A stretch of DNA of 64,000 nt from a virus. Where the stretch lies: IMG/VR virus record IMGVR_UViG_3300023174_003694, positions 981-64,980 of that record; one strand, written 5' to 3'. The notes below the pieces were generated by a model. The model saw only the letters and a program-made list of their open reading frames with translations. It had not been told where the DNA came from and ran no database searches. Below are positions 1-64,000 of this stretch, in pieces. A program made the translations under genes and the position numbers. How positions within the stretch are numbered: the first letter of the stretch is position 1; each line of letters begins with the position of its first letter.

Positions 1-1
1 A

Positions 2-358
2 AGTATTGTGTTTGTGTCTGGATTAGCTAAAAGAGTATCAAAATTAGAAGATGATTCAAAAGGACATGAAAATTCAATTGAAGGTGCTTATAAGGAAATA
101 TCTGAAAGAGATATACAAAACAATCTGCGAATAGATCGAGAGATTGATAGAACTAACAAAATGTGCGACGAGTTGCACAGAGACTTAAATAAAAATCTTG
201 AAGAAGCTCATCGAGATTTAAGTAACCGAGCTGACGGAATCGATAGGACAATTAGTAATGAAATTAGTGAAATTTATAGTACTATTGACTCTCGAGTAGA
301 TAAGTTAGAACAGAAATTAACAGGTACCTTAGGTGCCAAACAAGTAATTAAAGGATAA
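2..358 (+). CDS. hypothetical coiled-coil protein, 5'-truncated at window edge
   Basis: ORF open to position 2 with no stop. Heptad-rich charged sequence (KLEDDSK, REIDRTNKMCDELHRDLNKNLEEAHRDL). Confidence 0.4.
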   Translation, partial: SIVFVSGLAKRVSKLEDDSKGHENSIEGAYKEISERDIQNNLRIDREIDRTNKMCDELHRDLNKNLEEAHRDLSNRADGIDRTISNEISEIYSTIDSRVDKLEQKLTGTLGAKQVIKG

Positions 359-387
359 TAATAACAAGAGACTGGCCTAATTAATTT

Positions 388-1782
388 ATGAAAAGAGTTT
401 TATTTATAATTAACAAAATGAACTTCCGTCCCTCTTCAGGGCACGGAATTTTCATGAAAGGAGCTATAGACACATTTCTAGAGAATGGTCACTTTATAGA
501 TGTCTTATCTGACGGGGAACCTGATGATAACTTCTTAAAGGACTATCCTATTAATTTTATATTTCCAGACAAACAAGACAGATTAGCATATTCAAAACAT
601 TCTAATTTGTTTCAATTTGCAGATAGCTTTAATTTTGAAAAAGCAATTAACTTTCGATCTGCAATTACCAAAGCATTGGCAACTAATGTATATGATTTAA
701 TAATTTGTAATGATACAGAATCAGCTTTTGTATGTTATCAAATGGAACTTTATAAACATATACACGTAACTTCATATGCTCATGAATGTGCTTCTATCAA
801 CCCTGAATTAGGAGCTGGCGTATTCAAAGACTGCTATTATAATTTAATAGAGCAAATGATGTACTTTCCAATTACAACATTAATTCAGACTGAACAAAAT
901 AAAGAAAAGATACTTCCTTTACTTCCATTTCCAAATCCTAATCTTTATGTACAGCTTTATCCATTAACAGATGCGAACGCTGTAAATATCAAAGAGAGAG
1001 ACGGGTTACTTTATATAGGACGTCATGAAGACCGTAAGAATCCGGCCGCTTATATCAAGTGTCTGGCAGACATAAAAGAGAAGTTTGGCATTGAATTGAA
1101 GGCTAATGTAATGACGCGTCAAGCACACGTTAAAAAGTTTGAAGCTGACTTTGCTTCTATAGGTCATACCAATTATGAAATTGTAGCTGATGTAGTAGGT
1201 GAAGAAAAAGCTCAAATAATTCAAAAGTCAAAAGTAGCATTTATGCCATATAAAAATGAATCATTTGGAATAGCAGTGTTAGAAGCATTAAGATATATGC
1301 CTACCATTGTGTTAGACAAATTTGATTGGCATTACAACTTCAAAGGATTTTCAAATTTCATTGTAGCTGATTCTAAAAATGTAGCAGAGACTGTATTTGC
1401 TTCTTATAATGCAAAGCCTATTGAGGAAGATGTAATTTTAAAAGAGTTTGCAGATTATCAAAACTCTTATGAACAATCTTTGTTAGGTTTGCTAGATGGC
1501 CCAATAATGGGTAAAGGTAAAGAGCCACGAAATAGATTATACACTTATCTACAAGAGAATAAAGGAACTTGGGTAGATCTCGCTAAATATTTTCAAACAG
1601 AAAATTCCAAAGGAGTGATGTATCTAACTTCAGATATTGAAACCATTTATGTAAATTTAGGTTGGTATCAAATTAAACAAACAAATCACGAAACATATTT
1701 AGGAATTCCAGACGACAATGGAAATTTAGAACATAAAGAAATTGAAAATCCTTCAGATGCTTTATCTAGTTTTTTTCAATAG
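388..1782 (+). CDS. GT-B fold glycosyltransferase (GT4-like)
   Basis: C-terminal E-x7-E-like motif (NESFGIAVLEALRYMPTIV) typical of GT4 retaining glycosyltransferases; 464 aa. Confidence 0.6.
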   Translation: MKRVLFIINKMNFRPSSGHGIFMKGAIDTFLENGHFIDVLSDGEPDDNFLKDYPINFIFPDKQDRLAYSKHSNLFQFADSFNFEKAINFRSAITKALATNVYDLIICNDTESAFVCYQMELYKHIHVTSYAHECASINPELGAGVFKDCYYNLIEQMMYFPITTLIQTEQNKEKILPLLPFPNPNLYVQLYPLTDANAVNIKERDGLLYIGRHEDRKNPAAYIKCLADIKEKFGIELKANVMTRQAHVKKFEADFASIGHTNYEIVADVVGEEKAQIIQKSKVAFMPYKNESFGIAVLEALRYMPTIVLDKFDWHYNFKGFSNFIVADSKNVAETVFASYNAKPIEEDVILKEFADYQNSYEQSLLGLLDGPIMGKGKEPRNRLYTYLQENKGTWVDLAKYFQTENSKGVMYLTSDIETIYVNLGWYQIKQTNHETYLGIPDDNGNLEHKEIENPSDALSSFFQ

Positions 1783-1812
1783 GAATCCTTATATTAAATA
1801 AAAATTAAGTTT

Positions 1813-2829
1813 ATGAGTAAAATTATTTATCTTCCTTTAGAAGAATTACCACAAAGGTATACAGGTATGATGAATGCAGCTATCTATCCAAAAGTAGATA
1901 TCTCTTTATATCCTAAAATTGAAATTGATACTGAAATTAAAAGAGGTCAATTTCTAGACATTGTCAATACATGTAAATTCAAAGCAGCCCAACTTCAAAT
2001 GATTGCAGATTTATTTAATGAAGGCAAAGTAGAAAATGGAGATGCATTTTTAATCGGAGATATATTCTTCCCAGGAATTGAAATGATTAAATATATGTCC
2101 GAACTTCAAGGTATGGATGTAAAAGTGTATGGAATTAATTATGCAGGTAGAGCTGATAAGACAGACTTTGTACAGCAATTATCATATTGGGCAGATGCTT
2201 CAGAAGCAGGATATCACTTTATCTGTGATGGAATTTTTGTAGGCAGTGATGACCATAAAGAAAATGTATGTAAACATTTTAATTTGAACCCAGCAACTGT
2301 GTACACGACAGGATTGGTATGGGACTTGGAATACATGAAGCAATTTCCAAACGACGGAGATAAAGAAGATTTTGTTATTTGGCCACATAGATTTTCCAAA
2401 GAAAAAGGAATTGCTGAATTAATTGAGTTTGCAAAATTCACAGACAAGAAAATTATTATCACTTCTTCAGGCCCAGCAAAAGATTTAGGTAAACTTCCTA
2501 AAAATATTGAGTATAGACATTCATTAACGAAAGCAGAGTACTTTGATTTAATGAGAAGAGCAAAATGGTACTTGTCGACAGCATATCAAGAAACGTTTGG
2601 TTACACTATTCAAGAAGCAATTTATTTCGGTTGTGAAATTTTAGTTCCAAATAGAGCATGTTGCCCTGAAATGGTTCCGGCTAAAAATGTTTATAATTCA
2701 GTAGATGAAATTGAAACGAAATTTAATGAGGGCGGCTTAGTAGTTCCAATGTCTTGGACAGAAAAATGGGATAACAATGCACAAACGATGATTGACATCA
2801 TAAAAGAAGATCAAACTAAAAATAACTAA
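1813..2829 (+). CDS. GT-B fold glycosyltransferase (GT4-like)
   Basis: QETFGYTIQEAIYFGCEILVPN matches the GT4 EX7E nucleotide-sugar binding motif. ATATTAAATAAAA motif lies upstream. Confidence 0.6.
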   Translation: MSKIIYLPLEELPQRYTGMMNAAIYPKVDISLYPKIEIDTEIKRGQFLDIVNTCKFKAAQLQMIADLFNEGKVENGDAFLIGDIFFPGIEMIKYMSELQGMDVKVYGINYAGRADKTDFVQQLSYWADASEAGYHFICDGIFVGSDDHKENVCKHFNLNPATVYTTGLVWDLEYMKQFPNDGDKEDFVIWPHRFSKEKGIAELIEFAKFTDKKIIITSSGPAKDLGKLPKNIEYRHSLTKAEYFDLMRRAKWYLSTAYQETFGYTIQEAIYFGCEILVPNRACCPEMVPAKNVYNSVDEIETKFNEGGLVVPMSWTEKWDNNAQTMIDIIKEDQTKNN

Positions 2830-2873
2830 ATTCTATAAGATTTTTTCTATAAAGTATATATTTATATTAGACA

Positions 2874-3035
2874 ATGGGACGCAAAAAGAAATATAATACA
2901 CCTGAAGAATTAGCTGAAGCTAGAAAACAGTATGCTAAAAATTTCTATGAACGAAACAAGGAAAGATTAAATAACGCTTCAATGAAAAAGTATTATGAAA
3001 AAAGGAATAATTTACAAGACAACGAATCTAATTAA
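2874..3035 (+). CDS. small basic ORF (53 aa) overlapping the start of the GIY-YIG gene in another frame
   Basis: ATG at 2874 preceded by the ATATTTATATTAG motif. Lys/Arg-rich peptide (MGRKKKYNTPEELAEARKQYAKNFYERNKERL). Overlaps 2995..3570 by 41 nt in a different frame. Confidence 0.25.
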   Translation: MGRKKKYNTPEELAEARKQYAKNFYERNKERLNNASMKKYYEKRNNLQDNESN

Positions 3036-3570
3036 TGGTAAATTTTATGTAGGAAAAGATCAAAATAATAACGATCGATACCTAGGATCTGGATTACTAT
3101 TAAAAAAAGCTATTAAAAAATATGGTAGAGAAAATTTTCTTAAAGAAATTTTAGAAGAATGTCTGATAGAAGTGTTAGATATTAAAGAAATGTATTGGAT
3201 TGACAAATTAAATGCAGTATCAAACGGCTATAATTTAGCAGAAGGTGGCAAAGGTGGTAATACACGTAAAGGATATTCAGAAGAACAAATGATAGAATGG
3301 AAGGATAAAAAGTCAAAAGCACAAATGGGAAAGATTGGTCACGCTTCCGGCCCTAGACCAACACAATCAGAAAGCTTAAAAAAGGCACATGAGGCTGGTA
3401 AATATAATTATAAACATTTGTGCAGACCGATGAGTGAATCTAATAAAGCAGCTTTGTTAAAAGGAAGACAAGAAGCAAAGCATGATGTTATATGTGATCA
3501 TTGTGGACGTAGTATACCGCATACACATATTAAAGTTCATATGAAAAGTTCCAAATGTAAAAAAATTTAA
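2995..3570 (+). CDS. GIY-YIG homing endonuclease (free-standing, Seg/I-TevI-like)
   Basis: N-terminal GIIYKTTNLINGKFYVGKD is the GIY...YVG motif. NGYNLAEGG further downstream matches the I-TevI catalytic domain pattern. Confidence 0.85.
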   Translation: MKKGIIYKTTNLINGKFYVGKDQNNNDRYLGSGLLLKKAIKKYGRENFLKEILEECLIEVLDIKEMYWIDKLNAVSNGYNLAEGGKGGNTRKGYSEEQMIEWKDKKSKAQMGKIGHASGPRPTQSESLKKAHEAGKYNYKHLCRPMSESNKAALLKGRQEAKHDVICDHCGRSIPHTHIKVHMKSSKCKKI

Positions 3571-3586
3571 ACGTATTAAATAAGTT

Positions 3587-6160
3587 ATGGCATATCAAAA
3601 TATAGCATATCAAAAGAATAAGAATTTAATTCACGTATGGGATGACAAAAAAGGTCATATGCAATTTCCATTCAAGAAGTATGCTTATAAAAAGTCTGCT
3701 CATGGAAAGTTTGTAGCACTTGATGGCTCTAAATTAGAAAAGGTAACTAAATGGGACGACTCTGATTTACAAAGAGGTCAAATTTATGAATCTGACATCA
3801 ACCCAGAAACAAGAACGCTAATTGATTTATATTTCGAAACGGATGATCCTTCCACAGGTCACAGAGAGATGTTTATCGATATTGAAGTCTCGACAGAAGG
3901 TGGATTTTCTTCAGCAGAAGAAGCTTGGCAACCAATGACTTCAATCGCATTTCATGATAGAACTGCAAAGCAATCTGTAGCAATTATTGTAGACAAAGAC
4001 AGGACTTTGAAACCATATACAGATAAAGATTTGATTTTAGAAGTAGTTCAGACAGAATACGAACTTATATCTAAATTTCTTACTTATTATATGGAAATCA
4101 ATCCAACTATTATAACAGGATGGAACATTGATTATTTTGATATTCCATATTTGTATAATAGAATTTCACAAGTAGCTGGAAAGGAATATGCAAATACTTT
4201 ATCTCCTATTAATGAAGTAATTTATCTTCCTCATAGAAATAGATATAGAATAATGGGAGTGTCTTGTTTAGATTACATGGCATTGTATAAACTATTTACT
4301 TACTCGGAAGAGTCTTCATATTCTCTAGACAATATTTGTAAAAAGGAATTAGGTAAAGGTAAGATTGAATATGAAGGAAACCTAGATCATTTATATAAAA
4401 CAGATCCTGAAAAGTTTGTAGAGTATAACGTAAATGACGTTACTTTAGTTTTAGAGTTAGATGAGAAGCTTAAGTTTTTATCTTTGGCCCGAGGTATCTG
4501 TCACAAAGGTCACGTGCCTTATGAAGATGTTTATTTCACTACAAGATATCTAGATGGAGCCTGCGTGACTTATATGAAGCGATTAGGAATAGTTGCTCCA
4601 GATAGAAAGCTAAAAGACCATTCAAAGGTTACTGAAGATGAGGATGGTACTGAAAATGACTTTGCAGGAGCTTATGTGAAAGATCCAATTCCAGGTGTGT
4701 ATGAATGGGTATTTGACGAAGATATGGCGTCTCTATATCCTTCTATTATTAGAACTTTAAACATATCTCCAGAGACTAAAGTAGGTAGAATTGAAAATTG
4801 GGATTCAGTAAAAGAGTCTTTTTGGAATAACACAAATGACACTACAAGTGCAAAAATTAAAGCAGGTGCAAGACATTCGCTAATTCCAATAAATGAATTT
4901 AGAGATTATTTAGTTGAGAATAAATTTACAGTATCTTCAATTGGAGTAGTGTATGATTATTCTAGAAATGGATTGATTCCTTCTATTCTTGAAACTTGGA
5001 TGAATGAAAGAGAAGAGTATAGAGCTCTTGCTAAAAAATATGGTAAAGAAGGAGACGCTGAAATGTCTAAATTCTTTGACTCTAGACAGCATACAATGAA
5101 AATTGTAAATAACTCTTTGTATGGTGCATTAGGAGCTCCCGGTTTTAGATTCCATGATTTGGATAACGCAGAGTCTATTACACTAACGGGACAGCAGGTT
5201 ATCAAGCACGCGATGTTCAAAGGTAATGAATGGTTTACTAAACAAACTGGAGTTGATAAAGAGTATGTAATTTATGTGGATACGGATTCAAATTACTTCT
5301 CTGCTAAACCTATAATTGATTTAATGGAATCGAAAATGGGTAAAGAATTAACTAAACAAGAAAAGATTGATGTAACTTATAAAACTTCTCAGGTAGTTGA
5401 AAAGTATATTAATGAGTCTTGGGATGCATTTTGTTTAAATATCTTAAACTCTAATAAACACTTCTTATCTATTAAACAAGAATATGTAGCAGAGTCCGGA
5501 TTATGGATTGCCAAGAAACGTTATGCACAAAAAATTATATCAGAGAAAGGAGTTCTAATCTCTGAAATGACTAATGGAGCTAAAGAATGGAAACTAGATG
5601 TAAAAGGAATGGATGTTGTAAGATCGAATTTCCCAAAAGCATTTAGAGAATTTATGTCTGGTATTTTAATTGACATCTTAAATATATCTCCTCAAAAGAA
5701 AATTGATGATAAGGTGTTAGCATTTCGAGAAGAAATGAAGCAAAAGCCTATGTTTGATATCATGTTCCCGACAGGAGTAAAGGAATTGAAAAAATACAAG
5801 ACTAAAAAAGCCAAAGGTCAAATGTTTGGAGATAGAGTTAAAGGAACTCCAATACACGCAAAGTCAGCTTTGAATTATAATGATTTAATGACTTACTATA
5901 AAATTACTTTATCACAGCCAATTATAGATGGCGAAAAGATTAAGTGGACTTATTTGAAAAATAATCCTTTTGGATTAGATACTTGTGCTGTAAAAGGATT
6001 TGATGATCCAGAAGAAATACTTAAATTTATAACTCAGTATATAGACTATGATAGAATATTCACTGCGTCTTTAGAAAATAAGCTTCAAGGATTTTACGAT
6101 GCTTTGAGTTATGGTAGAATTCCTAAAAATGATAATATGGCTGATTTTTTCAGCTTCTAA
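3587..6160 (+). CDS. family B DNA polymerase with 3'-5' proofreading exonuclease
   Basis: Exo I FIDIEV. Pol motif A DEDMASLYPSII. Motif B KIVNNSLYGALG. Motif C VIYVDTDSNYF. 857 aa. Confidence 0.95.
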   Translation: MAYQNIAYQKNKNLIHVWDDKKGHMQFPFKKYAYKKSAHGKFVALDGSKLEKVTKWDDSDLQRGQIYESDINPETRTLIDLYFETDDPSTGHREMFIDIEVSTEGGFSSAEEAWQPMTSIAFHDRTAKQSVAIIVDKDRTLKPYTDKDLILEVVQTEYELISKFLTYYMEINPTIITGWNIDYFDIPYLYNRISQVAGKEYANTLSPINEVIYLPHRNRYRIMGVSCLDYMALYKLFTYSEESSYSLDNICKKELGKGKIEYEGNLDHLYKTDPEKFVEYNVNDVTLVLELDEKLKFLSLARGICHKGHVPYEDVYFTTRYLDGACVTYMKRLGIVAPDRKLKDHSKVTEDEDGTENDFAGAYVKDPIPGVYEWVFDEDMASLYPSIIRTLNISPETKVGRIENWDSVKESFWNNTNDTTSAKIKAGARHSLIPINEFRDYLVENKFTVSSIGVVYDYSRNGLIPSILETWMNEREEYRALAKKYGKEGDAEMSKFFDSRQHTMKIVNNSLYGALGAPGFRFHDLDNAESITLTGQQVIKHAMFKGNEWFTKQTGVDKEYVIYVDTDSNYFSAKPIIDLMESKMGKELTKQEKIDVTYKTSQVVEKYINESWDAFCLNILNSNKHFLSIKQEYVAESGLWIAKKRYAQKIISEKGVLISEMTNGAKEWKLDVKGMDVVRSNFPKAFREFMSGILIDILNISPQKKIDDKVLAFREEMKQKPMFDIMFPTGVKELKKYKTKKAKGQMFGDRVKGTPIHAKSALNYNDLMTYYKITLSQPIIDGEKIKWTYLKNNPFGLDTCAVKGFDDPEEILKFITQYIDYDRIFTASLENKLQGFYDALSYGRIPKNDNMADFFSF

Positions 6161-6169
6161 AATTAAATT

Positions 6170-6526
6170 ATGAAAACAACGACAGCTGTAATAGTAAAAT
6201 TGTCTATAGACGCTTGCCACAATTTCCCTGCTGCTAAAGAATTATTTCCAGAGGTAGCTTTTTTATCTGATAGACATAGACATATGTTTCACTTTAAAGT
6301 ATGTAAAAAAGTATATCATGATGATAGAGATGTAGAATTTATAATGTTTAAGAGAGATATATTAGCATATCTTTCAGATAAGTATTATGACGCGACAACT
6401 CGAACTCATGAATTTGGTTCAATGTCCTGTGAAATGTTAGGAAGAGAACTTTTCAATCAATTTGATTGTAAATGGGTTGAAGTTTGGGAAGATGAAGAGA
6501 ATGGTGCTATAGTAGAAGGTTTATGA
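6170..6526 (+). CDS. queD: QueD-like 6-carboxy-5,6,7,8-tetrahydropterin synthase (PTPS family)
   Basis: 118 aa. IDACHNFP...RHRHMFHF aligns with the E. coli QueD FEAAHRLP...GRLHGHSF zinc/catalytic motifs. C-terminal similarity is weaker but present. Confidence 0.6.
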   Translation: MKTTTAVIVKLSIDACHNFPAAKELFPEVAFLSDRHRHMFHFKVCKKVYHDDRDVEFIMFKRDILAYLSDKYYDATTRTHEFGSMSCEMLGRELFNQFDCKWVEVWEDEENGAIVEGL

Positions 6527-7527
6527 TAACCATTTATGTGATATCAGATAATTTAGTAACTGAGCCTAATTCGTGGGAGACTCATTTAGCCTCTATACTT
6601 CAAGGATATATAGAAGCTAATAAATTAGACACTTATACGATTAAGGATATATCCAGTTTATCTGATATTAAAGAGTTATTTAAAACTAAAGCTATTCAAA
6701 CTGATGACAAATTTATATTTCCTAATGCATGGGGCTCTTCAGCAACTTACATTAAACATTGGTCAGAGTATTATAATATACCAGTTGAGACAATTGGAAT
6801 GTGGTCAAGAGGATGTTTTATTAATGATGACAAAGAATTTAGACCGATAGGAAATAGAGATTGGAGAAAGGTATTTGAAAGAGCATCTTTTAGATGTTTA
6901 GATAAATCATTTTTTATTTCAGAGTATTTCAAAGAGCAGTTTAGAATTTATGTATCTAAGTTTGTATTTCCCGATAGGTTAGGAGTAATTGCATTTCCAT
7001 TAGATTATTTAGAATTGGAAATGGCTTTGTACAAAAATAAACATTATAAGCAGGACATGATAATCTTTCCGTGGAATTCATATACTCCACTTCAAGAACA
7101 AATTATGTACGACTTTGTAAGAGTGTTTAAGAATATGCAAATTATATTTGCTCAAGAAAAAAGTCCTTTGGAAAGACATCAGCTTTTGACTCAAATTCAA
7201 AAATCAAAAGTTGCATTTTTACCATATGACTATCCTAATATAGGAGCTGAAATTTATGAATGTCTATTGTTAGGCACTATACCGCTAGTTCCGGATTTAG
7301 AAGGATTAAGAGATTTTGTTCCAATGGAGTTTAGATATCCTCCAGAATGGACAGAAACAATTTTTAATTATAGTAAATACGCGCCTGATTTGACTTCAAA
7401 GATTAAAGATTTGACAGACAATTATACAATGTATGTACCATTAATTAATAACCAGTTAGAACATTTATTTGAAACACATTACGACTCAGAAAAAATAATT
7501 GAGCAAATATTTGGAAATTCCAATTGA
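6523..7527 (+). CDS. GT-B-like glycosyltransferase (putative), between queD-like and TGT-like genes
   Basis: C-terminal QKSKVAFLPYDYPNIGAEIYECLLLGTIPLV parallels the QKSKVAFMPY...FGIAVLEAL block of ORF 388..1782. No QueC or QueE motifs. Confidence 0.35.
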   Translation: MITIYVISDNLVTEPNSWETHLASILQGYIEANKLDTYTIKDISSLSDIKELFKTKAIQTDDKFIFPNAWGSSATYIKHWSEYYNIPVETIGMWSRGCFINDDKEFRPIGNRDWRKVFERASFRCLDKSFFISEYFKEQFRIYVSKFVFPDRLGVIAFPLDYLELEMALYKNKHYKQDMIIFPWNSYTPLQEQIMYDFVRVFKNMQIIFAQEKSPLERHQLLTQIQKSKVAFLPYDYPNIGAEIYECLLLGTIPLVPDLEGLRDFVPMEFRYPPEWTETIFNYSKYAPDLTSKIKDLTDNYTMYVPLINNQLEHLFETHYDSEKIIEQIFGNSN

Positions 7528-7545
7528 AAATTATATATTTAGAAT

Positions 7546-8799
7546 ATGAAAGAAAAAAAGTTAGTTTATTTCCCGTCTCTATCGAGTGGAGCTTATGCAT
7601 CGCCTTTGACTAAAGACGCAGAGGTAGCTCCAGGAGTTCCATATAGATTTTGGGATGATAGAGTGCCTGAAGAGTGGCGTTATAAGTATTTCCTTATGAC
7701 AGCAGGTCACTTATACAAAAAAGAAGATATCCGACAAAAGTGGGGCTTGCAAGATACTTTAGTATTTGGAGACTCTGGTGGATTCCAAATTGCAACAGGA
7801 GCCTTGAAATGGGACATGGCATTGCGTGATCAAATATTTGAATGGTTAGAAGCTAATTCAGATATTGCATGTAATATTGATATCCCACCTCGTGTTACTT
7901 ATGAAGGAAGATTCCAAGAGTGTTTGGATATGAGTTTAGATAACTTCAAGTACTTTGAAAAGAAACAATCTGGTAAGACTAATTTCTTAAATGTAGTGCA
8001 AGGTTCGAATCCGCAAGAATTTAGACATTGGTACAATACAGTTAAAGGATTGGAATTTGGAGGTTGGTGTATTGGATCGTCTAGAAGATTAGTAGACTTC
8101 ATGTACATTTTATCTTTGATGATTAAAGAGAAAGAGTTTTTGAAAGAAAATAATACTTGGATTCACTTATTAGGTATTTCGAAAGTATCTGACTTTTTCG
8201 TGTTAGCTTATTTACAAAAGTTGATGAATCAGTATACAGATAACAGAATTACTATTTCGACAGATTCTTCTTCTCCAGGTCAATATCCTATCTTTGGACA
8301 AATGGTTTGGAGTCCGAATTGGAAAGATCAAGTATTTAATATGTTGTATTTTCCAAAAGATGGTTCTAATATGGGGTATCCTGATCATGGACATCTTCCT
8401 TCTTTAGTTAATCATCCAGGTGTTCCTTATTTCACTTATGATATTGCTAAAAATTGGTCGACAGAAGCAGTAACTCGAGCTACATATCACAATTTGCATA
8501 TGTATATCTATACTGTAGACAATGTTGAAAAATTAATTGAGACTTGTCCTTTAGAGGCTATGGTTGATATTATTCCAAATGACTTAATTCAAGTATTGCG
8601 ATCTATGGAAGAAATGTTCAATTCTCCAGATCCAATTGCAGTATATGAAAGATATAGACAATTTTATGTTAAGTATGGCGGAGAGAATGTAATGAATATT
8701 GCAAAAGAAGTTGCAACTGAATTCTTCGACTATACAGCATTTGATTCAGTAGATATGAAAAAACTTAAAAAAGAACAAAAACTATTAAAAACAAAGTAA
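7546..8799 (+). CDS. dpdA: tRNA-guanine transglycosylase family protein, DpdA-like (7-deazaguanine DNA transglycosylase candidate)
   Basis: LVFGDSGGFQI matches the TGT catalytic DSGGFQ block. NVVQGS and IHLLGIS match further TGT blocks. Sits in the replication module next to the queD-like gene. No CxCxxC zinc motif seen. Confidence 0.65.
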   Translation: MKEKKLVYFPSLSSGAYASPLTKDAEVAPGVPYRFWDDRVPEEWRYKYFLMTAGHLYKKEDIRQKWGLQDTLVFGDSGGFQIATGALKWDMALRDQIFEWLEANSDIACNIDIPPRVTYEGRFQECLDMSLDNFKYFEKKQSGKTNFLNVVQGSNPQEFRHWYNTVKGLEFGGWCIGSSRRLVDFMYILSLMIKEKEFLKENNTWIHLLGISKVSDFFVLAYLQKLMNQYTDNRITISTDSSSPGQYPIFGQMVWSPNWKDQVFNMLYFPKDGSNMGYPDHGHLPSLVNHPGVPYFTYDIAKNWSTEAVTRATYHNLHMYIYTVDNVEKLIETCPLEAMVDIIPNDLIQVLRSMEEMFNSPDPIAVYERYRQFYVKYGGENVMNIAKEVATEFFDYTAFDSVDMKKLKKEQKLLKTK

Positions 8800-8803
8800 T
8801 TAA

Positions 8804-10420
<1,617 letters not shown>

Positions 10421-10455
10421 TCAGAATTATTAAATTAAGTTAAATACAAATTAAA

Positions 10456-11169
10456 ATGGAAAAAAGTAAGTTTATTGGTTTTATTAACCGTTACTTCTTG
10501 GCAGGTAATACAGATAGTGCCAAATTAGTCGTGAAAGACAAAAAATTAAGTACTAACTTTATTAGTGCAGACCAAAATGTAATTGGCGAGGTAGTTTTAA
10601 ATAACTTTGAAGCTTCTGATGCTGACTTAGGTGTTTATGCCACTTCTCAATTAGTAAAAATGTTGAGTGCAGTAGATGAGAAAATGGATATTACCTTTGG
10701 GGAAGTAGACAAAAAGATTTACTCTATGAATTTTAAAGATTCTAGCACAAATGTAACTTATATGTTAGCTGACTTATCAGTTATTAGACAAGTTCCTAAT
10801 TTAAAGTCATTGCCTGACTTTGATGTAAAGATTGAGTTGAATAAAGACTTCGCGAATAACTTTAAAAAGGCAGCGAATGCTTTACCAGAATCAGATAATT
10901 TTGGTGTAGAGTCCAATGGTGAAGAAACTAAAATTATTATCAACCACTCAAGTGTGAACACAAATAGAATTGTATTCTCGACAGACACTGTAGAGACTGC
11001 TTCAATGGACACAGTTTGTTTTTCAGCAAAATTGTTTAAGGAAATCTTAAATGCGAATGCTGATGCGACTGGGTTGTTAGAAGTGTCATCTAAAGGATTA
11101 GCAAGAGTAACTTTTACAAATGCTGATTATTCATCAACTTATTTCTTAGTTAAATTAACGATATCATAA
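10456..11169 (+). CDS. putative sliding clamp (T4 gp45-like)
   Basis: 237 aa, T4 gp45-like size. Directly precedes the clamp loader, as in the T4 45-44-62 gene order. Acidic protein. No strong motif, so the call is positional. Confidence 0.45.
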   Translation: MEKSKFIGFINRYFLAGNTDSAKLVVKDKKLSTNFISADQNVIGEVVLNNFEASDADLGVYATSQLVKMLSAVDEKMDITFGEVDKKIYSMNFKDSSTNVTYMLADLSVIRQVPNLKSLPDFDVKIELNKDFANNFKKAANALPESDNFGVESNGEETKIIINHSSVNTNRIVFSTDTVETASMDTVCFSAKLFKEILNANADATGLLEVSSKGLARVTFTNADYSSTYFLVKLTIS

Positions 11170-12098
11170 TGTTTGGAAATTCGGAACATACCCTTTGGGT
11201 AGAAAAATATAGACCAGAGCAGTTAGACGGTTACGTAGGTAATCAAGCAATTGTAGAAAAGGTAAGGATATATCTTGAAAGTGGAGATGTTCCGCATTTA
11301 CTCCTTTATGGAACTGCAGGAACAGGTAAAACTACTCTTGCAAAATTAATTGCTAAAAATATAGATTGTGATTTGATGTATATCAATGCATCAGATGAAA
11401 ACAATGTAGATACTGTTAGAGAAAAGATTAAAAGCTTTGCTAGCACAATAGGCTTTCGTCAATGGAAATTAGTAATCCTTGACGAAGCCGACTACTTGAC
11501 TCCGAATGCACAAGCAGCTCTTCGAAATTTGATGGAAACGTTTTCGAAAACGACTCGATTTATTTTAACATGTAACTATGTTGAAAAAGTAATTGACCCA
11601 ATTCAATCACGTTGTCAAGTATTTGGTATTACTCCTCCTTCAAAGAAAGACGTTGCTATTCGTGTTAATGAGATTCTTCAAGCTGAAAAGGTTACGTTTA
11701 AGCCAGAAGACCTGGTTTCTATTATTAATGCAGGGTATCCTGATATCCGTAGGATACTTAATTCCTGCCAGCGTCAAGTAGTTAATGGCGAATTGAAAGT
11801 AGACAAGCAATCTTTAATTGCATCCAATTATATGGACAAGGTTATTGAATTGTTAGCCTCGAAGCCGGATAAAAAACAATTGTTTACTTCAATTCGTCAG
11901 TTGTTAGCAGATTCTCAAGTAAAAGACTATACAGCATTATACAGACATCTGTATGATAATTTAGATTCTTTTGCGACAGGTCACATCGCATCTATTATTC
12001 TTATCATTGCAGAAGCTCAATATCAAGATGCTTTTGCAGTTGATAAAGAAATTAATGTATGTGCTATGTTTGTAAAAATACTTAACGAAATTTACTAA
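11169..12098 (+). CDS. clamp loader ATPase subunit (RFC small subunit / T4 gp44-like AAA+)
   Basis: Walker A GTAGTGKTT, Walker B ILDEAD, SRC motif IQSRCQVF. 309 aa. Confidence 0.85.
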   Translation: MFGNSEHTLWVEKYRPEQLDGYVGNQAIVEKVRIYLESGDVPHLLLYGTAGTGKTTLAKLIAKNIDCDLMYINASDENNVDTVREKIKSFASTIGFRQWKLVILDEADYLTPNAQAALRNLMETFSKTTRFILTCNYVEKVIDPIQSRCQVFGITPPSKKDVAIRVNEILQAEKVTFKPEDLVSIINAGYPDIRRILNSCQRQVVNGELKVDKQSLIASNYMDKVIELLASKPDKKQLFTSIRQLLADSQVKDYTALYRHLYDNLDSFATGHIASIILIIAEAQYQDAFAVDKEINVCAMFVKILNEIY

Positions 12099-12100
12099 AA

Positions 12101-12490
12101 ATGTCTAGATTGAATTTTCCTGAGCCTTGGAAGAATATGAAGATTGACAGCCCAATCACTAAAACATCTCCAATAGATACCTCTGTTATTTCATTTAAAG
12201 ATCCTGCAACAGAATTAATTTTTGAAATAAATAGAGAAGGTCAAATTGTAATTGGTAAAGGATATACCCCTACAGAGGCAGCAGATATGTTTCTAGAAAG
12301 ACTTTCTGGCATAATGCCAGAATTTGTAAATTCTAAAACAGAACATTTACAAAAGGAAAATAAGGAACTATCTAGAAGAGTAAAAGAGCTTCAAGAAGAA
12401 AATCAATTGTTTGCACAAGCTAATAATGATTTAGTAATGGTAGCTCAAGCTTGGAGAGAAAATGTTATGCAATTAGAACAAAATAGATAA
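12101..12490 (+). CDS. hypothetical protein (positional analogue of clamp-loader subunit gp62; coiled-coil C-terminus)
   Basis: Tightly coupled downstream of the clamp loader. C-terminal heptad repeat ENKELSRRVKELQEENQLFAQ. Confidence 0.25.
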   Translation: MSRLNFPEPWKNMKIDSPITKTSPIDTSVISFKDPATELIFEINREGQIVIGKGYTPTEAADMFLERLSGIMPEFVNSKTEHLQKENKELSRRVKELQEENQLFAQANNDLVMVAQAWRENVMQLEQNR

Positions 12491-12494
12491 TATT

Positions 12495-12881
12495 ATGAAA
12501 CGACTAATTAAATTTTTTACTAATCTATTTAGTAAAAAACAAGAAGAGCCTGTACGTGAGCCTATGTTCACTCCAGAAGAAGGAATTAATGTAAATTACA
12601 TATTAGAAAGTCCAGAGCGTTTGCAAGAGTTAATGACATATCAAGCAGATCCGACTTTAAGAGATTATTCTAAATTTAATGTAACTAAAGAAACAGTTGT
12701 AGATTCAGAGCCAGTTAAATTAAAAAAAGCTGTTGCTGAAGCATGGGATGGTGTATGTTTAACTAGAGTATCTGGAGAAGCTCAAATTGAAATGGCAAAT
12801 ATTGCAAAAGCAGATATACAAAGACAAATCGACCTTAACAATAAAATACAAAAAGGTATATTCAAAGCAAACAAAAAATAA
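12495..12881 (+). CDS. hypothetical protein
   Basis: 128-aa ORF with consistent coding density. No recognisable motif. Confidence 0.3.
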   Translation: MKRLIKFFTNLFSKKQEEPVREPMFTPEEGINVNYILESPERLQELMTYQADPTLRDYSKFNVTKETVVDSEPVKLKKAVAEAWDGVCLTRVSGEAQIEMANIAKADIQRQIDLNNKIQKGIFKANKK

Positions 12882-12888
12882 TAATACA

Positions 12889-13119
12889 ATGCAAAAACAA
12901 CCAGTCGGGGCTCAAGGCCCAAAGATAGATATCACAAAGACAATTCCAATTTTATGTGATAATGAAGAATGTGATAATGATATGTTTATAAAAGCAATGA
13001 AATTTAGAAAAGTTTCAAAGCTTATAACAGGTCAACCTCAAGATGGAATTCTTCCTATAGAAGTTTATATGTGCACTGCGTGTGGTAATGTTAATAAAGA
13101 ATTTGATTTAAGTGTCTAA
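12889..13119 (+). CDS. small zinc-ribbon protein
   Basis: ATG at 12889 just after the previous stop, same frame as the track ORF 12787. CDNEECDND...CTACGN gives two Cys pairs. Confidence 0.4.
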   Translation: MQKQPVGAQGPKIDITKTIPILCDNEECDNDMFIKAMKFRKVSKLITGQPQDGILPIEVYMCTACGNVNKEFDLSV

Positions 13120-13588
13120 ACCAAAATCAACAGGAACCGGGGCAGCTTCTATCTTTGACCATATGTCAAACTTAACAGATAAGAAGAAGCCTTGGCATTC
13201 TATTAGCGAAGCTGATCAAAAGTCATTTACTCCATTTATTATTAATAGATGGTTGTCTATGAATATGGATTTTATCGAAGTAATTAATGAATTGCAAAGA
13301 TATACAATAGGTCAAATATCGCCGGCAGAAACCTATAAATTGTATTACGAGTTTCTTCCTAAACAAAGACAATTCAATAAGTACATTAAAGGTAAGAAGG
13401 CTGATAAATACAGCACAGAGTTAGTCGAATTACTGTCACAGCACTTCTGTGTGAGTGAAAAAGAAGCTACGGAATATATAGAGCTCTTGGAGTCTACTAA
13501 CGTTGGAGAGATTCGTTCCATAGTTAAATTGTATGGAAAGTCAGATAAAGAAATAGACAATTTATTAAAGCCGAAGGTTGCAAAATGA
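13112..13588 (+). CDS. hypothetical protein (start uncertain: GTG 13112 or ATG 13166)
   Basis: 158-aa ORF. No motif recognised. Confidence 0.3.
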   Translation: MSKPKSTGTGAASIFDHMSNLTDKKKPWHSISEADQKSFTPFIINRWLSMNMDFIEVINELQRYTIGQISPAETYKLYYEFLPKQRQFNKYIKGKKADKYSTELVELLSQHFCVSEKEATEYIELLESTNVGEIRSIVKLYGKSDKEIDNLLKPKVAK

Positions 13589-14244
13589 TAATATCAATTA
13601 CAGGTAAAATAGGTAGCGGTAAAGATACCGTTGCACAAATTATACAAGAATGTACTCCATACCACAAATGGGAAATTCAAAAGTGGGCAGGTAAACTTAA
13701 AACAATTGCAGAAATAGTTTCAGGTATACCAAAAGAAAAATTTGAAGATCAAGATTTTAAATATACTAATCTTCCTGAATGTTGGGACAGACAAGTTCAG
13801 TCTGGTAGATATAAAACTACTCAATCAATGACAGTGCGAGATCTTCTTCAATTGTTAGGCACTGAAGCAATGCGTAACGGATTACATGAGAATGTATGGG
13901 TGAATGCTTTGATGTCAGATTATAAATCTACTCATTATTTAGTAGGGGCATTAGAAACTGAATTATCGGAAGAATCTGCAGTATATCCAAATTGGATTAT
14001 TACTGACACTAGATTTCCAAATGAATTAAAAGCTGTTCAAGATCAAAAAGGAATCACTATTAAAGTGCATAGACCAGGCAGAAAGACAGATGGCAAACAA
14101 GCTCAACACGCTTCAGAGATTGCACTAGATCATGTAACAGATTGGGACTATGTAATTTCCAATGATGGAGATTTAAGTGACTTAAAAAACAAAGTATATG
14201 AAATTTTAGAAGCTGAAAAGTTGCTAATATTTGCTGGGTTATAA
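13585..14244 (+). CDS. deoxynucleoside monophosphate kinase (T4 gp1-like dNMP kinase)
   Basis: P-loop ISITGKIGSGKDT near the N-terminus, as in T4 gp1 (GVKRSGKDT). ~220 aa. Confidence 0.6.
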   Translation: MIISITGKIGSGKDTVAQIIQECTPYHKWEIQKWAGKLKTIAEIVSGIPKEKFEDQDFKYTNLPECWDRQVQSGRYKTTQSMTVRDLLQLLGTEAMRNGLHENVWVNALMSDYKSTHYLVGALETELSEESAVYPNWIITDTRFPNELKAVQDQKGITIKVHRPGRKTDGKQAQHASEIALDHVTDWDYVISNDGDLSDLKNKVYEILEAEKLLIFAGL

Positions 14245-14294
14245 TTAGGTTCTTACAATAGAATTACTTATCTTTATAAAATAAATTAGTAAGT

Positions 14295-15245
14295 ATGGGA
14301 GTAAGTGCATTAGGTCAATTGTTTAAAGCAGTTGTGCCAGAAAAGAAAGAAGGCGATAAAACGATATCGTATAGTCAGTTTGCAATGTGGAGTTCATGTC
14401 CACAGAAATGGAAATTGAATTATGTAGATAGAGTTCGATTAGGAGGTCCTTCAATACATATGGTATTTGGTACTGCCTTTCACGAGACTATACAATGGTA
14501 CTTACATATTATGTTCACTAAATCTATTAAGGAAGCAGATCGACTTAATTTATCAGAATGCTTACACGAGCAAATGATTCAAAATTATATGTTAGAAGTT
14601 TCCAATTTAGAAGGTGTGCATTTTTCAAATCCGCAAGAATTGCAAGAATTTTATTTAGATGGACTTGCAATTCTTGATTGGATTAAAAGACATAGAGGAG
14701 CTTACTTCTCTAATCAAACTCATGAATTGGTAGGAATTGAAATTCCACTTTACACTCAAGCGTCTGAAGATAATGAAAAAGTTATCATGAATGGGTTCTT
14801 GGATATTGTATTACGTGAAAAGGCAACTGGTAAGATACTTATTATTGACTTTAAAACGAGTACTAAAGGTTGGAATCAATATGCGAAAGCAGATAAAACC
14901 AAAGCTTCTCAATTGGTATTGTATAAGTCTTACTTTGCAAAACAATATGGGTATGATGAAGAGTCAATTGATATTAAGTATTTCATTGTAAAAAGAAAGC
15001 TTATTGAAGGGTTTATGTACCCACAAAAAAGAGTTCAAGAGTTTGTTCCAGCTTCAGGTAAGCCTACTAGAAATAAATTACAAAAAGAAATTGCAAATTT
15101 TGTAGCTACTAGTTTCAATGCAGACGGTTCTTATAATGACGCTGCAGTTCATCCTGCTATTGGATTAGCTGGATTAAAAAATTGTAGATGGTGTGAGTTT
15201 GCAAATAGAGAAGATTTATGTCCTAAAGATAAAAGAATAAAATGA
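14295..15245 (+). CDS. PD-(D/E)XK nuclease, Cas4/RecB-like with C-terminal Cys cluster
   Basis: LDIVLRE...ILIIDFKTS fits the D...(D/E)xK core. N-terminal Cys (WSSCPQKW) plus C-terminal CRWCEFANREDLC is the Cas4-type four-Cys Fe-S arrangement. Confidence 0.6.
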   Translation: MGVSALGQLFKAVVPEKKEGDKTISYSQFAMWSSCPQKWKLNYVDRVRLGGPSIHMVFGTAFHETIQWYLHIMFTKSIKEADRLNLSECLHEQMIQNYMLEVSNLEGVHFSNPQELQEFYLDGLAILDWIKRHRGAYFSNQTHELVGIEIPLYTQASEDNEKVIMNGFLDIVLREKATGKILIIDFKTSTKGWNQYAKADKTKASQLVLYKSYFAKQYGYDEESIDIKYFIVKRKLIEGFMYPQKRVQEFVPASGKPTRNKLQKEIANFVATSFNADGSYNDAAVHPAIGLAGLKNCRWCEFANREDLCPKDKRIK

Positions 15246-15703
15246 TAAACAAGTACAAAGTCATGAATTCATTAAGTTCAGACCCAGACAGAATCAAGAT
15301 TGCAATTATAGGGTCTAGAGAATACGAGAATAAAAGAAAAATAAGAGATATGATTTTCAAACTTAAACAAACGTTTGGAGATAAATTAGAAATTATATCA
15401 GGTGGTTGCCCTTCAGGAGCTGATAAGTATGCTAAAAAGTATTCTATCGAGCTAGGAGTTAATTATAGAGAATTCAATCCTGCGCATACTGTAAAGAATT
15501 TATATTCAGTGATGCCAGATTCATATTATAGTAAGCCTTTTCATACTACTCAATTCTTTCATAGAAATGAGTTGATTGCAAAGTATTGTGATAAAATGGT
15601 TGCCTTCATAGATTCTAATGTAGCATCTAAAGGTTCAAATCATGCCGTGACAATGGCACAAAAACATTCAAAGCCTGTTGTTATTGTAAATGAAAAATCT
15701 TAA
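15242..15703 (+). CDS. DprA/Smf-like Rossmann (SLOG superfamily, DUF2493-like) protein
   Basis: IAIIGSREY...ISGGCPSGADKYAKKYSIELG resembles the DprA/SLOG GxxxGxDxxA nucleotide-binding loop. Confidence 0.35.
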   Translation: MINKYKVMNSLSSDPDRIKIAIIGSREYENKRKIRDMIFKLKQTFGDKLEIISGGCPSGADKYAKKYSIELGVNYREFNPAHTVKNLYSVMPDSYYSKPFHTTQFFHRNELIAKYCDKMVAFIDSNVASKGSNHAVTMAQKHSKPVVIVNEKS

Positions 15704-15711
15704 TTAAATAT

Positions 15712-15849
15712 ATGATCAAATCTAAAATTTCTGAAATTCCTGTTAAAAAGACTTTTACGTGTTTGGATTGTGGACACAAATACACAATTAAATTGGCTAA
15801 AAAAGTCAAAACAGTTCCTCCTAAATATTGTAAAAATTGTAGTCGATAA
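15712..15849 (+). CDS. small zinc-ribbon protein (45 aa)
   Basis: CLDCGH...CKNC gives two CxxC pairs. Fills the gap between flanking genes. Not in the ORF track because it is under 60 aa. Confidence 0.35.
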   Translation: MIKSKISEIPVKKTFTCLDCGHKYTIKLAKKVKTVPPKYCKNCSR

Positions 15850-15874
15850 AGTATCGATAATCATAAGAATTACA

Positions 15875-15896
15875 TATTTATATTAAATTAATAAAG
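15875..15896 (+). promoter_or_regulatory. second recurrent upstream motif ATATTTATATTAAATTAATAAA (consensus ATATTTATATTAAATAA)
   Basis: Representative copy. Similar copies at 1788..1803, 2855..2870, 29495..29510, 34456..34470, 36467..36486, 43489..43508, 46939..46959, 48614..48628 and 59921..59940, each 5-65 nt upstream of a start codon. Confidence 0.4.
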
Positions 15897-15910
15897 GTTA
15901 AATTAAGGTT

Positions 15911-17293
15911 ATGTCAAAAAAGAAAAAGATACTACTACTATCGGATGACTTACGTATGCATTCAGGAATTGCAACTATGTCCCGTGAAATTGTCTTAAAC
16001 TCTGTAAAAGAATTTGATTGGATACAATTAGGCGCTGGAATTAATCATCCAGACGCTGGAAAGGTATTTGATTTATCAGCTGACACAATACAGCATACAG
16101 GAGTTGAAGACGCTAGCGTAAAAATTTATTGTTTCAATGATTATGGAAACCAAGAAGTATTAAGAGAATTAATACAACTTGAAAAGCCAGATGCTGTATT
16201 GCACTTTACAGATCCTAGATTTTGGGGTTGGTTATATGCAATGGAGCATGAATTGCGTCAAATGATGCCATTGATGTATTATACAATTTGGGACGATACT
16301 CCATATCCAATGTATAATCGACCATATTACGAATCATGTGATTTGTTAATGTGCATTTCAAAACAAACTCACAATATCGTTAAACAAGTATTAAAAGGAG
16401 CTGGTTATGAAGATTGGCAAATTACTTATACTCCACACGGTATTAATCACAAACAATTCTTCCCAATTACAGAATCTCATGAGCAATGGAATGAGTTTGC
16501 AGAATATAAAAAGAATATAATTCCTGAAGGCACTGAATTTACTATATTCCATAACGCTAGAAACATTAGAAGGAAGCATACTTCAGATTTAATATTAGCT
16601 TATAAAGAATTTTGTGATTCTCTGCCAAAAGAAAAAGCAGACAAATGTTTATTGCTGTTTCATACAGAACCAGCTGAAGAAGCAGGTACGGATTTAGTTG
16701 CAGTAATTAAAGAACTTTGTCCAATGTATAAAGTAAAGTTTACTCCTTCAAGAATAGTATCAACTAAAGAATTAAACTTCCTTTACAATATGTCAGACAT
16801 TTCTGCTAATATTGCTTCTAATGAAGGATTTGGATTAGGAACAGCTGAAGCTGTAATGGCAGGTACTCCTATAGTAGTTAATGTAACAGGAGGTCTTCAA
16901 GATCAATGTGGATTCAAGAAAGAAGACGGTACTTATTTAACTGCAGATGATTATTGTGATGAATTTCAAACTAATGCAGAAGGTAGATATAAAGATTGTG
17001 GTGAATGGGCTAAACCTACTTTTCCAGCAGTAAGAACTCTTCAAGGTTCTATTCCTACGCCATATATCTTCGATGACATTGCGTCTTATAAAGATACTGG
17101 ATTGAAATTTAAAGAATGGTATGATACTTCACATGAAGAAAGAGAACGAGTAGGTCAATTAGGTAGAGAGCATTACTTAAAACCAGAAGTTGGATTATCA
17201 GCTGAATCAATGGGTAACAATGTTATAGAGCATGTTAATACCTGTTTTGCAAATTGGAAACCTAGAAAACGAACAGAATTTATAAAAATATAG
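15911..17293 (+). CDS. glycosyltransferase, GT4-like
   Basis: N-terminal KILLLSDDLRMHSGIATM. C-terminal NEGFGLGTAEAVMAGTPIVVN is a GT4 EX7E-type block. Preceded by the ATATTTATATTAAATTAATAAA motif. Confidence 0.6.
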   Translation: MSKKKKILLLSDDLRMHSGIATMSREIVLNSVKEFDWIQLGAGINHPDAGKVFDLSADTIQHTGVEDASVKIYCFNDYGNQEVLRELIQLEKPDAVLHFTDPRFWGWLYAMEHELRQMMPLMYYTIWDDTPYPMYNRPYYESCDLLMCISKQTHNIVKQVLKGAGYEDWQITYTPHGINHKQFFPITESHEQWNEFAEYKKNIIPEGTEFTIFHNARNIRRKHTSDLILAYKEFCDSLPKEKADKCLLLFHTEPAEEAGTDLVAVIKELCPMYKVKFTPSRIVSTKELNFLYNMSDISANIASNEGFGLGTAEAVMAGTPIVVNVTGGLQDQCGFKKEDGTYLTADDYCDEFQTNAEGRYKDCGEWAKPTFPAVRTLQGSIPTPYIFDDIASYKDTGLKFKEWYDTSHEERERVGQLGREHYLKPEVGLSAESMGNNVIEHVNTCFANWKPRKRTEFIKI

Positions 17294-17295
17294 TT

Positions 17296-18606
17296 ATGAG
17301 TAAACCAGTATTAGTATTTCAAGCTCCGGTAGGTACTCGATCAGGTTATGGTGAAAGATCCCGTGATTTAGTTAGAGCTCTTATTGCATTAGACAAGTTT
17401 GATATTAAAATAGTAAGCACTCGTTGGGGAGCGACTCCAATGAATGCATTGACAGAATTAGACACTGACATTCTAGATAGAATATTAGTCGGTAATTTAT
17501 CACAGCAGCCAGAAATATTTATGCAAGTAACAGTGCCTAATGAATTTCAAAAAGTTGGAAAGTACAACATTGGAGTGACTGCAGGTATTGAAACTAATTT
17601 ATGTGATCATACTTGGTTAGAAGGCTGTAACAAAATGGATTTAGTTTTAGCTTCTTCTGAACACGCCAAAGCTGTATTTGAAGGAACTACCTTTGATAAG
17701 AAGGATAGCAGAACAGGTCAAATTGTAGAAACACTTAAATTAACTACTCCTGTAGAAGTTTTATTTGAAGGTATTAGATTAGATACTTTTCAAAAGAAAT
17801 ATACGGCAGAAGCTAATGTAGCTGAAATCTTTGATCAAATTCCTGAAGATTTTTGTTTTCTATTTGTAGGTCATTGGTTGCCAGGCGATTTAGGAGAAGA
17901 TAGAAAAAATGTAGGAGGTATGATTAAAACCTTTTATGAATCATTTAAAAATAAAGCTAAAGCGCCTGCCTTAGTATTAAAGACTTCAGGAGGTACGATA
18001 TCAGTATCTGATAAAATTGTTTTAGCAGAAAAAATAAATGCTATCAAAGCCACTATTGACTCTAAAAATTTACCTAATGTATATTTAGCGTATGGAGATT
18101 TCACAGATAAAGAACTTAATGATTTATACAATCATCCTAAAGTAAAAGCTCACGTTTCATTTACAAAAGGAGAAGGATTTGGTAGACCTTTAATTGAAGC
18201 TGCATTAACAGGTAAGCCTATTATCACTACGAATTGGTCAGGTCATTTAGATTTCTTAAAACCAGATTCGTCAGTGTTACTAAATGGTACTATGACAAGA
18301 GTTCATCATTCAGCTGCATGGAAAGGAGTTTTAAATTTAGAATCTGAATGGTTTACTGTAGATTATGGGCAAGCGTCTGCATATATGAAAGACGTGTTTA
18401 AAGAATATAAAAAGTATTTAGAAAAATCTAGAAAGACTTATCATCATATTAAAACTAATTTTTCTTTTGAAGCTATGACTGAAAAAGTAGGAGCTATTTT
18501 AGATTCTAGACTTCCTGAATTTCCAAAGCAAGTTCAGCTAAAACTACCTCAATTGAAAAAAATTGAATTACCTAAACTTAAAAAAGTTGAGCCAGTTGAA
18601 AATTAG
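17296..18606 (+). CDS. glycosyltransferase, GT4-like
   Basis: GEGFGRPLIEAALTGKPIITTN matches the GT4 EX7E motif. Confidence 0.6.
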   Translation: MSKPVLVFQAPVGTRSGYGERSRDLVRALIALDKFDIKIVSTRWGATPMNALTELDTDILDRILVGNLSQQPEIFMQVTVPNEFQKVGKYNIGVTAGIETNLCDHTWLEGCNKMDLVLASSEHAKAVFEGTTFDKKDSRTGQIVETLKLTTPVEVLFEGIRLDTFQKKYTAEANVAEIFDQIPEDFCFLFVGHWLPGDLGEDRKNVGGMIKTFYESFKNKAKAPALVLKTSGGTISVSDKIVLAEKINAIKATIDSKNLPNVYLAYGDFTDKELNDLYNHPKVKAHVSFTKGEGFGRPLIEAALTGKPIITTNWSGHLDFLKPDSSVLLNGTMTRVHHSAAWKGVLNLESEWFTVDYGQASAYMKDVFKEYKKYLEKSRKTYHHIKTNFSFEAMTEKVGAILDSRLPEFPKQVQLKLPQLKKIELPKLKKVEPVEN

Positions 18607-19231
18607 TTACGCGATAACAGTATGTAATGAAATAGAAGAGATCAAGAAATTGGTCTCTTTTATGTTATCTACTAAAAGAAATCAAGATGAAATAGTAATT
18701 CAACAAGATGAATTAACTAACCCTTCAATGGATACAGTAGCAGTACAAAATTATATTAATGATTTAATATTTGAAGATAAAATTAAATTTGTGAGCTGTG
18801 CATTAAATAATGACTTCGCTGCATTTAAAAATAACTTAACTGACAATTGTAGTGGAGATTACATTTTTCAAATAGATGCTGATGAAATGCCTAGCGAAGA
18901 ATTAATTGCTAACATTCCTTATATTTTAGAAGTAAATAGAGATGTAGATGTATTTCTTGTACCAAGAATCAATACGGTAGAAGGACTTACTCACGACCAT
19001 ATCCGACAATGGAGATGGAATGTAAACGAGAAAGGCTGGGTGAACTTTCCAGACTATCAATGGAGAATCTATAGAAATGCTCCTAGCATAAAATGGAAGA
19101 ATAAAGTTCATGAAGTAATTCAAGGGCATAAAACCTCCACGCTACTTCCAGCAGAAGAATCATATTGTCTGTATCATCCAAAAACAATTGATAGACAAGA
19201 AAAACAAAACAACTATTATGACACACTCTAG
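18563..19231 (+). CDS. glycosyltransferase family 2 (start overlaps upstream gene; ATG 18563 or TTG ~18590)
   Basis: ISYAITVCNEIEEI is the GT2 N-terminal block. QIDADEMP is a DxD motif. Confidence 0.55.
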   Translation: MNYLNLKKLSQLKISYAITVCNEIEEIKKLVSFMLSTKRNQDEIVIQQDELTNPSMDTVAVQNYINDLIFEDKIKFVSCALNNDFAAFKNNLTDNCSGDYIFQIDADEMPSEELIANIPYILEVNRDVDVFLVPRINTVEGLTHDHIRQWRWNVNEKGWVNFPDYQWRIYRNAPSIKWKNKVHEVIQGHKTSTLLPAEESYCLYHPKTIDRQEKQNNYYDTL

Positions 19232-20075
19232 TCCACTAACTCATTGTATTTCTACCTACAATAACCTACCATACTTAAAGTTAGCAGTAGAGTCAGTAAG
19301 GAAGAACTCTTTTTATAAAGACGCTCCTTTTATAATTCACGCAGAAAATTGCACAGATGGTACTAATGAATGGCTAGCTGAAAATGCAGAAACATATAAT
19401 ATTACATATTACATAGATACTCACTCTGAAGCTACTAAAGGAATTGGGGGCGGAATGAATTTTTGTGCTGATAAAGTAGAAACTGAATACATCAATTTCC
19501 TTCATTCAGATTTTTATGTAACTAAGGATTGGGATATAGAATTACTAAAAATTCATGAAAAGTATCCTGAAGAAACCCTATGGGTCAATTCATATAGAAT
19601 AGAACCTAATATGTTTAATTCTCCTCAAAGATACGGTACGCTATTAATAGATAAAGATATTTTTGGATGTTATCATGATAATTTTTTAGCTCAAGCTCTA
19701 GAGAATTGGATTGAAGAGTTTAAAGAAATAAATGACTATTTTGAAATTCCAAAAGGAGAAGGAGTTTCGGGTTTAGTAAAGAAATCTGTATGGGATGAAG
19801 TAGGAGGAAACGATCCAAGATTCGCACCAACATCTTGGGATGATATGGATTTATTCTTAAGAATGTTAAATCATGGAGTAAGATTTGTACTTCCATTTTC
19901 ATCTATAGTATGGCACTTTGGAGCAAGAGGTTCGCACAGATTAGAAGAAAATGACGGTCAGTCATCTCAAAGACAAAAAGACGCAGAACAAAAAAATGTA
20001 ATGAAATGGTTGGATAAATGGAAAGAAATGCCTATATTTAACGAGTTCGGAATGATACAACAATTTAAGCAATGA
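19188..20075 (+). CDS. glycosyltransferase family 2 (alternative start ATG 19218)
   Basis: HCISTYNNLPYLKLAVESV is the GT2 N-terminal block. FLHSDF is DxD-like. Confidence 0.5.
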   Translation: MIDKKNKTTIMTHSSPLTHCISTYNNLPYLKLAVESVRKNSFYKDAPFIIHAENCTDGTNEWLAENAETYNITYYIDTHSEATKGIGGGMNFCADKVETEYINFLHSDFYVTKDWDIELLKIHEKYPEETLWVNSYRIEPNMFNSPQRYGTLLIDKDIFGCYHDNFLAQALENWIEEFKEINDYFEIPKGEGVSGLVKKSVWDEVGGNDPRFAPTSWDDMDLFLRMLNHGVRFVLPFSSIVWHFGARGSHRLEENDGQSSQRQKDAEQKNVMKWLDKWKEMPIFNEFGMIQQFKQ

Positions 20076-20620
20076 TAAACGAAACAGAATTAAACTTAAT
20101 AGATCTCTCTAATAATGCACATCTAATTAATGAAGATGAGTATAGAAATTATTATCTAGGAAATCCAGGACAGGAACATTATAAATTATTAGCATATTAT
20201 AGCACACAATTTAATGATTCTGTTTTATTGGACATAGGCACGTATAAAGGATGTTCAGCTCTAGCGCTAGCTCACAATCCAACTAATCAAGTAAAATCCT
20301 TTGACATTAATTTTGGACTTAGAAATATTTCAGATTATCCAGATAATATAGAATTCATAGTTGATAATATTATTAATAAAGAATATGAATCTTTAATATT
20401 ATCAAGTAAGTTTATTATATTAGATACAGACCACCTAGGTGAATTTGAACATGAATTTTATAAACATTTAAAAACTATAGGATATAAAGGAATCCTATTA
20501 TTAGATGATATTTATCTAAATCATCAAATGACGGAATTTTGGAATTTTATCACAGACGAAAAACATGATATCAGTAATATAGGCCACCATTCAGGCACAG
20601 GCTTAGTAATTTTAAAATAA
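20072..20620 (+). CDS. class I SAM-dependent methyltransferase-like (CmcI/TylF family)
   Basis: LLDIGTYKGCSALALA resembles the Rossmann SAM motif I (LEIGTxxGxSA). LLDDIYL is acidic motif-like. Confidence 0.45.
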   Translation: MINETELNLIDLSNNAHLINEDEYRNYYLGNPGQEHYKLLAYYSTQFNDSVLLDIGTYKGCSALALAHNPTNQVKSFDINFGLRNISDYPDNIEFIVDNIINKEYESLILSSKFIILDTDHLGEFEHEFYKHLKTIGYKGILLLDDIYLNHQMTEFWNFITDEKHDISNIGHHSGTGLVILK

Positions 20621-20626
20621 AAACAA

Positions 20627-21184
20627 ATGGATCATTTTTTAAAAGTAGACGGAGTAATTGCAGCACAGACTCCTAAAATAGAACCTGCATTTAATTCAAT
20701 ACTAAATGATTTTTCTACAATTGTAGAAATAGGATTTCACAGAGGTGCACTATCTCTTTGGTTACATAGAAATAAAAAAAATACAACTAAATTAGTTTGT
20801 TATGATATTACTTTTCAACCTAAAGAAATTAATAATGATGCTATAGATTTTCGTCAAGGCGATTGTTTTGATCAACAAATTATGAACGAGATTAAAGCAT
20901 TAATACAAGCTCCAGGTAAAACGTTATTGTTATGTGACGGAGGTCATAAAGAAAAAGAATTTGAAGTATATGCACCTTTCCTTAAACAAGGAGATGTAAT
21001 TATGTGCCATGATTATGCTCATGATGAAGCTGACTATGCAGCAGTTATGGAAGCTATAGGATGGAAAACAGCTGCTGAATCAAGTTATGTAAATATTGCT
21101 CAAGCAGTTAATGATAACAATTTAGAGCCTTACAATTACGACATGTTTAAAAACGCACTTTGGGGTTCTTTTATTAAAAAATAA
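20627..21184 (+). CDS. class I SAM-dependent methyltransferase-like (CmcI/TylF macrocin-O-methyltransferase family)
   Basis: VEIGFHRGALSLW is motif I. LLLCDGGHKE matches the family's DGDH metal/substrate block. Confidence 0.5.
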   Translation: MDHFLKVDGVIAAQTPKIEPAFNSILNDFSTIVEIGFHRGALSLWLHRNKKNTTKLVCYDITFQPKEINNDAIDFRQGDCFDQQIMNEIKALIQAPGKTLLLCDGGHKEKEFEVYAPFLKQGDVIMCHDYAHDEADYAAVMEAIGWKTAAESSYVNIAQAVNDNNLEPYNYDMFKNALWGSFIKK

Positions 21185-21943
21185 ATGGAAACTAAATTAA
21201 ATAAACTAGCAGTAGTAATATGCTATTGTAGTAATGATCATAGATTCATAGAAAAGTGTCTAGACCAAGCTTTATTGATCAGTGATAATGTTATAGTGCC
21301 GATAAGTGACCATCTTTTTGGAGGAGATCCTGAAGATATAGAATCTATTGAAATTTTAGCTTCTAAATATCCGCAAGTTAACTTTTCTATATTTGAATGG
21401 CATACTGGAAAGCATCCTAGGTACTGGCACAATATGTCTAGAATATTAGGAAATTCTTTAGTTTCTGATGAATGTGAATGGGTACTTTTTTTAGATGCGG
21501 ATGAAATATTAGAAGCTGATTTATTTAATAAATTTGTTAATAGCAATACTTTTGAATCGTATGATACGTATAAATTAGCTACCTATTGGTATTTTAGAGA
21601 CCCTATATATCAATCTAAGTCTTTTGAATGCGCTCCTGTATTAATAAGAAAGCATTTAATTAATATCAATCCAAATGATGTTCATTGTGAAAGAGAGCAA
21701 ATGTTTGAGTATCTTAATGTGCCTAAACAATTTTTAGTATTGCAAGACGATAAACCTATGATACATCATTTTTCGTGGGTTCGTACTAAAGAAGAAATGT
21801 TGAATAAAGTAAAAAATTGGGGTCATACGAGTGACACTAATTGGAAAGCTTTAGTTGAAGAAGAATTTAGTAGACCGTTTAATGGGACTGATTTTATACA
21901 TAATTACGAATACAATATTGTAGAAAATAAATATAATATATAA
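21185..21943 (+). CDS. glycosyltransferase family 2-like
   Basis: KLAVVICYCSNDHRFIEKCL is the GT2 N-terminal block. FLDADEIL is DxD. Confidence 0.45.
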   Translation: METKLNKLAVVICYCSNDHRFIEKCLDQALLISDNVIVPISDHLFGGDPEDIESIEILASKYPQVNFSIFEWHTGKHPRYWHNMSRILGNSLVSDECEWVLFLDADEILEADLFNKFVNSNTFESYDTYKLATYWYFRDPIYQSKSFECAPVLIRKHLININPNDVHCEREQMFEYLNVPKQFLVLQDDKPMIHHFSWVRTKEEMLNKVKNWGHTSDTNWKALVEEEFSRPFNGTDFIHNYEYNIVENKYNI

Positions 21944-22581
21944 TGGCAAACGGAATTTATAAAATTACAGAAGATTTTGAAAAAGCGTTAGCAGAATATA
22001 CCGGAGCTCCGTACGTAGTGACTGTTGACAATCAATCAAATGCATTGTTTTTATCTTTAATGTATGAAAAGGTTAAAGGCAAAGAAATTACAATACCATC
22101 TCGAACTTATCCTTCTGTACCGTGTGAGATTATTCATGCCGGAGCTAAAGTTAAATTCTCTCCTGTAGATGGTAAAACCATAAAAGGTGCATATCAATTA
22201 GCTCCTACTAATGTATGGGACTCTGCGTTATGCTTTACTTCAAATATGTATAAACCAGGAACTCATATGTGTATTTCATTTACAGGTCCTTATAAACATT
22301 TTAAATTATCTAAAGGAGGAGCTATATTAACTGACAACCACGATGCATATCTTTGGTTTAAACGAGCAAGATATTCTGGAAGAAGAGAATGTTCTTATCA
22401 TGATGATAATTTAGATATGTTAGGTTGGAACTTTTACATGATGCCTGAGTTAGCAGCTAGAGGTCTTTTACTTATGAATCAATTTTATAACGGAGAAGGT
22501 AAACCAAAGCACAATGAAGATTTAGAATTGCCTTATCCTGATTTATCTAAATTCAAAGTATATACTGAAGCAAATAGATAA
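21943..22581 (+). CDS. DegT/DnrJ/EryC1-family sugar aminotransferase, unusually short (212 aa)
   Basis: FEKALAEYTGAPYVVTVDNQSNALFLSL matches the DegT N-terminal block. SFTGPYKHFKLSKGGAILTDN...ARYSG aligns with the PLP-lysine region of PglE (SYNGNKIITTSGGGMLI...ARFYS). Lacks ~150 aa versus canonical members. Confidence 0.55.
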   Translation: MANGIYKITEDFEKALAEYTGAPYVVTVDNQSNALFLSLMYEKVKGKEITIPSRTYPSVPCEIIHAGAKVKFSPVDGKTIKGAYQLAPTNVWDSALCFTSNMYKPGTHMCISFTGPYKHFKLSKGGAILTDNHDAYLWFKRARYSGRRECSYHDDNLDMLGWNFYMMPELAARGLLLMNQFYNGEGKPKHNEDLELPYPDLSKFKVYTEANR

Positions 22582-23246
22582 TGAAAAATATAGTATTGAT
22601 TGGAGGAGGTAACCAAGCTCATTATACAATAGATATAATTGAAAAAGAAGGTAAATACCGAATTGTAGGTATAATTGATTCTATTCAAGATGTCGGTGCT
22701 GATAGATTTGGATATCCAATTTTAGGTCGTCAAGAAGATATTAAAGAAATAATAGATAAATACAAAATTACCGGAGGACTCATAACTATTGGAGACAATT
22801 GGTCTAGGTACTATGTATCTAAACAAATTAAAAAATTAGTTCCTGAATTTGTATTTGTTAATGCAATTCACCCATCTGTTATAATAGGTAACAATGTAAA
22901 ATTAGGAGTAGGTATTACTGTCATGGCAGGATGTATATTCAATCCAAAAGCAATTATAGGAGATTTTACTTTTTTTGCTACAGGAGCTCAGATAGAACAT
23001 GATTGTATAATTGAAGATTATGCTAGCATATCAGCTGGTTCAATAACTGGAGGATATGTTAAGTTAGGTAAATTTTCAGCAATAACGTTAGGAGCTACTA
23101 TTTTTGATAGAGTAGAAATAGGAGAGAATACAGTAATAGGTGCTGGTAGTTTAGTAACTAAGTCATTACCTGACAATGTATTAGTATATGGCAACCCAGC
23201 AAAAATTATTAGGAATCGCGAAAAAGGTGAAAAATTTTTAAAATGA
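22581..23246 (+). CDS. PglD/NeuD-family sugar N-acetyltransferase (left-handed beta-helix)
   Basis: N-terminal MKNIVLIGGGNQAHYTIDII Rossmann-like domain, then hexapeptide repeats ([LIV]G..) and C-terminal VLVYGNPAKII. Confidence 0.65.
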   Translation: MKNIVLIGGGNQAHYTIDIIEKEGKYRIVGIIDSIQDVGADRFGYPILGRQEDIKEIIDKYKITGGLITIGDNWSRYYVSKQIKKLVPEFVFVNAIHPSVIIGNNVKLGVGITVMAGCIFNPKAIIGDFTFFATGAQIEHDCIIEDYASISAGSITGGYVKLGKFSAITLGATIFDRVEIGENTVIGAGSLVTKSLPDNVLVYGNPAKIIRNREKGEKFLK

Positions 23247-24028
23247 TAACACAAGAAGTTTCAGAATTAAAAAATAATGGGTATGTAATTCTTAAAGAAA
23301 GAATATCATATGAATTATTAAATAAGCTTATCACTGCTGTCGATAAAGCATTTATAGAACATAAAAAAATTCAAATTGAAAATAACAGTGATATTAAATC
23401 TGACGGAGTTGCATTGCATGCTTTATTAAGTGATAATACATTCATTGAACTTCTGCAACAATTACTTGATAAAGGATTTATTCAAGAATTACAAGATTGT
23501 TACTTTGATAGCAAGTGTATATTAAATTCATTAAGCGCATTAAATAACTTACCTAATCAACCTAATTTTTCAGCAGTAGTGCACAGAGATCTTAGGTTTT
23601 ATTCTGGAGACTTTCCAATGATGTTAAATTGTCTGTTAATGCTAGATGATTTTACAATTGAAAATGGAGGTACTTACTTATTACCGAAATCTCATTTAGA
23701 TGAGAGAAAACCATCCGACGAAGAATTTTTTAATAATGCTATTCAAGCTACTGGTAAAAAAGGAGATATTTTAATATTCAATGCCAATGTATGGCACGCA
23801 GCCGCTCCGAACACTACACAAGAAGGTAGACGAGCTATTCCAATTACAATTAGCAAACCATTCATGAAGCAGTTATTAGATTATCCTAGAGCTTTGGGAT
23901 ATGACAAAATAAATACATTCAGTGAGGAATTACAGGAACTATTAGGATATCATTCTAGAGTTCCAGCTTCGTTAGTTGAATGGTATCAGCCGAAAGAAAA
24001 TCGTTTTTATAAAAAAAATCAAGACTAA
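23243..24028 (+). CDS. PhyH-family Fe(II)/2-oxoglutarate dioxygenase
   Basis: HRD...H facial triad candidates: VVHRDLRF and NVWHAAAPN. 261 aa. Confidence 0.45.
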   Translation: MITQEVSELKNNGYVILKERISYELLNKLITAVDKAFIEHKKIQIENNSDIKSDGVALHALLSDNTFIELLQQLLDKGFIQELQDCYFDSKCILNSLSALNNLPNQPNFSAVVHRDLRFYSGDFPMMLNCLLMLDDFTIENGGTYLLPKSHLDERKPSDEEFFNNAIQATGKKGDILIFNANVWHAAAPNTTQEGRRAIPITISKPFMKQLLDYPRALGYDKINTFSEELQELLGYHSRVPASLVEWYQPKENRFYKKNQD

Positions 24029-24711
24029 TGAAAAAAATTCATATATTTTACAGACATTATAATATACAAGGCAATGATTTAAAAAACAGACCTAATTGGT
24101 TTGATTTTGAAAAATGTTTTGTAAATCTTTTAAAAACTATAGAAGGTAAAAACGTCGACTTACATGTTGTAATGGATGGCGACGTCGATACTAATTTCAT
24201 AGGAAAATATAAAGACAAATACACTTTGCATACTATATATGCAAGAACAGAATATGGTTCATATCTTGAAACTTATAAGTATGTTAAGTCATTAAACTTA
24301 GGTGATAACGATTTAATTTATTTTTTAGAAAATGATTATTTACATGTAGATAATTGGGTAGATAAAATTGTAGAGTTATTTTCTACTTATGATAATTTGA
24401 ATTATGTAAGTTTATATGATCATGGAGATAAATATTTCCTTCCTGATTATGATAATTTAGTATCAAAAATATTCACATCTGAAACACATCATTGGAGAAC
24501 CACTCCGAGTACTTGTGGTAGTTATGTAATTACTAAAAAAATATTTGATGAGGATGAAGATGTAAACACAGGAGGGCCTGGCGATCATCCTAAATTTTTA
24601 TATTTAGCCGAGACAAGAAATAGATTTGTACTCACACCTATTCCAGGACTATCAACGCATTGTATGGAGGGTCTTTTAAGTCCAACAATTAATTGGAAAG
24701 ATATATGTTAA
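24028..24711 (+). CDS. hypothetical protein, possible nucleotide-sugar transferase (DxD-like ENDYLH)
   Basis: LIYFLENDYLHVDNW resembles GT-A DxD regions. Weak. Confidence 0.25.
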   Translation: MKKIHIFYRHYNIQGNDLKNRPNWFDFEKCFVNLLKTIEGKNVDLHVVMDGDVDTNFIGKYKDKYTLHTIYARTEYGSYLETYKYVKSLNLGDNDLIYFLENDYLHVDNWVDKIVELFSTYDNLNYVSLYDHGDKYFLPDYDNLVSKIFTSETHHWRTTPSTCGSYVITKKIFDEDEDVNTGGPGDHPKFLYLAETRNRFVLTPIPGLSTHCMEGLLSPTINWKDIC

Positions 24712-25433
24712 TAGCAACACTTAATCATAATCTGCCTCAATGGACAGATAATTTAGTTAATCAATTACAAAAAGATCCATTATTTAAAGAATGTGAATTA
24801 ATTGTAGTTGATAATGGTTCTAAAAAAGAACCTCTAGCTAATTCAACAACTCATCAGCTAGAAGAGAATGTATTCTTTGGAGGAGGGTTCAATGTAGTTT
24901 TAGATTATTTTCTTACTACTAATCATGAGTATCTTTATTTTTTAAATAACGATTTGGTATTTCACGGACCTTCTTTCTTAACTACTTCTCTTAAAGAAGC
25001 TAAACAATCAGATGCAGCAGTATATTCTCCTTCAGTTATTAATGCTTCTATGGATCAATGTCATTGGAAACAAATGTGGAATTGGGGGCAAGGGTTAAGA
25101 GAAGTTAAATGGGTAGATTTTCAATGTCCTTTAATTAGAAGAGATGTGTTAGAAAAAATTAAACAGTATCCTAATGAGTTAATTTATGGATGGGGTCTAG
25201 ACTTTTACACAGGCTGCATTACAGAACAAAACAATTTAAAAACTATAGTGTCTGATACAAATACTATAACGCACATGAATTCATTAACATTCAAAGAAAA
25301 TAAAATTGAAATAGGAGTTAGTGAATTTTGTAGAAATGCAGAAACTAATATGTATAATTATTTTAGGAATTCAGATATGGAATCCTTATATTTAGATTTA
25401 AGAAAATATGGAGAAAGTTATGATGTTAGATAG
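24693..25433 (+). CDS. glycosyltransferase family 2
   Basis: IATLNHNLPQ...ELIVVDNGS is the GT2 N-terminal signature (VVDNGS). Confidence 0.55.
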   Translation: MERYMLIATLNHNLPQWTDNLVNQLQKDPLFKECELIVVDNGSKKEPLANSTTHQLEENVFFGGGFNVVLDYFLTTNHEYLYFLNNDLVFHGPSFLTTSLKEAKQSDAAVYSPSVINASMDQCHWKQMWNWGQGLREVKWVDFQCPLIRRDVLEKIKQYPNELIYGWGLDFYTGCITEQNNLKTIVSDTNTITHMNSLTFKENKIEIGVSEFCRNAETNMYNYFRNSDMESLYLDLRKYGESYDVR

Positions 25434-26052
25434 TTTAGCAGAAAAATACGGAACTGATAAAGGACCTAATGCGCATTTGTATACCAGTAAATACAGTATG
25501 TATTTAGAGTCGTATAGAGATATTGAATTTAATTTATTAGAGATTGGAGTCTTTGATGGAGCGTCTGTAAAAATGTGGAAAGAGTATTTTCCTAAAGCTA
25601 CTATAGTAGCAATTGACATAGATCCTAGATGTAAAGAATTTGAAGAAGACAGAATACATATTCATATTGGAGATCAAACTGACATTAAATTTTTAAATGA
25701 TGTAGCTAATACTTATGGTCATTTTGAAGTAATATTAGATGACGGAGGCCATAGTTGGAAACAACAAATTGTTTCATATGAAACTTTATTTCCTAGATTA
25801 ACGCCAGGAGGTTTGTATTTTTTAGAAGATATGCATACATCATATGTGCCTCAAAGTAGATGGGCAGATCATCATATTACCGGAGTTAATTATTTTAAAA
25901 ATTTAGTTGATAAAGTAAATCTTAATGGCAAAAGCTTTTGTGGTTATTCTGAAATTAACGGGCAGTTTTTAGATTATGATGAACGTAATATAGATTATGT
26001 ACACTTTTATAAAAGTATGTTAGCAATAGGAAAACGACAAACTAGTTTATGA
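25408..26052 (+). CDS. class I SAM-dependent methyltransferase-like (CmcI/TylF family)
   Basis: LLEIGVFDGASVKMW is motif I. VAIDIDP is motif II. ILDDGGHSW is the DGxH block. Confidence 0.55.
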   Translation: MEKVMMLDSLAEKYGTDKGPNAHLYTSKYSMYLESYRDIEFNLLEIGVFDGASVKMWKEYFPKATIVAIDIDPRCKEFEEDRIHIHIGDQTDIKFLNDVANTYGHFEVILDDGGHSWKQQIVSYETLFPRLTPGGLYFLEDMHTSYVPQSRWADHHITGVNYFKNLVDKVNLNGKSFCGYSEINGQFLDYDERNIDYVHFYKSMLAIGKRQTSL

Positions 26053-26858
26053 TATCATGCAATTTCAATGGAAGGTTAGGTAATAACTTATTTCAAATAG
26101 CTACGATTGCCTCTATTGCAAATCAATTAGGAGTTGAATTTACGGTTCCTGAATTGACCTATGCTGGTCATAGAGGTGATATTCCTGTCGACTTAAGTAT
26201 ATTTGATTATAAATTTAATATAGGTAAGTTAGAATCTCCTATTGAATATAACGAACCATCTTTTGAGTATGCTAAAATAGAAGGCACTGACAATTTAAAC
26301 ATATCCGGATTTTTTCAGTCATGGAAATATTTTGAAGATATTAAAGATTTATTAATTAATAAGTATTTTAAACCTTCTACGGAAATTTCTAATATACTAT
26401 CTGAATACTATATATCCGAAAACTCTTTGGGAATTTCAGTAAGAAGAGGTGATTATCTTATGTTGCAACATAACCATTGTGTGCTAACTGCAGATTATTA
26501 TCAAGATGTTATTAATAAACATTTTAAAAATAATATTGATCAAATTTATATTTTTTCTGATGATATTGAATGGTGCAAATCTGTGTTTGGCGATCAAGTT
26601 AATTATGTTGAAAGTTCAATTGGGGTGCAGTTATTTCTTATGAGTAAAATGAAACATTTAATAATGTCTAATAGCACATTTGCTTGGTGGGGAGCATACT
26701 TAAATCAAAATAACGGAATTATTGTTGCACCGACACCATGGTTTGGGCCAAATAATGAACACATAAACACTAATGATTTATATTATCCTTCTTGGATAAA
26801 ATTTAATCATATAATACAACAACAACAATATTCAGTAACTCCAAATATGTACAATTAA
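26049..26858 (+). CDS. GT11-family alpha-1,2-fucosyltransferase-like glycosyltransferase
   Basis: NGRLGNNLFQIATIA matches the GT11 GGLGNQMFQYA N-terminal motif. SVRRGDYL matches GT11 HVRRGDY. Confidence 0.65.
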   Translation: MISCNFNGRLGNNLFQIATIASIANQLGVEFTVPELTYAGHRGDIPVDLSIFDYKFNIGKLESPIEYNEPSFEYAKIEGTDNLNISGFFQSWKYFEDIKDLLINKYFKPSTEISNILSEYYISENSLGISVRRGDYLMLQHNHCVLTADYYQDVINKHFKNNIDQIYIFSDDIEWCKSVFGDQVNYVESSIGVQLFLMSKMKHLIMSNSTFAWWGAYLNQNNGIIVAPTPWFGPNNEHINTNDLYYPSWIKFNHIIQQQQYSVTPNMYN

Positions 26859-27724
26859 TGCACATACTATATCAAATGCACGTAACTTGGTTTGAAACTG
26901 AAATGGCTCTAGAGTCTATACAATCTCTTAAAGAAGCTATTCAGAATACAAACTTAGAAGTAAAAGTTAAATTATGTTTTAATAAACAAACTCGGTTTGA
27001 TACTCCAATTAATAAAAGTATTGACGAAATGTTTGATAGCCTTTTAAAAGATGATTTAGTATCACAGTCTGAAATAACATGGAAGACTGATGAAGACGAT
27101 TTTTACAATGTAGGCGATTGGCGTCGAGAATGTTATGATGCTAATAATATTACTATTTGGGGTGAGGCGGATTGTTTAGTACCTAATACATATTTTGGTT
27201 ATATAGAAAGTATATTCAGTGCAAATCAAACGTATCCATTTATAGTTACTATTAAACAAAAGAAAATGTGGGATACATCTTGGACTCCTACAGAACACGA
27301 AGCGTTTCAGCAATTTAGTATAGAGCAAGTTCGATCAATAAATAATAAATTTGTAACAGGAGAAGGTTCACTATCTATAGAAGAATTAAATTCTTTTAAT
27401 GATTCATTTAGTATGATGCATAGCATAACTTCAAGTGATTATTATAAAGGCGACGGCGCGTTAGTATGTTTAAGTCCAAATATGCCAACACCTTTTATTG
27501 ACCCTGAACTTCATATGTGCGGCGAAGATTCATATTTCTTTACTTATTGCCAACTTAAACAAGTGCCTTTATATAATATTGCATATTACTTGAAAGGTCA
27601 TAATACAGGCCATCCTTTGAAAAGAACTAATCACTCTAGAAATGAAACTCAACATAAAGAGTTTGCAGAGTTTGATCAAAGTATGAGAGTAGTAGCTGCG
27701 AATAGTTTTAGAAAATTAGTATGA
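26858..27724 (+). CDS. hypothetical protein
   Basis: 288-aa ORF inside the glycan island. No motif recognised. Confidence 0.3.
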   Translation: MHILYQMHVTWFETEMALESIQSLKEAIQNTNLEVKVKLCFNKQTRFDTPINKSIDEMFDSLLKDDLVSQSEITWKTDEDDFYNVGDWRRECYDANNITIWGEADCLVPNTYFGYIESIFSANQTYPFIVTIKQKKMWDTSWTPTEHEAFQQFSIEQVRSINNKFVTGEGSLSIEELNSFNDSFSMMHSITSSDYYKGDGALVCLSPNMPTPFIDPELHMCGEDSYFFTYCQLKQVPLYNIAYYLKGHNTGHPLKRTNHSRNETQHKEFAEFDQSMRVVAANSFRKLV

Positions 27725-28689
27725 TAATAACTGCATGTCCTTTAAGAATTTCTTTAGTAGGAGGCTCTACAGATCATCCTAAATTTTTAGAAAAATACAA
27801 TACTGGGTCTGTAATTAGCTTTGCATCTAATTTACATACTTACATTACACTTCATCAAGATATTTTTGGAGCAACTTCATTAGACAAAAAATACATTATT
27901 AATTATTCTAAACGAGAATCTGTTAATAATATAGATGACATTGAAAATGAATTAGTGCGAAATTGTTTTAAACATTTAGATGTAGAGCATCTTAATTGTT
28001 TTATGACTTCTGACGTATTTTCTTCCGGGTCAGGATTAGCATCTTCGTCAGCATATTTATTAGCTTTGATTAAATCAATTTATGAACTTCGAGGTAAGCA
28101 CATTACAGAATTTGAAGTTTGTAAATTAGCAGAAGAAATAGAAAAAACATTTAATCCTTTAGTAGGGCAACAGGATTTTTATGGGTCATTAGGAGGATTA
28201 AAAAAAATTAAATTTTATAAAGACCAAGATCCAGAAATTAGATACCTAAGCGCTAATATATTTGAACAGATGGACTTGTATTTAGTGTATACGGGAGTCT
28301 TACGCAACTCTACGACAGTATTAGAAAGCCTAGATGTAGATAAATCAATTCCATTAATTAAGGATGTAGAAGATTTAGAAATTGCAATTAATACTAATGA
28401 TTTAGATTTGTTTCATTCTGTTATTAATCGCACTTGGATAAACAAAAAAGCAACTTCAAAATATATTTGTGAGAACAAAGCGCTAGTAGATTTAGATAAT
28501 AAATTAATAAACGATTCAAATGTTCTATCTCATAAATTGTTAGGAGCTGGTAATGGAGGTTATTTTTTAATCTTCACAAACAAAGGAAAAGAATCTATCA
28601 TAAGGAATTTATATATTAATGTAAATAAAATTCACATTTCAGATGTTGGATTAAACACGACTAACTTATATGATACTAAATACGTATAA
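27721..28689 (+). CDS. GHMP-family sugar kinase (heptose-7-phosphate kinase HddA / fucokinase-like)
   Basis: CPLRISLVGGSTDHP is the N-terminal block. SSGSGLASSSA is the GHMP ATP-binding motif PxGSGLGSSAA. Confidence 0.7.
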   Translation: MIITACPLRISLVGGSTDHPKFLEKYNTGSVISFASNLHTYITLHQDIFGATSLDKKYIINYSKRESVNNIDDIENELVRNCFKHLDVEHLNCFMTSDVFSSGSGLASSSAYLLALIKSIYELRGKHITEFEVCKLAEEIEKTFNPLVGQQDFYGSLGGLKKIKFYKDQDPEIRYLSANIFEQMDLYLVYTGVLRNSTTVLESLDVDKSIPLIKDVEDLEIAINTNDLDLFHSVINRTWINKKATSKYICENKALVDLDNKLINDSNVLSHKLLGAGNGGYFLIFTNKGKESIIRNLYINVNKIHISDVGLNTTNLYDTKYV

Positions 28690-29167
28690 ACATTGTTTAG
28701 ATAGAATATCTCAGGATGATATAGATAAATTAAAATCTATTATAGATAGCTATCAAGATATTATAATTTTAGGAAATGGAGGTAGCAATGCAATTAGCTG
28801 TCACATTGCAGAAGATTATACAAAGGCACTAGGTAAACGAGCTTTATGTTTTGGAGACTCGGCTAGAATGAGTTGTTATGCAAATGATTATGGATGGGAC
28901 AATGCTTATACAAAATTTATAGAACATTTTGCTGTAAAAAATACTTTAGTTATTTTAATTTCTTCTTCTGGAAATTCACAAAACATATTAAACGCTGCTG
29001 AATATTGTTTAGGTAAACATCCTATAATAACATTGTCAGGATTTAGTGAAACTAATAAATTAAATATTAGATATTCTAAAGAAGCTTTAATTAATTTTTA
29101 TGTAAGCAGTACAGATTACGGAATAGTAGAATGCCTTCATGAATTAATATTACATTCTATTATATGA
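28670..29167 (+). CDS. SIS-domain sugar phosphate isomerase (GmhA-like)
   Basis: IIILGNGGSNAISCHIAEDY resembles the GmhA GNGGSAADAQHFAAEL block. 165 aa. Confidence 0.6.
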   Translation: MILNTYKHCLDRISQDDIDKLKSIIDSYQDIIILGNGGSNAISCHIAEDYTKALGKRALCFGDSARMSCYANDYGWDNAYTKFIEHFAVKNTLVILISSSGNSQNILNAAEYCLGKHPIITLSGFSETNKLNIRYSKEALINFYVSSTDYGIVECLHELILHSII

Positions 29168-29481
29168 TATACTGTTTTGATTTAGATAATACTTTATGCA
29201 CTACCCTAGGCAATGATTATGAAAAATCAGAGCCAATATCTAATATGATTGTAAAGGTAAATGAATTATATGATGCTGGTCATACAATATTAATTTATAC
29301 AGCTCGTGGAATGTCTACTTATAAAGGTGATGTGGATGCTGTGTATGATGCATTTTATTTATTTACTAAAAACCAAATTAAATCTTGGGGTATTAAGCAT
29401 CATAAATTACAATTAGGTAAGCCTTCATATGATGTATTCATAGATGATAAGAATATGTTAATTAATGATTTTTTAGGTTAA
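29164..29481 (+). CDS. HAD-superfamily phosphatase (GmhB-like, short)
   Basis: MIYCFDLDNTLC is HAD motif I (DxDxT). IYTARG is motif II-like. FIDDK gives motif IV Asp. 105 aa. Confidence 0.5.
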   Translation: MIYCFDLDNTLCTTLGNDYEKSEPISNMIVKVNELYDAGHTILIYTARGMSTYKGDVDAVYDAFYLFTKNQIKSWGIKHHKLQLGKPSYDVFIDDKNMLINDFLG

Positions 29482-29519
29482 TCTAAAAGAATTTCTTATA
29501 TTAAATAAAATTATAAAGA

Positions 29520-30710
29520 ATGGAAAAAATAACATTTTGTATTCCTAGCAAATCTAATTTGCGTTATTTAAAAACATGTATTCCTTCAATTAGAAAGAAT
29601 GCGTTTAGACCTGATCACGATATTATTGTCTTTGTAGATTCAGATGAAGACGGTACTGTAGAGTGGTTAGAGCAAGTTAAAGATGAATACAATCTTTCTT
29701 ATTACGTTAATCCAAATTTAGGAAAATATCTATTTGGAATTGGAAAGGCATATGATTATTGTATTGAAAAATCTACAACAGATATTTTTATGATTTTTCA
29801 TGCGGATATGATGTTAGGTAAGAATGCAGATAAATTAGCATATGACCATTTAGTATATAAAACTGTGGTTTCTGCTACTAGAGTTGAACCGCCTTTACAT
29901 CCTAATAATGGAGAAAAGATTCTAATGGATTTTGGAATGTGGCCAGAGGAATTTAAAGAAGATGAGTTTGATGTATTTGTAGATACATTCAAAGAAGATA
30001 CTAAAGTAACTGACGGTGTATTTGCTCCTTGGATGATGTACAAAAAAGAATTTTTAGCAATAGGAGGTCATGATGAAAGAATGCATTCTTGCAGAGAAGA
30101 TTCTGACGTATTTAATAGATTAGAGTTGGCAGGATTTACATTTGTGCAACCTTGGAATTCTATGGTATATCATTTAACAGGTAGAGGTGCTGGAAGCTTT
30201 GGAGGGGATGAAGCGAGACACGCAGCTTGGCAAAATGATATGATTAGATCTACTAAAGAATTTATTCGCAAATGGGGAAGTAATGTTAAACATACAGCAT
30301 TAATGCATCCAATAATTATTCCAAAATATAATATTGCGTTTGTAGTTGATAATTGCACATTACAAGCTATCGAAGCTTTAGAGCCATGGTGTGATAGATT
30401 ATATATTAAAGGGTCTTTAGATTCTATAGCACATTTACAAGCTGACTATATTACCAAAGAAGCTGAGCATACTTCATTTAGCTTAGTTAAAAGGGTGTTA
30501 AGTGATATGCACAATGATGCTGATGGAGAAAATGATATTGTAGTTCGAATAGATGGTAGAACATTTGACGGAGACGATTTTATTTACATTCAACAGTTAT
30601 CTGAAATAATTAAAGAGTCTGGAACTCCTAATGCAACTTTTGAATTAGGTCATTTACTAATTACAATAAACTCAATGAATGAACTTCAAAACAATTTAAT
30701 CAATGTCTAA
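29520..30710 (+). CDS. glycosyltransferase family 2-like
   Basis: KITFCIPSKSNLRYLKTCIPSI is the GT2 N-terminal block. FVDSDEDG is DxD. Upstream CTTATATTAAATAAAA motif. Confidence 0.45.
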   Translation: MEKITFCIPSKSNLRYLKTCIPSIRKNAFRPDHDIIVFVDSDEDGTVEWLEQVKDEYNLSYYVNPNLGKYLFGIGKAYDYCIEKSTTDIFMIFHADMMLGKNADKLAYDHLVYKTVVSATRVEPPLHPNNGEKILMDFGMWPEEFKEDEFDVFVDTFKEDTKVTDGVFAPWMMYKKEFLAIGGHDERMHSCREDSDVFNRLELAGFTFVQPWNSMVYHLTGRGAGSFGGDEARHAAWQNDMIRSTKEFIRKWGSNVKHTALMHPIIIPKYNIAFVVDNCTLQAIEALEPWCDRLYIKGSLDSIAHLQADYITKEAEHTSFSLVKRVLSDMHNDADGENDIVVRIDGRTFDGDDFIYIQQLSEIIKESGTPNATFELGHLLITINSMNELQNNLINV

Positions 30711-31623
30711 AAGAATATTAGTTACGGGAGGGTTAGGCTTTGTAGGATCTAATTTAGTTGATATGTTAATTAGTCAAGGGCATCAAGTAGATGTAATTGA
30801 TAACTTATCTTCAGAGTCAAGTTCAAAAAAATATGCAAACCCAAAAGCAAATTATGAACTTAGAGATGTCAATGACATTTTACAAATTAAAAATTCAGTT
30901 GGAGTATTAGAAACTAGAACTCAATATGATGTAATTTATCATTTAGCAGCTGAAGCTAGAATTCAACCTTCTTTTGAAGATCCAATGAAATGGTTTCAAT
31001 CTAATATAATGGGCACTGCAGCTGTAATGGAATATGCAAGACTATCAAATTCAAAAGCTGTGGTATATGCAACGACTTCATCTAAAAACCATGGGTCTAA
31101 ATATATATCTCCTTACACTTATTCTAAAGTAGCTGGAGAAAATATATTAAGCACTTACAAATATTGTTATAAAATTAATTGCGCTTCAGCAACATTTTAT
31201 AATGTATATGGACCTAGAGAACCTGAAGTAGGAGAGTTTGCAACAGTAAGAGCAAAATTCCAAAGACAATTTGATAATAATGAACCTATGACTGTTGTAG
31301 GAGATGGTAATCAAACAAGAGACTTTACTCACGTAGATGATATTTGTCAAGGAATGATTGCAATTGCAGAACATTTATTAACCAAACCTCAGCACTCGAA
31401 AATTGTACAAAATTATGATTTAGGTAGAGGAGAGCCGATACCAATAATAGATGTTGCTTTGATGATTTGCAACTATGACCCTTCTAAAATTATGCATGTA
31501 CCTTTAAGAAAAAATGAAGGTAGAGATACTTTGTCATTGTGGCAAGATACACAAAGACAAATTGGTTGGAGAGCAACTAAAGATTTAAAAACATATATAA
31601 ACATAATCAACAATGGAGAATAA
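30703..31623 (+). CDS. NAD-dependent epimerase/dehydratase (extended SDR)
   Basis: ILVTGGLGFVGSNLV is the GxxGxxG Rossmann motif. YTYSK gives the YxxxK catalytic pair. Confidence 0.75.
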   Translation: MSKRILVTGGLGFVGSNLVDMLISQGHQVDVIDNLSSESSSKKYANPKANYELRDVNDILQIKNSVGVLETRTQYDVIYHLAAEARIQPSFEDPMKWFQSNIMGTAAVMEYARLSNSKAVVYATTSSKNHGSKYISPYTYSKVAGENILSTYKYCYKINCASATFYNVYGPREPEVGEFATVRAKFQRQFDNNEPMTVVGDGNQTRDFTHVDDICQGMIAIAEHLLTKPQHSKIVQNYDLGRGEPIPIIDVALMICNYDPSKIMHVPLRKNEGRDTLSLWQDTQRQIGWRATKDLKTYINIINNGE

Positions 31624-31921
31624 CAATTTTCATGATTTACGCAATACATATATTGACTTGCGTAACATGCCTTCAATCGAATTGTTAAATTTTGAAGGAC
31701 CTGTGCTAAAAGCAATTAAAGCTCCTTTTGGGTGTGTAGTAGTAGACCAATGGGACAAAACAGTTGCTATTTGTAATAAAGAACAGCTTCAAGATTTCCT
31801 TTCTGGAAAGACTGATATTACAGATTCCAATAACAAAATCTGGCACTATCCAGCAGAACATGAAGGAGCTAAGTCTAGAACCTCAAAATTAAATGCATTT
31901 ATTAATACAATGTCAATATGA
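31613..31921 (+). CDS. hypothetical protein
   Basis: 102-aa ORF. No motif. Confidence 0.3.
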   Translation: MENNNFHDLRNTYIDLRNMPSIELLNFEGPVLKAIKAPFGCVVVDQWDKTVAICNKEQLQDFLSGKTDITDSNNKIWHYPAEHEGAKSRTSKLNAFINTMSI

Positions 31922-32775
31922 AATCAAAATTAGGAGTAATTGGTCAAGGCTTTGTAGGAAATGCTGTGACTGAAGGAATGTCTCATTGTTATGAAATGAT
32001 AACGTATGACAAAGACCCAAATAAGAAATGTACAGAAAAATCACTATATGATGTGATTAATAAAACAGAAGTAGTATTTTTATGTGTACCTACTCCTATG
32101 TATAAATCAGGAGCTTGTGACTTGTCAATAGTACACAATGCAATGAAAGAAATTTCTGATTCATGTGAAGCATTGAAGAAACATGTTACTGTAGTTCTTA
32201 AATCTACAGTACCGCCAGGCGTCACTGAAACTCTTAATGAGTTGTATGGCAATCATATTGCTGTGGTATTCAACCCAGAATTCTTAACAGAAGCTAATGC
32301 AGTTGAAGATTATAAAAACCAAAATAGAATTATTGTAGGAGGCAATCGCCCAGAGTCTTCTCAAGTAAAACAAATATTTGCAAAAGCATTTCCTCAAGTT
32401 CCGATTATCAAAACATCTTCAACAATTGCAGAAATGGTTAAGTACGTAACTAATACGTTTTTAGCGACTAAAGTTTCATTTGCAAACGAAATGTATCAAA
32501 TTAGCCAAGCTCTAGATATTGATTATGACAAAGTAATTGAGTATGCGCGCTATGATGATAGATTAGGGCAATCACATTGGTCAGTGCCAGGCCCAGACGG
32601 AGATTTTGGATTTGGAGGTCACTGCTTTCCTAAAGATGTAGCAGCTTTAACTTATTTAGCCAAAGCATTAGGAGTAGATCCTATTATGCTAAATGGGACT
32701 GCATATAAAAATAATGATGTTCGAACTGACTTTGATTGGACTAAACAAATTGGGAGAGCAGTCTCTGAAGAATAA
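31918..32775 (+). CDS. UDP-glucose/GDP-mannose 6-dehydrogenase family protein, lacking the C-terminal UDP-binding domain
   Basis: LGVIGQGFVGNAV is the NAD-binding loop. NPEFLTEANAVEDY is the family signature NPEFLxEG. GGHCFPKD carries the catalytic Cys. Only 285 aa. Confidence 0.6.
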   Translation: MKSKLGVIGQGFVGNAVTEGMSHCYEMITYDKDPNKKCTEKSLYDVINKTEVVFLCVPTPMYKSGACDLSIVHNAMKEISDSCEALKKHVTVVLKSTVPPGVTETLNELYGNHIAVVFNPEFLTEANAVEDYKNQNRIIVGGNRPESSQVKQIFAKAFPQVPIIKTSSTIAEMVKYVTNTFLATKVSFANEMYQISQALDIDYDKVIEYARYDDRLGQSHWSVPGPDGDFGFGGHCFPKDVAALTYLAKALGVDPIMLNGTAYKNNDVRTDFDWTKQIGRAVSEE

Positions 32776-33017
32776 TGCAGTACTATATTCTATTACCCGG
32801 AGACACTGAACAAGATGCTATGTTAGAAACTAATCTGTTAGGAGAAGCTTCATTTAAAACATTCTATTCAGGAAGAGGCTTAACAGCATTAATGAAAATG
32901 ATAGATAAAGCTCCTGAGATGCTTGAGCATGTTAGGATTAAATCAGACAAAAACGAAAATTTATCTGTGGAAGAATTTCTAACCAGATTACAACCATTAA
33001 AAATAATTAAATCATGA
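32775..33017 (+). CDS. hypothetical protein
   Basis: 80-aa ORF. Does not resemble the missing UGDH C-terminal domain. Confidence 0.25.
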   Translation: MQYYILLPGDTEQDAMLETNLLGEASFKTFYSGRGLTALMKMIDKAPEMLEHVRIKSDKNENLSVEEFLTRLQPLKIIKS

Positions 33018-33517
33018 TACAAGACGAAAATTCAAAAGTATATCAATCAGAATTAAATTCTGAATTTACAGTACATATTCTTTATAACGGACATCCTGAC
33101 TATGCAGTTATTAAAGAAGGATTAGATGAAATAAAATCAGTAGGAGCTTTATGGGTAGGCACCAAAGACATTTACATTGACGGGGAATCGGTAACGGATA
33201 ATAACGTTGATGAAGATCAAATTCTAGCTCTTGAAGCTCACGAAATAGCACATTCATTGCTTGGACATAAAGCTGGAATGGATGAGCAATCTGAAATAGA
33301 AGCTAATTTATTTGGCATTGCTATGTTAGATATGGACGGATATGAAAGAGCAGCTGAATATTTAAAAGATAAATTGCTAGTAGACAGTGGAATTGCTTAT
33401 GAAGATTTTGAAACTGAATTCAATCAAGATTTTGAAATTACAGAAGAAGAGCTAGCAAAGTGGGATTCTATCATTAAAGATGATATTTTCGAGCCAAAGG
33501 AAGAATTTAACAAGTAA
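33014..33517 (+). CDS. ImmA/IrrE-like HExxH zinc metallopeptidase
   Basis: ALEAHEIAHSLLGH matches the LAHELGHxxLH motif of ImmA/IrrE (COG2856). Confidence 0.45.
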   Translation: MIQDENSKVYQSELNSEFTVHILYNGHPDYAVIKEGLDEIKSVGALWVGTKDIYIDGESVTDNNVDEDQILALEAHEIAHSLLGHKAGMDEQSEIEANLFGIAMLDMDGYERAAEYLKDKLLVDSGIAYEDFETEFNQDFEITEEELAKWDSIIKDDIFEPKEEFNK

Positions 33518-33636
33518 CATATTTATTAGTATAGCGCCAATAACTTTGTTAGTCTTGGGTCAATGCCCTTGAGTAGTATTAAGCTACGAAAAGATTAGCA
33601 AAATTAGATGTTTAACATTTATCAAAAATTAAAACT

Positions 33637-34413
33637 ATGTACACTTCACACATGACCATGCTTCAACCAGAAGCCTTTGTAACGGTTAAGAAAAATCGTC
33701 TTAAGCTTTACGAACACAAAAATCACTATTTAAAAACAAAAACTAATTTCGAGATTGAGCTATTCAATCCGACAAATGAATCGGTGCTTGCTAAAATTTG
33801 GCTCAACGATAAATTAATGTCAGCGTCAGGTATTATTATCAAAGCAGGGCAAAGAGTTTATTTAGAACGTTTTTTAGACACTCCTGAAAAATTTCAATTC
33901 AATGTATTTGAAGTTGATGATGTAAAGGAAACTCAAGCAGCAAGAGAGAAAAATGGATTGGTAAAAGTATCTTTCTTTAGTAAGATAATGCCTAATTTGT
34001 TATTGAATTCCGGTACTACTTCCACTACGATATACCCTAATACACTAACGTATACAAGCACTACAAGTAACCCGTATAATATTACCGCAGGTGTCACTTC
34101 TACGCAAACTATTAATACAGCGTATTACTCAAATACAGTAAATACATTTGCAGGGCCTAATATTAGAAGTGCTGTAATTACAGATTCAGTTGAGACAGGT
34201 AGAGTAGGTAAAGGAGGAAAATCAAAACAAGAATTCAAACAAGAAGGAGGTAAGTACTCTGACTATTCATTTTCAAATTGGGAATTTCAATTGCTACCTG
34301 AATCAGCTAAACCTGTAGAAACTTCAGAGATAAGAAATTATTGCAATGAATGTGGAATCAGAATTAGAAAATCATCTTGGAAGTTTTGTCCTAATTGCGG
34401 GGCTGAACTATAA
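33637..34413 (+). CDS. hypothetical protein with Thr/Ser-rich segment and C-terminal zinc ribbon
   Basis: C-terminal CNECG...CPNCG. Thr/Ser/Asn-rich low-complexity region TSTTIYPNTLTYTSTTSNPYNITAGVTSTQT. Confidence 0.35.
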   Translation: MYTSHMTMLQPEAFVTVKKNRLKLYEHKNHYLKTKTNFEIELFNPTNESVLAKIWLNDKLMSASGIIIKAGQRVYLERFLDTPEKFQFNVFEVDDVKETQAAREKNGLVKVSFFSKIMPNLLLNSGTTSTTIYPNTLTYTSTTSNPYNITAGVTSTQTINTAYYSNTVNTFAGPNIRSAVITDSVETGRVGKGGKSKQEFKQEGGKYSDYSFSNWEFQLLPESAKPVETSEIRNYCNECGIRIRKSSWKFCPNCGAEL

Positions 34414-34478
34414 AAATCTAACTTAGTTATTGCGGGCGCTATAATATTAAGTTACGATATTTATATTAAACTCAATTG

Positions 34479-35603
34479 ATGAAGCCATTAAAATTAGAAT
34501 CTGATTTACTTAAAGTATCTAAGCCGTATGAATTGGCTAAAGGAGATTTAGTAAAAAATGTAGATCCGAATTGTAAGCATTATAAAACTACCGGAGAGGT
34601 AGTTGCTGTACATCCAAATGGAGATATTACATATCAAATAGATAATATGGGATCTACCAAGACTCCATATACTCAGGTTACTAAATTTGGAGATTTGTTT
34701 TTGAAAATATTCACTCATACTCCATTACCTTCCATTATGTCATCTGTCGATGCAAAAGACACAAACTTAAATGAATGTGTAGTTGCTAAAGTTAATGTAG
34801 ATGGAAAGACTATTCTAGCAAAAAATAGAGATAGAGGCTATACTGCGGATATTGAAATTATTCATGAGCTAATTGAAGGAGTTGAAGTTGTTTATTTACA
34901 TGATAAATTAACTGACTGGTCGGAAGGAATGAACCAGTATGGTATAGGAATTGTTAATTCATCTTTAACTGTAAATTTTGATGAAAAGGAAGGTAAATTA
35001 GCAAAGCAAAATTTAGATAAAGGTAAAGCTCCTAAAGTATCACATGATGGTCTTAAAATTAGAACAGCTTTATCAAAATCTAAATTATCAGACGCTATTA
35101 AATCTGTAGTAAATTTCGTAGGTGAAGATGATAAAGATGTAGGAGTTAAAGGAGAGACTATCGTCGCAAATACAAAATATGCATTTTTAGTTGAAATGAC
35201 TTCTAAACATTTACCTGTAATTACTAAGGTTGATGATCGTAAAGTTGTAGTTAGAACTAATCATGGTATTGAATATCCAGATACAGGATACACTTCTGGA
35301 GTTAAACGAACTTCTTCAATTTCTAGAAAAGACATTGCTACTAAAGAATTAGAAAAAGTAAAAGCTCCTTCTGAAGTGCTTGATGCATTGTCAAAGCAAT
35401 ATACTAAAGATCCATTCATGAATCCTTATCGCCGTAAGAATAAATTTAATATGGTTACTACTTCTCAAGTAATGTATAATTTAGATGATTTAGAATTTTT
35501 CTTGAGATGGGATAAAGACTTTTCAGAGTACAAAGGAATTGTAAATAGATTGCCAGAAGGATACAAACCTAAAATTAAAATTACAGTATCAAAGACTGAT
35601 TAA
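34479..35603 (+). CDS. hypothetical protein
   Basis: ATG at 34479 (track used the TTG at 34476). No motif recognised. 374 aa. Confidence 0.35.
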   Translation: MKPLKLESDLLKVSKPYELAKGDLVKNVDPNCKHYKTTGEVVAVHPNGDITYQIDNMGSTKTPYTQVTKFGDLFLKIFTHTPLPSIMSSVDAKDTNLNECVVAKVNVDGKTILAKNRDRGYTADIEIIHELIEGVEVVYLHDKLTDWSEGMNQYGIGIVNSSLTVNFDEKEGKLAKQNLDKGKAPKVSHDGLKIRTALSKSKLSDAIKSVVNFVGEDDKDVGVKGETIVANTKYAFLVEMTSKHLPVITKVDDRKVVVRTNHGIEYPDTGYTSGVKRTSSISRKDIATKELEKVKAPSEVLDALSKQYTKDPFMNPYRRKNKFNMVTTSQVMYNLDDLEFFLRWDKDFSEYKGIVNRLPEGYKPKIKITVSKTD

Positions 35604-35639
35604 TTTGTAATTTACAAAAGAATTACTTATCTTTAAGAT

Positions 35640-35879
35640 ATGAAAAATTATTTTAATCACTTAATGGTAGACAGTTATCTAATCTATACTCAAGATGTAA
35701 TAGATTGGCCAACAGAATTATGTACGGAACAAAAAGTAGATTTACTTACTCAAACTCTTAAGTATTTTGAGTCTATTGAAGATTATATGAAATGTGCAGT
35801 GTTAAGAGATAAAATTCAATTGATATTGAATCCTCCTAAAAAAAGAGGAAGACCAAAAGGAAGTAAAAATAAAAAATAA
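35640..35879 (+). CDS. small protein with C-terminal AT-hook
   Basis: KKRGRPKGSKNKK at the C-terminus is a canonical RGRP AT-hook. Confidence 0.4.
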   Translation: MKNYFNHLMVDSYLIYTQDVIDWPTELCTEQKVDLLTQTLKYFESIEDYMKCAVLRDKIQLILNPPKKRGRPKGSKNKK

Positions 35880-35890
35880 AAATTAAAGTT

Positions 35891-36460
35891 ATGGCAAAAA
35901 GAAAGTTACGTGTAGGAGTTGATGTAGATGGAGTATTGAGAGATTTCGATACTAAAACAATGCAAATCATCAAAGAGTTATATCCTGATAAGGTTTTAGC
36001 AGATTATGCTACTTCATGGGACTATGACAATGTAGATGTGCCAATTAAAGAGCTATCTAAAATTTGGCAAGAAACTCATTGTGAAGAAATTTACAGAGAA
36101 TCTGAATTAATGCCTGGAGTTAAAGAAGAATTTAAACTTCTTAAAGATTGGGGTAGAACTCAAAAACCTGGGTTTCAATGGGTATGTGTAACAGCACAAA
36201 TGCCTTACAATGCCAATCATACTTTGTATTGGTTAGGTAAACACTATTTCAATTTTTTAGAAACGTATATCACTAATTATAAACATAAAGTGGATATTGA
36301 TTTTCTAATTGATGATAGTCCGAAAAATTACGATAAGTGGGTAGCAGCAGGAAGAGATGAAAAAGAGTATATCTTATTTGATAGACCTTATAATCAAAAC
36401 TGCCCGGCTACAAATAGAATATATAAATTATCAGATGCAATAGAAATATTGAAAAAGTAA
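35891..36460 (+). CDS. 5'(3')-deoxyribonucleotidase (HAD family)
   Basis: VGVDVDGVLRDFD matches the NT5C-family IAVDMDGVLADF motif I. 189 aa. Confidence 0.6.
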   Translation: MAKRKLRVGVDVDGVLRDFDTKTMQIIKELYPDKVLADYATSWDYDNVDVPIKELSKIWQETHCEEIYRESELMPGVKEEFKLLKDWGRTQKPGFQWVCVTAQMPYNANHTLYWLGKHYFNFLETYITNYKHKVDIDFLIDDSPKNYDKWVAAGRDEKEYILFDRPYNQNCPATNRIYKLSDAIEILKK

Positions 36461-36538
36461 AAACCTGATATTTATATTAAATAAAATTGGATAAGAATAT
36501 TCAATTTATCAAGTACAATTATTAAACAAAAACAATTT

Positions 36539-36733
36539 ATGGAAAAGACAGTTTTCGACATCAAAGCAGATTTAGACACATTATGGGCAGATTTCAACGA
36601 TAATCACGTAATCTTTGCCGACAAAGGAAATAAAGCTGCAGCAGCAAGAGCGCGTAAAGCGATCAATGAAATTAAAAAACACGTTACCGCTTATAAGAAA
36701 GCTTCGGTAGAGCACGTTAAAGCAGGTAAATAA
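36539..36733 (+). CDS. small basic protein (possible DNA-binding)
   Basis: KAAAARARKAINEIKKHVTAYKK is a Lys/Ala/Arg-rich helix. 64 aa. Confidence 0.3.
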   Translation: MEKTVFDIKADLDTLWADFNDNHVIFADKGNKAAAARARKAINEIKKHVTAYKKASVEHVKAGK

Positions 36734-36784
36734 TACCTTAACCATTAACTCGTTTTCGAACAGATATTTTAGAATACAATTATT

Positions 36785-37072
36785 ATGACAAAAGAAGAAT
36801 TAACACAGATTATCAAAGAAGAAGTTGCTAAAGAATTGGCAAGTGCTAAATTAGTAAATGAAATTTATGATTTAGATCAAGTGAAATACAGTGCTTCTGT
36901 TCGAAAACAAGTTGATGATTTAGTTACTGTTATTCAAAAGACTCCTAACTTAAACAAGACAGCAGTCGCAGCTATACTAAATGACATCATTATGGCGCTT
37001 GGGTTAAATCGTACTCAAATTACTATGTATATGAATATGATTAAACAACAACGTCAAAAATATAACTTCTAA
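36785..37072 (+). CDS. leader-B family small protein (MTKEELTQIIKEEV N-terminus)
   Basis: N-terminus conforms to the MK.SEL..LI.EEV leader shared by 8 ORFs in this window. Confidence 0.4.
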   Translation: MTKEELTQIIKEEVAKELASAKLVNEIYDLDQVKYSASVRKQVDDLVTVIQKTPNLNKTAVAAILNDIIMALGLNRTQITMYMNMIKQQRQKYNF

Positions 37073-37371
37073 TGAAAAAGTCTGAACTAAGACAATTAAT
37101 TCGTGAAGAAGTAAAAAAAGCTATTAAAGAGTATGGATCAGAGTCTATGTATTACTCTGCCCCAGGAGGTTCCGAACAAATTCGACAAGTGTCAGTACCA
37201 AGAACACAGAAATTTACAGATATCGAAAGATGGAAGATAGTTGCTATGCAGTTAGGTGCTACTATACAAGATAGAGGTGACGATTTAATTGCAGTTATGC
37301 CAAACCAAGATGTATTAGGCACATTTGTTAAACCAAACAAAGTAGGTGAACTTTATTTATATACATCATAA
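37072..37371 (+). CDS. leader-B family small protein (MKKSELRQLIREEV)
   Basis: Canonical leader-B N-terminus. Translationally coupled to the flanking genes. Confidence 0.4.
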   Translation: MKKSELRQLIREEVKKAIKEYGSESMYYSAPGGSEQIRQVSVPRTQKFTDIERWKIVAMQLGATIQDRGDDLIAVMPNQDVLGTFVKPNKVGELYLYTS

Positions 37372-37517
37372 TGGCAGCGAAAGCAAAATCAGCAACTACC
37401 TCAATTAAGGTAAATTCCAACAAAAGAAAAAGACCTGGAGTACATTCTAAAAAGAAAAACTCAGTACACAAAACAGGCAAACATTACAAAAAATCATACA
37501 GAGGGCAAGGTAGATAA
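37371..37517 (+). CDS. small, extremely basic protein (48 aa)
   Basis: MAAKAKSATTSIKVNSNKRKRPGVHSKKKNSVHKTGKHYKKSYRGQGR has about 35% Lys/Arg/His. Start overlaps the upstream stop (TAATG). Under 60 aa, so absent from the ORF track. Confidence 0.35.
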   Translation: MAAKAKSATTSIKVNSNKRKRPGVHSKKKNSVHKTGKHYKKSYRGQGR

Positions 37518-37581
37518 TTACTAAAATTATTTGCATCTTTCAAAAGGAATACTTATTTTTATAAAATAAAATAAGTATCAT

Positions 37582-37845
37582 ATGATTATCGCTATTTGCA
37601 TCTTATCAATTATTACAATCGGATTAGGGTTATTTTTAATTTCCGCTATAATGCATATACGTAAAATTCAAAAAGAGTTAGAGGCTATTTCTTACGTTCA
37701 AAATGCAAATAACCAAGACATTATCAAATTGACAAATCACGCTCATCAAGTTGCTTACGCTGTTAATGACATTACTAGTTATTTAGTTGACGAAGCGAGT
37801 AAATCAAATAGAATTCCATATTACGGACCTATAGGCAAAGCGTAA
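37582..37845 (+). CDS. small membrane protein
   Basis: N-terminal TM helix IIAICILSIITIGLGLFLISAI. Confidence 0.35.
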   Translation: MIIAICILSIITIGLGLFLISAIMHIRKIQKELEAISYVQNANNQDIIKLTNHAHQVAYAVNDITSYLVDEASKSNRIPYYGPIGKA

Positions 37846-37870
37846 AATTTCTGAAAAGTTTCTTGAAAAA

Positions 37871-37918
37871 GATTAGGACGTAAGGTAAATTATCCTTATC
37901 TTTATGTATAGAAATTAA
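37871..37918 (+). promoter_or_regulatory. bipartite promoter-like motif GATTAGGAcgTAAGG-N-CTTATCTTTATGTATAGAAATTAA
   Basis: One of 7 near-identical copies. Ends 17 nt before ATG 37935. Upstream half GATTAGGA starts 24 nt before CTTATC. Confidence 0.5.
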
Positions 37919-37934
37919 TAAAAAGACAGAAATT

Positions 37935-38315
37935 ATGACAAATTTAATTAAAAGTGTAAATGTAGTAGATTTTATTCAAGGTAGAAAAGGTGCTTTCCGT
38001 GCCATTGTAAAAGTCCAGGCAGGTTTTTATTCAAGTGTTAATTGTGATAATGCTAGTTTAGCAAGTGTTGTTAGACGATTTAAAAAAGGAGCACTTCAAA
38101 CCGTTGAGTTTATACCAGAGGGTGCTGATTATCCATTGACAGTGTTTGCTAAAAAAGGTAAGAATATTATATTAGCAGACGAAGCTTTATTGAAAGAAAT
38201 GACAGTTGGAGATATCAATGGATTGTTTTACGATTCTAATTTATATGACCAAGCTCAATATAAAGCAGTAAATGCAAAGACTTGGGCAGATAAGGCATTT
38301 GTAATTAACTCTTAA
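37935..38315 (+). CDS. hypothetical protein
   Basis: Preceded by the bipartite promoter-like motif ending at 37918. Confidence 0.35.
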   Translation: MTNLIKSVNVVDFIQGRKGAFRAIVKVQAGFYSSVNCDNASLASVVRRFKKGALQTVEFIPEGADYPLTVFAKKGKNIILADEALLKEMTVGDINGLFYDSNLYDQAQYKAVNAKTWADKAFVINS

Positions 38316-38319
38316 TTAA

Positions 38320-38493
38320 ATGAAAAAAGTAAGTTTAGTAATAGTAGCACTCACTTTGATAGGTTGTAGTGCTACTCATAATATAGCAAAGAAGTCTAAA
38401 ACTCAAAAGTATCTGGAAAGGAAAATTGAAAACAATCATAGACAATTTGCAATAGTGAATAACCAAATAATAATGTTTGAAAATATCAATTAA
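38320..38493 (+). CDS. small lipoprotein (57 aa)
   Basis: Signal peptide MKKVSLVIVALTLIGCSA with lipobox LIGC. Under 60 aa, so absent from the track. Confidence 0.4.
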   Translation: MKKVSLVIVALTLIGCSATHNIAKKSKTQKYLERKIENNHRQFAIVNNQIIMFENIN

Positions 38494-38494
38494 G

Positions 38495-38677
38495 ATGAAA
38501 TTAATTTATATGGAATGCACATTAGGAATGCTAGCGGGTCAATATCCTGAGCATGTAGACGTTTTAGTACAATCAGGTACAGTCAAAGCTGTTAATGAAG
38601 TACCTTATTTGGTAATAGAAGTACCAGACGAAGAACCAAAGAAAACTAGAAGAAACACAAATAAAAATAAACAATAA
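38495..38677 (+). CDS. hypothetical small protein
   Basis: ATG right after the lipoprotein stop. Track start 38477 would overlap it. Confidence 0.3.
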   Translation: MKLIYMECTLGMLAGQYPEHVDVLVQSGTVKAVNEVPYLVIEVPDEEPKKTRRNTNKNKQ

Positions 38678-38681
38678 AGTT

Positions 38682-39119
38682 ATGGCAGCACAAAAATTTC
38701 AATTCGGAGACAAAGCATATGTAAATGCAAAACACACTCAATATGATGCAAAAAACTATGGAGTGCATGAAGGAATGGAAGTAATTACCGGAGGTATGGC
38801 ATACAACGGATATTACAATGTAAAATTACCAAATGGTCAACAAATCCAAATGGCATCGTCTGCTTTGGATAAAATTCCATCAAGAACTAAAAAAGAGCAA
38901 TTTGAAGAGCAGATTGAAAAAGCTCAAGCAAAAATTTATGCTACTCAAGCATTTATTGCAGAAACTAAAATGAAAATTGATTTCATGGACGAGATTAAGT
39001 CTGAGGACTTTGATGAAAATGAATTCAAAGCTTATCAGACTTTGACTTTAATTGAAAACACTTCAATGTCAAAATTAGAAAAAGCTAAAGCAATTGCATC
39101 TTTAATCAATTCTAAATAA
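38682..39119 (+). CDS. hypothetical protein
   Basis: 145-aa ORF. No motif. Confidence 0.3.
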   Translation: MAAQKFQFGDKAYVNAKHTQYDAKNYGVHEGMEVITGGMAYNGYYNVKLPNGQQIQMASSALDKIPSRTKKEQFEEQIEKAQAKIYATQAFIAETKMKIDFMDEIKSEDFDENEFKAYQTLTLIENTSMSKLEKAKAIASLINSK

Positions 39120-39125
39120 TAAGAT

Positions 39126-39497
39126 ATGATAGTAATTATAATTTTATTGGTAGTAGCTGTATTTATAGGAATTGCAGTAGAATTTATTAATATATTTGAA
39201 CATGGCACTCCTGCTAAAGATTCAGACATTCTGGAAATGTTAGAACTTCGTGCTGGAGATTATGATATAGACAGAAAATGGAATGATAAGTTTAAGCTTA
39301 AAGCACATTGGAAATCTGAAGCTCCTTCTATACAGCAAACTCAGCATAGTATTATATTTCCTTATTACATAGATGATGTAGGAGTAGTACCAATTTGGTA
39401 TAAGTCAGCCGCTAAAATTAAAAGTATATTCGAAGTAAAGATTGCTAACTCAAAATATACAGTATCGAAAAGAGACAAATTAGGTTTAAATAAATAA
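39126..39497 (+). CDS. hypothetical membrane-anchored protein
   Basis: N-terminal TM IVIIILLVVAVFIGIAV. Confidence 0.3.
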   Translation: MIVIIILLVVAVFIGIAVEFINIFEHGTPAKDSDILEMLELRAGDYDIDRKWNDKFKLKAHWKSEAPSIQQTQHSIIFPYYIDDVGVVPIWYKSAAKIKSIFEVKIANSKYTVSKRDKLGLNK

Positions 39498-39501
39498 GAC
39501 T

Positions 39502-40152
39502 ATGGAAAATTCATATACAGCAAATGAAATGGGAGATCCTCCTAAAGACTTTTTCGAAGACAGACCTAAATTAAACATCTTTGAAAAAATATCACTTTGG
39601 TGGAAATTTGATGGACGATACTACCATAAGTATTTCAAACAAGGAGTAAAGAACCTATGGTATTGGTTTCCAATTATCTGGAAAGATAGAAATTGGGATG
39701 GGCATTACATTTACGAAGTGATAAAGCACAAATTAAAAGCTCAATCTAATTACATCGGCCGTAGAGATTTTCATACTCGAGCACAACAAGATGCTAGAAG
39801 AATGAGAATTTGTGTTAAGTTAATTGAAAAGATTCAAGATGACTTCTATCAAATGGAGTATATGGATTATGCAAAAGATAAACAATGGTTTGAACCTTGT
39901 AAAGATAAAGAAGGATATTTTGAATGGAAATCAGAAAACGTTTGGGAATCTTATGAAGACTATTTTAAAAAATATCCATTAATTTATAAACAAGTAATGG
40001 TTGATAATAAAGGCCCATTTACTTTGTCGGGAAATACAGACACTAATTTTAAGCAAAGGATAGCAATGAATATTGCACATATAAATCACGATCGAGCAAG
40101 AAAATTGCTATTTAAAATAATGGAAGAAAACATCGAAGGGTGGTGGGACTAA
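39502..40152 (+). CDS. hypothetical protein
   Basis: 216-aa Trp/Tyr-rich ORF. No motif. Confidence 0.3.
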   Translation: MENSYTANEMGDPPKDFFEDRPKLNIFEKISLWWKFDGRYYHKYFKQGVKNLWYWFPIIWKDRNWDGHYIYEVIKHKLKAQSNYIGRRDFHTRAQQDARRMRICVKLIEKIQDDFYQMEYMDYAKDKQWFEPCKDKEGYFEWKSENVWESYEDYFKKYPLIYKQVMVDNKGPFTLSGNTDTNFKQRIAMNIAHINHDRARKLLFKIMEENIEGWWD

Positions 40153-40153
40153 T

Positions 40154-40693
40154 ATGGAAATAATCAATAACGACATAAACTTTACTAATAGTTTTATAAA
40201 TCAGTTAGTAACACTAATTCCAAAAAAAGTAATTGAATATTGGAATCCTGAATATTCTACTGCCGGATTAGTTAGATTTGATAATGGTAAGCTTGATGCA
40301 GTATATATTGAGGCGCCTAGTAAATATGGAGAGCATAACTTAATTAAATTCAATGTAGTTAAAGGAAAGTATGTATTTGATTCTGTGTATTCTCATTATG
40401 ATATTAAAACGTCAGCTGACGCTCATCCATGGGAGTATAGATATGATAAAGATTTAAATGTAATTGCTACATACAAATTTGCAGAGTCACCTGATGAGGA
40501 ATTTATATCTACCCAATATAAAAATGGTAAAAAATATAAAGAGTACATATATGCAAAAGCTCCTTTCAACCCTCCAGTATTTAAATCTTTAGAGAAAATG
40601 AATATCCTTGAATTCAAGGACAATGTAATTGATAATATCAATTGTTTAAAAGTTAATGGAAACGCTAATTTAGTGTATTATTGGATAAGATAA
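40154..40693 (+). CDS. hypothetical protein
   Basis: 179-aa ORF. Confidence 0.3.
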   Translation: MEIINNDINFTNSFINQLVTLIPKKVIEYWNPEYSTAGLVRFDNGKLDAVYIEAPSKYGEHNLIKFNVVKGKYVFDSVYSHYDIKTSADAHPWEYRYDKDLNVIATYKFAESPDEEFISTQYKNGKKYKEYIYAKAPFNPPVFKSLEKMNILEFKDNVIDNINCLKVNGNANLVYYWIR

Positions 40694-40697
40694 AGAT

Positions 40698-40940
40698 ATG
40701 GTAGTAATAGTATGTTGTATAGTAGCTGTTGCATTTATTATTACAGTTGCATTGTGGGTAAATGGTATAGATTACATGAAAGAAAATCATCCTGATTATA
40801 AAGGAGAAGATTTATTTGGAGAAGATCCTTTAGATGAAAAAGGTTCTGAAATTAAATTTGAAGATGTCTTCAACGAAGAGAAAAAAGAAAATCTTAAAAA
40901 ATTTATTTCGGAGCACAAAAAAAACATTGAAAAAGATTAG
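40698..40940 (+). CDS. small membrane protein
   Basis: N-terminal TM VVIVCCIVAVAFIITVALWV with an acidic C-terminus. Confidence 0.3.
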   Translation: MVVIVCCIVAVAFIITVALWVNGIDYMKENHPDYKGEDLFGEDPLDEKGSEIKFEDVFNEEKKENLKKFISEHKKNIEKD

Positions 40941-40982
40941 GACGTAAGGAAAATTATTCTTATCTTTATATATAGAAATTAA
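40935..40982 (+). promoter_or_regulatory. bipartite promoter-like motif copy
   Basis: GATTAGGACGTAAGG...CTTATCTTTATATATAGAAATTAA. Ends 12 nt before ATG 40994. Same 24-nt spacing. Confidence 0.5.
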
Positions 40983-40993
40983 AAAATAAGAAT

Positions 40994-41401
40994 ATGAAAC
41001 CATTTACTAAAAGAGTATCAGAAGTTAAGATTGTTTTAAGTCCTAGCCCAGCACAGTATCAAGATGCTAGACATCGTTATTCAGAGATAACCAGTACCGA
41101 TGACACTTATGAAAACCCAAATATTTGGGATAGCTTAATAGAGGCTAGAACATCGACGCTTGTGTTAGAGAATATATCAATAAGAGAAGCTGAAGCAGTT
41201 GCCGAGTCAATTCGAATTATGTTTCCAGACCAACACGTTAACCTTTATGGTAGTGACAATTCCTTTATTGGAAATGTTACTTGGAATGACCAATTGAAAA
41301 TGTTTTGGGGTTATCCAACCTATACTGAAATTGGTAAGTCTATAATGGCAAAAAGAACAGAGGAGCAGGCAGCTCTAGGTATACAACCTTCATGGGAATA
41401 A
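40994..41401 (+). CDS. hypothetical protein
   Basis: Preceded by the bipartite promoter motif (40935..40982). Confidence 0.35.
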   Translation: MKPFTKRVSEVKIVLSPSPAQYQDARHRYSEITSTDDTYENPNIWDSLIEARTSTLVLENISIREAEAVAESIRIMFPDQHVNLYGSDNSFIGNVTWNDQLKMFWGYPTYTEIGKSIMAKRTEEQAALGIQPSWE

Positions 41402-41418
41402 TTAATAAATAAATAAAA

Positions 41419-41682
41419 ATGAAAACGTTTGCAGATTTAGAATTCGGACCTCACCCAAATGGTAATGGGGTTCAGGCAAGAATCCAATTTCCTAATGGAT
41501 ATGGAGCTTCCGTAGTAAAGACTCCTTATACATATGGAGGTAGTCAAGGCAAGTATGAACTTGCAGTACTTGATAAAGATGGTAGACTTTGTTACTCCAC
41601 AGAAGTAACAAATGATGTAGTAGGGTATCTATCGCCAGGCGGAGTAACTGAGTATTTAAGACAAATTCAAATTTTAAAATAA
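41419..41682 (+). CDS. hypothetical protein
   Basis: 87-aa ORF. Confidence 0.3.
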   Translation: MKTFADLEFGPHPNGNGVQARIQFPNGYGASVVKTPYTYGGSQGKYELAVLDKDGRLCYSTEVTNDVVGYLSPGGVTEYLRQIQILK

Positions 41683-41900
41683 TGAAAACAGTCATTAAAG
41701 TTTTAGTAGTGCTCTTCCTAGGATTAGGATTGGTTCAGTTAGTAGATTTAGGTTTATATCTAATGAATAGACCAGACAGCTACCTATTTAATTTAGGAGT
41801 AGTAATACTTGCAGCAATGGGAGTATCATTTGCATTTTTATTATTATATGTAATAAAGATGATTAAGCCAGAGAATAAAAAAGAAAAAATAAACAATTAA
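41682..41900 (+). CDS. holin-like small membrane protein
   Basis: Two predicted TM helices (VIKVLVVLFLGLGLVQLV, LGVVILAAMGVSFAFLLLYVI) and a charged C-terminus KPENKKEKINN. 72 aa. Confidence 0.4.
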   Translation: MKTVIKVLVVLFLGLGLVQLVDLGLYLMNRPDSYLFNLGVVILAAMGVSFAFLLLYVIKMIKPENKKEKINN

Positions 41901-41922
41901 TTTTAAATTTAAACAACAAGTC

Positions 41923-42750
41923 ATGAAAAGAATTTTAGTAGTATTAGGAGTAGTTTTAGCATTATTTGCATTGACAATGTCGTGCGAGAACATTGACTCA
42001 GGTAACATTGGTATCAAAGTAAATAAATTTGGTACGGGTAGAGGAGTAAGTGGAGTAACTGAATGTACAGGTACAGTCTTTTATAATCCAATCACAACAA
42101 ACATCTATGAATTCCCAATCAATATTCGTCATAAAGAATATACAGAAGAAGGTTCGTTTGTAGTAAATTCAAAAGACGGTTCAGAATTTCACGTATCGCC
42201 TATTGTGAATTATAGAATTAATCCAGACAAAGCAACTCAAATCTTTGCAAAATATAGAAAAGATTTAGACGGAATCGAAAATGGATTTTTAAAGACAGCT
42301 GTAACGGAAGCATTTAGAATTGTAACAAACGGATATACCGCTGATCAATTAATCTCAAGTAGAGAAGCGTTTGATACTAAAGTAAAAGCTACATTAAGAA
42401 AACAATTAGAACCAGAAGGATTTGTATTAGATCAATTTACGACAAATTTAGAATATCCAGCATCATTTAAAAATGCTATCAATGCTAAAAATAATGCAGT
42501 GCAGAAAGCATTAATGGCTGAGAATAGAGTTAAGCAAGCAGAAGCAGAGGCTAAAATTAAAGTAGCGACAGCAGAAGGAGACGCTCAATCAACACTTACT
42601 CGTGCAAGAGCAGAAGCAGAGGCTAATAAATTAAAGCAAGCTACATTGACACCATTATTAATCCAGCAACAATGGATTGAAGCTTGGAAAGGTGATGTAC
42701 CAACGACAGTATTAGGTTCAGGTACAAATGTAATGTATGGTTTGAAATAA
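41923..42750 (+). CDS. SPFH/band-7 (prohibitin/HflK-like) domain lipoprotein
   Basis: Signal peptide with lipobox LTMSC. GIKVNKFGTGRGVSGV...VSPIVNYRINPDKA resembles the SPFH core. Ala/Glu-rich AEAEAKIKVATAEGDAQS...RAEAEANKLK tail is typical of the family. Confidence 0.55.
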   Translation: MKRILVVLGVVLALFALTMSCENIDSGNIGIKVNKFGTGRGVSGVTECTGTVFYNPITTNIYEFPINIRHKEYTEEGSFVVNSKDGSEFHVSPIVNYRINPDKATQIFAKYRKDLDGIENGFLKTAVTEAFRIVTNGYTADQLISSREAFDTKVKATLRKQLEPEGFVLDQFTTNLEYPASFKNAINAKNNAVQKALMAENRVKQAEAEAKIKVATAEGDAQSTLTRARAEAEANKLKQATLTPLLIQQQWIEAWKGDVPTTVLGSGTNVMYGLK

Positions 42751-42764
42751 TCAATATTAATTGA

Positions 42765-42790
42765 AGCCTGGGTTCGTCCCAGGTTTCTAA
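42765..42790 (+). terminator. rho-independent terminator
   Basis: GCCTGGG-ttcgt-CCCAGGT hairpin followed by TTTCT, directly after the stop of 41923..42750. Confidence 0.6.
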
Positions 42791-42802
42791 CATTTAAAAA
42801 TT

Positions 42803-43426
42803 ATGAAATACATTTCAATTGACATTGAAACAACAGGATTAGATCCTGAAAGATGTGATGTTCTTTCTATAGGAGCTATCATTGAAGATTCTGCCAATCC
42901 ATTGCCTTATGAAGAATGTCCTAAATTTCACGCTGCTATATTGCGCCATGAATTAAATGGATCTCCTAGAGCAATTACAATGAATGCAGACTTAATTGTT
43001 TCTATTGGATCTTATATGGAACCAAAGACAGAAACTACTCGAGCAGAATTAGAAGCTAGCACCGGAATGACTTTTTGGTATCCAGAGACTGTAGTGCAAG
43101 CATTTTACAGATTCCTTTATGAAAATGGAATAGCAGAGTCTCCAGAAATTCCAAACAATGGAAAGGCAGTTACAATTAATTGTGCAGGAAAAAACTTTGG
43201 AACCTTTGATAAACTCTTTCTAGAAAGACTTCCTAGATGGAAGCAATGTATTCGAATCTCTCAAAGAATTCTAGACCCTGCAATTCTATTTGTAGATTGG
43301 AAAGAAGATAATGCTCTTCCAAATTTGAATTTGTGCAAAGAGAGAGCGGGTATTAAGGGACTCGTAACTCATAATGCTTTAGAAGACGCTTGGGATGTAA
43401 TTGAAGTGTTAAGAAAAAAATACTAA
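42803..43426 (+). CDS. DEDDh 3'-5' exonuclease (DnaQ/oligoribonuclease-like)
   Basis: Exo I ISIDIETTGLDP. Exo III HNALEDAWDV (H-x4-D). Terminator hairpins before and after the gene. Confidence 0.7.
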   Translation: MKYISIDIETTGLDPERCDVLSIGAIIEDSANPLPYEECPKFHAAILRHELNGSPRAITMNADLIVSIGSYMEPKTETTRAELEASTGMTFWYPETVVQAFYRFLYENGIAESPEIPNNGKAVTINCAGKNFGTFDKLFLERLPRWKQCIRISQRILDPAILFVDWKEDNALPNLNLCKERAGIKGLVTHNALEDAWDVIEVLRKKY

Positions 43427-43438
43427 ATTATTTTAAAG

Positions 43439-43462
43439 TACCCCGTTAATCGGGGTATTTTC
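43439..43462 (+). terminator. rho-independent terminator
   Basis: TACCCCG-ttaat-CGGGGTA hairpin followed by TTTTC, after the stop of the exonuclease gene. Confidence 0.65.
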
Positions 43463-43572
43463 ATGATTGAAAGGTACTGGTTTTTGCTAGATATTTATAT
43501 TTATTTTAAAGTCGATGTAATTGTTTTGTAATAAGTTTCTAAATTTAGTTTAACTTTAAACAATTATATATT

Positions 43573-43821
43573 ATGGGATTCTTCCAAATTTTTAAAAAAT
43601 CAAATGACTACAATGAAAAAACTGTAATTGGATTTCTATCTTTTGCAGTGATGGTATTAGCTATCATAGTAGATCTTGTTACAGGTTATTTAGGTAAAGA
43701 GCTAAAATTAAATGAATACATCTTTGATTCATTTATGTACATTACTTTAGGTTCATTCCTTCCAGACGTTATCGAAAAATTTGCAGGTTTTAGAGGAGGA
43801 AACAAGTCTAACAACGAGTAA
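43573..43821 (+). CDS. small membrane protein
   Basis: Two TM segments (VIGFLSFAVMVLAIIVDLV, FMYITLGSFLP). Confidence 0.3.
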   Translation: MGFFQIFKKSNDYNEKTVIGFLSFAVMVLAIIVDLVTGYLGKELKLNEYIFDSFMYITLGSFLPDVIEKFAGFRGGNKSNNE

Positions 43822-43822
43822 A

Positions 43823-44926
43823 ATGAAAAACTTATCGAAAGAAGAGTTATTAAGTAGACTCGAAGCAATTAATAGGAGTAATGCTATTATTTACTTTGAC
43901 CTTAAAGGAATCATATTAGGTGTTAATGACATTTTCTTGGAAGCGATGGGCTATGGAGTGGGGAACCATGAAGAACTTATTGGTAAACATCATAGTACTT
44001 TTGTATGTGAAGAATATGCAAGATCTCTTGAATATGAAAAATTTTGGGATATATTAAGAAGCGGTAAGCATTATCAAGGAGAATTTGAAAGAAGAAAAAA
44101 AGACGGAAGTCTTATCAATCTTCAAGCAACTTACAATCCTATTTTTAATGAGGATGGTAAAATTACTAAAATAATGAAAATTGCTACCGACATTACGCCA
44201 ATTGTCGATAGCAAGAAACAAATAGATGCAATCAATAGAAGTACTGCCTTAATTAGTTTCAACACTGATGGATTCATAACAAATGCAAATTCTATATTTT
44301 TAAAAACTATGGGGTACAAATCCAATGAAAAAGACAAAGTCATTGGAAAGCATCATAGTATTTTTGTAAGCTATGAATATTCAAAATCTGACGAATATGC
44401 TAAATTTTGGGAGAATTTAAAAAGTGGTAAATACTTTGATGGAATATTCGAAAGAAGAAAAGTAGATGGTTCTATTGTTTATTTACAAGCAACATATAAT
44501 CCTGTATTTGATAGCAAAGGTAATATTACTGATGTAGTTAAGATAGCAACTGATGTTACAGAAGCTGTGAAGGATAAGAAGAAGATTGACGAGCTTACAG
44601 AGAATTTAACAATTGAATTAGAAAACTCTCAAAAACTTAAAGCTGCAATAGAGATAGAAAAGGATGCTGCTATAAATGATTTAGATGTAGTACTAAAAAA
44701 GAGTCAAAATGAGTTAATAAAAGTAATTGTTAAATGTGCTTTAGCAGTTATAGTTGGAGTAGGTGTTGTAACAACTATATTATATTGGTTAGCGATGCTT
44801 ACTGGTAAGGACACTCAAATTATTGGCTCAACTTGGTCAAATATGTTTAGTGTACTATTAACCAACGCTTTTTCAATAGTAGGTACGATTATGGGAATAA
44901 AGTACGCTACGCAAGAAGGTAAATAA
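43823..44926 (+). CDS. tandem PAS-domain protein with coiled-coil and C-terminal transmembrane anchor
   Basis: ATG at 43823, 2 nt after the upstream stop. Two ~115-aa repeats with PAS hallmarks: GIILGVNDIFLEAMGY...IGKHHSTF...GEFERRKKDGSLINLQATYNPIF, then GFITNANSIFLKTMGY...IGKHHSIF...GIFERRKVDGSIVYLQATYNPVF. C-terminal hydrophobic helices. Confidence 0.55.
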   Translation: MKNLSKEELLSRLEAINRSNAIIYFDLKGIILGVNDIFLEAMGYGVGNHEELIGKHHSTFVCEEYARSLEYEKFWDILRSGKHYQGEFERRKKDGSLINLQATYNPIFNEDGKITKIMKIATDITPIVDSKKQIDAINRSTALISFNTDGFITNANSIFLKTMGYKSNEKDKVIGKHHSIFVSYEYSKSDEYAKFWENLKSGKYFDGIFERRKVDGSIVYLQATYNPVFDSKGNITDVVKIATDVTEAVKDKKKIDELTENLTIELENSQKLKAAIEIEKDAAINDLDVVLKKSQNELIKVIVKCALAVIVGVGVVTTILYWLAMLTGKDTQIIGSTWSNMFSVLLTNAFSIVGTIMGIKYATQEGK

Positions 44927-44942
44927 TAATATAAAAACAAAT

Positions 44943-45260
44943 ATGTTTGCATCAGGAGGAATAATGATGATTATTGGAATAACAATGGGCCTAGGAGTAA
45001 TTCTAGGCTCAATTTATTTCGTTAATAAACTAATTGCTGATAATACGCAAGAGATTTTAGTAAGATTCATTTTAATGGTGTTTACGGCATTAGTTGCGCT
45101 ATTCATAGTTGATAAAGTAATTGCATGGCAAGTTAAATTATTAAGTGATGAACTAAGCAATCAGTTATTTGATTTGATCAAAACTCTAGTACTTATGATT
45201 TTCTCATACTATTTTGGTACGAAGGAAGGAAGTAATCCTAACAAGGGCGATAGAAAATAA
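44943..45260 (+). CDS. membrane protein (2 TM)
   Basis: Hydrophobic segments IMMIIGITMGLGVILGSIYFV and FILMVFTALVALFIV. Confidence 0.3.
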   Translation: MFASGGIMMIIGITMGLGVILGSIYFVNKLIADNTQEILVRFILMVFTALVALFIVDKVIAWQVKLLSDELSNQLFDLIKTLVLMIFSYYFGTKEGSNPNKGDRK

Positions 45261-45307
45261 TATTTTCTACAAAAGAAATTCATATATTTACTTTAAATAA
45301 GTAAAGT

Positions 45308-45649
45308 ATGCATTTTATTAAAGGATTATTATTCGCTGCTATCGCGCAAGCTCTCACTTTTGTACAACTTCAAGGTCAATTCCGTTGGGAATGGTTTAAA
45401 CAACACCCTCTCCTAGTAGCTTGTGTGGGTGGAATTCCTATATCTCTTTTATACATTTATTCAGTACAACATTTAGTTATAGCTTATGATGGAGAGAAGT
45501 GGCCTTCTAGATTATTAGGATTTGCAATTGGTGCAATTGTATTTACAGTAATGTCTTGGAGTTGGTTTCGAGAGCCACTTACAATGAAAACTCTTGTTTG
45601 TTTAGGTTTAGCTTTTTGTATAATGTTAGTGCAAGTATTTTGGAAATGA
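45308..45649 (+). CDS. multi-pass membrane protein
   Basis: Four hydrophobic helices across 113 aa. Confidence 0.3.
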   Translation: MHFIKGLLFAAIAQALTFVQLQGQFRWEWFKQHPLLVACVGGIPISLLYIYSVQHLVIAYDGEKWPSRLLGFAIGAIVFTVMSWSWFREPLTMKTLVCLGLAFCIMLVQVFWK

Positions 45650-45858
45650 TAGAAACAAATTACGTTATAGACGGAGTACATACAGTGTACTTTAATAAAA
45701 AAGAAATTGGTGTCTTTGCACTTGAAAATGATGGATATTATGGATTTTATCCTTCAAGCGCGGGATATTGGAGTTCGTATGCTTTAAGACTTATAGCAGA
45801 TAAGCTAGACGAATTGAATAAAGAATGGGATGAATATATTAATAAAAATTTAAAATAG
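45646..45858 (+). CDS. hypothetical small protein (ATGA-coupled to upstream gene)
   Basis: ATG 45646 overlaps the upstream TGA. Track start 45556 would run through the upstream membrane gene. Confidence 0.3.
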   Translation: MIETNYVIDGVHTVYFNKKEIGVFALENDGYYGFYPSSAGYWSSYALRLIADKLDELNKEWDEYINKNLK

Positions 45859-45860
45859 TT

Positions 45861-46448
45861 ATGACAAATCAAATTACACAAAAATTTATTGACCTTCTAG
45901 GTCCTATCACAGACGACAGACTTCATTTTGCTACATATTCATCTACTGCTGTTGCTGGAGGTTGCAATATTGCAGAAATGTCTAAAATACAAAGACAGCT
46001 AGCAGAAGAAATTTTAAAAGAACATTTCCTTTTCAAAGAAGTGAAATGGATAACTTATGTCGGTGGAGCAAGTGAGTATGGAAAGGCTCTTGTAGCTCAA
46101 ACACAAAGGTTAGCAGATTCTGACTATACAACGTATGATGGAAAAACTGCTTATGTTTATCAAATCATGTTCTCGCCAAAAATGTACGATCCTGCAGTAA
46201 TTTATAAGCCAGTAAAGGATGGATGTACATTTGGACCTTTAGTATACAATCCTGAAAATTTCGAGCCTTCTAGAACAATTACTCTTACTTTCAATCCTGC
46301 ATTTCCACAAGATATCGACAGCAAAGAAAATCAAGATGAAATAATGAGACAGTCTCTTCGAGATAAGCTTGAGAAAGTTTTATCTGAACCAGAAGCATAT
46401 ATGCCTGAAGCAAGTAGAGTTGCAATGATAAGAATGGCAGTAAAATAG
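45861..46448 (+). CDS. hypothetical protein
   Basis: 195-aa ORF. Confidence 0.3.
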   Translation: MTNQITQKFIDLLGPITDDRLHFATYSSTAVAGGCNIAEMSKIQRQLAEEILKEHFLFKEVKWITYVGGASEYGKALVAQTQRLADSDYTTYDGKTAYVYQIMFSPKMYDPAVIYKPVKDGCTFGPLVYNPENFEPSRTITLTFNPAFPQDIDSKENQDEIMRQSLRDKLEKVLSEPEAYMPEASRVAMIRMAVK

Positions 46449-46450
46449 AT

Positions 46451-46936
46451 ATGGGACAGTTAACAAATCGTTTTGGAGCTGTAGGAGCTAAAGGAGAAGC
46501 AGGCGAGATCTTCATGTTAGAAACTCTTAAAAAGCAATATAAAGTATCTGATTATAGATTAGATATGGTTCAACAAACTCAAGGAATTGATTTTGGAATT
46601 TCCAAAGATGGATGGCGAAGAGAATTTACTTTAGACGTCAAAAACAACCTCTACATCACCCCAGAGTTCTACGCATTTAAAATAGAATTAGAAGCTAATG
46701 GAAAGGCAGGTTGGTTCTTTACATCAAAAGCTGATAGGATTTATCATACCAATGCTTACATGAAGCAATACATCTACTATGACTTAAATGAACTGCGTTA
46801 TTTCGTCACTAAAAGATTGGTTAATAATGATTACTCAGACTTTGCTACTGTAAATCATAATGGAGATTTGTTATTACAATTTAAGTTTGAACCTAGTAAA
46901 AGGCACAATGTGCCAATATCAGTTTTATTTAAGTAA
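46451..46936 (+). CDS. hypothetical protein
   Basis: 161-aa ORF. Confidence 0.3.
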   Translation: MGQLTNRFGAVGAKGEAGEIFMLETLKKQYKVSDYRLDMVQQTQGIDFGISKDGWRREFTLDVKNNLYITPEFYAFKIELEANGKAGWFFTSKADRIYHTNAYMKQYIYYDLNELRYFVTKRLVNNDYSDFATVNHNGDLLLQFKFEPSKRHNVPISVLFK

Positions 46937-46963
46937 TACATATTTATATTAAAATAAAATACA

Positions 46964-47299
46964 ATGGCAAAGACTACATTAAAATCATTACTTGAAGGAT
47001 ATGCGTGGGATCGTAATGAAAGACCTTTTGGTAAAGCTCTTCCTACATTAGAAGATGTTCAAAAAGCATATCAAGCAAAACAAGCTAAACTTCAAGAAGC
47101 TGACGGTATGATGACTATCAATGATTTCAATGATATCTTTGAAAGCTTTTATTCAGGTATTGAAGCTAATGCCAAATATATGCAAGAGCCTACATTGAAA
47201 ACCTTGTCGGCAGCAATTAAATTATTGCAGCAAGCTCAAAGACAAGAGGCTGCAGCTCACGGAGTTAATATTACAAAGAGAACAGTTAAATTAGTATAA
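46964..47299 (+). CDS. hypothetical protein
   Basis: Upstream ATATTTATATTAAAATAAAA motif. Downstream terminator hairpin at 47354..47388. Confidence 0.35.
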   Translation: MAKTTLKSLLEGYAWDRNERPFGKALPTLEDVQKAYQAKQAKLQEADGMMTINDFNDIFESFYSGIEANAKYMQEPTLKTLSAAIKLLQQAQRQEAAAHGVNITKRTVKLV

Positions 47300-47353
47300 C
47301 GGCTTAGGACCGGTATTGTTGCCAGCTTTTCATCGGGCAGGTGTCAGGATAGT

Positions 47354-47388
47354 CTGAGTAAAGTGTCGCTACCTTGCTCAGATTTTCT
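47354..47388 (+). terminator. rho-independent terminator (imperfect stem)
   Basis: CTGAGTAAAG-tgtcgcta-CCTTGCTCAG then ATTTTCT. One mismatch and one G-U pair. Confidence 0.45.
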
Positions 47389-47393
47389 ACTGT

Positions 47394-47441
47394 TTATTAG
47401 GATCTTATTGTTTTTTGTCTTATCTTTATGTATAGAAATTT
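47394..47441 (+). promoter_or_regulatory. promoter-like motif copy (upstream half degenerate: TATTAGGATC)
   Basis: CTTATCTTTATGTATAGAAATTT at 47419..47441, 15 nt before ATG 47457. Confidence 0.45.
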
Positions 47442-47456
47442 AAAAATAAACAAATT

Positions 47457-47606
47457 ATGAAAAGATTTTCAAAGAATGATCGTTATGTTATTGCAATGAT
47501 TGCATTAGATGCAGAAAAAAATGGAATGACACCTGAAGAAGCTTTACAATATGCTATAAACCATGTGAACTCGACTAAAAGAGTATCATTGAAAAATCGA
47601 TTTTAA
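47457..47606 (+). CDS. small hypothetical protein (49 aa)
   Basis: ATG 15 nt downstream of a promoter-motif copy (47419..47441). Under 60 aa, so absent from the track. Confidence 0.3.
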   Translation: MKRFSKNDRYVIAMIALDAEKNGMTPEEALQYAINHVNSTKRVSLKNRF

Positions 47607-47619
47607 AATTCACTGAAAT

Positions 47620-47667
47620 GATTAGGATTGTAGAAGAATTATCCTTATCTTTATGTATAGAAATTAA
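47620..47667 (+). promoter_or_regulatory. bipartite promoter-like motif copy
   Basis: GATTAGGATTGTAGAAG...CTTATCTTTATGTATAGAAATTAA. Ends 13 nt before ATG 47681. Confidence 0.5.
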
Positions 47668-47680
47668 AAAAATAGAAATT

Positions 47681-47887
47681 ATGGAATTTGACGGTAGTAA
47701 AATTGATTATTCAAAATTAGAAAATGTAGTAATAGGAGGGATAGATTTTGAAGATTATCCTGATTTTTGTGATGCTTATATTGTAGCTGCAGATTATGAC
47801 GGAGTAGCATTGACAGAGTTAGAGTTAGATGAATTGAGCCAAGATGGAGAATTTGTTCATGAAACTCTTATTAAACAATTATTTTAA
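47681..47887 (+). CDS. small acidic hypothetical protein
   Basis: ATG 47681 lies 13 nt downstream of the bipartite promoter motif. The track start (47618) sits inside the motif, so it was trimmed. Confidence 0.35.
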   Translation: MEFDGSKIDYSKLENVVIGGIDFEDYPDFCDAYIVAADYDGVALTELELDELSQDGEFVHETLIKQLF

Positions 47888-47888
47888 T

Positions 47889-48212
47889 ATGGTAACGATT
47901 CCTTTCACAAAGACAGCTTATGGTACTCGTTTTGGTATTGCTAAAACATTGACAGGGACTTATGTCTGCCCAGGTTGGCATTTGGTTCCAGACGGAACTA
48001 AAATTGAAGATGTTCAATTTGCATATATTGAACCTATAGAAGTTGAAACTAAAAAAGCTATTGTAGAGCAGACAGAATGGAAAGTACCTGGCTCGAAGCC
48101 TGGAGTTGTTTATTCAGTAAATAGATATCCTGATGGAGATTGGACTTGTAGTTGTCCTGCCAAAGCATTTAAGCGAGGAGATTGTAAACATATTATAGCA
48201 TTAAAGAAATAA
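47889..48212 (+). CDS. SWIM zinc-finger protein
   Basis: WTCSCPAKAFKRGDCKHIIAL gives the CxC-x(n)-CxH SWIM signature. ATG at 47889 right after the upstream stop. Confidence 0.5.
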   Translation: MVTIPFTKTAYGTRFGIAKTLTGTYVCPGWHLVPDGTKIEDVQFAYIEPIEVETKKAIVEQTEWKVPGSKPGVVYSVNRYPDGDWTCSCPAKAFKRGDCKHIIALKK

Positions 48213-48595
48213 TGAAAAATCAATTCAAAGTTGCAAAATACGAAAAGACAGATGAAGGTTTTAAACACCTTGGATACGATGAGTATGTAATAGAATATCT
48301 TAAAGGCAAAAAGCCTCATCAAATTAGAATTGTCGTGAATGGAATTTTATCTACTAAAACTATTAATTTAGTTGATTGTCATTCAGGTTACAAAAACCAA
48401 ATCTTATCAGCGATAAGTGAAATAAAAAACGACAAGATTAAATCAAAGGATATAGTTTCTTGCAAGAAAAAGGTAACATTAAGTTACATAGGTACTTTCT
48501 ATAGCAAATTGATTGTTAAAAACGTTAAGAACTATTTAATAGGAATTAACAAAGAAGAAAGACGAGACACTCTAACTAAATTCGAATTAATTTAG
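48212..48595 (+). CDS. hypothetical protein
   Basis: 127-aa ORF. Confidence 0.3.
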   Translation: MKNQFKVAKYEKTDEGFKHLGYDEYVIEYLKGKKPHQIRIVVNGILSTKTINLVDCHSGYKNQILSAISEIKNDKIKSKDIVSCKKKVTLSYIGTFYSKLIVKNVKNYLIGINKEERRDTLTKFELI

Positions 48596-48647
48596 GTTCT
48601 ACCAAAAGAAAATCTTATATTTATATCCAATTAAAAATTAACAAATA

Positions 48648-49745
48648 ATGAGCGTAATTCAATCAGGCACAAAGTATTCATTTGCCAACATCACAGACAC
48701 TTTTACGACCTTGCCAAAAGGTAATTATCTTTTAAAATTTGATCCTAGAGAAGGATTCTTTTTAGAAAAGAAAGATGCATTTGTTCTTCCTAAGAAAATT
48801 TATGGAGACCAATCTATTATCAAAAGATGGATGACATCTTGGAAAACAAACTCTTCAAAGAATTTAGGTATTCTTTTAGCAGGAGTGAAAGGTTCTGGAA
48901 AGACAATCACTGCGCAGAAGTTTTGTGTGGAATCTGGATTACCAGTAATTATCATTAATGAAGTATTTCAAGGAAGTGATTTCATAGACTTTATTACTTC
49001 GCCTAAATTAGGAGAATGTATTATCTTTTTAGATGAGTTTGAAAAAATGTATTCTAAACAAGAACATCAACAAGAGTTGCTTTCTATCATGGATGGTAAT
49101 TACTCTACCAAGTTGATTTTCCTTTTAACTGTTAATGAAGATAGACTTAATGACTATTTGGTTAATAGATTGAATAGAATTAAATACTGTAAAACGTATT
49201 ATGATTTAGACGTTGATACTATCAATTCAGTTATTGATGATATGTTGGTTAATAAAAATCACGCTCAATCAATTCATACCTTCTTTGAAAAAGTCAATTT
49301 AAGAACATTCGATTTACTTGTTAATTTAATCAAGGAAATGAATTTGTTCAATGAAGATGCTTTGGAATGTGGTAGTCACTTAAATTTAAAGCCTCATAAC
49401 AAAACTTATGAAGTTTATGAAATCTTTGGCGGAAAAGAATATCCTTGCTATTCTTCTAACTTCTTCCCAGGATTGGAATATTTAGAAGTTGAAAGAAAGT
49501 CTTTGGAGTATTTACCTGACAATAAAACTGGTAAGTTAATATCACCTTCTTATGAAGAAGATCCTTTAGCATATGAAATGGGAGATGAAGTTGAAGAATA
49601 TAATCCAAGCAGAACTTGGTCTGTGAGATTAGCTGTTGCTGATTGTAAAGTTGTAAAGAATGGTAATATAATCTTAATTAAAGATCCTTCAGGATTAGAA
49701 TTTAGATTGAGAGAGCAAAAATTTAATTTTTCATTAGTATTTTAG
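48648..49745 (+). CDS. P-loop NTPase (AAA-like ATPase)
   Basis: Walker A GILLAGVKGSGKTITA. Walker B IIFLDEFEK. Confidence 0.5.
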   Translation: MSVIQSGTKYSFANITDTFTTLPKGNYLLKFDPREGFFLEKKDAFVLPKKIYGDQSIIKRWMTSWKTNSSKNLGILLAGVKGSGKTITAQKFCVESGLPVIIINEVFQGSDFIDFITSPKLGECIIFLDEFEKMYSKQEHQQELLSIMDGNYSTKLIFLLTVNEDRLNDYLVNRLNRIKYCKTYYDLDVDTINSVIDDMLVNKNHAQSIHTFFEKVNLRTFDLLVNLIKEMNLFNEDALECGSHLNLKPHNKTYEVYEIFGGKEYPCYSSNFFPGLEYLEVERKSLEYLPDNKTGKLISPSYEEDPLAYEMGDEVEEYNPSRTWSVRLAVADCKVVKNGNIILIKDPSGLEFRLREQKFNFSLVF

Positions 49746-49991
49746 ATGAAAAAAGATAAAAAGAAAAATATTGATTTATATGACAGAAAAGCTGCTTTTG
49801 CAGAATTAAAGCAGTTCTGTCATTTAGCCAAAGAACATGACTTTGTCGAAGTCACTGAATGGAATAATGGTGAAGGATTTGATATCAATGTAAGCAGTAC
49901 TGTCGACAGTGTTATGTCTGTTACCTATGGGCAATTTAAAGCAATTAAAACATTAATTAAAAAGCTAGAAGAAAGATATGAAACGTTATAA
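49746..49991 (+). CDS. hypothetical protein
   Basis: 81-aa ORF. Confidence 0.3.
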   Translation: MKKDKKKNIDLYDRKAAFAELKQFCHLAKEHDFVEVTEWNNGEGFDINVSSTVDSVMSVTYGQFKAIKTLIKKLEERYETL

Positions 49992-50009
49992 TTTAGCATT
50001 AAATTTATA

Positions 50010-50213
50010 ATGAAACAGTTATTAATTTTATTCATATCTTTATTCTTATTGTCTTGTTCAGTAGAACAAAGAATTAAAGAACATAGTTATACCAAAGAGT
50101 GGTACTATACTAAAGAGATGAGATATCAAGTTTATAAAACTAAAGCAGGTACCAAATACATTATTGTCTTAAATAAAAGACAAACTAGATTTAAACGACA
50201 ATACATAAAATAA
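50010..50213 (+). CDS. small lipoprotein
   Basis: Signal peptide MKQLLILFISLFLLSCSV with lipobox LLSC. Confidence 0.4.
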   Translation: MKQLLILFISLFLLSCSVEQRIKEHSYTKEWYYTKEMRYQVYKTKAGTKYIIVLNKRQTRFKRQYIK

Positions 50214-50908
50214 TGAAAATAACATTAATATCTGATACTCATACAAGACATCATGAAATAACAAATGACCTTCCGGGAGGAGATTTGCTTATTCATTCAG
50301 GTGACCTTATGAACTCAGGACGCAATATAGAAGATATCAAATCATTTTGTAAATGGTTTGACTCGTTAGATCGATACACTCACAAAGTATTTATTGCTGG
50401 AAATCATGATAGAATGTTTCAAGACGATTATCACGGTGCTATGGAAATAGTAAATTCATATAAAAACATTACATATCTTCAAGACTCTTGGGTTGAAGTA
50501 GGAGATGATAATGAAAAATGTAAAATTTACGGGTCTCCTTGGCAACCTTGGTTTTATGATTGGGCTTTCAATCTTCAAAGAAACTCTATAGGTTTAGCTG
50601 CAAAGTGGGAAGCAATTCCAGAAGATACTGATATAGTTGTTACTCATGGACCGGCATACGGTATGGTAGATACAGTGGCAGGACGCCAATATGACAATTT
50701 AGGTTGTGAGTTATTAAGAGAGCGATTAGACTTAATCAAACCTTCTATTCATACCTGCGGTCATATTCATACAGGATATGGATACACATTTAATGAAGGA
50801 ACTCACTATTTCAATGCTTCAGTGTTAGATGAAAGATATGAGTATGAGCAAAAGCCAAAGACATTTGATTGGGATAAGGAAACAAACACAGTAACTTTAT
50901 TAAATTAA
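50213..50908 (+). CDS. calcineurin-like metallophosphoesterase
   Basis: LISDTH, GDLMNSG, GNHD, VTHGP and CGHIH are the five conserved phosphoesterase motifs, in order. Confidence 0.75.
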   Translation: MKITLISDTHTRHHEITNDLPGGDLLIHSGDLMNSGRNIEDIKSFCKWFDSLDRYTHKVFIAGNHDRMFQDDYHGAMEIVNSYKNITYLQDSWVEVGDDNEKCKIYGSPWQPWFYDWAFNLQRNSIGLAAKWEAIPEDTDIVVTHGPAYGMVDTVAGRQYDNLGCELLRERLDLIKPSIHTCGHIHTGYGYTFNEGTHYFNASVLDERYEYEQKPKTFDWDKETNTVTLLN

Positions 50909-50963
50909 TGTGATTTATTTAAAATACGATATTTATTTAAAAATAATAATCTAATCATATCGT

Positions 50964-52001
50964 ATGAAATCAACTCAACTTAATATTTTACGAAACTTAA
51001 TTCGTGAAGAAGTTAAGAAGTCTTTGGCAGCCAAAGCTCCTATCAATGAAGCGTTTGCGTCTCCTATCTTAAGAAGACTTTTAGCTCAAAAAACTTATAG
51101 AGCGACTATCGCTCCAGCTTTCCAAAAAATGGCTCAAATTGCTTTAGATAAAGTAACAGACGCAGCTATTACTAAAATGGACCCAACTTCTGCTTACAAA
51201 GAACTTAAAAAAGCAGGTAGAAAAGTAGTCGTATTTTACGTTTCAGAAAAAGGAACTACTAACAGCTATGCAAAAGATGCTTATTATCAAAAAATTGAAC
51301 CAGGTACTGTGTTAGGACTTGCTTCAGGCGATAATAAATTCTTTGATGTAAATTACATTAGATACGGAGACGATAAAGGTAAGCGAACTATGAGTACTGG
51401 CGCAGGAGGAGACTCTATTGGTGTTCAAAAAACAGGATCAGGATATGGATCGACAGGATTATATAATGTTAAACGCGTAGCTGAAGTAGCTGACACTGCT
51501 TATGTAATTGATTTAGAAATGTTAAAAGATAAAGGATTAAGTACTTCATCTTTAGCATCACAAAGAGCAATGGCTAAAAGAGGAGCTATAGCATTTAAAT
51601 CAGATGAACAATTCAAAAGAGAAAATTTAGCTAGATATAAAGAAGCTTTGCAAGGTAGAGCAGCTAAAGGAGATGTAGACAGAATGGTGTTAGAAGCTAT
51701 TAATCAAGTAACTAAACAAATATCCGCAGCCGTTGCTGGTAAATCATTATCTCAATATGGAGATGTTCTTATTGGTAAAAGTCCAAAAGGTAGAGATGTA
51801 ACTGCATCAGATGCGTCTAATGCATTGAATAGATTACTTCAACAATTTGCTACATATTCATCTTCTAAAATAGAGTTAGAAAAATCTGCAGCTGGCGATC
51901 CTAATTATCGTTCTAGCTATGCAGAAACTAGATTAAAAGAAGCTGCGTTGGAAATTAAAACGCAATGTATCAAAATCAATAAATTAGATTACGGCTGGTA
52001 A
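50964..52001 (+). CDS. leader-B family protein (MKSTQLNILRNLIREEVKK)
   Basis: N-terminal leader-B motif with LIRE. 345 aa. The rest is Ala/Lys-rich. Confidence 0.4.
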   Translation: MKSTQLNILRNLIREEVKKSLAAKAPINEAFASPILRRLLAQKTYRATIAPAFQKMAQIALDKVTDAAITKMDPTSAYKELKKAGRKVVVFYVSEKGTTNSYAKDAYYQKIEPGTVLGLASGDNKFFDVNYIRYGDDKGKRTMSTGAGGDSIGVQKTGSGYGSTGLYNVKRVAEVADTAYVIDLEMLKDKGLSTSSLASQRAMAKRGAIAFKSDEQFKRENLARYKEALQGRAAKGDVDRMVLEAINQVTKQISAAVAGKSLSQYGDVLIGKSPKGRDVTASDASNALNRLLQQFATYSSSKIELEKSAAGDPNYRSSYAETRLKEAALEIKTQCIKINKLDYGW

Positions 52002-52010
52002 TCATAACTA

Positions 52011-52343
52011 ATGAAAAGACTCATAAACGATCATCTTAAGTATATCATCAGACAGGAAATTAAAAATGCCTTGACTGAAAATAAAATGCAAATTGGGAAT
52101 GGGCAATATTCTGTGCGTGTAATTACGGATAGAAAAGGATTGGCATTGTCATTTTTGCCTGATTCTAAAACTTTAGATATTCCTGTAAATACTCAGGTAG
52201 ATGCTATTAATGATTTACTTAAGAAAAAGCTAGGTGCTCTAGGCAAAGCTTTTTATTTTGAATCAGGTCATGACGCTGCAGGAAGAATATACAGATTAAA
52301 CCCGGATTTGTTCACTGATGTTCTAACTAAATTACTATCTTGA
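52011..52343 (+). CDS. hypothetical protein with a degenerate leader-B-like N-terminus (MKRLINDHLKYIIRQEI)
   Basis: IIRQE loosely resembles the leader. Confidence 0.3.
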   Translation: MKRLINDHLKYIIRQEIKNALTENKMQIGNGQYSVRVITDRKGLALSFLPDSKTLDIPVNTQVDAINDLLKKKLGALGKAFYFESGHDAAGRIYRLNPDLFTDVLTKLLS

Positions 52344-52386
52344 TATAAGTGGAAGATCCAACAGTTCCGATAACATACCTTCAAAT

Positions 52387-52421
52387 AGGTATATTCGTTT
52401 TGGGAGGTATATTATTCGTTT
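52387..52421 (+). repeat. short tandem direct repeat AGGTATATT(AT)TCGTTT x2 in an intergenic region
   Basis: aggtatattcgttt-tggg-aggtatattattcgttt, immediately upstream of gene 52451. Confidence 0.4.
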
Positions 52422-52450
52422 ATGAATGGCGAGTTAATAAAAAATAAATT

Positions 52451-52990
52451 ATGAAAGTATCAGAATTAAGACAATTAATAAAGGAACAGGTAACGCAAGT
52501 ACTTGCAGAATCAATCAATGAAGCTTTCGGCGTAGTTGATATTAAAGATATTCACTTTGAAACCGATCCAGTTAAAGCAGAAACTCTTAAAAAAGCTTAT
52601 GGTAAATCAACCGGAGAGATGTTTCCTTCTAAACAAATAGAGTCTGCAAATTATGCTTTAGCAAAATTTAGAAAGCAAATTAAATATGACAATGGTAAAT
52701 CAGGTCCAGCTGGGTCTACTGATGTATTTATTCCAGGTTCTTCAATGGCAGCATTTTCTACAATGGGAGATGGGCCTCATAAAAAAGCAGTTAGTCGTAA
52801 GACATGGAACCAAAGAGAATATGACAAATGGATTAAATCAATGGCTGGAGATGGCGGTGCAGAAAATGCTTACGATATGGCACAAAATGCTAAACATGAA
52901 CCAGGCTTAATTGATTGGGTAAAAAGAAATGCAGTAAATGGCGAAACTCCATTGGAAAGAATTCAATACGATATCGAAGCTTATACATAA
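52451..52990 (+). CDS. leader-B family protein (MKVSELRQLIKEQV)
   Basis: Canonical leader. Followed by a terminator hairpin at 52999..53024. Confidence 0.4.
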   Translation: MKVSELRQLIKEQVTQVLAESINEAFGVVDIKDIHFETDPVKAETLKKAYGKSTGEMFPSKQIESANYALAKFRKQIKYDNGKSGPAGSTDVFIPGSSMAAFSTMGDGPHKKAVSRKTWNQREYDKWIKSMAGDGGAENAYDMAQNAKHEPGLIDWVKRNAVNGETPLERIQYDIEAYT

Positions 52991-52998
52991 TATAAAGA

Positions 52999-53024
52999 AA
53001 GCTAGACATTAGTCTAGCTTTTCT
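52999..53024 (+). terminator. rho-independent terminator
   Basis: AAGCTAGAC-atta-GTCTAGCTT followed by TTCT, after 52451..52990. Confidence 0.6.
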
Positions 53025-53068
53025 ACTGATTTATCCGTACTTGATATTTATTATTAAATAAAGTTTAC

Positions 53069-53731
53069 ATGGGCAAATTTGGAGAATACAAAGGACTACA
53101 AATATTGGAAAGTCAGATTAGGTATGCTATGGATAATACCTCTTCTAATTCAGAGGCTGCTAAATGGCTTCACATTTCATTTTCTACATGGAAGAAATAT
53201 GCATCTATGTATATTGATGAACCTACAGGAAAGACTTTGTTTACACTACATAAAGAAACTGGGTTTGCAAAAAGATTAGTACTTCCACAAACAAGATATA
53301 GAAGAAAAGCCTCTGCTCCTTGGGCATTTCAACCTACGCCAATTCAAGAAGTGTTTGATAATAAACATCCTAAATACTCTTTGAATAGATTTAAGGAGCG
53401 TTTAATCAAAGAAGGTCATATAGAAGAAAGGTGTTCGTGCTGTGGGTTTCAAGAACGAAGGGAACACGACTATGATATGCCGTTGAAAATGCATTGGATA
53501 GACGGAAACAAAGCAAACTACGCTTTGGCTAATATACAGCTGCTTTGCTTTAATTGCTACTTTCTTAATGTAGGAAATCCTTTCGGTGGAAAGGAAAGAC
53601 AATATTACATAGATGAAAGCACAGGAGAACCTGTTCCTGTGCGTGGAGATAGAAAGTCTTTAAAAGAACAAATTATAAAGACTGGACCTCGCTATTATCG
53701 AGACAAGCTTGTTCCTCCTTCTTCTGAGTAA
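53069..53731 (+). CDS. HNH homing endonuclease
   Basis: CSCCGF...HDYDMPLKMHWIDGNKANYALANIQLLCFNCY gives the CxxC...H...N...H...CxxC HNH arrangement. Confidence 0.7.
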   Translation: MGKFGEYKGLQILESQIRYAMDNTSSNSEAAKWLHISFSTWKKYASMYIDEPTGKTLFTLHKETGFAKRLVLPQTRYRRKASAPWAFQPTPIQEVFDNKHPKYSLNRFKERLIKEGHIEERCSCCGFQERREHDYDMPLKMHWIDGNKANYALANIQLLCFNCYFLNVGNPFGGKERQYYIDESTGEPVPVRGDRKSLKEQIIKTGPRYYRDKLVPPSSE

Positions 53732-53893
53732 GTAGAAACTCTTCATATTGGAAATATTCATCCCAAAATTGATTTGCATTTTCTTCTTCAAAGAATCCTA
53801 TAGATTCTAAATAACGTTTAGTATAACTCATAATTTCTTTATTTGTCTAAATATAAGTATTTCTTATGAATTGATAATTATTATAAAGAAAAT

Positions 53894-54397
53894 ATGTCAT
53901 TATTAGACTCCTTAAAGAATTTAAGACCTGCAGAAAGGTTCAAAGCCTTTTTGATAGTAGTCTTGTTATCATCAATCACTCCATTAGCTACTATATACTT
54001 AAAAACTGATGATTGTAAAGGAATTTCAACTCAGTATGAAAGTTTAGTTGATAATCATACTAAATTAATGGAAACTAATAATAAAATAATTCAAGATAAT
54101 ACTTCGAAAACAGAAGCTATCAGAAGATTAGATTCTATTTTAGTTGCATTTTCTCAACAAAAAGCAATCGTGGCAACTCGAGTAGAGCAAATACCAGTTA
54201 AACAACAAAATCAAGTTGTAGTAAATGATGCTGGAATGGGAGGAACGGGAGAAGTTGCATTAGCTAAAAGTGTAATTGAAGAACCAGAACCTAAAGTATT
54301 AATTGTTAAATCGACTACAACGACAGAATTAAATAAAACACAAAAAGATTTAGTTCAGTGTGCATTGAAAATCACAAACGAATACAAAAATGATTAA
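53894..54397 (+). CDS. membrane-anchored hypothetical protein; first gene of the leader-A array
   Basis: TM FKAFLIVVLLSSITPLATIYL. Its stop codon (GAT TAA) lies inside the ATGATTAAAC leader-coding start of the next gene. Confidence 0.35.
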   Translation: MSLLDSLKNLRPAERFKAFLIVVLLSSITPLATIYLKTDDCKGISTQYESLVDNHTKLMETNNKIIQDNTSKTEAIRRLDSILVAFSQQKAIVATRVEQIPVKQQNQVVVNDAGMGGTGEVALAKSVIEEPEPKVLIVKSTTTTELNKTQKDLVQCALKITNEYKND

Positions 54398-55208
54398 ACT
54401 TAAAGATATATTAACAGAATTAAAGTCTATACAAAACATAGATAAGGTTGATACTACTAAACCATATTCCATAATATGGAACAATGGAGATTTAGTTGCT
54501 ATGTCTCCGGGTGCTATGCCTCCTATGTCTTTAGGTAAGATGTTTCCGATGATGGTTGAGCCTTCTAAGAAAATAGTTAAGCTGCAAGACTATGACGATT
54601 GGTCTAGCTTCAAAGACATTTTGAAAATGCAACAAGCTGTTAAAGATATGCTTAAAGCTAAATTAATTGATATGACCTGGAAGATTGATATTCCAATGTC
54701 TGATGTAAAAAAGAATATTGGTTCATTGAAAATTGCAGAGTTTTTAAAATACAATGCTACATTTTCAAACACAATACCAAAAGCATTTCACGGAACCACT
54801 GATAAAGAATTAGCGTCTATTCAAAAGATAGGTATTGCTCCTCCGTCTAAAACAGATCAAGAAATTCTAAAATGGGATCAATTCTATGGAGAAGATTCAA
54901 AAGATAAAACATATTGGTCAATTGATTTTGATCGTGCTAAGTATTATGCGGAGCATGCTGTTGGATTATATGATAGAATGGGAATAAAAGCAAAGCCTAT
55001 TGTAATTGAAATAAACAATTGGCCAATGTCAATAACAACTGCAGACGATGACTTTCAATCTAATATGAGTATGATTCAAATGTTAGCTGTAATGCAACAT
55101 GGTAAGTTAGATAACACATCAGCTATTCAATCAATTAGAATGACTTCGCAATTTGCTATTAAAGGAAGAGTGCCAGCTTCTAAAATCGTAAAAATATATA
55201 AAGTATGA
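54390..55208 (+). CDS. leader-A family protein (MIKLKDILTE); weak diphtheria-toxin-like H-G-T motif
   Basis: N-terminal MIKLKDILTEL. AFHGTTDKELASIQKIGI resembles the ADP-ribosyltransferase H-Y-E class YHGT block. YY dyad at AKYYAEH. Low confidence for the fold. Confidence 0.3.
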   Translation: MIKLKDILTELKSIQNIDKVDTTKPYSIIWNNGDLVAMSPGAMPPMSLGKMFPMMVEPSKKIVKLQDYDDWSSFKDILKMQQAVKDMLKAKLIDMTWKIDIPMSDVKKNIGSLKIAEFLKYNATFSNTIPKAFHGTTDKELASIQKIGIAPPSKTDQEILKWDQFYGEDSKDKTYWSIDFDRAKYYAEHAVGLYDRMGIKAKPIVIEINNWPMSITTADDDFQSNMSMIQMLAVMQHGKLDNTSAIQSIRMTSQFAIKGRVPASKIVKIYKV

Positions 55209-55792
55209 TAAAACTTAAAGACTTACTTTCTGAAGCTTGTTGGAAAGGATATAAACAAATTGGAATGAAAAAGAAAGGTAAAAGACAAGTGCCTAATTGC
55301 GTTCCAGTAGATGAAGAAATAGTAACAGAAGTGGGAGAAGGTTCTGTTAAACCTTATAAATTTGAAGAAGTTGATCAAGAAGGTAGATTTGTATACATTC
55401 GATTTACTACAGATAAAGGTACTGAATATGAAGTAGATTTAGAATCCATGGAATATCCAGACCCAGACGATGAAGATATGAATGTAGCTGCTATGGGAAT
55501 TGAATTTTTAGCAAAGCAAAAAGGAAAAGACGGATATTCTTCTAAAATAACTACTAATGAAGGAGATATCTTCAAAGTTATGTCTACAGTGTCTGATATA
55601 ATAAAAAAATATCTTAAAAAGCGTATATTCTCGGATGTTGAATATTTAATATACACTCCGTCAAAGAAGCCTGATCAAGGTTCTTCTAAAAACCAAAGAG
55701 ATATGTTGTATAGAAAGTTCATTACACATAACTTTTCAGGAGCTAAATTTATTACCGATTCAAATGGCTGGATTGTCGCTAAAATAAAATAA
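55205..55792 (+). CDS. leader-A family protein (MIKLKDLLSEA)
   Basis: Leader plus ATGA coupling to the upstream gene. Acidic stretch DPDDEDM. Confidence 0.35.
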   Translation: MIKLKDLLSEACWKGYKQIGMKKKGKRQVPNCVPVDEEIVTEVGEGSVKPYKFEEVDQEGRFVYIRFTTDKGTEYEVDLESMEYPDPDDEDMNVAAMGIEFLAKQKGKDGYSSKITTNEGDIFKVMSTVSDIIKKYLKKRIFSDVEYLIYTPSKKPDQGSSKNQRDMLYRKFITHNFSGAKFITDSNGWIVAKIK

Positions 55793-55793
55793 G

Positions 55794-56552
55794 ATGATTA
55801 AATTAAAAGATTTATTAAACGAGTTAGACTTCGGCAAATTTCCATTTACAGACCCAGACGCAGTACAATTAGGTATGATGGAGAAAATGTCTTTGGAAAG
55901 ATTAATTGACAAATACAAATATGTCACAGAACCTAATACCAAAGATGAGCAGAAACTCTTGAAAGATTTAAGTAAGTATTTCGAAAATGAAGAGAATACA
56001 GTGCAAGTTTCAGGATTGAAAGCTCTTTTAGCCGTTAAATCTAAATTTCCGGGTATACTTGACCCTGCTGAAGATGAAGATAATTCTTATGTATATCGAG
56101 GCACTTCAATGCCAATATCAGAGATCTTGAAATACAATTGGGATACATTTCAAAATTCATATAATGGAACTTCATGTGAATGTAAAGGTCCTGTAATGAT
56201 GTCTGCTAAAGGAGACAGAGGGTTTTCTTCATTTTCAGTATTTGAAGACACTGCTATTGACTTTGCTTATGAGCAATACATAGATTTTCCAGCATACTAC
56301 CGTCAAAAGAATTTAGTGCCTGTAGTTACCTCTGTATACATTTCAGAGCCTAACGCTTTATTTAATCCTAAATTTTCTAAAATATTTAACATACACGGTA
56401 ATGAAGGAGAAGTTTTATTAATAGGAACAAAATATAAATCTCCTAAAACTACATTGAAGTTTTTAGATGATTTATTTGATAACGTTAAAGACGCGGGAGA
56501 GTTAGGACCTGAATGGCAAGCTCTAGCTAAACATCTTAAAATTGAATTGTAA
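55794..56552 (+). CDS. leader-A family putative mono-ADP-ribosyltransferase (R-S-E class, T4 Alt/Mod-like)
   Basis: MIKLKDLLNEL leader. Arg motif YVYRGTSMP, then STS motif GFSSFSVF about 43 aa later, then EGE catalytic motif HGNEGEVLLIG about 57 aa after that. Order and spacing fit R-S-EXE ARTs. Confidence 0.5.
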   Translation: MIKLKDLLNELDFGKFPFTDPDAVQLGMMEKMSLERLIDKYKYVTEPNTKDEQKLLKDLSKYFENEENTVQVSGLKALLAVKSKFPGILDPAEDEDNSYVYRGTSMPISEILKYNWDTFQNSYNGTSCECKGPVMMSAKGDRGFSSFSVFEDTAIDFAYEQYIDFPAYYRQKNLVPVVTSVYISEPNALFNPKFSKIFNIHGNEGEVLLIGTKYKSPKTTLKFLDDLFDNVKDAGELGPEWQALAKHLKIEL

Positions 56553-56643
56553 TGGTATATTTTTTACTTTGGATGGCATATGAATTTATAAGACCAAAAT
56601 TAATTTGGTTATGGTATTTCTTAATTAAAAAAGGACAAGGAGA

Positions 56644-57915
56644 ATGATAAAACTTAAAAATTTACTTTTAGAAGTATATAAATTAGACGATTCTGCATTA
56701 AATGAAAACGCATTAACTGATTTATTTAAAAGTGTAAGAACTTATGGATTAGTAAATGCGGTATTAAGAAATGCAGGAACTCCTTTAGGCACCTCCTTAC
56801 TTAATGGATTTAAGACAGGAGCCGCATACAAACCAAATAAAAAAGGAGAAGTGCTTTTTAGTAAAGATGTGTCTTGGTACGACCCAGATAAAGTTCCAGG
56901 CCTAGCTAAACAAGTAGATAATGTTGAGCGTGAGTATGAAAAAGCATGGACAGGTCTTATGAATGTAAAGAAAAAATTATCTAAAAATTTAGGAACTGTA
57001 GATGTAGAAAAGATTAAATCTGGCGATGGAAAGTCTCAGATAACAAAAACTCCAGATATAATTATCAATCACAAAGAGTATCTTGAAGCTAATCTAATAT
57101 TAATGAAAGCAGAAGGTAGCAAAATATATTATTTACACAAGCTACAATTAGCTATGGGTGCTAAAGATAAAGAAAACCCGGAAGGGCTATCTGTACCTAT
57201 ATGGAATGAAAAAGGTGACTGGGTCGGCAACTCTTATGATAAAAAAGACTTATACAAAAAATATCCTAAAAATATAGTAGATGTTGCGTTTACAGACAAA
57301 CCTAAGCCTATGGGTACCAGAATTAAAGATATACAAATTTGGATCGCTGATCTAGAGAAGCAAATTAAAACTGGTGAGAAATTAACTCGAGGTGAAGAAG
57401 CTGAGGTATTAGCACAATACTTTATGCCTCCAGGAGAGGTTGATAAAATAAAAGATAAAAAAGAAGATACTTCTGCTAAGCCTTTGAAAAGTATGAGTGA
57501 TGAAGAGTTGTATAAGTCTTTAGATGATGCTAATGAGAAGCGAATGCATTGGAATGGATATAAAACAGAAAAACCCGAGCAAGCTGCTAAAGCGTTTTTA
57601 GTTTATGCTGAACATAAGTTAGAAAAGTTAATGAGAGCTAGGAAAAAAGAAAAAAATCCAGAGCAATCATTCTTTGACAATACAAGTGCTATGAAGAGGC
57701 TAGGAATTAAATCAACTAAAGACATTAAAGAGTATCCGGATTTAGAAGCAAAGATAGGTATGTCAAGTGAAGACTTATTAAATAGATACAATAAGTATGT
57801 AAATGACATGTATCGTGCTGACGAAGAGTTAGCTGGATGGCAAGATGAAATTAAAAAGAAAACGGCAGATTATAATCAAAAATATGAAACTCCATATAAA
57901 TCAATTTTAAAATGA
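56644..57915 (+). CDS. leader-A family protein (MIKLKNLLLEV), 423 aa
   Basis: Leader. No other motif recognised. Confidence 0.35.
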   Translation: MIKLKNLLLEVYKLDDSALNENALTDLFKSVRTYGLVNAVLRNAGTPLGTSLLNGFKTGAAYKPNKKGEVLFSKDVSWYDPDKVPGLAKQVDNVEREYEKAWTGLMNVKKKLSKNLGTVDVEKIKSGDGKSQITKTPDIIINHKEYLEANLILMKAEGSKIYYLHKLQLAMGAKDKENPEGLSVPIWNEKGDWVGNSYDKKDLYKKYPKNIVDVAFTDKPKPMGTRIKDIQIWIADLEKQIKTGEKLTRGEEAEVLAQYFMPPGEVDKIKDKKEDTSAKPLKSMSDEELYKSLDDANEKRMHWNGYKTEKPEQAAKAFLVYAEHKLEKLMRARKKEKNPEQSFFDNTSAMKRLGIKSTKDIKEYPDLEAKIGMSSEDLLNRYNKYVNDMYRADEELAGWQDEIKKKTADYNQKYETPYKSILK

Positions 57916-58244
57916 TAAAGCTTAAAAATATATTATCGGAAGCAGAGCCTGTAAAAGAAACAAAGGAATTTGAAGAATTTGCAGAAACTCGTATGAATGG
58001 AGCAGAGAAGATTGCAGACACTGCTCAAGAAAAAGGCGGATTAGCTTTACTAACTTGGCATCATTTTAAAGTAAAAGCTCCTTATTATAAGAAAGCTTCT
58101 GAAGGAGAGTTTGATGTAGAGCAAGCAAAAAAAGAATTTGAAGAAACTTACAAAAAGATATCTTTAAACATGACTCAAATTGAATTTCAAAGAGAGGTAG
58201 GTCGTTTAGAAGTTCTTGGAGAGCTATTAATCAAACAAAAATGA
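57912..58244 (+). CDS. leader-A family small protein (MIKLKNILSEA)
   Basis: Leader. ATGA overlap with the upstream gene. Confidence 0.35.
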   Translation: MIKLKNILSEAEPVKETKEFEEFAETRMNGAEKIADTAQEKGGLALLTWHHFKVKAPYYKKASEGEFDVEQAKKEFEETYKKISLNMTQIEFQREVGRLEVLGELLIKQK

Positions 58245-58762
58245 CAAGAGTAAATTTAGATATATTTCAAAAATCAGAGACTGATTTAATATTACGACTT
58301 AGCGATGAGCTTTTAAGTAGTAACTTCAATGCTGGTAATACAGTAATTATTTCAGTATCAGCTGATTATTCTAATATAATTAGTCAAATATTAAGACATT
58401 CGTTAAGTTATAAAGGAGAAATTTGTGATGGATTTAGTATAGACGTGCCTTATCCAGATGAAGTATGGGATTCTACTTACTTACGTGAGTTAGAATCATT
58501 AATGAGTTTATACAGATATAAATTAAATAATAAAAAAATACTATTAGTTGAAGCCGGCGTTATCAGAGGTTCTAATTACAAGTTTATTATAGATTATTTC
58601 AAAAACAATTTACGAATAACTCAAGATATTTATACGTTAGCATTATATGAAAATAGTAGTTCTAAATTTGAATCTGATTTTATAGGAGAATATTATGATG
58701 ATGAAACTCAAGATTTAACATTTTGGTGGGAACGATATAACAAACATTGGAATAATGATTAA
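58241..58762 (+). CDS. hypothetical protein without leader (weak PRTase-like KILLVEAGVIRGSNY)
   Basis: No leader. Its stop is embedded in the next gene's ATGATTAAAC start. Confidence 0.3.
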   Translation: MTRVNLDIFQKSETDLILRLSDELLSSNFNAGNTVIISVSADYSNIISQILRHSLSYKGEICDGFSIDVPYPDEVWDSTYLRELESLMSLYRYKLNNKKILLVEAGVIRGSNYKFIIDYFKNNLRITQDIYTLALYENSSSKFESDFIGEYYDDETQDLTFWWERYNKHWNND

Positions 58763-59909
58763 ACTTAAAGATTTATTAAAGGAATTAGAGTCTAAAGACA
58801 ATTATTACATTGCTAATAATATCATGGAACCTAGATTAGCAGTGAGAAAATATTTCAATGCTAATAAAGACTCTTTGGAAGTACTTATGGATCAAGATAG
58901 ATGGAATGAAGTATATCAAATAATCTTTAAAGAATTTCCACAATTTGAACAACATATACTATCCACTGCAATTAATAGTGAAGCTTTAGATGCAGGATGG
59001 CTAACTAAACAAGTACCTGTAAATACAAAATTATCTTTGGATTCTAATAGTGAAGTAGGAGAAATTCAAACTACAGTTTCTGCTTGGGTAGCTAAAAATA
59101 AAAATAAATTAATAAAGCTAGCAGACGATGATGATTATACAAAATTCTATCAAGCTGCTAGAGATCAATTTCCTGGAGTTCAAGACGATAAACTTTTATT
59201 TGCTTTAAAAGTAGCCGCTGTAGAACATGATATTCATTATGATGTATTGACAGACGGAGTAATCAAACTTAAAGATTTACTAAAAGAAAGCTATAAACTA
59301 TCACTGAAAGATTTAGGAGATGACAATTATAAAGTTATAGCTATTGATAATGGAAAGAATGTAGGAGAATTACAATTTATAAAAAGTAAATTTAAACCTG
59401 TATTGAAAGGAGCTTCAATTGTAGTAGATCCTAACTATCAAAGACAGGGAATTGGATCTGCTATGTATGTATTTGCAGAAAAGCAATTGAAATTAAAATT
59501 TGTTAAAACTGATGATGTTTTAACTGCTAGTGGTAAAGCACTTTGGAATGATCCAAATAGAAAATTTGGTCTTAAAGAATCAGCTCATGATGAAGCATTG
59601 TCTTACACTGAAGAAAAGGCTCTTGAGTTAGCACATAAAAATTGGAGTACATTTACTGGTAAAGTATGTAATTCAGGATTTTGTGATATCTATGCATCTA
59701 AATTATCTAAATTACTTCCAGGCTCTAAACAATGGGACACGGAAGAACAGGGTCCGTCAGGCACTCTTGGTCATGTATGGGTAGAGTTCAAAGGTAAATT
59801 CTATGACGCGGAGACACCTGACGGAGTACGAGATTGGAAAGATCTACCATGGATGCAGGAGTTTTACAAAGCTAAAAAGCAATATCCTAGCGATATTAAA
59901 CAACTATAA
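58755..59909 (+). CDS. leader-A family fusion protein with a second internal leader and a GNAT-like acetyltransferase motif
   Basis: N-terminal MIKLKDLLKEL. Internal in-frame GVIKLKDLLKES at about nt 59255..59290. Downstream VVDPNYQRQGIGSAMYVFAEK is the GNAT motif A (Q/RxxGxG/A). Confidence 0.45.
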   Translation: MIKLKDLLKELESKDNYYIANNIMEPRLAVRKYFNANKDSLEVLMDQDRWNEVYQIIFKEFPQFEQHILSTAINSEALDAGWLTKQVPVNTKLSLDSNSEVGEIQTTVSAWVAKNKNKLIKLADDDDYTKFYQAARDQFPGVQDDKLLFALKVAAVEHDIHYDVLTDGVIKLKDLLKESYKLSLKDLGDDNYKVIAIDNGKNVGELQFIKSKFKPVLKGASIVVDPNYQRQGIGSAMYVFAEKQLKLKFVKTDDVLTASGKALWNDPNRKFGLKESAHDEALSYTEEKALELAHKNWSTFTGKVCNSGFCDIYASKLSKLLPGSKQWDTEEQGPSGTLGHVWVEFKGKFYDAETPDGVRDWKDLPWMQEFYKAKKQYPSDIKQL

Positions 59910-59961
59910 ATAAAATACTTGAATATTTATATTAAATAATTTGGTAGAAAGGAATTAAATT

Positions 59962-59986
59962 CTTATCTTTATATACAGAAATAAAA
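59962..59986 (+). promoter_or_regulatory. promoter-like motif copy (downstream half only)
   Basis: CTTATCTTTATATACAGAAATAAAA just upstream of ATG 59990. Confidence 0.4.
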
Positions 59987-59989
59987 ACT

Positions 59990-61594
59990 ATGAAAAAATC
60001 GGAATTAAGAGAGCTAGTCAGAGAGCAAGTTCGCAATTTAATCAAAGAGGCTAACATATCTCAAGAAGCCTATACAATTCATAACATAACAAAATGTGGG
60101 CAAGATGCCGCTCAAAATTTCATTGATGACAATAAATTAGACGGTAAAAAGTTAGCTGCTTATGTTAGACAACACTCAAACTCAAAAGAAAAGTATGAAG
60201 TTCGAGATATTATTGCTGGTACAGGGGTAGGAGCTAACGTTAGTTTTAAAGCTAGATTCCTTAAACAATTTAAAGAATCTGTAATTAAAGAAGCTAAAGA
60301 ATATACTTTCACTTTTGATTACAATACAGATCCTGATGATATCGAATACATTGAAAATTTATTGAAAAAAGCAAGAGTAAATGCTTATGCTGAGCAAGGA
60401 ACTTTCGATGATGAAATGGTAATCAAAGCAGGAGATGCAATTGAATTACGTAAGGCTAAAAAAGCAATTGAAGCTGATGGATTTCAAATCAACGAAGCTT
60501 CTTTAAAAGAAGCTAACGAGTTATCTTCATATAAAATAGGAGATCAAATCAAATTTTCTAACGGGGAGATTTGGAAAGTAGCTAAACCAGGAGTGAAAGG
60601 AGATAAGATATTTTTAGCTCCATTCAATTCTATTGCAAAGAAAGGACATATTTCATTAGCAATTGAATTCAGTCAAGATGAATTAAACGATACAGTGACA
60701 GAATCTATAAACGAAGCTGCTAACGATATATCATACATCAACAAAGCTAGAGCAAAATCTTCTTTGGAACAAATTAAAAAAGGAAAACGTTCTGATGGTA
60801 TGGGTAAATTCGATGCTAAAGTATATGCTATCAAAGGAACTCAAGAGATTGAATTAACAGATCCTTCAGACTTAGCTAAATATTCCACAGGATACAAATA
60901 TGGATTGAAATCAGAATCTATTAATGAAGCATTAATAGGACCTTTTGCAATTTCAAACTCTACTCCAGATGACGAGTTGATAGCGATGTATCACGGAGCG
61001 TTAGACGGATATGCTAATTACAAACCAGGAATGAAATTTAAAAAATCAGACTATAAATTAGCTTATCAAACTATAGAGAAAATACTTCAGAAAAAAGGAG
61101 TTGCTATTACAGAAGCCGATGACCCAGAAGCTGGAGAAGCAGCTCCATACGGTTCAGGATATTCTGAAGTAAATGAAGACGCGGGAATGGTTATTGATGT
61201 AGCAATGGGCGTTGCAGTAGGCTTAATGGGTTTATGGGCATTGGTTCAAAGTGCTCCTTTAGTAGGTAGAGTATTTGGGGATGCAGCAGAGTATTTAGCT
61301 AATAAATCTGAAAAGAAAGCTAAATTAGCATTGAAAAATCAAAGAAAAGAAACGATAGCTCCTATCATTGCCAAATTTAAAAATGACAAGCAGTTAGCTG
61401 ATATGTATCAAAACTTAACTCCATATAGCGCAGCAGCTAAATTAGGTAGCAGTCAAGCTGGACTTAAAGCACAACAAGGAAGAGTGAACCAATTAACAAA
61501 AATTGGTAAATACATTAAATCTAAATTAACTCCTGAAGAATTAGTATATTTCAGAGACATATCTGCAATGTTAAGAGATGGAGACTTAAAATAA
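59990..61594 (+). CDS. leader-B family large protein (MKKSELRELVREQV) with C-terminal TM segment
   Basis: Leader. Hydrophobic VIDVAMGVAVGLMGLWALV near the C-terminus. Promoter-motif copy (59962..59986) and an ATATTTATATTAAATAA motif upstream. Confidence 0.4.
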   Translation: MKKSELRELVREQVRNLIKEANISQEAYTIHNITKCGQDAAQNFIDDNKLDGKKLAAYVRQHSNSKEKYEVRDIIAGTGVGANVSFKARFLKQFKESVIKEAKEYTFTFDYNTDPDDIEYIENLLKKARVNAYAEQGTFDDEMVIKAGDAIELRKAKKAIEADGFQINEASLKEANELSSYKIGDQIKFSNGEIWKVAKPGVKGDKIFLAPFNSIAKKGHISLAIEFSQDELNDTVTESINEAANDISYINKARAKSSLEQIKKGKRSDGMGKFDAKVYAIKGTQEIELTDPSDLAKYSTGYKYGLKSESINEALIGPFAISNSTPDDELIAMYHGALDGYANYKPGMKFKKSDYKLAYQTIEKILQKKGVAITEADDPEAGEAAPYGSGYSEVNEDAGMVIDVAMGVAVGLMGLWALVQSAPLVGRVFGDAAEYLANKSEKKAKLALKNQRKETIAPIIAKFKNDKQLADMYQNLTPYSAAAKLGSSQAGLKAQQGRVNQLTKIGKYIKSKLTPEELVYFRDISAMLRDGDLK

Positions 61595-61600
61595 TCTATC

Positions 61601-61816
61601 ATGAAAAATACAGAATTAAAAGCTCTTATAAGAGAAGAAGTTAGAAAAGCGCTAAATGAAGACATTGATATTCACAATGATGAGTCTGCAATGAAAGCTC
61701 TAGAAGATATCGCAGTTAACATGACAAAATGGAAAGGTTCTGAAGGAGCTCATTATACAGATTTACTAGAGAAAGTAATAGACTTTTTGAAATACGGTAA
61801 CCATAGAACGAATTAA
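61601..61816 (+). CDS. leader-B family small protein (MKNTELKALIREEV)
   Basis: Leader. Confidence 0.35.
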   Translation: MKNTELKALIREEVRKALNEDIDIHNDESAMKALEDIAVNMTKWKGSEGAHYTDLLEKVIDFLKYGNHRTN

Positions 61817-61817
61817 A

Positions 61818-62051
61818 ATGAAAAAATCAGAATTAAGATCTCTTGTAAGAGAATGTGTATGTGATACTTTAAAGGAAGGCACTATGGTAGACTTCGCTAA
61901 CTATTATAGAGCTTATGACTCAGATGTAAAAGAAGCTGCAAGAGCTTTAGATAAAATAATTGAGGAATCAGGAGCAGGATCGGAAGAACTATTTGATGCT
62001 ATTACTGATTTAGTTGATGCAGTTAGAGCAGATCAAGACGCTGAAATATAA
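61818..62051 (+). CDS. leader-B family small protein (MKKSELRSLVRECV)
   Basis: Leader. Followed by a 10-bp-stem terminator at 62063..62090. Confidence 0.35.
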   Translation: MKKSELRSLVRECVCDTLKEGTMVDFANYYRAYDSDVKEAARALDKIIEESGAGSEELFDAITDLVDAVRADQDAEI

Positions 62052-62062
62052 ATAACATTGTT

Positions 62063-62090
62063 GAGCTCAAAGATTCCTTTGGGCTCTTCT
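62063..62090 (+). terminator. rho-independent terminator
   Basis: GAGCTCAAAG-attc-CTTTGGGCTC (10-bp stem with one G-U) followed by TTCT, after the last leader-B gene. Confidence 0.6.
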
Positions 62091-62606
62091 ACTGAATATA
62101 ATCAACAGGAATCCTGAGGATGACGCGGGAAAGGGTTGACGAAGTCAGGGCCTGTAATAGAACAATATATATACTACTCAACGTATATATGCTCGTACTA
62201 TATATACAGATACTACATATACACTATATACAGATATAACATCAAAACTAAATACTATCATAAAAGCAATAGAAATAGGTATGATCTACTCTATATTTAA
62301 TATTGTTCAAATTAAGAATCAGACTCGTATAGGAAAAGGCAATTACTAGATCCTTATTAGACAGATCATACATATACGGTAATCTATATAGGTGACACGT
62401 AGATGGTTTTAAGGCTATTGAGAATAGGTTTGCACAGATAGATTTTTCTGCCGACACAAACGATTTTTTATATAGCGGATTTCTTTTACTTCGCTTCGCT
62501 CGTATATATAGGATTCGCATATACCTTTACTGCATCTTATATATAGTTCTATATATACTCGAGCGTAAAATACTTTACAAATGATTTGGTTCGTATAGAT
62601 ATTATC
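62091..62606. repeat. noncoding region rich in degenerate TATATA(C/G) / CGTATATATAGG iteron-like repeats plus a short GC-rich island; candidate replication origin or packaging/regulatory region
   Basis: About 0.5 kb without a credible ORF. At least 10 TATATA-core repeats (cgtatatatgctcg, actatatatacagat, atctatataggtgac, cgtatatataggattc, ttatatatagttc, cgtatagatatt). GC-rich segment gatgacgcgggaaagggttgacgaagtcagggcctg near the 5' end. Confidence 0.4.
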
Positions 62607-62630
62607 CTTATCTTTATGTATAGAAATTAA
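62607..62630 (+). promoter_or_regulatory. promoter-like motif copy (downstream half only)
   Basis: CTTATCTTTATGTATAGAAATTAA, 12 nt before ATG 62643. Confidence 0.45.
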
Positions 62631-62642
62631 AAAATATATATT

Positions 62643-62918
62643 ATGATTAGATTATCGGAGATTGACAGAATGAATGAGCAGTTGAATGCGATTACTAAAA
62701 CTCAAGTTCCATCTAAGATAGATGAGTTGAGATCGGCTATTGGTCGTATATATAGTGATAATTACTCTTCCACTAATCGATCCCGCCTCGTTAAGGTTTC
62801 AAAATGTGGGAATTATTGTTATACTGAGGAAGTTGCCTCTGAGTATAGTAAGATAGCCCCGAAGCCAGGCCTATCAAAACAACCTTCTTGGTTGGTTTGG
62901 AATGGAATATTTTCTTAA
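62643..62918 (+). CDS. hypothetical protein
   Basis: ATG 12 nt downstream of a promoter-motif copy (62607..62630). Confidence 0.35.
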   Translation: MIRLSEIDRMNEQLNAITKTQVPSKIDELRSAIGRIYSDNYSSTNRSRLVKVSKCGNYCYTEEVASEYSKIAPKPGLSKQPSWLVWNGIFS

Positions 62919-62933
62919 AAATATTTCAAAAAA

Positions 62934-62981
62934 GATTAGGATCTAAGGATTCTTTTTCTTATCTTTATGTATAGAAATTAA
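62934..62981 (+). promoter_or_regulatory. bipartite promoter-like motif copy
   Basis: GATTAGGATCTAAGG...CTTATCTTTATGTATAGAAATTAA. 24-nt spacing. Ends 10 nt before ATG 62992. Confidence 0.5.
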
Positions 62982-62991
62982 TAAATAATAA

Positions 62992-63999
62992 ATGACAAAT
63001 TTTATGAAAGCAGTTGTAACTCAAGAAGGAAGATTTTTAGTAGCTAGATTAGCAGATGGTACCGATGTATCAAATCAAATTGATAGAGATATCAGAAGAA
63101 AGGCAGTTGAATTAGGTGTCGAGTGTATATATACCGATGGCGAATGGCACGTGCCAGGCTATACAAAATCCGCTCCTTCATTTAGTTTTGCTAAGGCGCA
63201 AATGCCAGAGCCAGAAGTAATTGAAATCGTTGAACCTGACGCGGGTCATAAGGAAGTAACCGACTTCATACATAAGTCTGTGGGTCTTAAGCCTCAGTCT
63301 TTGATTATGAATGATTTAAAGTGGAAGTATTTAGTTCGCTCCGCTATGCGTGGAAGAAATATTATGATGACGGGTCCTGCAGGTACTGGTAAAACCATAG
63401 CTGCTAAGGAGTTAGTGAAGGCGTTAGAGCGTCCAGACTTTTATTTCAATTTAGGTGCCACGCAAGATCCCCGAGCTACCTTAATTGGTAATACTCACTT
63501 CTCCAAAGAAGATGGAACTTATTTTGCGGAGTCGTTGTTCGTTAAAGCGATCCAAACCGAAAATGCAGTAATCCTTTTAGATGAGTTGTCGAGAGCGCAT
63601 CCAGAGGCTTGGAATATCTTAATGACTGTATTGGATTTGAACCAACGTTATTTGAGATTAGATGAGAAAGATGGTGCTCCGACTATTAAGGTTGCTCCGG
63701 GTGTATCCTTTATAGCGACTGCGAATATTGGTAATGAGTATACTTCCACTCGTATTATGGACCGTGCCCTTCAGGATCGTTTCATTACCATTGAGATGGA
63801 CCAGTTAGATGAGATTACAGAGTTTGAGTTATTGAAGATGAAATATCCTTTAGCACACCAGCCATCACTTCAAGCTGTGGCAGAGATAGCTTCAACCACT
63901 CGTAAAGATATGAAGTCAGCCTCACCGAAGTTATCTAGTTGTTTATCAACCAGAGCATGTGTTGAGATCGCTTCGCTTATATTTGATGGCTTTTCATTG
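62992..63999 (+). CDS. MoxR/CbbQ-like AAA+ ATPase, 3'-truncated at window edge
   Basis: Walker A MMTGPAGTGKTIAAKEL. Walker B ILLDELSRAHPEAWNIL. Sensor SFIATANIG...RALQDRF. No stop before the window end. Not in the ORF track. Bipartite promoter motif upstream. Confidence 0.6.
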   Translation, partial: MTNFMKAVVTQEGRFLVARLADGTDVSNQIDRDIRRKAVELGVECIYTDGEWHVPGYTKSAPSFSFAKAQMPEPEVIEIVEPDAGHKEVTDFIHKSVGLKPQSLIMNDLKWKYLVRSAMRGRNIMMTGPAGTGKTIAAKELVKALERPDFYFNLGATQDPRATLIGNTHFSKEDGTYFAESLFVKAIQTENAVILLDELSRAHPEAWNILMTVLDLNQRYLRLDEKDGAPTIKVAPGVSFIATANIGNEYTSTRIMDRALQDRFITIEMDQLDEITEFELLKMKYPLAHQPSLQAVAEIASTTRKDMKSASPKLSSCLSTRACVEIASLIFDGFSL

Positions 64000-64000
64000 A

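Follow-up and report, generated by a model that had tools for sequence, protein, structure and literature searches.

A QueC-less, DpdL-type locus in a phage replication module: the probable DNA-insertion end of a 7-deazaguanine pathway with an associated GT4-like glycosyltransferase family

Three genes in the replication module

The window, a 64,000-nucleotide stretch of viral DNA (IMGVR_UViG_3300023174_003694:981-64980), carries three open reading frames between its DNA polymerase and clamp genes. All are on the plus strand, at positions 6170-6526, 6523-7527 and 7546-8799, as given in the original prediction. ORF1 (118 amino acids) begins 9 nt past the stop codon of a family-B DNA polymerase (PolB). 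Its end shares an ATGA overlap with ORF2 (334 amino acids), and this overlap of the ORF1 stop codon suggests translational coupling. ORF3 (417 amino acids) starts 18 nt after ORF2. PolB (3587-6160, plus strand) is T4 gp43-like, with Pfam DNA_pol_B and exonuclease domains and a match to phrog_262 (E 1.5e-178); it is co-oriented with the module and packed against ORF1. The clamp (10456-11169) and the clamp loader (11169-12098) lie downstream, as had been claimed, and a previously unmentioned phage GroEL gene (8807-10420), which starts 7 nt past ORF3, separates ORF3 from the clamp. A consensus scan found no terminator-like site on the plus strand from PolB to GroEL. Beyond that, the promoter and terminator scans are at chance level (62 against 57 ± 7 expected) and uninformative.

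Homologues of ORF1, ORF2 and ORF3 form 477, 72 and 663 clusters, respectively, all of them conserved, so all three are genuine rather than chance reading frames. A megablast search of segment 6170-8799 against 50,697 phage records gave no match, and PADLOC matched none of the three proteins, the search with ORF3 extending up to E 1. Upstream of PolB, a GIY-YIG homing endonuclease (2995-3570, plus strand; phrog_314, E 6e-32, weak Pfam GIY-YIG) sits next to a glycosyltransferase gene described below and is outside the pathway. A T4-like dNMP kinase is encoded at 13585-14244, and a tRNA scan of the window found zero tRNA genes. The window also contains a large glycan-synthesis island at 15.9-32.8 kb, and some of its glycosyltransferases therefore clearly serve other purposes. 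The host is probably a marine Bacteroidota, judged only from the similarity to phage phiST.

DpdL and the genes for 7-carboxy-7-deazaguanine

ORF1 had been described as a QueD-like PTPS, which is correct for its T-fold kinship but not for its identity as a QueD. The protein has the signature L32-x3-H36-R37-H38-x-F40 (L32-SDR-H36-R37-H38-M-F40, at about nt 6263-6289) and the segment S86-C87-E88 (nt 6425-6433). This matches the published signature of DpdL, a QueD-like T-fold protein with LxxxHRHxF instead of CxxxHGH (PMC10516641). The LxxxHRHxF columns are conserved in phiST, in Acidovorax phage ACP17, in 10 metagenomic homologues and in 72 further loci. The sequence identity of ORF1 is 37% to phiST DpdL (gp040) and 36-37% to ACP17 DpdL, and only 21% to the QueD of the window phage itself. 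In tblastn searches, ORF1 found phiST with E 2e-15 and ACP17 with E 2e-10, over more than 90% of the protein, and it matches phrog_17812 with E 5e-25. Kinship with QueD/PTPS is visible at the profile level only (hhalign against phage QueDs, probability 78.6%, E 1.7e-5); there is no Pfam PTPS or NCBIfam match, and phmmer against PDB sequences returned only chance matches, such as haemoglobin at E 0.056. By its motif and its homology to the phiST and ACP17 proteins, ORF1 (6170-6526, plus strand) is DpdL, a T-fold paralogue of QueD and a proposed CDG decarboxylase.

The FolE, QueD, QueE and QueC genes are absent from the window by tblastn and phmmer, and the original prediction was that the pathway may be completed elsewhere in the genome or by the host. 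FolE and QueE do lie elsewhere in the genome: together with a true QueD, they are encoded 0.1-2.8 kb before position 1 of the window, on the same contig, which is public. QueC was not found within the approximately 80 kb inspected. The upstream QueD has 160 amino acids, scores 56 bits with PF01242 and has the motif CxxxHGY. QueE is a radical SAM protein whose best NCBIfam matches are all QueE models, while FolE scores 172 bits with PF01227. QueD, QueE and FolE are 57%, 75% and 52% identical to the phiST proteins, respectively. No QueC was found from -9.6 kb to +69.7 kb of this genome, which is at least 124 kb long, and no QueF or ArcS was seen in the same approximately 80 kb. Furthermore, QueC occurs in 0 of 171 DpdL or glycosyltransferase loci, in flanking sequence that reaches up to 8-10 kb unless the contig ends sooner. 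The phage has the gene set expected of DpdL carriers, with FolE, QueD, QueE and the DpdA-like ORF3 present and QueC absent in the inspected region.

The identity of ORF1 as DpdL, together with the absence of QueC, points to the branch that leads from CDG to 7-deazaguanine (2'-deoxy-7-deazaguanine, dDG, in the DNA, as in phiST) and away from preQ0, preQ1 or G+, the products originally proposed. Those products would be expected if ORF1 acted as a CPH4 synthase, as a working QueD does, and if the remaining enzymes, QueC among them, came from elsewhere in the genome or from the host. ORF1 does belong to the same T-fold superfamily, and of the genome, which is at least 124 kb long, about 80 kb was inspected for queC. 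However, Leu replaces the catalytic Cys of CxxxHGH, neither PF01242 nor TIGR03367 matches ORF1, a separate bona fide QueD exists, and QueC, QueF and ArcS are missing in the sets given above. We consider this explanation highly improbable.

One of the closest known systems is that of phiST, whose DNA is fully dDG-substituted (PMC10516641). The phiST system consists of FolE, QueD, QueE, DpdL and DpdA3 (PMC10516641), and the QueC-less gene set is common to both phages. Both DpdL proteins have the same LxxxHRHxF motif and conserved residues, identity between the CDG-synthesis genes is 52-75%, and the phiST module likewise adjoins the replicative polymerase. The two differ in that phiST has a short DpdA3 (259 amino acids), a P-loop ATPase and MazG, and no glycosyltransferase, whereas the window phage uses a 417-residue TGT-like enzyme of the PA5oct type and two to three GT-B genes. 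The decarboxylation of CDG to 7-deazaguanine by DpdL is a published prediction (PMC10516641). When dpdL and dpdA of phiST, or those of ACP17, were placed in E. coli, no dDG was formed, and the authors suspected a missing enzyme (PMC10516641). No residues separate the DpdL proteins of modules with a glycosyltransferase from those of modules with DpdA3, the conserved residues being identical in both, so there is no sign of a different DpdL chemistry between the two architectures.

A DpdA-like transglycosylase

ORF3 (7546-8799, plus strand) is a DpdA-like transglycosylase of the TGT superfamily, as indicated by its fold model and catalytic motifs. The DSGGFQ block that had been noticed is at residues 76-81 (nt 7771-7788) and is invariant across 40 homologues. 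Further motifs are N110-I-D112 (nt 7873-7890), Q152-G153 (within 7993-8007) and T-D240-S-S-S-P (8260-8277). D76 of DSGGFQ and D240 of TDSSSP are invariant in the 40 sequences, and we take them, by motif position, to be equivalent to D102 and D280 of TGT. The structure model (pLDDT 88) has the TGT-type TIM-barrel fold of this superfamily, and DpdA is its top non-redundant structural match; phmmer against PDB sequences gave no match.

The assignment of ORF3 as DpdA-like rather than as a tRNA-specific TGT was upheld. Its scores are below the family cut-offs of PF01702 (17.7 against 26.3 bits), TIGR00432 (20 against 350) and TIGR00449 (17.9 against 47.6). The protein holds only four cysteines, which are neither conserved nor part of a CxC motif, and it therefore lacks the CxCxxC...H zinc site whose intact form would have pointed to a tRNA TGT; it also has no PUA domain. 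A tRNA TGT or ArcTGT was rejected on both the curated thresholds and the zinc site. ORF3 shares at most 15% identity with bacterial DpdA (the DNA preQ0 insertase, PDB 7ui4) and with tRNA TGTs; compared with both it has a different C-terminal helical domain, and, unlike bacterial DpdA, its likely substrate base is not preQ0.

Among the DpdA subfamilies, ORF3 is kin at the superfamily level and a member of neither DpdA2 nor DpdA3. The ACP17 DpdA2 found no match in the window by tblastn, and hhalign of ORF3 against DpdA2 aligned no more than about 190 columns (probability 92%, E 7e-7), which is consistent with a related yet distinct family. Against 21 DpdA3 sequences the hhalign probability is 33%, and against phiST gp042 alone 5.8%; DpdA3 proteins are about 260-285 amino acids long versus 417 in ORF3. 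The sole PHROG match is the unannotated family phrog_10773. Alignment thus separates the PA5oct/ORF3-type family from both of the described subfamilies compared, DpdA2 and DpdA3.

A relative of ORF3 in a cultured phage comes from the Pseudomonas jumbo phage PA5oct. In its locus EST35_0316-0318 (with QueE at EST35_0322), EST35_0316 belongs to the same TGT-like family (hhalign 100%, E 3e-44), and the trio of TGT-like, glycosyltransferase and DpdL genes comes after the polymerase, as in the window phage. PA5oct differs in having a TGT-like protein about 120 amino acids longer, a single canonical glycosyltransferase and a gammaproteobacterial host. PA5oct DNA withstands several restriction enzymes with G-containing sites (PMC12191111), which indicates a modified G. 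From this resistance and from the gene context, we infer that the substrate of ORF3 is DNA.

A TGT-like enzyme could instead act on tRNA, as TGT and ArcTGT do, or on a protein, as does the Cap10 enzyme of CBASS, which attaches deazaguanine to the CD-NTase. Such a target is very unlikely for ORF3. The protein has neither zinc site nor PUA domain and scores below the TGT cut-offs, the window has zero tRNA genes, and the gene lies in a replication operon, with PolB adjoining the module in 31 of 84 DpdL loci. Moreover, the homologous PA5oct module accompanies restriction-resistant DNA, and every phage deazaguanine system studied so far acts on DNA (PMC10516641). The upstream FolE, QueE and QueD, an ORF3 that is not a tRNA TGT, and its structural match to DpdA all support 7-deazaguanine DNA modification in the replication module, which was the central claim of the original prediction.

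A glycosyltransferase family linked to DpdL

The GT-B-like nature of ORF2 (6523-7527, plus strand) was borne out by its AlphaFold model (pLDDT 91), which is GT-B/GT4-like. Foldseek against the PDB returned BshA, PglA, MshA and SenB with probability 1.0 and TM 0.6-0.67, while Pfam, NCBIfam and PHROG gave no match. By hhalign, ORF2 matches the 342-residue ACP17 glycosyltransferase (98%) and a 338-residue paralogue in the window (84%); all 72 ORF2 homologue clusters are at least 42% identical. The paralogue (1813-2829, plus strand) reaches the Pfam Glycos_transf_1 cut-off exactly, with 26.4 bits. It is the best match in the window to the glycosyltransferase encoded between DpdA and DpdL in ACP17 (E 3e-27) and in PA5oct (E 2e-22). 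We define the DpdL-associated glycosyltransferase family here by ACP17 ASD50404, PA5oct EST35_0317 and window 1813-2829. Both ORF2 and the 338-residue protein belong to it by homology and by location, lying at most a few kb from DpdL and a long DpdA.

The two copies differ in how far they keep the residues of the family. The 1813-2829 protein retains essentially all of the approximately 25 family-invariant residues and has H-R-F-S-K-E-K-G (nt 2386-2409) and the EX7E motif (QETFGYTIQEA, nt 2587-2619); it passes both the GT4 nucleotide-sugar signature (R-x4-K-G, EX7E) and the Pfam threshold, which ORF2 fails. In ORF2, WNSYTPLQ (nt 7072-7095) stands in place of the canonical R/K nucleotide-diphosphate motif: R185 is N, K190 is L, and Y takes the position of the first EX7E Glu; the second Glu, E246 (within nt 7243-7263), is kept. 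Judged by these residues, ORF2 is a degenerate duplicate of the canonical glycosyltransferase and, having lost the family R/K diphosphate motif, may be inactive. It was rejected as the canonical active glycosyltransferase of the module for the loss of family-invariant residues, and as a DNA glucosyltransferase like T4 AGT or BGT since the structures that it matches best are GT4 enzymes acting on small molecules. An additional GT1/GT4-type glycosyltransferase of 464 amino acids (388-1782, plus strand; Pfam Glycos_transf_1, 32.9 bits) is directly upstream of the canonical copy. Its position between FolE and the canonical gene is the same in a related contig, and homologues occur in only 6 of the DpdL loci; it is a doubtful, clade-specific member of the module.

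The GT4-like family is present in 45 of 49 DpdL loci that have a long DpdA, the four exceptions being truncated contigs that end within about 0.6 kb of DpdL, and in 0 of 21 DpdL loci with DpdA3 (Fisher p = 3e-14, the counts being drawn from related contigs rather than independent events). When only loci flanked by 4 kb or more on each side are considered, the family occurs in 23 of 23 with long DpdA versus 0 of 9 with DpdA3. In the reverse direction, 80 loci seeded on the glycosyltransferase contain DpdL in 79, a long TGT-like gene in 72, a GalE-like epimerase in 38 and QueC in none. The seed was an alignment of 6 sequences, a 13-sequence alignment being too diverse, so this reverse test is biased towards PA5oct-like phages, which dominate the seeded set. 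The DpdL, glycosyltransferase and DpdA genes are all on the same strand, with a median gap of 275 nt between DpdL and the glycosyltransferase. In cultured phages, all strong matches to the family (17 of 17) are in DpdL-positive phages, at most 3 kb from DpdL. Besides PA5oct and ACP17, Xanthomonas phage BUDD is a cultured carrier of the module. There are two mutually exclusive DpdL architectures, one with DpdA3 (sometimes with a P-loop ATPase) and one with a long DpdA and a GT4-like glycosyltransferase. The link of this family to DpdL is new here, and the family goes unmentioned in the literature searched.

In ACP17 the module order is QueD, FolE, a 132-residue gene, DpdA2, the 342-residue glycosyltransferase, DpdL and QueE. 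As in the window phage, the DpdA, glycosyltransferase and DpdL trio is next to PolB and QueC is lacking, and the ACP17 glycosyltransferase is homologous to both window copies. The ACP17 transglycosylase is of the DpdA2 type, related to DpdA2 of Vibrio phages nt-1 and VH7D, while ORF3 is not; the subfamily assignments for ACP17 and PA5oct are inferred from similarity to these two proteins. ACP17 also differs in its gene order, in having a single glycosyltransferase instead of a canonical and a degenerate copy, and in a small gene, c6, that is absent from the window phage. The conserved 175-residue c6 neighbour gave no BLASTP alignment with the window SLOG-domain protein (15242-15703), and its HMM had no match in the window. 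ACP17 (DpdA2, glycosyltransferase and DpdL) and Stenotrophomonas phage Moby (QueC and DpdA2) differ by this exchange of genes at one and the same genomic position.

On the evidence of gene identities, folds and motifs, of the genes present for the pathway with QueC missing from the inspected region, and of the co-occurrence counts, segment 6170-8799 is probably the DNA-insertion end of a QueC-less, DpdL-type phage 7-deazaguanine pathway in which the GT4-like family is integral. In the pathway that we infer, FolE, QueD and QueE would convert GTP to 7-carboxy-7-deazaguanine (CDG), and DpdL would process CDG, by decarboxylation to 7-deazaguanine if the published proposal holds. ORF3 would then replace guanines of the phage DNA with the deazaguanine base, and the resulting genome would be protected from restriction and other DNA-targeting defences. 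The GT4-like family would be an integral third component whenever DpdL pairs with a long DpdA, of either the DpdA2 or the PA5oct/ORF3 type. Its most likely role would be to add a sugar to deazaguanine, as the free base or in DNA, or to supply the step missing when dpdL and dpdA failed in E. coli.

The tight two-way co-occurrence with DpdL makes a sugar-decorated deazaguanine, a possibility already raised from the position of ORF2, a serious hypothesis. It is possible, though less likely than not, that the family transfers a sugar onto 7-deazaguanine, either on the free base before insertion or in DNA. In a weaker form, the glycosyltransferase may be the missing enzyme that DpdL and DpdA2-type enzymes need to make dDG. 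The final base may be dDG or a sugar-bearing derivative. 7-Deazaguanine has no obvious C7 handle for O-glycosylation, and a sugar would therefore have to be attached at N2 or O6 or by C-glycosylation, unless the base is not DG. By analogy, HuiG of huimycin biosynthesis is a chemical precedent, a GT4-type enzyme to which glycosylation of a free 7-deazapurine base has been assigned (PMC7439116). Like the phage family, it is a GT-B enzyme beside FolE, QueD and QueE homologues, and it transfers GlcNAc to the base; it differs in that it serves an actinomycete secondary metabolite, acts on O-methylated preQ0 as a free base and has no link to DNA.

The product may instead be plain dDG as in phiST, with DpdL decarboxylating CDG and the DpdA-like enzyme inserting 7-deazaguanine; the GT-B proteins would touch neither base nor DNA, and their targets might be proteins or glycans, or ORF2 might be a relic without catalytic activity. 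We regard this as doubtful. It agrees with the 52-75% identity of the CDG genes to those of phiST, with the identical DpdL residues across module types, with the loss of the R/K motif in ORF2, with the unrelated glycan island and with the lack of an obvious handle on dDG. Furthermore, the closest relatives of ORF1 in IMG/VR (58-72% identity) belong to DpdA3-type modules free of glycosyltransferases. Against it, the glycosyltransferase is found almost only beside DpdL and is always present where the DpdA is long, in widely differing phages with varied gene orders; its block often also contains a GalE-like epimerase, and ACP17 dpdA and dpdL without the glycosyltransferase yielded no dDG.

Phage DNA glucosyltransferases are also GT-B enzymes, and the GT-B proteins could glycosylate hydroxymethylated C or U as in T-even phages, their proximity to DpdL being coincidental. 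Besides the shared fold, the T4-like dNMP kinase noted above would fit such a role. However, the precomputed Pfam lists for approximately 80 kb hold no match to a dCMP/dUMP hydroxymethylase or a thymidylate-synthase-family protein, the best-matching structures are GT4 enzymes for small molecules rather than T4 AGT/BGT, and the co-occurrence is specifically with DpdL, so that this explanation has very little probability.

Modifying DNA with 7-deazaguanines is a major means by which phages counter host defences. No more than eight derivatives are known (PMC10516641), and among these pathways least is understood about the DpdL branch, whose enzyme activity has never been reconstituted. For this window alone, the significance is modest: it adds another phage that very likely replaces G with a 7-deazaguanine. 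If sugar transfer is correct, the window phage, PA5oct and ACP17 would have a glycosylated form of 7-deazaguanine in their DNA, a purine equivalent of T4 glucosyl-hydroxymethylcytosine, of which there is no report from phage DNA in the literature searched. The architecture with the glycosyltransferase is common, being present in at least 588 IMG/VR contigs, and its cultured carriers include the therapeutic candidate PA5oct.

Gene organization and the identity of ORF1 and ORF3

The module consists of three adjoining genes, ORF1 (6170-6526, 118 amino acids), ORF2 (6523-7527, 334 amino acids) and ORF3 (7546-8799, 417 amino acids), which are tightly packed on the + strand, as the original prediction had placed them. 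An ATGA overlap joins ORF1 and ORF2, a coupling that hints at a complex of the gene products, and 18 nt separate ORF2 from ORF3. The gene of the family-B DNA polymerase (PolB; 3587-6160, + strand) ends 9 nt before the start of ORF1, and a phage GroEL gene (8807-10420, 537 amino acids, PF00118 at 277 bits) begins 7 nt past ORF3, followed by the sliding clamp (10456-11169) and the clamp loader (11169-12098). The predicted position between the polymerase and the clamp genes is correct, and GroEL also intervenes. Consensus scans of the block found no terminator-like sites on the + strand and promoter-like matches at chance level only. The G+C content is about 31% across the whole window, in which one strand bears nearly all genes. 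The closest cultured PolB, that of Microcystis phage Mel-JY01, has merely 41% identity, and a Megablast search of the segment against 50,697 phage records gave no match. Related contigs L013 and L019 likewise have a GroEL homologue (cluster c28) where GroEL stands here, right behind the DpdA-like gene. A GIY-YIG homing endonuclease (2995-3570; phrog_314, E 6e-32) is inserted between PolB and the canonical glycosyltransferase gene at 1813-2829 described below, and another GIY-YIG gene takes the clamp loader's place after the clamp in a related contig (L007, 6771-7406).

ORF1, initially described as QueD-like, is identified by its sequence as DpdL and not QueD. Pfam and NCBIfam searches returned no match, and its best PHROGs match is the unannotated family phrog_17812 (E 5e-25). 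By tblastn, ORF1 matched 29 phage records, including Cellulophaga phage phiST, Acidovorax phage ACP17 and the PA5oct group; the matched genes of phiST and ACP17 are those named DpdL by Hutinet et al. 2023 (PMC10516641). DpdL is a paralogue of QueD, with LxxxHRHxF where QueD has its signature CxxxHGH, and it has been proposed to decarboxylate 7-carboxy-7-deazaguanine (CDG) on the route to 2'-deoxy-7-deazaguanine (dDG) (PMC10516641). The corresponding motif of ORF1 is F-L32-S-D-R-H36-R37-H38-M-F40, which, together with H17, H50, R53, E56, S86-C87-E88 and E107-D108, is common to ORF1, phiST, ACP17, PA5oct and metagenomic homologues. ORF1 has 37% identity to the DpdL of phiST, against 21% to the QueD of the same phage. 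The earlier label holds at the level of the T-fold, since kinship to phage QueDs is detectable by profile comparison (78.6%, E 1.7e-5).

ORF3 scored below the cut-offs of both PF01702 (17.7 bits; cut-off 26.3) and TIGR00432 (20 bits; cut-off 350), and PADLOC and PDB-sequence searches returned nothing. Its AlphaFold model, made with 40 homologues as input, is confident (pLDDT 88), and Foldseek aligned it to Z. mobilis TGT and to ArcTGT with a probability of 1.0. The segments D76-S-G-G-F-Q, N110-x-D112, Q152-G153 and T-D240-S-S-S-P are invariant in its family, in agreement with the predicted TGT-family protein carrying a DSGGFQ block. The opposing reading, a tRNA TGT with an intact zinc site, was also checked. 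The zinc site is absent from ORF3, because none of its four cysteines is conserved in the family or lies in a CxCxxC motif. ORF3 aligned to the PA5oct-type proteins of 500-560 amino acids with an hhalign probability of 100% (E 3e-44, ~390 columns), to DpdA2 of the ACP17 type with 92% (E 7e-7, ~190 columns), and to DpdA3 of the phiST type with 33% (E 4.5e-4, 179 columns). It belongs neither to DpdA2 nor to DpdA3 by the membership tests applied. The ACP17 transglycosylase is akin to the DpdA2 proteins of nt-1 and VH7D, both of which have been experimentally tested. ORF3 is a DpdA-like enzyme with a TGT fold, member of a little-described PA5oct/ORF3-type family, and the label is kept at superfamily level, the direct comparison having covered PA5oct-type, DpdA2 and DpdA3 proteins.

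The CDG genes upstream of the window

The contig from which the window derives is public (ENA ERZ27247972 k141_76578, 120.7 kb; 3 mismatches in 11,782 overlapping bases) and extends upstream. It carries, on the window strand and numbered from the window start, a true QueD (-2807 to -2325, 160 amino acids, PF01242 at 56 bits, motif CxxxHGY), QueE (-2031 to -1252, 259 amino acids, a radical SAM protein whose top NCBIfam matches are all QueE models) and FolE (-722 to -87, 211 amino acids, PF01227 at 172 bits). The original prediction that the pathway may be completed outside the window stands for FolE and QueE, which lie just upstream. QueC, QueF and ArcS were found neither in the precomputed Pfam lists nor in our own searches, which spanned -9.6 kb to approximately +69.7 kb, so that QueC is missing from some 80 kb. 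As the upstream genes were found and QueC was not, the gene set comprises FolE, QueD, QueE, a DpdA-like enzyme and DpdL but not QueC, the combination by which the dDG branch is recognised in the literature; all G of phiST is replaced through this branch (PMC10516641). Vibrio phage VP1 is a second report of dDG. We consider it likely that the locus encodes a DpdL-branch deazaguanine DNA-modification module, and deazaguanine in the DNA of this phage is what a specialist would expect.

QueD, QueE and FolE have identities of 57%, 75% and 52% to their phiST counterparts, and this likeness suggests a marine Bacteroidota host. The phage has a GroES as well (111 amino acids, PF00166 (Cpn10) by precomputed Pfam match, window strand; 8554-8889 of the upstream locus L008), between QueE and FolE. 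Further upstream of QueD, the segment 993-6315 of L008 contains a class II ribonucleotide reductase, DUF5522, a dUTPase, a ferritin-like protein, and ORFs of 458 and 262 amino acids with no family match.

A glycosyltransferase family in DpdL modules

ORF2 was unmatched in every family library searched (Pfam, NCBIfam, PHROGs). The GT-B-like fold proposed for it is supported by its model (pLDDT 91), which resembles the GT4-type GT-B enzymes BshA, PglA, MshA and SenB (probability 1.0, TM 0.6-0.67). Glycosyltransferase (GT) genes of 342 and 353 amino acids lie between DpdA and DpdL in ACP17 and PA5oct, respectively, and each has two matches in the window. ORF2 is matched at E 1e-9 by the ACP17 protein and at E 1e-17 by that of PA5oct, while a 338-amino-acid ORF (1813-2829) is matched more strongly, at E 3e-27 and E 2e-22. 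An alignment of 47 members of this family has about 25 near-invariant residues. Practically all are retained by the 338-residue protein, among them H-R-x-x-x-E-K-G (nt 2386-2409), with which GT4 enzymes bind the diphosphate, and the EX7E motif (nt 2587-2619). In ORF2 many family residues are swapped (R185 to N, K190 to L, the first Glu of EX7E to Y), and E246 is the sole nucleotide-sugar signature residue left. Judged by these residues, ORF2 is a degenerate copy and not the canonical enzyme of the family. ORF2 probably still has some function, as it is conserved within its own clade (72 clusters, down to 42% identity).

Among cultured phages, all 17 strong tblastn matches to the 338-residue GT fall in DpdL-positive phages, with the GT at most 3 kb from DpdL. 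These phages include ACP17, Sinorhizobium phage Phosso, Burkholderia phage BCSR5, Xanthomonas phages X1 and BUDD, and eleven PA5oct-like phages. Next, with DpdL as the seed, 80 loci were retrieved from IMG/VR, where at least 579 contigs match, and their neighbours were classified by local HMMs and clustering. Where a long DpdA (DpdA2 or PA5oct/ORF3 type) lies beside DpdL, the GT was found in 45 of 49 loci, the other four being contigs that end less than ~0.6 kb from DpdL, whereas it was found in none of the 21 loci with DpdA3 (Fisher p = 3e-14, the loci being related sequences and not independent events). Among loci with 4 kb or more of sequence on each side, the GT occurs in 23/23 and 0/9, respectively. 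In the reverse test, 80 loci were seeded on the GT alone, from at least 588 matching contigs. DpdL was within 8 kb in 79 of them, a long TGT-like gene was present in 72, a conserved 175-residue gene, c6, in 67, and a GalE-like epimerase (PF01370) in 38; QueC or DpdA3 occurred in none of the 80. The gene orders TGT-GT-DpdL, TGT-c6-DpdL-GT and DpdL-GT-TGT were all seen, and this variation, though among related loci, favours functional linkage over inherited synteny. The GT family belongs to the DpdL/long-DpdA module.

In most modules of the PA5oct type, and in some of the DpdA2 type, c6 (~175 amino acids, no Pfam match) is encoded between DpdL and the long TGT-like gene. It was found in 28 of 84 DpdL loci (for example L045, 8897-9424, and L003, 4297-4695, which is ACP17 ASD50402), never with DpdA3, and is absent from the window; it is a candidate fourth component of the GT-type pathway. 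Another cluster, c40 (268-369 amino acids; L024, 8535-9341, and L026, L033, L035 and L044), adjoins DpdL or the GT in some DpdL loci that have no recognised DpdA. Weakly akin to DpdA3 (hhalign 61%, E 8e-5), it may represent yet another diverged form of DpdA. L033, L035 and L044 carry both the GT and c40, and would be exceptions to the GT occurring only with long DpdA if c40 is a transglycosylase.

Comparison with known systems and the predicted product

In about half of the DpdA3 loci, a P-loop ATPase of the kinase-like AAA_18 type adjoins DpdL instead of the GT. In some contigs the two are fused into single ORFs of 301-313 amino acids (L028, 3323-4264; L029, 9995-10933; L031, 9995-10900), which suggests that the ATPase is a functional partner of DpdL. 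The phiST version is gp041 (7308-7805 of locus L002), a gene said to have no homologues in other deazaguanine phages (Hutinet 2023, PMC10516641). The ATPase was never seen in GT-type modules among the DpdL loci classified. The conserved DpdL residues are the same in modules with DpdA3 and in those with the GT, so the chemistry of DpdL is probably alike in both, with the GT acting on top.

The module described here has DpdL and the CDG genes in common with the dDG system of phiST and would work in a like manner, but differs in its transglycosylase, which is neither DpdA2 nor DpdA3, and in the added GT. ACP17 and Stenotrophomonas phage Moby, both T4-like, have DpdA2 at the same genomic position, where Moby has QueC while ACP17 has c6, the GT and DpdL. 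An annotated inositol-3-phosphate synthase, an odd neighbour for this pathway, lies between FolE and QueC in Moby (L092, 2520-3770). PA5oct has a module homologous to that of this phage. Its DNA resisted cleavage at a number of restriction sites that contain G and is recognised by END nucleases, which depend on modification, and the study remarked on QueE and a PTPS-like gene only (PMC12191111).

Judging by published work on these families, CDG would be the product of FolE, QueD and QueE, DpdL would remove or otherwise process its carboxylate, and the DpdA-like enzyme would swap G in DNA for the DpdL product. The modification would block restriction, in keeping with the resistance of the DNA of PA5oct, which has the homologous module. 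Plain dDG as the product, made with no part for the GTs, appears rather unlikely. Only slightly better odds are given to the GT contributing to the modification, be it by yielding a sugar-bearing product or by a step needed to make the product; the two estimates overlap, because a sugar-bearing product alone excludes plain dDG. In the first option the GT would glycosylate the base, and HuiG, a GT4-type enzyme, has been assigned the glycosylation of a free 7-deazapurine in huimycin biosynthesis (PMC7439116). However, three points argue against a simple sugar adduct: C7 of 7-deazaguanine bears neither a hydroxyl nor an amine, the catalytic capacity of ORF2 seems impaired, and the phage has an unrelated glycan-synthesis island. 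In the second option the GT would be the component missing when dpdL and dpdA of ACP17 produced no dDG in E. coli (PMC10516641). The term 'glycosyl' appears nowhere in Hutinet 2023 (PMC10516641), and no link between a glycosyltransferase and DpdL was found in the searchable later literature. The plain deazaguanine part is of a familiar kind; the new, testable part is the GT linkage and the rule of two architectures, in which DpdL goes with DpdA3, or with a long DpdA and the GT.

The glycan-biosynthesis island spans 17 kb (15911-32775) inside the replication region of this T4-like phage. It has two GT1/GT4 genes, at least four GT2 genes, a GT11 fucosyltransferase-like gene, a DegT aminotransferase, a PglD-like acetyltransferase, a PhyH dioxygenase, two methyltransferases, a GHMP kinase, an NAD epimerase/dehydratase and a UDP-Glc/GDP-Man dehydrogenase. 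The island may act on the virion, the host surface or the DNA. Its epimerase (30700-31620) is a homologue (E 1e-38) of the GalE-like genes that other phages have in their DpdL-GT modules. Elsewhere, the window encodes a T4 gp1-like dNMP kinase (13585-14244), a SLOG/DprA-like protein (YAcAr; 15242-15703), an NT5C 5'-nucleotidase (35891-36460), an Hc1 histone-like protein (approximately 36540-36734), a Band_7 protein (41923-42750) and a double-PAS-domain protein (43781-44926).

Follow-up and report, generated by a model that had tools for sequence, protein, structure and literature searches.

Lytic T4-like phages with sizeable clusters of sugar-related genes have been on record since 2005. P-SSM2 encodes 24 "LPS" genes in two clusters (PMC1079782), and Iyer et al. 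described a 15-gene cluster of this phage with more than eight glycosyltransferase families that is polymorphic among related cyanophages (PMC7824862). S-SCSM2R has 13 glycosyltransferases and 22 cell-wall genes (PMC12801897), and 162 LPS-related proteins have been reported from pelagimyophages (PMC7029224). The island analysed here is of the kind already known from these marine T4-like phages. An earlier note, made from the letters of the same DNA, had considered such a repertoire typical of giant viruses and very unusual for a bacteriophage, a view that fails because of the comparable clusters in P-SSM2, S-SCSM2R and the pelagimyophages and because homologues of the island's GT11 enzyme occur, at 33-38% identity, in 103 phage records, cyanophages for the most part. 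Homologous islands are also present in the published genomes of Flavobacterium phage vB_FspM_immuto (hereafter immuto) and Microcystis phage Mel-JY01, where they were not discussed. New here are, among other points, the finding that the locus is a hallmark of an Immutovirus-like clade of aquatic T4-related myoviruses and the observation that its middle 10.3-kb segment has been replaced wholesale in a phage with 91%-identical flanks.

The window (the whole 64,000-nucleotide stretch analysed, from IMG/VR record IMGVR_UViG_3300023174_003694) carries 22 tightly packed, co-oriented ORFs on the + strand at 15911-32775, rather than the 25 first counted, with overlaps of 1-40 nt between many neighbours and no credible minus-strand gene in the ORF listing of this interval. 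The coordinates and enzyme families proposed in the earlier note were confirmed, and the results support the reading of the block as a glycan-biosynthesis island of the phage, equipped with about ten glycosyltransferases and a complete complement of sugar-tailoring enzymes (Table 1). Upstream lie genes for PolB, GroEL, the sliding clamp, the clamp loader, a dNMP kinase and a PD-(D/E)XK nuclease, a setting that corresponds to a T4-like replication module. The same flanks and island were found in assemblies ENA ERZ2680843 (63.6 kb, 100% identity) and JGI 3300010160 (52 kb, 97.9% identity), and with an identical or near-identical island in Logan SRR7812574. Because of the replication-module context and the independent assembly in several metagenomes, we conclude that the island, which is carried by a large aquatic bacteriophage, is phage DNA.

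Table 1. Features of the glycan-biosynthesis island and its surroundings (window coordinates).
Feature	Position	Strand	Basis
Two GT-B glycosyltransferases outside the island, upstream	388-1782, 1813-2829	+	Pfam Glycos_transf_1; phrog_4356
Promoter-like motif TATTTATATTAAA, 36 nt 5' of first island ATG	15875-15887	+	Motif search
Core glycosyltransferase 1, GT-B, GT4-like, 460 aa	15911-17293	+	Pfam Glycos_transf_1, 29 bits; phrog_2170
Core glycosyltransferase 2, GT-B, 436 aa	17296-18606	+	Pfam Glycos_transf_1, 31 bits; phrog_2170
Core glycosyltransferase 3, GT2; gene-caller start 18596	18563-19231	+	Pfam Glycos_transf_2
GT2, semi-conserved, paralogue of 29520	19188-20075	+	Pfam, E 7e-13
Two paralogous class I methyltransferases, Methyltransf_24/CmcI	20072-20620, 20627-21184	+	Pfam
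Divergent GT2-like glycosyltransferase, 252 aa, DADE motif	21185-21943	+	Homologues with PF00535
Short DegT-family aminotransferase, 212 aa	21943-22581	+	Pfam, E 1e-15
NeuD/PglD-type sugar N-acetyltransferase	22581-23246	+	TIGR03570; PglD_N and Hexapep
PhyH-family 2OG/Fe(II) dioxygenase	23243-24028	+	Pfam, E 2e-21
Predicted cryptic GT-A-fold enzyme, 227 aa, motifs YxLENDYLH and LYDHxDKY	24028-24711	+	AF2 and Foldseek
GT2, mobile cassette gene	24693-25433	+	Pfam Glycos_transf_2
Methyltransferase, Methyltransf_24/CmcI	25408-26052	+	Pfam
GT11, alpha-1,2-fucosyltransferase family	26049-26858	+	Pfam Glyco_transf_11, E 3e-26
Predicted cryptic GT-A-fold glycosyltransferase, 288 aa, invariant W-G-E-x-D	26858-27724	+	AF2 and Foldseek
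GHMP kinase, HddA-like	27721-28689	+	NCBIfam, E 4e-22
SIS isomerase, GmhA-like	28670-29167	+	NCBIfam, E 2e-15
HAD phosphatase, EcbF/BcbF-type	29164-29481	+	NCBIfam, E 1e-12
Distal conserved GT2, 396 aa	29520-30710	+	Pfam Glycos_transf_2
Extended SDR NDP-sugar epimerase, dehydratase or decarboxylase	30703-31623	+	Pfam Epimerase, E 3e-42
102-aa ORF without assigned function	31613-31921	+	No Pfam match
Short UDP-glucose/GDP-mannose dehydrogenase-family enzyme, 285 aa	31918-32775	+	Pfam; TIGR03026, 215 bits
Three more genes of the same promoter-to-promoter unit	32775-34413	+	Sequence; kept alongside right edge in L085, L086
First proteins of these: 80 aa; 167 aa with HEIAH	within 32775-34413	+	Sequence
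258-aa protein, S/T/N-rich middle, C-terminal zinc ribbon	33637-34413	+	Zinc ribbon by Pfam
Next TATTTATATTAAA copy, end of unit	34458-34470	+	Motif search

The glycosyltransferase calls, checked against profiles and predicted structures, hold up. The large set proposed earlier was confirmed, with a count of ten in the island in place of about 11: seven passed the Pfam gathering score (the GT4-like genes 15911 and 17296, the GT2-like genes 18563, 19188, 24693 and 29520, and the GT11 fucosyltransferase-like gene 26049), one was recognized via its homologues and two are cryptic GT-A folds by structure prediction. The GT2-like call for 21185 stands: although the protein itself has no Pfam match, PF00535 is recognized in homologues 45-62% identical to it, and residues D104, D106 and E107 are invariant in its homologue alignment. 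The "possible" glycosyltransferase at 24028 gained support from a predicted GT-A fold (AF2 model, pLDDT 94.9) whose best Foldseek match was GnT-I (1fo8, TMq 0.60), followed by POMGNT1, SpsA and TarP; its family comprises 1049 representative clusters, with some members fused to GT2 or Methyltransf_24. A further enzyme, 26858, had been overlooked. It gave no match in Pfam, PHROG or PDB sequence searches and has 50 homologues, and the best Foldseek matches of its AF2 model (pLDDT 94.9) are nearly all GT-A glycosyltransferases (E to 5e-7), among them KfiA, COLGALT1, mimivirus R699 and LARGE1.

The sugar-activating and tailoring enzymes named in the earlier note were likewise recovered, several with qualifications. 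Of its three CmcI/TylF-type methyltransferases, 20627 and 25408 match Methyltransf_24/CmcI, and 20072 is a weak match (E 0.002) but a paralogue of 20627 (E 6e-5). The sugar aminotransferase is a truncated DegT enzyme, its Pfam match spanning profile positions 24-98 only, in which the lysine motif SFxxPYK is kept (SFTGPYK aligns with PDB 7kz3). The PglD-type N-acetyltransferase exceeds the TIGR03570 (NeuD/PglB/VioB) cut-off of 160.8 with 173 bits, and the PhyH dioxygenase has a Pfam match at E 2e-21. The heptose-type GHMP kinase/SIS/HAD trio is present, with scores that are all far below the NCBIfam equivalog cut-offs, and also occurs on a related phage contig (L101); a profile search of the island found no nucleotidyltransferase. 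For the SDR epimerase/dehydratase, PDB matches scatter across GalE, Pal, UXS and RmlB and indicate no single substrate. The UGDH-like enzyme has the N-terminal and central domains only, without the C-terminal domain, and its catalytic motif GFGGHCFPKD aligns with 3vtf.

These genes are arranged as a conserved frame around a 10.3-kb hypervariable cassette. The frame consists of a GT-B/GT-B/GT2 triad on the left (15911-19231) and GT2, SDR and short UGDH genes on the right (29520-32775). In 38 of 41 related IMG/VR loci the triad follows the PD-(D/E)XK nuclease, with 46-53% identity against 40-48% for the nuclease. Two cultured relatives have it as well, a phage of Flavobacterium (Bacteroidota) and one of Microcystis (Cyanobacteria), the hosts being those written in their GenBank records: 15911 is 48% identical to immuto gp181, 17296 is 53% identical to gp180 and 48% to its Mel-JY01 counterpart, and 18563 is 53% identical to gp178. 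At least 7994 database homologues exist for 15911, the best 120 of them at 55-96% identity on contigs of up to 221 kb. On the right, the GT2 29520 is 85% identical in L085 and 46% identical to immuto gp169, and its family is the commonest downstream of the triad (15 of 36 loci). The suggestion that the genes were captured from the host was not upheld in 185,579 species genomes, where a shared-peptide-word search, which an older capture could escape, found no close relative of the 27721 kinase and confined the core GT-B to 14 MAG contigs that are mis-binned phage. These contigs have a clamp-loader/nuclease/SLOG context wherever the upstream flank is included; glycosyltransferase gene order is the same on all 14, with the full triad on 12 and two GT-B genes only on L109 and L110.

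Between the two sides of the frame, nucleotide homology to IMGVR_UViG_3300012665_001356, whose flanks are 91% identical, ends at 19225 and returns at 29519, and the latter phage has an unrelated 7.7 kb in between. The left recombination boundary is the 3' end of the 18563 GT2 gene and the right boundary is at 29518. The segment so delimited, 19226-29518, encodes enzymes for the activation and tailoring of sugars, five further glycosyltransferases and three methyltransferases, and has a GC content of 29.6% versus 32-33% in the flanks. A smaller indel lies in the frame itself, where the 31613 ORF is absent from the same relative (homology gap 31624-31917). The cassette is swapped between phages as modules, similar to the modular exchange of bacterial O-antigen loci. 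The interval 24682-25289 is 89% identical at the nucleotide level between distant phages against a background of 70%; the 24693 GT2 gene, which overlaps this interval, is 89-90% identical to L008 and L077, the latter with the 70% background. The short DegT 21943 shares 78% identity with immuto gp172, compared with 39-54% for core genes. The GT2 19188, which is 28% identical to its paralogue 29520, is 86-90% identical in L008 and L019 and missing from L007. Across 36 loci, the roughly 6 kb 3' of the triad held 143 protein families, 80 of them at a single locus, mainly epimerases, GT2, methyltransferases, DegT, Hexapep, PhyH and NeuB.

The island is flanked by two copies of the motif TATTTATA(TTAAA). 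With at most one mismatch, TATTTATATTAAA has seven matches in the window, all intergenic and on the + strand, versus 2.2 expected (0 of 100 shuffles attained seven), with no copy within 15888-34457 and no + strand terminator-like site inside the island. The motif is kept 5' of the GT-B gene in six related loci (L007, L008, L010, L011, L016 and L019). In immuto, TATTTATA lies 12-40 nt before genes for the terminase, portal, sheath, tube, hub, tape measure and tail spike and before the endolysin/holin cassette, brackets the homologous island (48955 and 59991), and is not found in front of replication genes; across the clade, 80 structural-module loci together contain 330 copies of it on the coding strand against 88 on the opposite strand. 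Judging from this motif, the island appears to be expressed late, along with the virion and lysis genes, "late" denoting an association with structural genes in immuto of an 8-mer that is AT-rich in a genome of 31% GC. Late expression would also fit modification of the cell surface or of debris, sparing progeny from adsorption.

Our best reading, which we put forward tentatively, is late glycosylation of virion proteins in the cytoplasm. The 18.5-kb unit would be transcribed whole from the late-type promoter, alongside virion and lysis genes, a timing that hints that the glycan goes onto the virion and not onto the host surface. Assembly of an oligosaccharide would take place in the infected cell's cytoplasm, because all 22 island products are soluble. 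None of them has a transmembrane-like window, and the island thus encodes no Wzx, Wzy, WaaL, initiating phosphoglycosyl transferase or ABC transporter. The conserved triad would put the first sugars on an acceptor encoded by the phage, for which one or more structural proteins of the virion are the most probable candidates, and the variable enzymes would lengthen and decorate the chain. Among the probable sugars, family-level guesses in each case, are an N-acetylated amino-deoxyhexose, a uronic acid or pentose, and heptose-like and fucose-type residues, plus O-methyl groups. If so, near-identical phages would obtain different surface glycans via the variable enzymes. Mycobacteriophages offer a precedent, with glycosylation of the capsid and tail tube reported by Freeman 2023; their glycosylation genes, however, lie within the structural module, whereas this island adjoins the replication module, which counts against the virion as the target.

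The main rival, which we judge rather unlikely, is remodelling of the host envelope: phage enzymes would make new NDP-sugars and attach or alter sugars on undecaprenyl-linked O-antigen or capsule intermediates or on the LPS core, with export by host flippases, polymerases and ligases, and thereby block superinfection or stop progeny sticking to debris. Peripheral glycosyltransferases without transmembrane segments are the rule in bacterial O-antigen synthesis, and soluble ones are usual in the O-antigen/capsule pathway generally, so the absence of membrane proteins is compatible with a pathway that relies on the host's undecaprenyl-phosphate intermediates and on export by the host. The GT2, GT4, GT11, DegT, NeuD, SDR and UGDH families and the heptose-type trio are all those of O-antigen/capsule loci, which the strain-level cassette replacement and low GC also resemble, and envelope remodelling is the standing interpretation of the equivalent cyanomyovirus and pelagimyophage clusters (PMC1079782; PMC7029224; PMC7824862). 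Yet the island brings no initiating transferase, flippase, polymerase, ligase or transporter of its own, and its motif is common to structural and lysis genes, not early genes, which would leave little time for surface turnover. Moreover, the triad keeps 46-53% identity between phages with recorded hosts from different phyla that differ in their envelopes, and it is found in species genomes only on mis-binned phage contigs, which argues for a phage-borne acceptor.

Distinctly less probable is another cytoplasmic product or target: the locus might glycosylate proteins of the host or non-structural ones of the phage, for instance so that receptors or defence proteins are disabled, or else make a soluble glycoconjugate, a glycolipid or a natural product. 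PhyH, CmcI/TylF-type methyltransferases, DegT and NeuD are also typical of natural-product sugar tailoring, cyanophage secondary-metabolite clusters were predicted by Iyer et al. (PMC7824862), and a weak Pfam match to GT4-conflict and the S/T/N-rich zinc-ribbon protein in the island's promoter-to-promoter unit would also fit. However, genes for polyketide, non-ribosomal-peptide or aglycone formation are absent, a set of ten glycosyltransferases implies an oligosaccharide and not a decorated small molecule, and nothing points to a specific host protein.

The earlier note had named virion, host surface and phage DNA as candidate targets; of these, the last is weakened by data on immuto. We consider it very improbable that the glycans sit on modified DNA bases for restriction evasion, as in T-even and other DNA-glycosylating viruses. 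The island does adjoin the replication module with its T4 gp1-type dNMP kinase, viral glycosyltransferases are reported to make multi-sugar DNA glycans (Pyle 2024), and the clade modifies its DNA, immuto having 7-deazaguanines (PMC10516641). Nevertheless, LC-UV-MS of immuto DNA gave dA, dC, dT and fdPreQ1 only, and thus no glycosylated base, in a phage that carries the homologous island (PMC10516641). Furthermore, the larger ORFs of the window yielded no hydroxymethylase-type (thymidylate-synthase-like) gene, the promoter-like motif is of the late type, and ten glycosyltransferases with methylation and N-acetylation go far beyond known DNA glycans. Lastly, a misassembly joining host DNA to a phage contig, or a prophage-flanking host locus, might be suspected from the bacterial-looking gene content and mid-island GC dip but is ruled out for practical purposes by identical junctions in independent assemblies from different samples, by synteny that extends to dozens of viral contigs and to the genomes of two cultured phages, and by the strand, gene packing and promoter-like motif running continuously into the flanks.

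The first of the two GT-B genes upstream of the island is itself associated with TATTTATA, a copy at 401 being 17 nt before an in-frame ATG at 418.

The island (15911-32775) lies downstream of a T4-type replication module in a 64-kb window with a GC content of ~31% and practically every gene on the + strand. The closest cultured relative of its family B DNA polymerase (PolB) is that of the Microcystis phage Mel-JY01, at 41% identity. The island and both flanks were recovered at 100% identity in an ENA assembly and at 97.9% in a JGI assembly from another sample, the exact sequence of the GT11 protein occurs on nine contigs, and the same arrangement is present in dozens of IMG/VR contigs and in two cultured phage genomes. 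The earlier note had allowed for the island being host DNA or a misassembly; because its neighbors are replication genes, independent assemblies agree and synteny extends to viral contigs and cultured phages, we conclude that it is phage DNA on a T4-type genome and not an assembly artefact.

Features in and around the island (window positions)
Feature	Position	Strand	Remark
GIY-YIG endonuclease-like gene	2995-3570		Just upstream of PolB
Family B DNA polymerase (PolB)	3587-6160		T4-type replication module upstream of island; phrog_262, E 1e-178
417-aa protein	7546-8799		Between PolB and GroEL
GroEL-type chaperonin	8807-10420		Replication module upstream of island
Sliding clamp, two clamp-loader subunits, T4 gp1-type dNMP kinase			Upstream replication module
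SLOG/DprA-like protein			Upstream replication module
PD-(D/E)XK nuclease	14295-15245		Upstream replication module
Triad: GT-B, GT-B, GT2	15911-19231		Island
Variable cassette	19226-29518		Island
Short DegT aminotransferase	21943-22581		Cassette
Distal frame: GT2, SDR, short UGDH	29520-32775		Island
Short UGDH-like enzyme	31918-32775		Distal frame
HEIAH protein (167 aa) and zinc-ribbon protein (258 aa)	33014-34413		Same promoter-to-promoter unit as island
Hc1-like protein (64 aa)	36539-36733		70 nt downstream of motif copy
SPFH/Band 7 protein	41923-42750
Two-PAS-domain protein	43781-44926
13-mer TATTTATATTAAA, at most one mismatch	2859, 15875, 34458, 36469, 43498, 46941, 59924	+	Promoter-like motif
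8-mer core TATTTATA, additional copies	401, 48618

When 50,697 phage records were searched by megablast, the island had zero matches, and relatives were found at the protein level or in metagenomes only. As a test of recent host capture, we scanned contigs of species genomes for a relative of the GHMP kinase and found none. A scan of 185,579 species genomes with the alignment of the core GT-B glycosyltransferase (GT) returned only 14 MAG contigs, of mutually incongruent taxa (their labels include Nisaea, Methanobacteriota, Pelagibacter, Saccharibacteria, Flavobacteriales and Saprospiraceae) and identical gene order (nuclease and/or GT-B, GT-B, GT2). Twelve contain the full triad and two (L109 and L110) the two GT-B genes alone, and those that hold the upstream flank display the phage replication context. 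These are phage contigs mis-binned in public genome bins, and they gave no hint of a host. A search for tRNAs found none.

Among the 22 tightly packed ORFs of the island (designated here by start position), seven encode GTs at the Pfam gathering score: GT-B enzymes 15911 and 17296, GT2 enzymes 18563, 19188, 24693 and 29520, and the GT11 enzyme 26049. Also confirmed were two or three methyltransferases (Methyltransf_24/CmcI), a DegT aminotransferase, a PhyH dioxygenase, a GHMP kinase/SIS/HAD trio, an extended SDR, a UGDH-family enzyme and a NeuD/PglD acetyltransferase (TIGR03570, above cut-off). The enzyme families that the earlier note had called were thus largely borne out by Pfam, NCBIfam, homologues and fold search.

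Four ORFs (21185, 24028, 26858 and 31613) had no Pfam match. Homologues of 21185 at 45-62% identity carry PF00535, and the DxDE motif is invariant. The structures of 24028 and 26858, predicted from alignments of database homologues (each pLDDT 94.9, pTM 0.92), were submitted to a fold search, which gave GnT-I as the best match to 24028 (TMq 0.60; CMP-Kdo synthetases were also among the matches) and KfiA, COLGALT1, mimivirus R699 and LARGE1 for 26858; both proteins are therefore predicted to adopt GT-A folds. Phmmer searches of the PDB with 21185, 24028 and 26858 gave only noise (fluorescent proteins, antibody chains, CaM kinase), and PDB profile searches with the alignments of 24028 and 21185 homologues were uninformative (a marginal GmaR match, E 0.06), so these three proteins were assigned from structure prediction, fold search and homologue annotation. 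Together with the seven Pfam-supported enzymes they give a total of ten GTs in the island, and two additional GT-B genes lie upstream of the polymerase. The 24028 family, which has no Pfam model, comprises 1049 clusters at 50% identity with the motifs YxLENDYLH and LYDHxDKY, and in some members a GT2 or methyltransferase domain is fused to it. That of 26858, also without a Pfam model, is small (~50 sequences) and has an invariant W-G-E-x-D; a protein identical to 26858 is encoded on a contig of 120 kb.

The kinase/SIS/HAD trio was compared with the GDP-D-glycero-alpha-D-manno-heptose pathway (GmhA, HddA, GmhB, HddC). Its best NCBIfam scores (in bits, with the equivalog cut-off second: GmhA 57/209, HddA 79/600, EcbF/BcbF HAD 48/162) are far too low for that level, and the assignments are right for the families, with heptose a putative sugar. 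An HddC-type sugar-1-phosphate nucleotidyltransferase was not found, as there was no NTP_transferase match in the island proteins or in the ~70 of ~90 window ORFs scanned. The ORF 26858 was considered for this role and rejected, as nearly all of its top fold matches are glycosyltransferases; 24028 could conceivably be a sugar nucleotidyltransferase given the CMP-Kdo synthetases among its matches, though its likeness to GTs ranks first. Two enzymes are unusually short. The DegT aminotransferase has only 212 aa (its immuto counterpart, gp172, L089 21495-22139, is of similar size, 212-214 aa), keeping the PLP-lysine motif and missing the C-terminal domain. The UGDH-like enzyme, of only 285 aa, keeps the catalytic cysteine motif GFGGHCFPKD and lacks part of the N-terminal domain as well as the entire nucleotide-sugar-binding domain at the C-terminus; a relative has it at equal length and 92% identity. 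The 102-aa ORF 31613 was rejected as the missing UGDH C-terminal domain, as it has no Pfam match and a close relative in which the 285-aa enzyme is retained does without it. The PDB relatives of the SDR (30703) did not discriminate among possible substrates.

The conservation matrix, obtained by tblastn of the window genes against related loci, separates a frame from its contents. The triad stands behind the nuclease in 38 of the 41 loci with 5 kb or more of downstream sequence, the other three being the most distant relatives, and its GTs (46-53% identity) are at least as conserved as the nuclease (40-48%). Database homologues of the core GT-B number at least 7994, and the contigs that carry them reach 221 kb. 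The same layout is seen in Mel-JY01 and in the Flavobacterium phage vB_FspM_immuto (immuto), a cultured member of the Immutovirus-like clade (gp183 is the nuclease, and gp181, gp180 and gp178 are the GTs). In each phage the triad is followed by sugar enzymes that differ from those of the other, and the island closes with a GT2 of ~400 aa.

Nucleotide homology to IMGVR_UViG_3300012665_001356 (91%) extends until 19225 and is found again from 29519; in place of the intervening 10.3 kb (15 genes) that contig has an unrelated 7.7 kb, and ORF 31613 is an additional insertion/deletion difference between the two. Another close relative shares sequence up to 20079 and, beyond that, only the GT2 at 24705-25414. 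A stretch of the cassette (24682-25289) is 89% identical between distant phages against a background of 70%, the kinase/SIS/HAD trio is also present on another related phage contig, and the short DegT is 78% identical to that of immuto vs. 39-54% for core genes, which suggests either recent exchange or strong constraint. The ~6 kb behind the triad in 36 loci encode 143 protein families, of which 80 are confined to a single locus; by Pfam the families are mainly epimerases/dehydratases, GT2, several methyltransferase families, DegT, Hexapep, PhyH, Glyco_transf_7C and NeuB. The GC content of the cassette is 29.6%, vs. 32-33% around it.

In sum, the locus acts like a bacterial O-antigen locus carried on a phage. 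Bacterial O-antigen and capsule loci have the same enzyme families, conserved flanks around a replaceable, lower-GC center and module exchange between lineages. Unlike the Wzx/Wzy- or ABC-dependent loci, however, the island is carried by a lytic phage, every product is soluble, and genes for an initiating transferase, for Wzx/Wzy or an ABC transporter, for a chain-length regulator and for a ligase are all missing. Neither Pfam nor hydropathy identified an initiating phosphoglycosyl transferase, flippase, polymerase, ligase or ABC transporter in the island, and no transmembrane segment was found in its proteins (19-residue window, Kyte-Doolittle mean of at least 1.6), the sole qualifying window being the Rossmann GxGxxG of the SDR.

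The seven copies of the 13-mer TATTTATATTAAA in the window (at most one mismatch) are all intergenic, against 2.2 expected, and none of 100 shuffles attained seven. One copy lies 36 nt before the first ATG of the island, and between it and the next there is no further copy and no + strand terminator; sigma-70 promoter-like sites were fewer in the island than in shuffles. Relatives, too, have the motif in front of the GT-B gene. In immuto, whose genome is complete, the core TATTTATA is located 12-40 nt upstream of the terminase, portal, tail sheath, tube, baseplate hub, tape measure and tail spike genes and of the gp192-endolysin-holin cassette, is absent upstream of the replication genes, and stands immediately before and immediately after the homologous island. 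The gp192 orthologue in the window (43573) is preceded by the motif too, and in 80 structural-module loci of the clade the core occurs 330 times on the coding strand vs. 88 on the opposite strand. Counting ORF starts within 60 nt of the motif was not discriminating (the control strand also gave 61%), and the case for the motif rests on its strand bias and intergenic position and not on ORF-start distance. PHROG and Pfam scans returned no function for the window genes that follow motif copies (34476, 46964 and 59990), and the timing class of the motif is therefore inferred from immuto. Its association with structural and lysis genes there suggests that it is the late promoter of the clade and that the island and three to four downstream genes would constitute one late transcription unit. 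Though outside the structural module, the island has on either side the motif that in immuto stands before structural and lysis genes. In sequence the motif corresponds to the T4 late -10 box TATAAATA when reverse-complemented, yet it is on the coding strand.

We tentatively favor, at somewhat short of even chances, a scheme in which the glycan would be assembled in the cytoplasm, late in infection, on a phage-encoded acceptor, most simply the virion structural proteins. This acceptor is favored because the island products are soluble, the island has the late-type motif, the DNA of immuto contains no sugar base, and the triad is conserved in phages whose hosts are recorded as Bacteroidota and Cyanobacteria. 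Mycobacteriophages and giant viruses are known to glycosylate virion structural proteins. The broader proposal, that these aquatic myoviruses, an abundant and widespread clade, glycosylate their virions themselves via a conserved three-enzyme attachment module and switch "phage serotypes" by exchange of cassettes between lineages, is feasible and rather more doubtful.

The classical reading, remodeling of the host LPS or capsule via the lipid-carrier and export machinery of the host, is a serious rival that we consider less likely: soluble GTs are usual in that pathway, and a late change of the cell surface could shield progeny from debris, while the conservation of the triad across hosts and the late-type motif are among the reasons for favoring a phage-encoded acceptor. 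Other cytoplasmic targets or products are improbable. Glycosylation of the phage DNA is very improbable: LC-UV-MS of immuto DNA identified dA, dC, dT and fdPreQ1 replacing G, and no sugar-bearing nucleoside (Hutinet et al., PMC10516641), a chemistry that largely removes DNA as the target, and the scanned ORFs of the window yielded no hydroxymethylase of the thymidylate-synthase-like type. That host DNA was artificially joined to the phage has practically no probability.

The earlier note had considered such a repertoire very unusual for a phage, which is wrong in view of published clusters: P-SSM2 has 24 "LPS" genes (PMC1079782), S-SCSM2R has 13 glycosyltransferases (PMC12801897), pelagimyophages have many LPS-related genes (PMC7029224), and such clusters and their polymorphism were described by Iyer et al. 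(PMC7824862). Like the island, the clusters of cyanomyoviruses (P-SSM2, S-SCSM1, S-SCSM2R) and the GT-rich regions of pelagimyophages are carried by lytic T4-related aquatic myoviruses, are polymorphic among related phages, and encode NDP-sugar epimerases/dehydratases, aminotransferases and many GTs (up to 13 GTs, 15-24 genes); the GT11 protein has 33-38% identity to homologues in these phages. The kind of island is already well known from T4-like phages, and the sequence finding is a further example. The phage itself belongs to another clade than the cyanophages (PolB at most ~30-34% identical), and its island is anchored to the replication module behind the nuclease, whereas the LPS-related genes of pelagimyophages are mostly in the tail-fiber "host recognition cluster," with some scattered. 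In a non-systematic literature search we did not find a clade-wide triad, a defined replaceable cassette or a late-type motif described for cyanophage clusters, nor, in the literature searched, a description of the island as a hallmark of Immutovirus-like phages, of its exact frame-and-cassette structure, of the two cryptic GT-A families or of the bracketing late-type motif.

The islands of immuto and Mel-JY01 share with ours the position, a triad at 46-53% identity and the order nuclease, GT-B, GT-B, GT2, variable set and ~400-aa GT2, and that of immuto the core motif on both sides; they are shorter (about 11 kb and 6.5 kb, respectively) with different cassettes, and immuto has a family A polymerase in place of PolB. 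The immuto literature that we found concerns 7-deazaguanine DNA (PMC10516641) and polymerase swapping, not the island. Virion glycosylation operons of mycobacteriophages are treated by Freeman et al. (2023). As in the role proposed for the island, these operons and the machinery of chloroviruses and mimiviruses consist of virus-encoded soluble GTs and tailoring/methylating enzymes acting in the cytoplasm on virion proteins. Mimivirus amino-deoxy sugars are made by an aminotransferase and N-acetyltransferase route. Mimivirus R699 and chlorovirus hyaluronan synthase are among the many GT-A enzymes that resemble the cryptic GT-A folds of the island; the likeness to the giant-virus enzymes is one of fold, with no specific sequence relationship beyond it. 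The island differs from the mycobacteriophage operons in having many more genes than their 2-4 and in lying outside the structural module.

To our knowledge, the sugar clusters of lytic marine phages have been called "LPS genes" since 2005 without their glycosylation target ever having been shown experimentally. The clade is a workable case, being abundant, with thousands of core-enzyme homologues, at least 600 related capsid loci and a cultured member, immuto, on Flavobacterium sp. LMO8, and the clear anatomy of the island (attachment triad, replaceable cassette, late-type promoter-like motif) allows sharp and cheap predictions, making an old question directly testable in a cultured system. 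If virions are glycosylated, waterborne particles would bear strain-specific glycans, which would matter for host range and adsorption, for the binding of decoys and for grazing; if the host surface is remodeled, an old hypothesis would gain its first support; either outcome would end a twenty-year-old annotation habit. Cassette switching of virion glycans, if true, would parallel in viruses the O-antigen variation of bacteria and would imply natural selection on phage surface glycans, for instance by host defenses, decoys, grazers or competing phages.

Several neighboring genes deserve mention. The 417-aa protein between PolB and GroEL is 77-98% conserved in relatives and, on the basis of a weak Pfam match to queuine tRNA-ribosyltransferase (TGT, E 0.002), is possibly a DpdA-like DNA transglycosylase. 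All G in immuto DNA is replaced by fdPreQ1 through DpdA3; tblastn of the immuto DpdA against the window gave no match. In a related contig (L019, 72-2342, compared with window 2995-6160; nuclease 77% and PolB ~81% identity), an ORF homologous to the GIY-YIG endonuclease-like gene seems to have been inserted into the PolB gene, splitting it. The unit shared with the island also encodes a 167-aa protein with a metalloprotease-type motif, HEIAH (HExxH), and a protein of 258 aa that has a low-complexity central part rich in S/T/N and ends in a zinc ribbon; this second protein might be a glycosylation substrate or accessory protein. Condensing DNA late in infection is a possible role of the histone H1-like Hc1 protein (Pfam E 7e-13). 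Two further genes are unusual cargo for a lytic phage, one encoding the SPFH/Band 7 protein and the other a protein with two PAS sensor domains and no recognized output domain.

Follow-up and report, generated by a model that had tools for sequence, protein, structure and literature searches.

Middle promoters of phage T4 combine a MotA box with a sigma-70 -10 element, and they require both AsiA and MotA. The early promoters of T4 and the PeSL cassettes of its relatives are of a different kind: they are many near-identical strong promoters modelled on the consensus of the host primary sigma factor, and the PeSL promoters of phages RB49 and phi1 match the sigma-70 consensus (PMC2839356, PMC4122927). 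In Bacteroidota, promoters of the primary sigma factor (sigma-ABfr) carry TTTG or TTG at -33 and TAnnTTTG at -7, the latter being TAHHTTTG in F. johnsoniae. The promoters of F. johnsoniae have T-12, A-11, T-8, T-7, T-6 and G-5, with transcription starting 4-5 nt further on, and carry patches rich in A and T at -18 and -28; G-5 is near-invariant in mapped host-type promoters (PMC6847099).

The window analysed here is a 64,000-nt stretch of viral DNA, in which an original prediction had described seven copies of a bipartite promoter-like element. The 24-nt core of this element, CTTATCTTTATGTATAGAAATTAA, was said to recur seven times with at most 3 mismatches. This proved right: there were exactly seven matches, all on the + strand and all intergenic, with 0, 1, 1, 0, 3, 0 and 0 mismatches in order of position, and none of 100 dinucleotide-preserving shuffles held a match (chance expectation 0). 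A motif scan, which had also been suggested, was done with a position weight matrix trained solely on 28 copies from other metagenomic phages. It returned exactly the same seven sites at 31-82 bits; the runner-up, likewise intergenic, scored -7 bits, and the shuffle maximum was -20. The scan found no copy on the - strand of the window and none in its coding DNA, so the motif is not equally common inside genes. The seven copies are as follows.

37855..37918, + strand: class-A copy 1; A-tracts, ATTAGG 37872-37877 (G-33 at 37876), 16-nt variable spacer, core 37895-37918, -7 box TATCTTTA 37897-37904, predicted start A 37910, ATG 37935 (126-aa ORFan); 77.8 bits
40919..40982, + strand: class-A copy 2; ATTAGG 40936-40941, core 40959-40982, -7 box 40961-40968, predicted start 40974, ATG 40994 (135 aa); 79.6 bits
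47395..47442, + strand: class-A copy 3; ATTAGG 47396-47401, core 47419-47442, predicted start 47434, ATG 47457 (49-aa ORF, missing in relative L007); 40.6 bits
47604..47667, + strand: class-A copy 4; ATTAGG 47621-47626, core 47644-47667, predicted start 47659, ATG 47681 (68 aa); 46.6 bits
59922..59985, + strand: class-A copy 5, the most divergent; ATTTGG 59939-59944, core 59962-59985, predicted start 59977, ATG 59990 (534 aa), leader just 13 nt; 31.5 bits
62567..62630, + strand: class-A copy 6; ATTTGG 62584-62589, core 62607-62630, predicted start 62622, ATG 62643 (91 aa); 82.3 bits
62918..62981, + strand: class-A copy 7; ATTAGG 62935-62940, core 62958-62981, predicted start 62973, ATG 62992 or 63004 (bpMoxR/CobS-like AAA ATPase); 69.2 bits

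The ATTAGG of copy 2 overlaps the stop codon of the preceding ORF. The spacing between the two halves had been called invariant, and ATT(A/T)GG indeed begins 23 nt 5' of the core in all seven window copies and in all 35 distinct copies compared (the window plus about 9 IMG/VR contigs). Some details of the original prediction needed correction. The upstream half of copy 3 starts at 47395 (TATTAGGA), not 47394. The sequence GATTAGGA is common to four copies as described, but its extension to TAAGG occurs in three only, and the position given as g or t is C in one of these three. The core was placed 9-17 nt before an ATG; the gaps are 16, 11, 14, 13, 4, 12 and 10 nt for copies 1-7, so that six copies agree and copy 5, at 4 nt, does not. 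Of the revised start codons, 47681 gains support from relative L007, which differs in sequence upstream of the motif; for 62992 the metagenome gene call is 63004. Two more full copies lie just beyond the window end, at 11620 and 14443 of the flanking sequence L017. The description of the element as promoter-like and specific to a phage lineage is supported. A search of 185,579 representative genomes of bacteria and archaea found no two-part element of this kind.

From 5' to 3', the element has two phased, UP-element-like A-tracts (about -54..-49 and -43..-40) and a -33 box (A-37 T T (A/T) G-33 G-32). A spacer of 16 nt follows, which varies freely except where it is AT-rich, around -28 and -18. 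The -7 box reads T-12 A-11 T C T-8 T-7 T-6 A-5, and behind it the sequence T G/A T A T A G A A A T T A A is invariant over the predicted start region and the first ~10 transcribed bases. Pairwise identity among the 35 copies reached 0.94 in either box, against 0.48 for the spacer and 0.30 for coding DNA downstream. Such near-invariant boxes around a variable spacer indicate selection on two putative protein-contact sites and not recent duplication.

The element had been said to match neither the Bacteroidetes sigma-A consensus nor the T4 late box. The second statement holds. The first does not, since the -33/-7 layout fits and G-5 alone is missing. The two boxes, the upstream G at -33, the 20-nt gap and the AT-rich patches are those of Bacteroidota sigma promoters; TATCTTTA, present in 35/35 copies, keeps T-12, A-11, T-8, T-7 and T-6 and has no G at -10 or -9. 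The predicted leaders are likewise short, unstructured, A-rich and free of Shine-Dalgarno sites, with A at -3 of the start codon in 6/7. The phage copies differ from these promoters in four respects: the near-invariant G-5 gives way to A in all copies, TTAG stands for TTTG/TTG in 27 of the 35 (77%), about 30 further positions are invariant (in the flanks of both boxes and at +1..+10), and phased A-tracts lie upstream. Within the window, 12 of the 20 + strand matches to TT(A/T)G-N20-TAnnTTTA fall in the 4.6% that is non-coding. Intergenic TAnnTTTG is not enriched in the window, and its intergenic enrichment is 8.3-fold in flavophage 11b and 3.1-fold in FCL-2. These small flavophages use TAnnTTTG, unlike the two large phages, that of the window and the cultured phage immuto described below. 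The replacement of G-5 by A is real, and it is also found in weaker and late-type classes; because it is systematic, a phage-specific twist in recognition is possible.

Weaker variants had been noted near 14262 and 35617. Both exist as intergenic sites and show the two-box layout as well, and they stand in the following list with the other related sites and a terminator-like hairpin.

7510..7548, + strand: weaker relative, TTTG-N20-TATATTTA then GAAT; before ATG 7546 (TGT-like protein)
14245..14289, + strand: class B, TTAG-N20-TATCTTTA then TAAAATAAA; 19 nt before the Mre11-like exonuclease gene (ATG 14295)
35604..35637, + strand: class B, TTTG-N20-TATCTTTA; 5 nt before ATG 35640
37530..37575, + strand: class B, TTTG-N20-TATTTTTA then TAAAATAAA; before ATG 37582
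47351..47392, + strand: terminator-like hairpin, AGTCTGAGTAAAG...CTTTGCTCAGA, then TTTTCTACTG; MFE -23.6 kcal/mol
48592..48628, + strand: weaker relative, TTAG-N20-TATATTTA then TATCC; before ATG 48648 (ATPase)

The hairpin directly adjoins copy 3 and forms a terminator-plus-promoter cassette with it; copy 3 lacks A-tracts because the terminator tail occupies their place. A clear terminator lies ahead of only about one quarter to one half of the copies.

The downstream block keeps a fixed distance from the -7 box, yet lies 4-16 nt from the ATG. In relatives, copies precede tRNA genes and non-coding DNA too: a full copy in L013 precedes a tRNA array by about 220 nt, and L009 has a 4-mismatch copy between tRNA-Pro and tRNA-Val. 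The predicted leaders do not fold (0 to -1.5 kcal/mol, z >= -0.8). Together these features point to a signal for transcription and not for translation. Nine copies, of which the window has seven and L017 two, stand before ORFans and a MoxR/CobT pair within 29.5 kb, between 37.9 kb in the window and about 67 kb; the final 3.4 kb of this stretch are known from L017 alone. No copy was found in the 48 kb upstream, which hold replication and sugar-metabolism genes. From this gene placement and the comparison with immuto, we infer that the temporal class of the element is early.

Flavobacterium phage vB_FspM_immuto_2-6A (NC_055915) carries 24 collinear copies of aaaAGTTGC-N20-TATATTTAGGTAT...AATTAAAA ahead of about 24 small ORFs that form a block in its early region; no published description of this element was found in the literature searched. 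The immuto and window elements are collinear and equally spaced, with A-tracts, G-33, N20, TAT(A/C)TTTA, (G/T)(G/A)TAT and AATTAAAA, and three immuto copies end in TATATTTAGGTATAGAAATTAAAAAA, which resembles the core of the window copies. The immuto element differs in its canonical -33 box AGTTGC, its -7 box (mostly TATATTTA, then GG) and its downstream block (mostly TATCAATAATTAAAAC). A further difference is the DNA polymerase of the phage, which is of family A and not of the T4-type family B. The sheath, tube, portal, terminase and baseplate genes of immuto have nTATTTATAA instead of the early-region element. The complete immuto genome contains no intergenic TAHHTTTG (53 occur in coding DNA) and 36 intergenic TTG-N19-21-TAHHTTTA; therefore its first transcription must begin at a TAHHTTTA-type promoter. 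One early gene is strongly common to both phages: window 39502-40152 is 71% identical to immuto gp234.

The repeat most likely serves a large, uncultured phage that infects Flavobacterium-like bacteria as the strong promoter of its early genes. We infer this host, in the Bacteroidota, on three grounds: a gene with a distant match in a Flavobacterium phage, missing Shine-Dalgarno sites, and the grammar of the promoter. To the fuller reading, an early promoter read by the host RNA polymerase that doubles as a recombination site like the T4 PeSLs, we give a probability of about 0.6. The phage would be large and lytic, with promoter grammar of the host primary-sigma type, and the host holoenzyme would read the element soon after infection. 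Transcription would start 4-5 nt past the -7 box, at the A of TATAG, and the resulting leaders of 13-25 nt, unstructured and A-rich, would suit translation without Shine-Dalgarno sites. Every copy would head a short transcription unit, mostly of small ORFans, and in relatives some would head tRNA arrays. As near-identical direct repeats, the copies could also be substrates of homologous recombination, by which promoter-plus-gene cassettes would be inserted, deleted and reshuffled.

A purely host-type reading does not explain A-5 in 35/35 copies or the unenriched TAnnTTTG of the window and immuto. The frequent TTAG and the invariant A-37 and G-32 hint at a reader more specific than host sigma region 4. 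This brings in the main rival, a promoter that needs a phage-specified factor, essentially the phage sigma or modified RNA polymerase of the original prediction: a phage sigma, an AsiA/MotA-like remodeller with an activator, or a protein delivered by the virion would redirect the host RNA polymerase from TAnnTTTG to the TAnnTTTA promoters of the phage, and the motif would then belong to a delayed-early or a middle class, or else to an early class that the modified polymerase reads. We regard this explanation as doubtful, though deserving of serious weight. It would account for the A at -5 in all classes, for the fate of the TAHHTTTG form (0 in immuto and unenriched in the window, yet used by 11b and FCL-2), for a -33 box extended to ATT(A/T)GG beyond TTG, and for conservation far above that of host promoters (PMC6847099). 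Against it, the layout and the spacing agree with the host sigma, as do five of the six key -7 positions. Phage-encoded sigma factors normally use promoters unlike those of the host (T4 gp55, SPO1 gp28). Immuto has no other promoter type for first gene expression, so the factor would need to be injected. The search for sigma, RNA polymerase, MotA or AsiA-like genes that had been proposed gave no match among ~80 window proteins (and one from the flanking L017) against PHROGs or Pfam; it covered about 78 kb, with at least 50 kb of the phage genome outside, and these databases would probably miss a highly divergent sigma or AsiA/MotA analogue. The immuto annotation lists no such gene either, and the protein of the early gene common to both phages has no recognisable fold or family. 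T4 middle promoters also pair a host-type downstream box with a conserved phage-specific upstream box, but the analogy is functional only: the window copies lack the MotA-box sequence, their upstream box sits at the -33 position of the host with a perfect TTTG in 8/35 copies, and no MotA/AsiA homologue was detected in the proteins scanned.

The conservation to about +10, past what sigma contacts need, might instead mark the core as mainly an operator or an RNA-level control element overlapping an ordinary promoter, that is, a site for a phage regulator that shuts off early genes, or an element in the 5'-UTR through which translation is repressed or the RNA processed, like those of T4 RegA/RegB. 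The core is an imperfect palindrome (ATCTTTATG / TATAGAAAT, 6/9 positions complementary), and class-B sites have the boxes without the downstream block. However, the palindrome is lost in the immuto version of the block (TTTAGGTATCAATAAT), the leaders have no structure, the block is not placed relative to the ATG and precedes tRNA and non-coding DNA too, and an RNA element leaves the -33 box and A-tracts unaccounted for. We consider this quite improbable as a replacement for the promoter; such a function may well exist in addition to it.

It is hardly credible, even given the rearrangements described next, that the repeats are mainly recombination ends or the ends of mobile cassettes, or copies kept alike by gene conversion, and themselves lack promoter activity. 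Strict gene-wise orientation just 5' of start codons, two conserved boxes around a variable spacer and the fit to the host -33/-7 spacing would be unexpected of such sites, and immuto, an independent lineage, shares the layout but not the sequence.

In keeping with the preferred reading, a host-read promoter that also recombines, recombination is visible: L007 has a single chimeric copy in place of the two that flank the 49-aa ORF in the window. This chimera also speaks for the reading as recombination or cassette ends, as do two further observations: motif-plus-gene cassettes occur in differing order in L001, L003, L005 and L009, and the orthologous copy in L010 has a spacer that diverged far more than the adjacent non-coding DNA. 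Besides resembling host primary-sigma promoters, the copies share with T4 PeSLs their clustering in small-ORFan regions, a terminator hairpin directly ahead of some copies, and gene loss or insertion by recombination between copies (PMC2839356, PMC4122927). They differ in the host phylum and box sequences, in a stem-loop that is not constant in the repeat and terminators that are not of the GGGG...CCCC type, and in deviating from the host consensus at one key base.

The late-type motif nTATTTATA is present in the window too. A late-type box, AATATTTATATTAAAT, stands in tandem at 59922, upstream of copy 5. At 80 loci with capsid genes, boxes of this type show a 145-fold intergenic enrichment (292 vs 38).

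A search of the window with the 24-nt core CTTATCTTTATGTATAGAAATTAA, allowing up to 3 mismatches, returned exactly seven matches, all on the + strand. The same search in 100 dinucleotide-preserving shuffles returned 0. The cores of these seven class-A copies start at the following positions:

37895, + strand: class-A core, copy 1
40959, + strand: class-A core, copy 2
47419, + strand: class-A core, copy 3
47644, + strand: class-A core, copy 4
59962, + strand: class-A core, copy 5
62607, + strand: class-A core, copy 6
62958, + strand: class-A core, copy 7

In an ungapped alignment, the upstream ATT(A/T)GG box begins 23 nt 5' of the core in all seven. A weight matrix was built from 28 copies located in other sequences only, the window copies being left out to avoid circularity. 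With this matrix, the seven sites scored 31-82 bits, the runner-up on both strands, likewise intergenic, scored -7 bits, and the shuffle maximum was -20. The seven copies of the original prediction were recovered, with small corrections to some coordinates and sub-claims. The matrix scan of both strands also bore out that the motif is specific to non-coding DNA and is not equally dense in coding regions.

A core scan of IMG/VR gave 15 loci on about 9 contigs, and these together with the window and its flanks comprised 35 distinct copies. In representative bacterial and archaeal genomes (185,579 genomes, 596 Gb), the core was matched 29 times, once per genome, and none of the 29 matches had the upstream box or the flanking bases. 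Because each match is single and lacks both features, all were attributed to chance, which ruled out a host promoter or prophage element in these genomes. Judged by its distribution, the class-A element is a property of the phage lineage. In INPHARED, the sole match to a 12-kb piece of the window was 0.55 kb long, to the cultured Flavobacterium phage vB_FspM_immuto_2-6A (NC_055915; hereafter immuto), and the 88-nt cassette gave only short matches at chance level.

The class-A motif is real and almost certainly a promoter, and the following features mark it as a signal for transcription, not one for translation or at the RNA level. The invariant block 3' of the -7 box keeps a constant distance from the box, yet lies 4-16 nt from the ATG. 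In a related metagenomic phage locus (L013), a full copy follows a terminator, and after ~220 nt of non-coding DNA downstream of it an array of 18 tRNA genes begins. In another (L009), the cassette is missing at the equivalent position, and a 4-mismatch copy lies between tRNA-Pro and tRNA-Val. Rfam models, applied to the window and two relatives, matched nothing but tRNAs; these were in the relatives, and neither the motif nor the sequence past it matched a known RNA. With the A of TATAG as the predicted start, the leaders to the ATG would span 13-25 nt. Their folding energies are 0 to -1.5 kcal/mol, and an RNA-structure reading was dropped because leaders and whole elements fold no better than shuffled controls. 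The imperfect palindrome of the core was also considered as an operator and rejected, as it is not a conserved feature and the immuto version is non-palindromic. An A is present at -3 of the start codon in 6/7 class-A genes, a base that favours translation in Flavobacterium (PMC6847099).

The anatomy of the element was compared with the Bacteroidota promoter layout. In mapped F. johnsoniae promoters, T-12, A-11, T-8, T-7, T-6 and G-5 are near-invariant, G does not occur at -10 or -9, AT-rich patches lie at -18 and -28, and the start is 4-5 nt past the -7 box (PMC6847099). On these coordinates, the class-A core reads T-12 A-11 T C T-8 T-7 T-6 A-5.

Conservation of the class-A element among 35 copies
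ATT[AT]GG box: fixed offset in 35/35 (27 ATTAGG, 8 ATTTGG); pairwise identity 0.94
TATCTTTA (-7 box, inside the 24-nt core): present in 35/35
24-nt core: pairwise identity 0.94
Spacer separating the boxes: pairwise identity 0.48
Coding DNA downstream: pairwise identity 0.30
Upstream region: two A-tracts ~11 nt apart

The boxes are conserved and the spacer is free, which points to two protein-contact sites rather than a recent duplication. The -7 box has five of the six key host bases and replaces G-5 with A in 35/35 copies, so it is a partial match to TAnnTTTG and departs from the sigma-ABfr consensus at G-5. In 35/35 copies the upstream box reads TT(A/T)G, its first G lies at -33 and the gap to the -7 box is 20 nt; 8 copies have a perfect TTTG, and the other 27 have TTAG. 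The spacing of -33 to -7 elements in Bacteroidota promoters is said to be about 19-21 nt, as reportedly described by Bayley in 2000 and Chen in 2007, and the class-A element agrees with the sigma-ABfr -33 pattern (TTTG/TTG, ~19-21 nt upstream of the -7 box). The spacer carries a partly conserved 'tta' at -28..-26 and 'ttat' at -19..-16, and the -7 box has T and C at -10 and -9, in line with the AT patches at -18 and -28 and the exclusion of G from -10/-9. In the consensus, the A-tracts lie at -54..-49 and -43..-40. The combined pattern TT[TA]G-N19-21-TAnnTTT[GA] had 20 + strand matches, 12 of them within the non-coding 4.6% of the window, and all 12 end in A. The original prediction had found no match to the Bacteroidetes consensus. 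This was wrong on layout, because the -33/-7 frame fits, but right on one base, since only G-5 is missing. A sigma-70 consensus scan of 36-56 kb gave 102 matches against 100.5 expected and was set aside; this consensus is uninformative for such a host type.

The late and middle promoter classes of phage T4 do not fit the element. T4-type late promoters have a TATAAATA box at -10 and no upstream box. In the + strand intergenic DNA of the window TATAAATA occurs 0 times, and the class-A element requires its upstream box, which upholds the earlier distinction from the T4 late box. The T4 middle promoter combines a MotA box, (a/t)(a/t)(a/t)TGCTT(t/c)A near -30, with phage MotA and AsiA. The MotA box is absent from the class-A consensus, and MotA and AsiA had no match among the proteins scanned.

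The window has 31% G+C with all genes on the + strand. Its genes include those for a T4-type family-B DNA polymerase, a sliding clamp with its clamp loader, GroEL, dNMP kinase and an Mre11-like exonuclease, as well as a long run of sugar and glycosyltransferase genes and, at the end, a MoxR/CobS-like ATPase. From ~36 kb on, most ORFs are small and without family match. Two ENA metagenome assemblies (ERZ27247972, contig k141_76578 of 120.7 kb, and ERZ2680843, NODE_1054 and NODE_1070) contain the genome and extend it on both sides. The upstream 10 kb adds DnaB, RNR, dUTPase, QueD/QueE/FolE-like genes and GroES, and the downstream 3.4 kb adds a CobT-like protein and two further class-A copies. 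Published nucleotide-level relatives are the vB_FspM_immuto Flavobacterium phages only, across 0.55 kb. Shine-Dalgarno sequences are absent from the genes, which fits the presumed Bacteroidota host. A 367-aa protein at 43823-44926 carries two PAS domains (Pfam E 1e-26) and lacks a recognisable output domain; a PAS-type sensor domain is unusual in a lytic phage. A GIY-YIG/homing-endonuclease-like gene (2995-3570) lies directly 5' of that for the DNA polymerase. It is at this very point that one of the metagenome assemblies breaks (NODE_1070 stops at window 2794, NODE_1054 begins at 3708), which suggests that the insertion is polymorphic in the population.

Reading all intergenic regions of the window gave two further groups of sites, class B with both boxes as in class A and other downstream sequence, and class C, intergenic and without an upstream box:

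14245, 35604, 37530, 48592, 7510: class B, TT(T/A)G-N20-TAT(C/T/A)TTTA
15873, 34456, 36467, 43490, 46939, 50928, 53043, 59922, + strand: class C, (G/C)ATATTTAT(A)TTAAAT
2857, 33518: class C-like sites
1788, 29495: CTTATATTAAATAAAA, related to class C

On the + strand, ATATTTAT occurs at 12 intergenic versus 4 coding positions, and TATnTTTAT at 12 versus 6. On its coding strand, the class C box is the reverse complement of the T4 TATAAATA.

The timing of these classes was judged by comparison with immuto. In that phage, aaaAGTTGC-N20-TAT(A/C)TTTAG(G/A)TATCAATAATTAAAAC lies 5' of ~24 small ORFs (60.9-76.3 kb) and a few others. It is collinear, box for box, with the class-A element, and three copies end in TATATTTAGGTATAGAAAT(T/C)AA. 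The immuto tail sheath, tube, baseplate hub, portal, terminase and fibre genes have nTATTTATAA, the box of class C, upstream instead. In 80 IMG/VR immuto-like capsid-gene loci (1.05 Mb), TATTTATA occurred at 292 intergenic versus 38 coding positions, a 145-fold enrichment. Because the structural genes carry nTATTTATAA and the small ORFs the two-box element, class C probably serves this phage group as its late promoter, and class A would by analogy be the early type. The nine copies of the window and its downstream extension lie between 37.9 and about 67 kb, upstream of ORFans, and the 48 kb that carry the replication and sugar genes contain none; this clustering agrees with an early type. A 534-aa ORFan at 59990 has late-type and class-A boxes in tandem, 40 nt apart (59922-59989), which suggests expression in two temporal phases. 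The ~24 near-identical immuto copies can also be written aaaAGTTGC-N20-TATATTTAGGTATCAATAATTAAAAC (NC_055915 60.9-76.3 kb, corresponding to L021 10900-26300) and precede nearly all the small ORFs in the gp165-gp122 range. Among the first genes in this block is gp165, whose annotation is a DksA-like 'DnaK suppressor protein'. No description of the immuto element was found in a literature search.

We believe, with a probability of roughly 0.6, that class A is an early promoter read by the host polymerase, possibly in a phage-modified form. The frame and five of the six key -7 bases are those of host sigma-A, and immuto offers no alternative promoter type for the expression of a first gene. Dependence on a phage-specified factor would account for the missing G-5, the extended and invariant upstream box (TTAG in 77% of copies) and the very high information content. 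This dependence is nevertheless unlikely, as it is opposed by the host-type frame and bases and by the lack of another first-gene promoter in immuto. A phage sigma or MotA/AsiA-like gene also did not appear: sigma, RNAP, MotA and AsiA had no PHROGs or Pfam match in ~80 window proteins and one protein of the flanking contig L017, and none is annotated in immuto. A 216-aa protein of the first class-A operon (39502-40152), 71% identical to immuto gp234, is the sole early gene strongly common to both phages, which otherwise barely align. Metagenomes contain >1,890 clusters of its homologues, with 65-87% identity. Its sequence matched nothing in Pfam, PHROG or PDB, and its AlphaFold model (mediocre, pLDDT 66) had no fold match with E <0.3. 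It was considered as a candidate phage factor and has no recognisable family or fold. Two JGI records label it phosphoribosyl-ATP pyrophosphohydrolase (MazG-like), unconfirmed.

The systematic switch from G-5 to A goes beyond routine and is unexplained by the host-type reading. Densities of both box variants were compared with those in two small flavophages, 11b and FCL-2.

Intergenic/coding density ratios of TAHHTTTG and TAHHTTTA
Window: TAHHTTTG 1.2; TAHHTTTA 7.2
Immuto (complete): TAHHTTTG 0 (0/53 occurrences intergenic); TAHHTTTA 5.6
11b: TAHHTTTG 8.3 (15 TATATTTG-type sites); TAHHTTTA 1.0
FCL-2: TAHHTTTG 3.1; TAHHTTTA 3.5

Immuto also has 36 intergenic versus 7 coding TTG-N19-21-TAHHTTTA sites. 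The pattern in 11b and FCL-2 is that expected for host-dependent phages. Because these two enrich TAHHTTTG while the window and immuto do not, the G-to-A change is, by these ratios, a trait of the large phages rather than of the host genus. Why two large flavophage lineages avoid a near-invariant host G which small flavophages keep is a sharp, testable question.

Both large phages have 7-deazaguanine pathway genes. The immuto DpdA is 44% identical to DpdA of the Campylobacter CP220 group, a group reported to replace all G in its DNA. In 6806-9526 of the flanking contig L019 and in window 7546-8799 and 8807-10420, the phage encodes QueD-, QueE- and FolE-like enzymes, a TGT-like protein and a GroES and GroEL of its own. 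The TGT-like protein has a weak Pfam match (E 0.002, below cut-off), and its phage homologues came only from Pseudomonas, Vibrio and Sinorhizobium phages whose genomes measure at least 200 kb. The presence of these enzymes together with a TGT-like protein suggests 7-deazaguanine modification of this phage's DNA. The correlation of G-5 avoidance with deazaguanine genes, two phages versus two, is only a lead, and a search with immuto DpdA returned only immuto and Campylobacter phages, with no further Bacteroidota test cases. It is rather unlikely that large Flavobacterium phages with deazaguanine genes share a private dialect, in which early- and late-type promoters keep the -33/-7 frame and change G-5 to A. 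A phage protein might retune or block host sigma at -5, silencing host TTTG promoters and sparing phage TTTA promoters, which would amount to sigma appropriation at the promoter's discriminator end. Another explanation is that modified phage guanines are unreadable at the single-stranded -5 position. If true, the window motif would mark a takeover mechanism so far undescribed in Bacteroidota.

The class-A copies also appear to take part in gene rearrangement. The related locus L007 aligns with the window on both sides of 47419-47667, yet has one class-A copy only. This copy is chimeric: its upstream half (terminator and spacer) resembles window copy 3 and its downstream half (leader and gene) copy 4, and the 49-aa ORF between these copies is absent. 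Motif-plus-gene units occur in differing orders in four further loci (L001, L003, L005 and L009). In the orthologous copy of L010, the spacer is far more diverged than the flanking 90%-identical non-coding DNA. Recombination behaviour has been described for the promoter-early stem-loop (PeSL) cassettes of T4-type phages (PMC2839356, PMC4122927). Both systems have a repeated strong early promoter (predicted for class A) on a host-consensus plan with AT-rich sequence upstream, except for the G-5 to A change in class A, and both lie in ORFan-rich variable regions with copy-to-copy recombination that inserts or deletes genes. The genes downstream of class-A copies have no family matches. As with PeSL, homologous recombination among copies would add or lose promoter-plus-gene cassettes. 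Unlike in PeSL, the stem-loop does not seem to be a constant part of the repeat. Some copies lie immediately 3' of terminator hairpins, and in 18/34 the 75 nt upstream fold at <= -9 kcal/mol, but only about 8-10 of 34 have clear hairpin-plus-T-run terminators, dissimilar in sequence, and many abut a coding region. From its sequence features, class A is best filed as a phage early promoter on host primary-sigma grammar that doubles as a recombination cassette.

The transcription programme of lytic Bacteroidota phages seems little known experimentally, and our literature search found no promoter mapping for one. The ~35 distinct copies here and 24 in immuto provide a high-information early-promoter model, which goes beyond routine in that the same promoter family occurs in a cultured, experimentally tractable phage. 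With the companion late-type box, gene timing becomes predictable across an abundant aquatic phage group. The copies mark sites of gene gain and loss in these genomes, and in Flavobacterium genetics the cassette could serve as a strong promoter.

Several minor features were observed in the non-coding DNA. Terminator hairpins at window 47385, 53021 and 62087 (also in L001 and L005) end in a common tail, TTCTACTG. This octamer occurs 6 times versus 2.8 expected, and of its four + strand copies three come immediately after a hairpin. The ~480 nt (62100-62580) that separate a terminator (62063-62094) from promoter copy 6 are without a convincing gene. They are 90% identical in L010, contain many direct and inverted (C/G)TATATATA(C/G) repeats and may form a replication origin or some other protein-binding array. 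Within them, a 90-aa ORF (62248-62520, - strand) would be the window's sole - strand gene. The tRNA arrays of the relatives have 19-21 genes. In L013 (2820-3040, - strand), the ~220 nt between the class-A copy and the first tRNA are GC-richer and match no Rfam family. In L009 (5990-6138), the degenerate copy is accompanied by an 80-nt hairpin-rich stretch. Both non-coding stretches may be small RNAs or processing signals.
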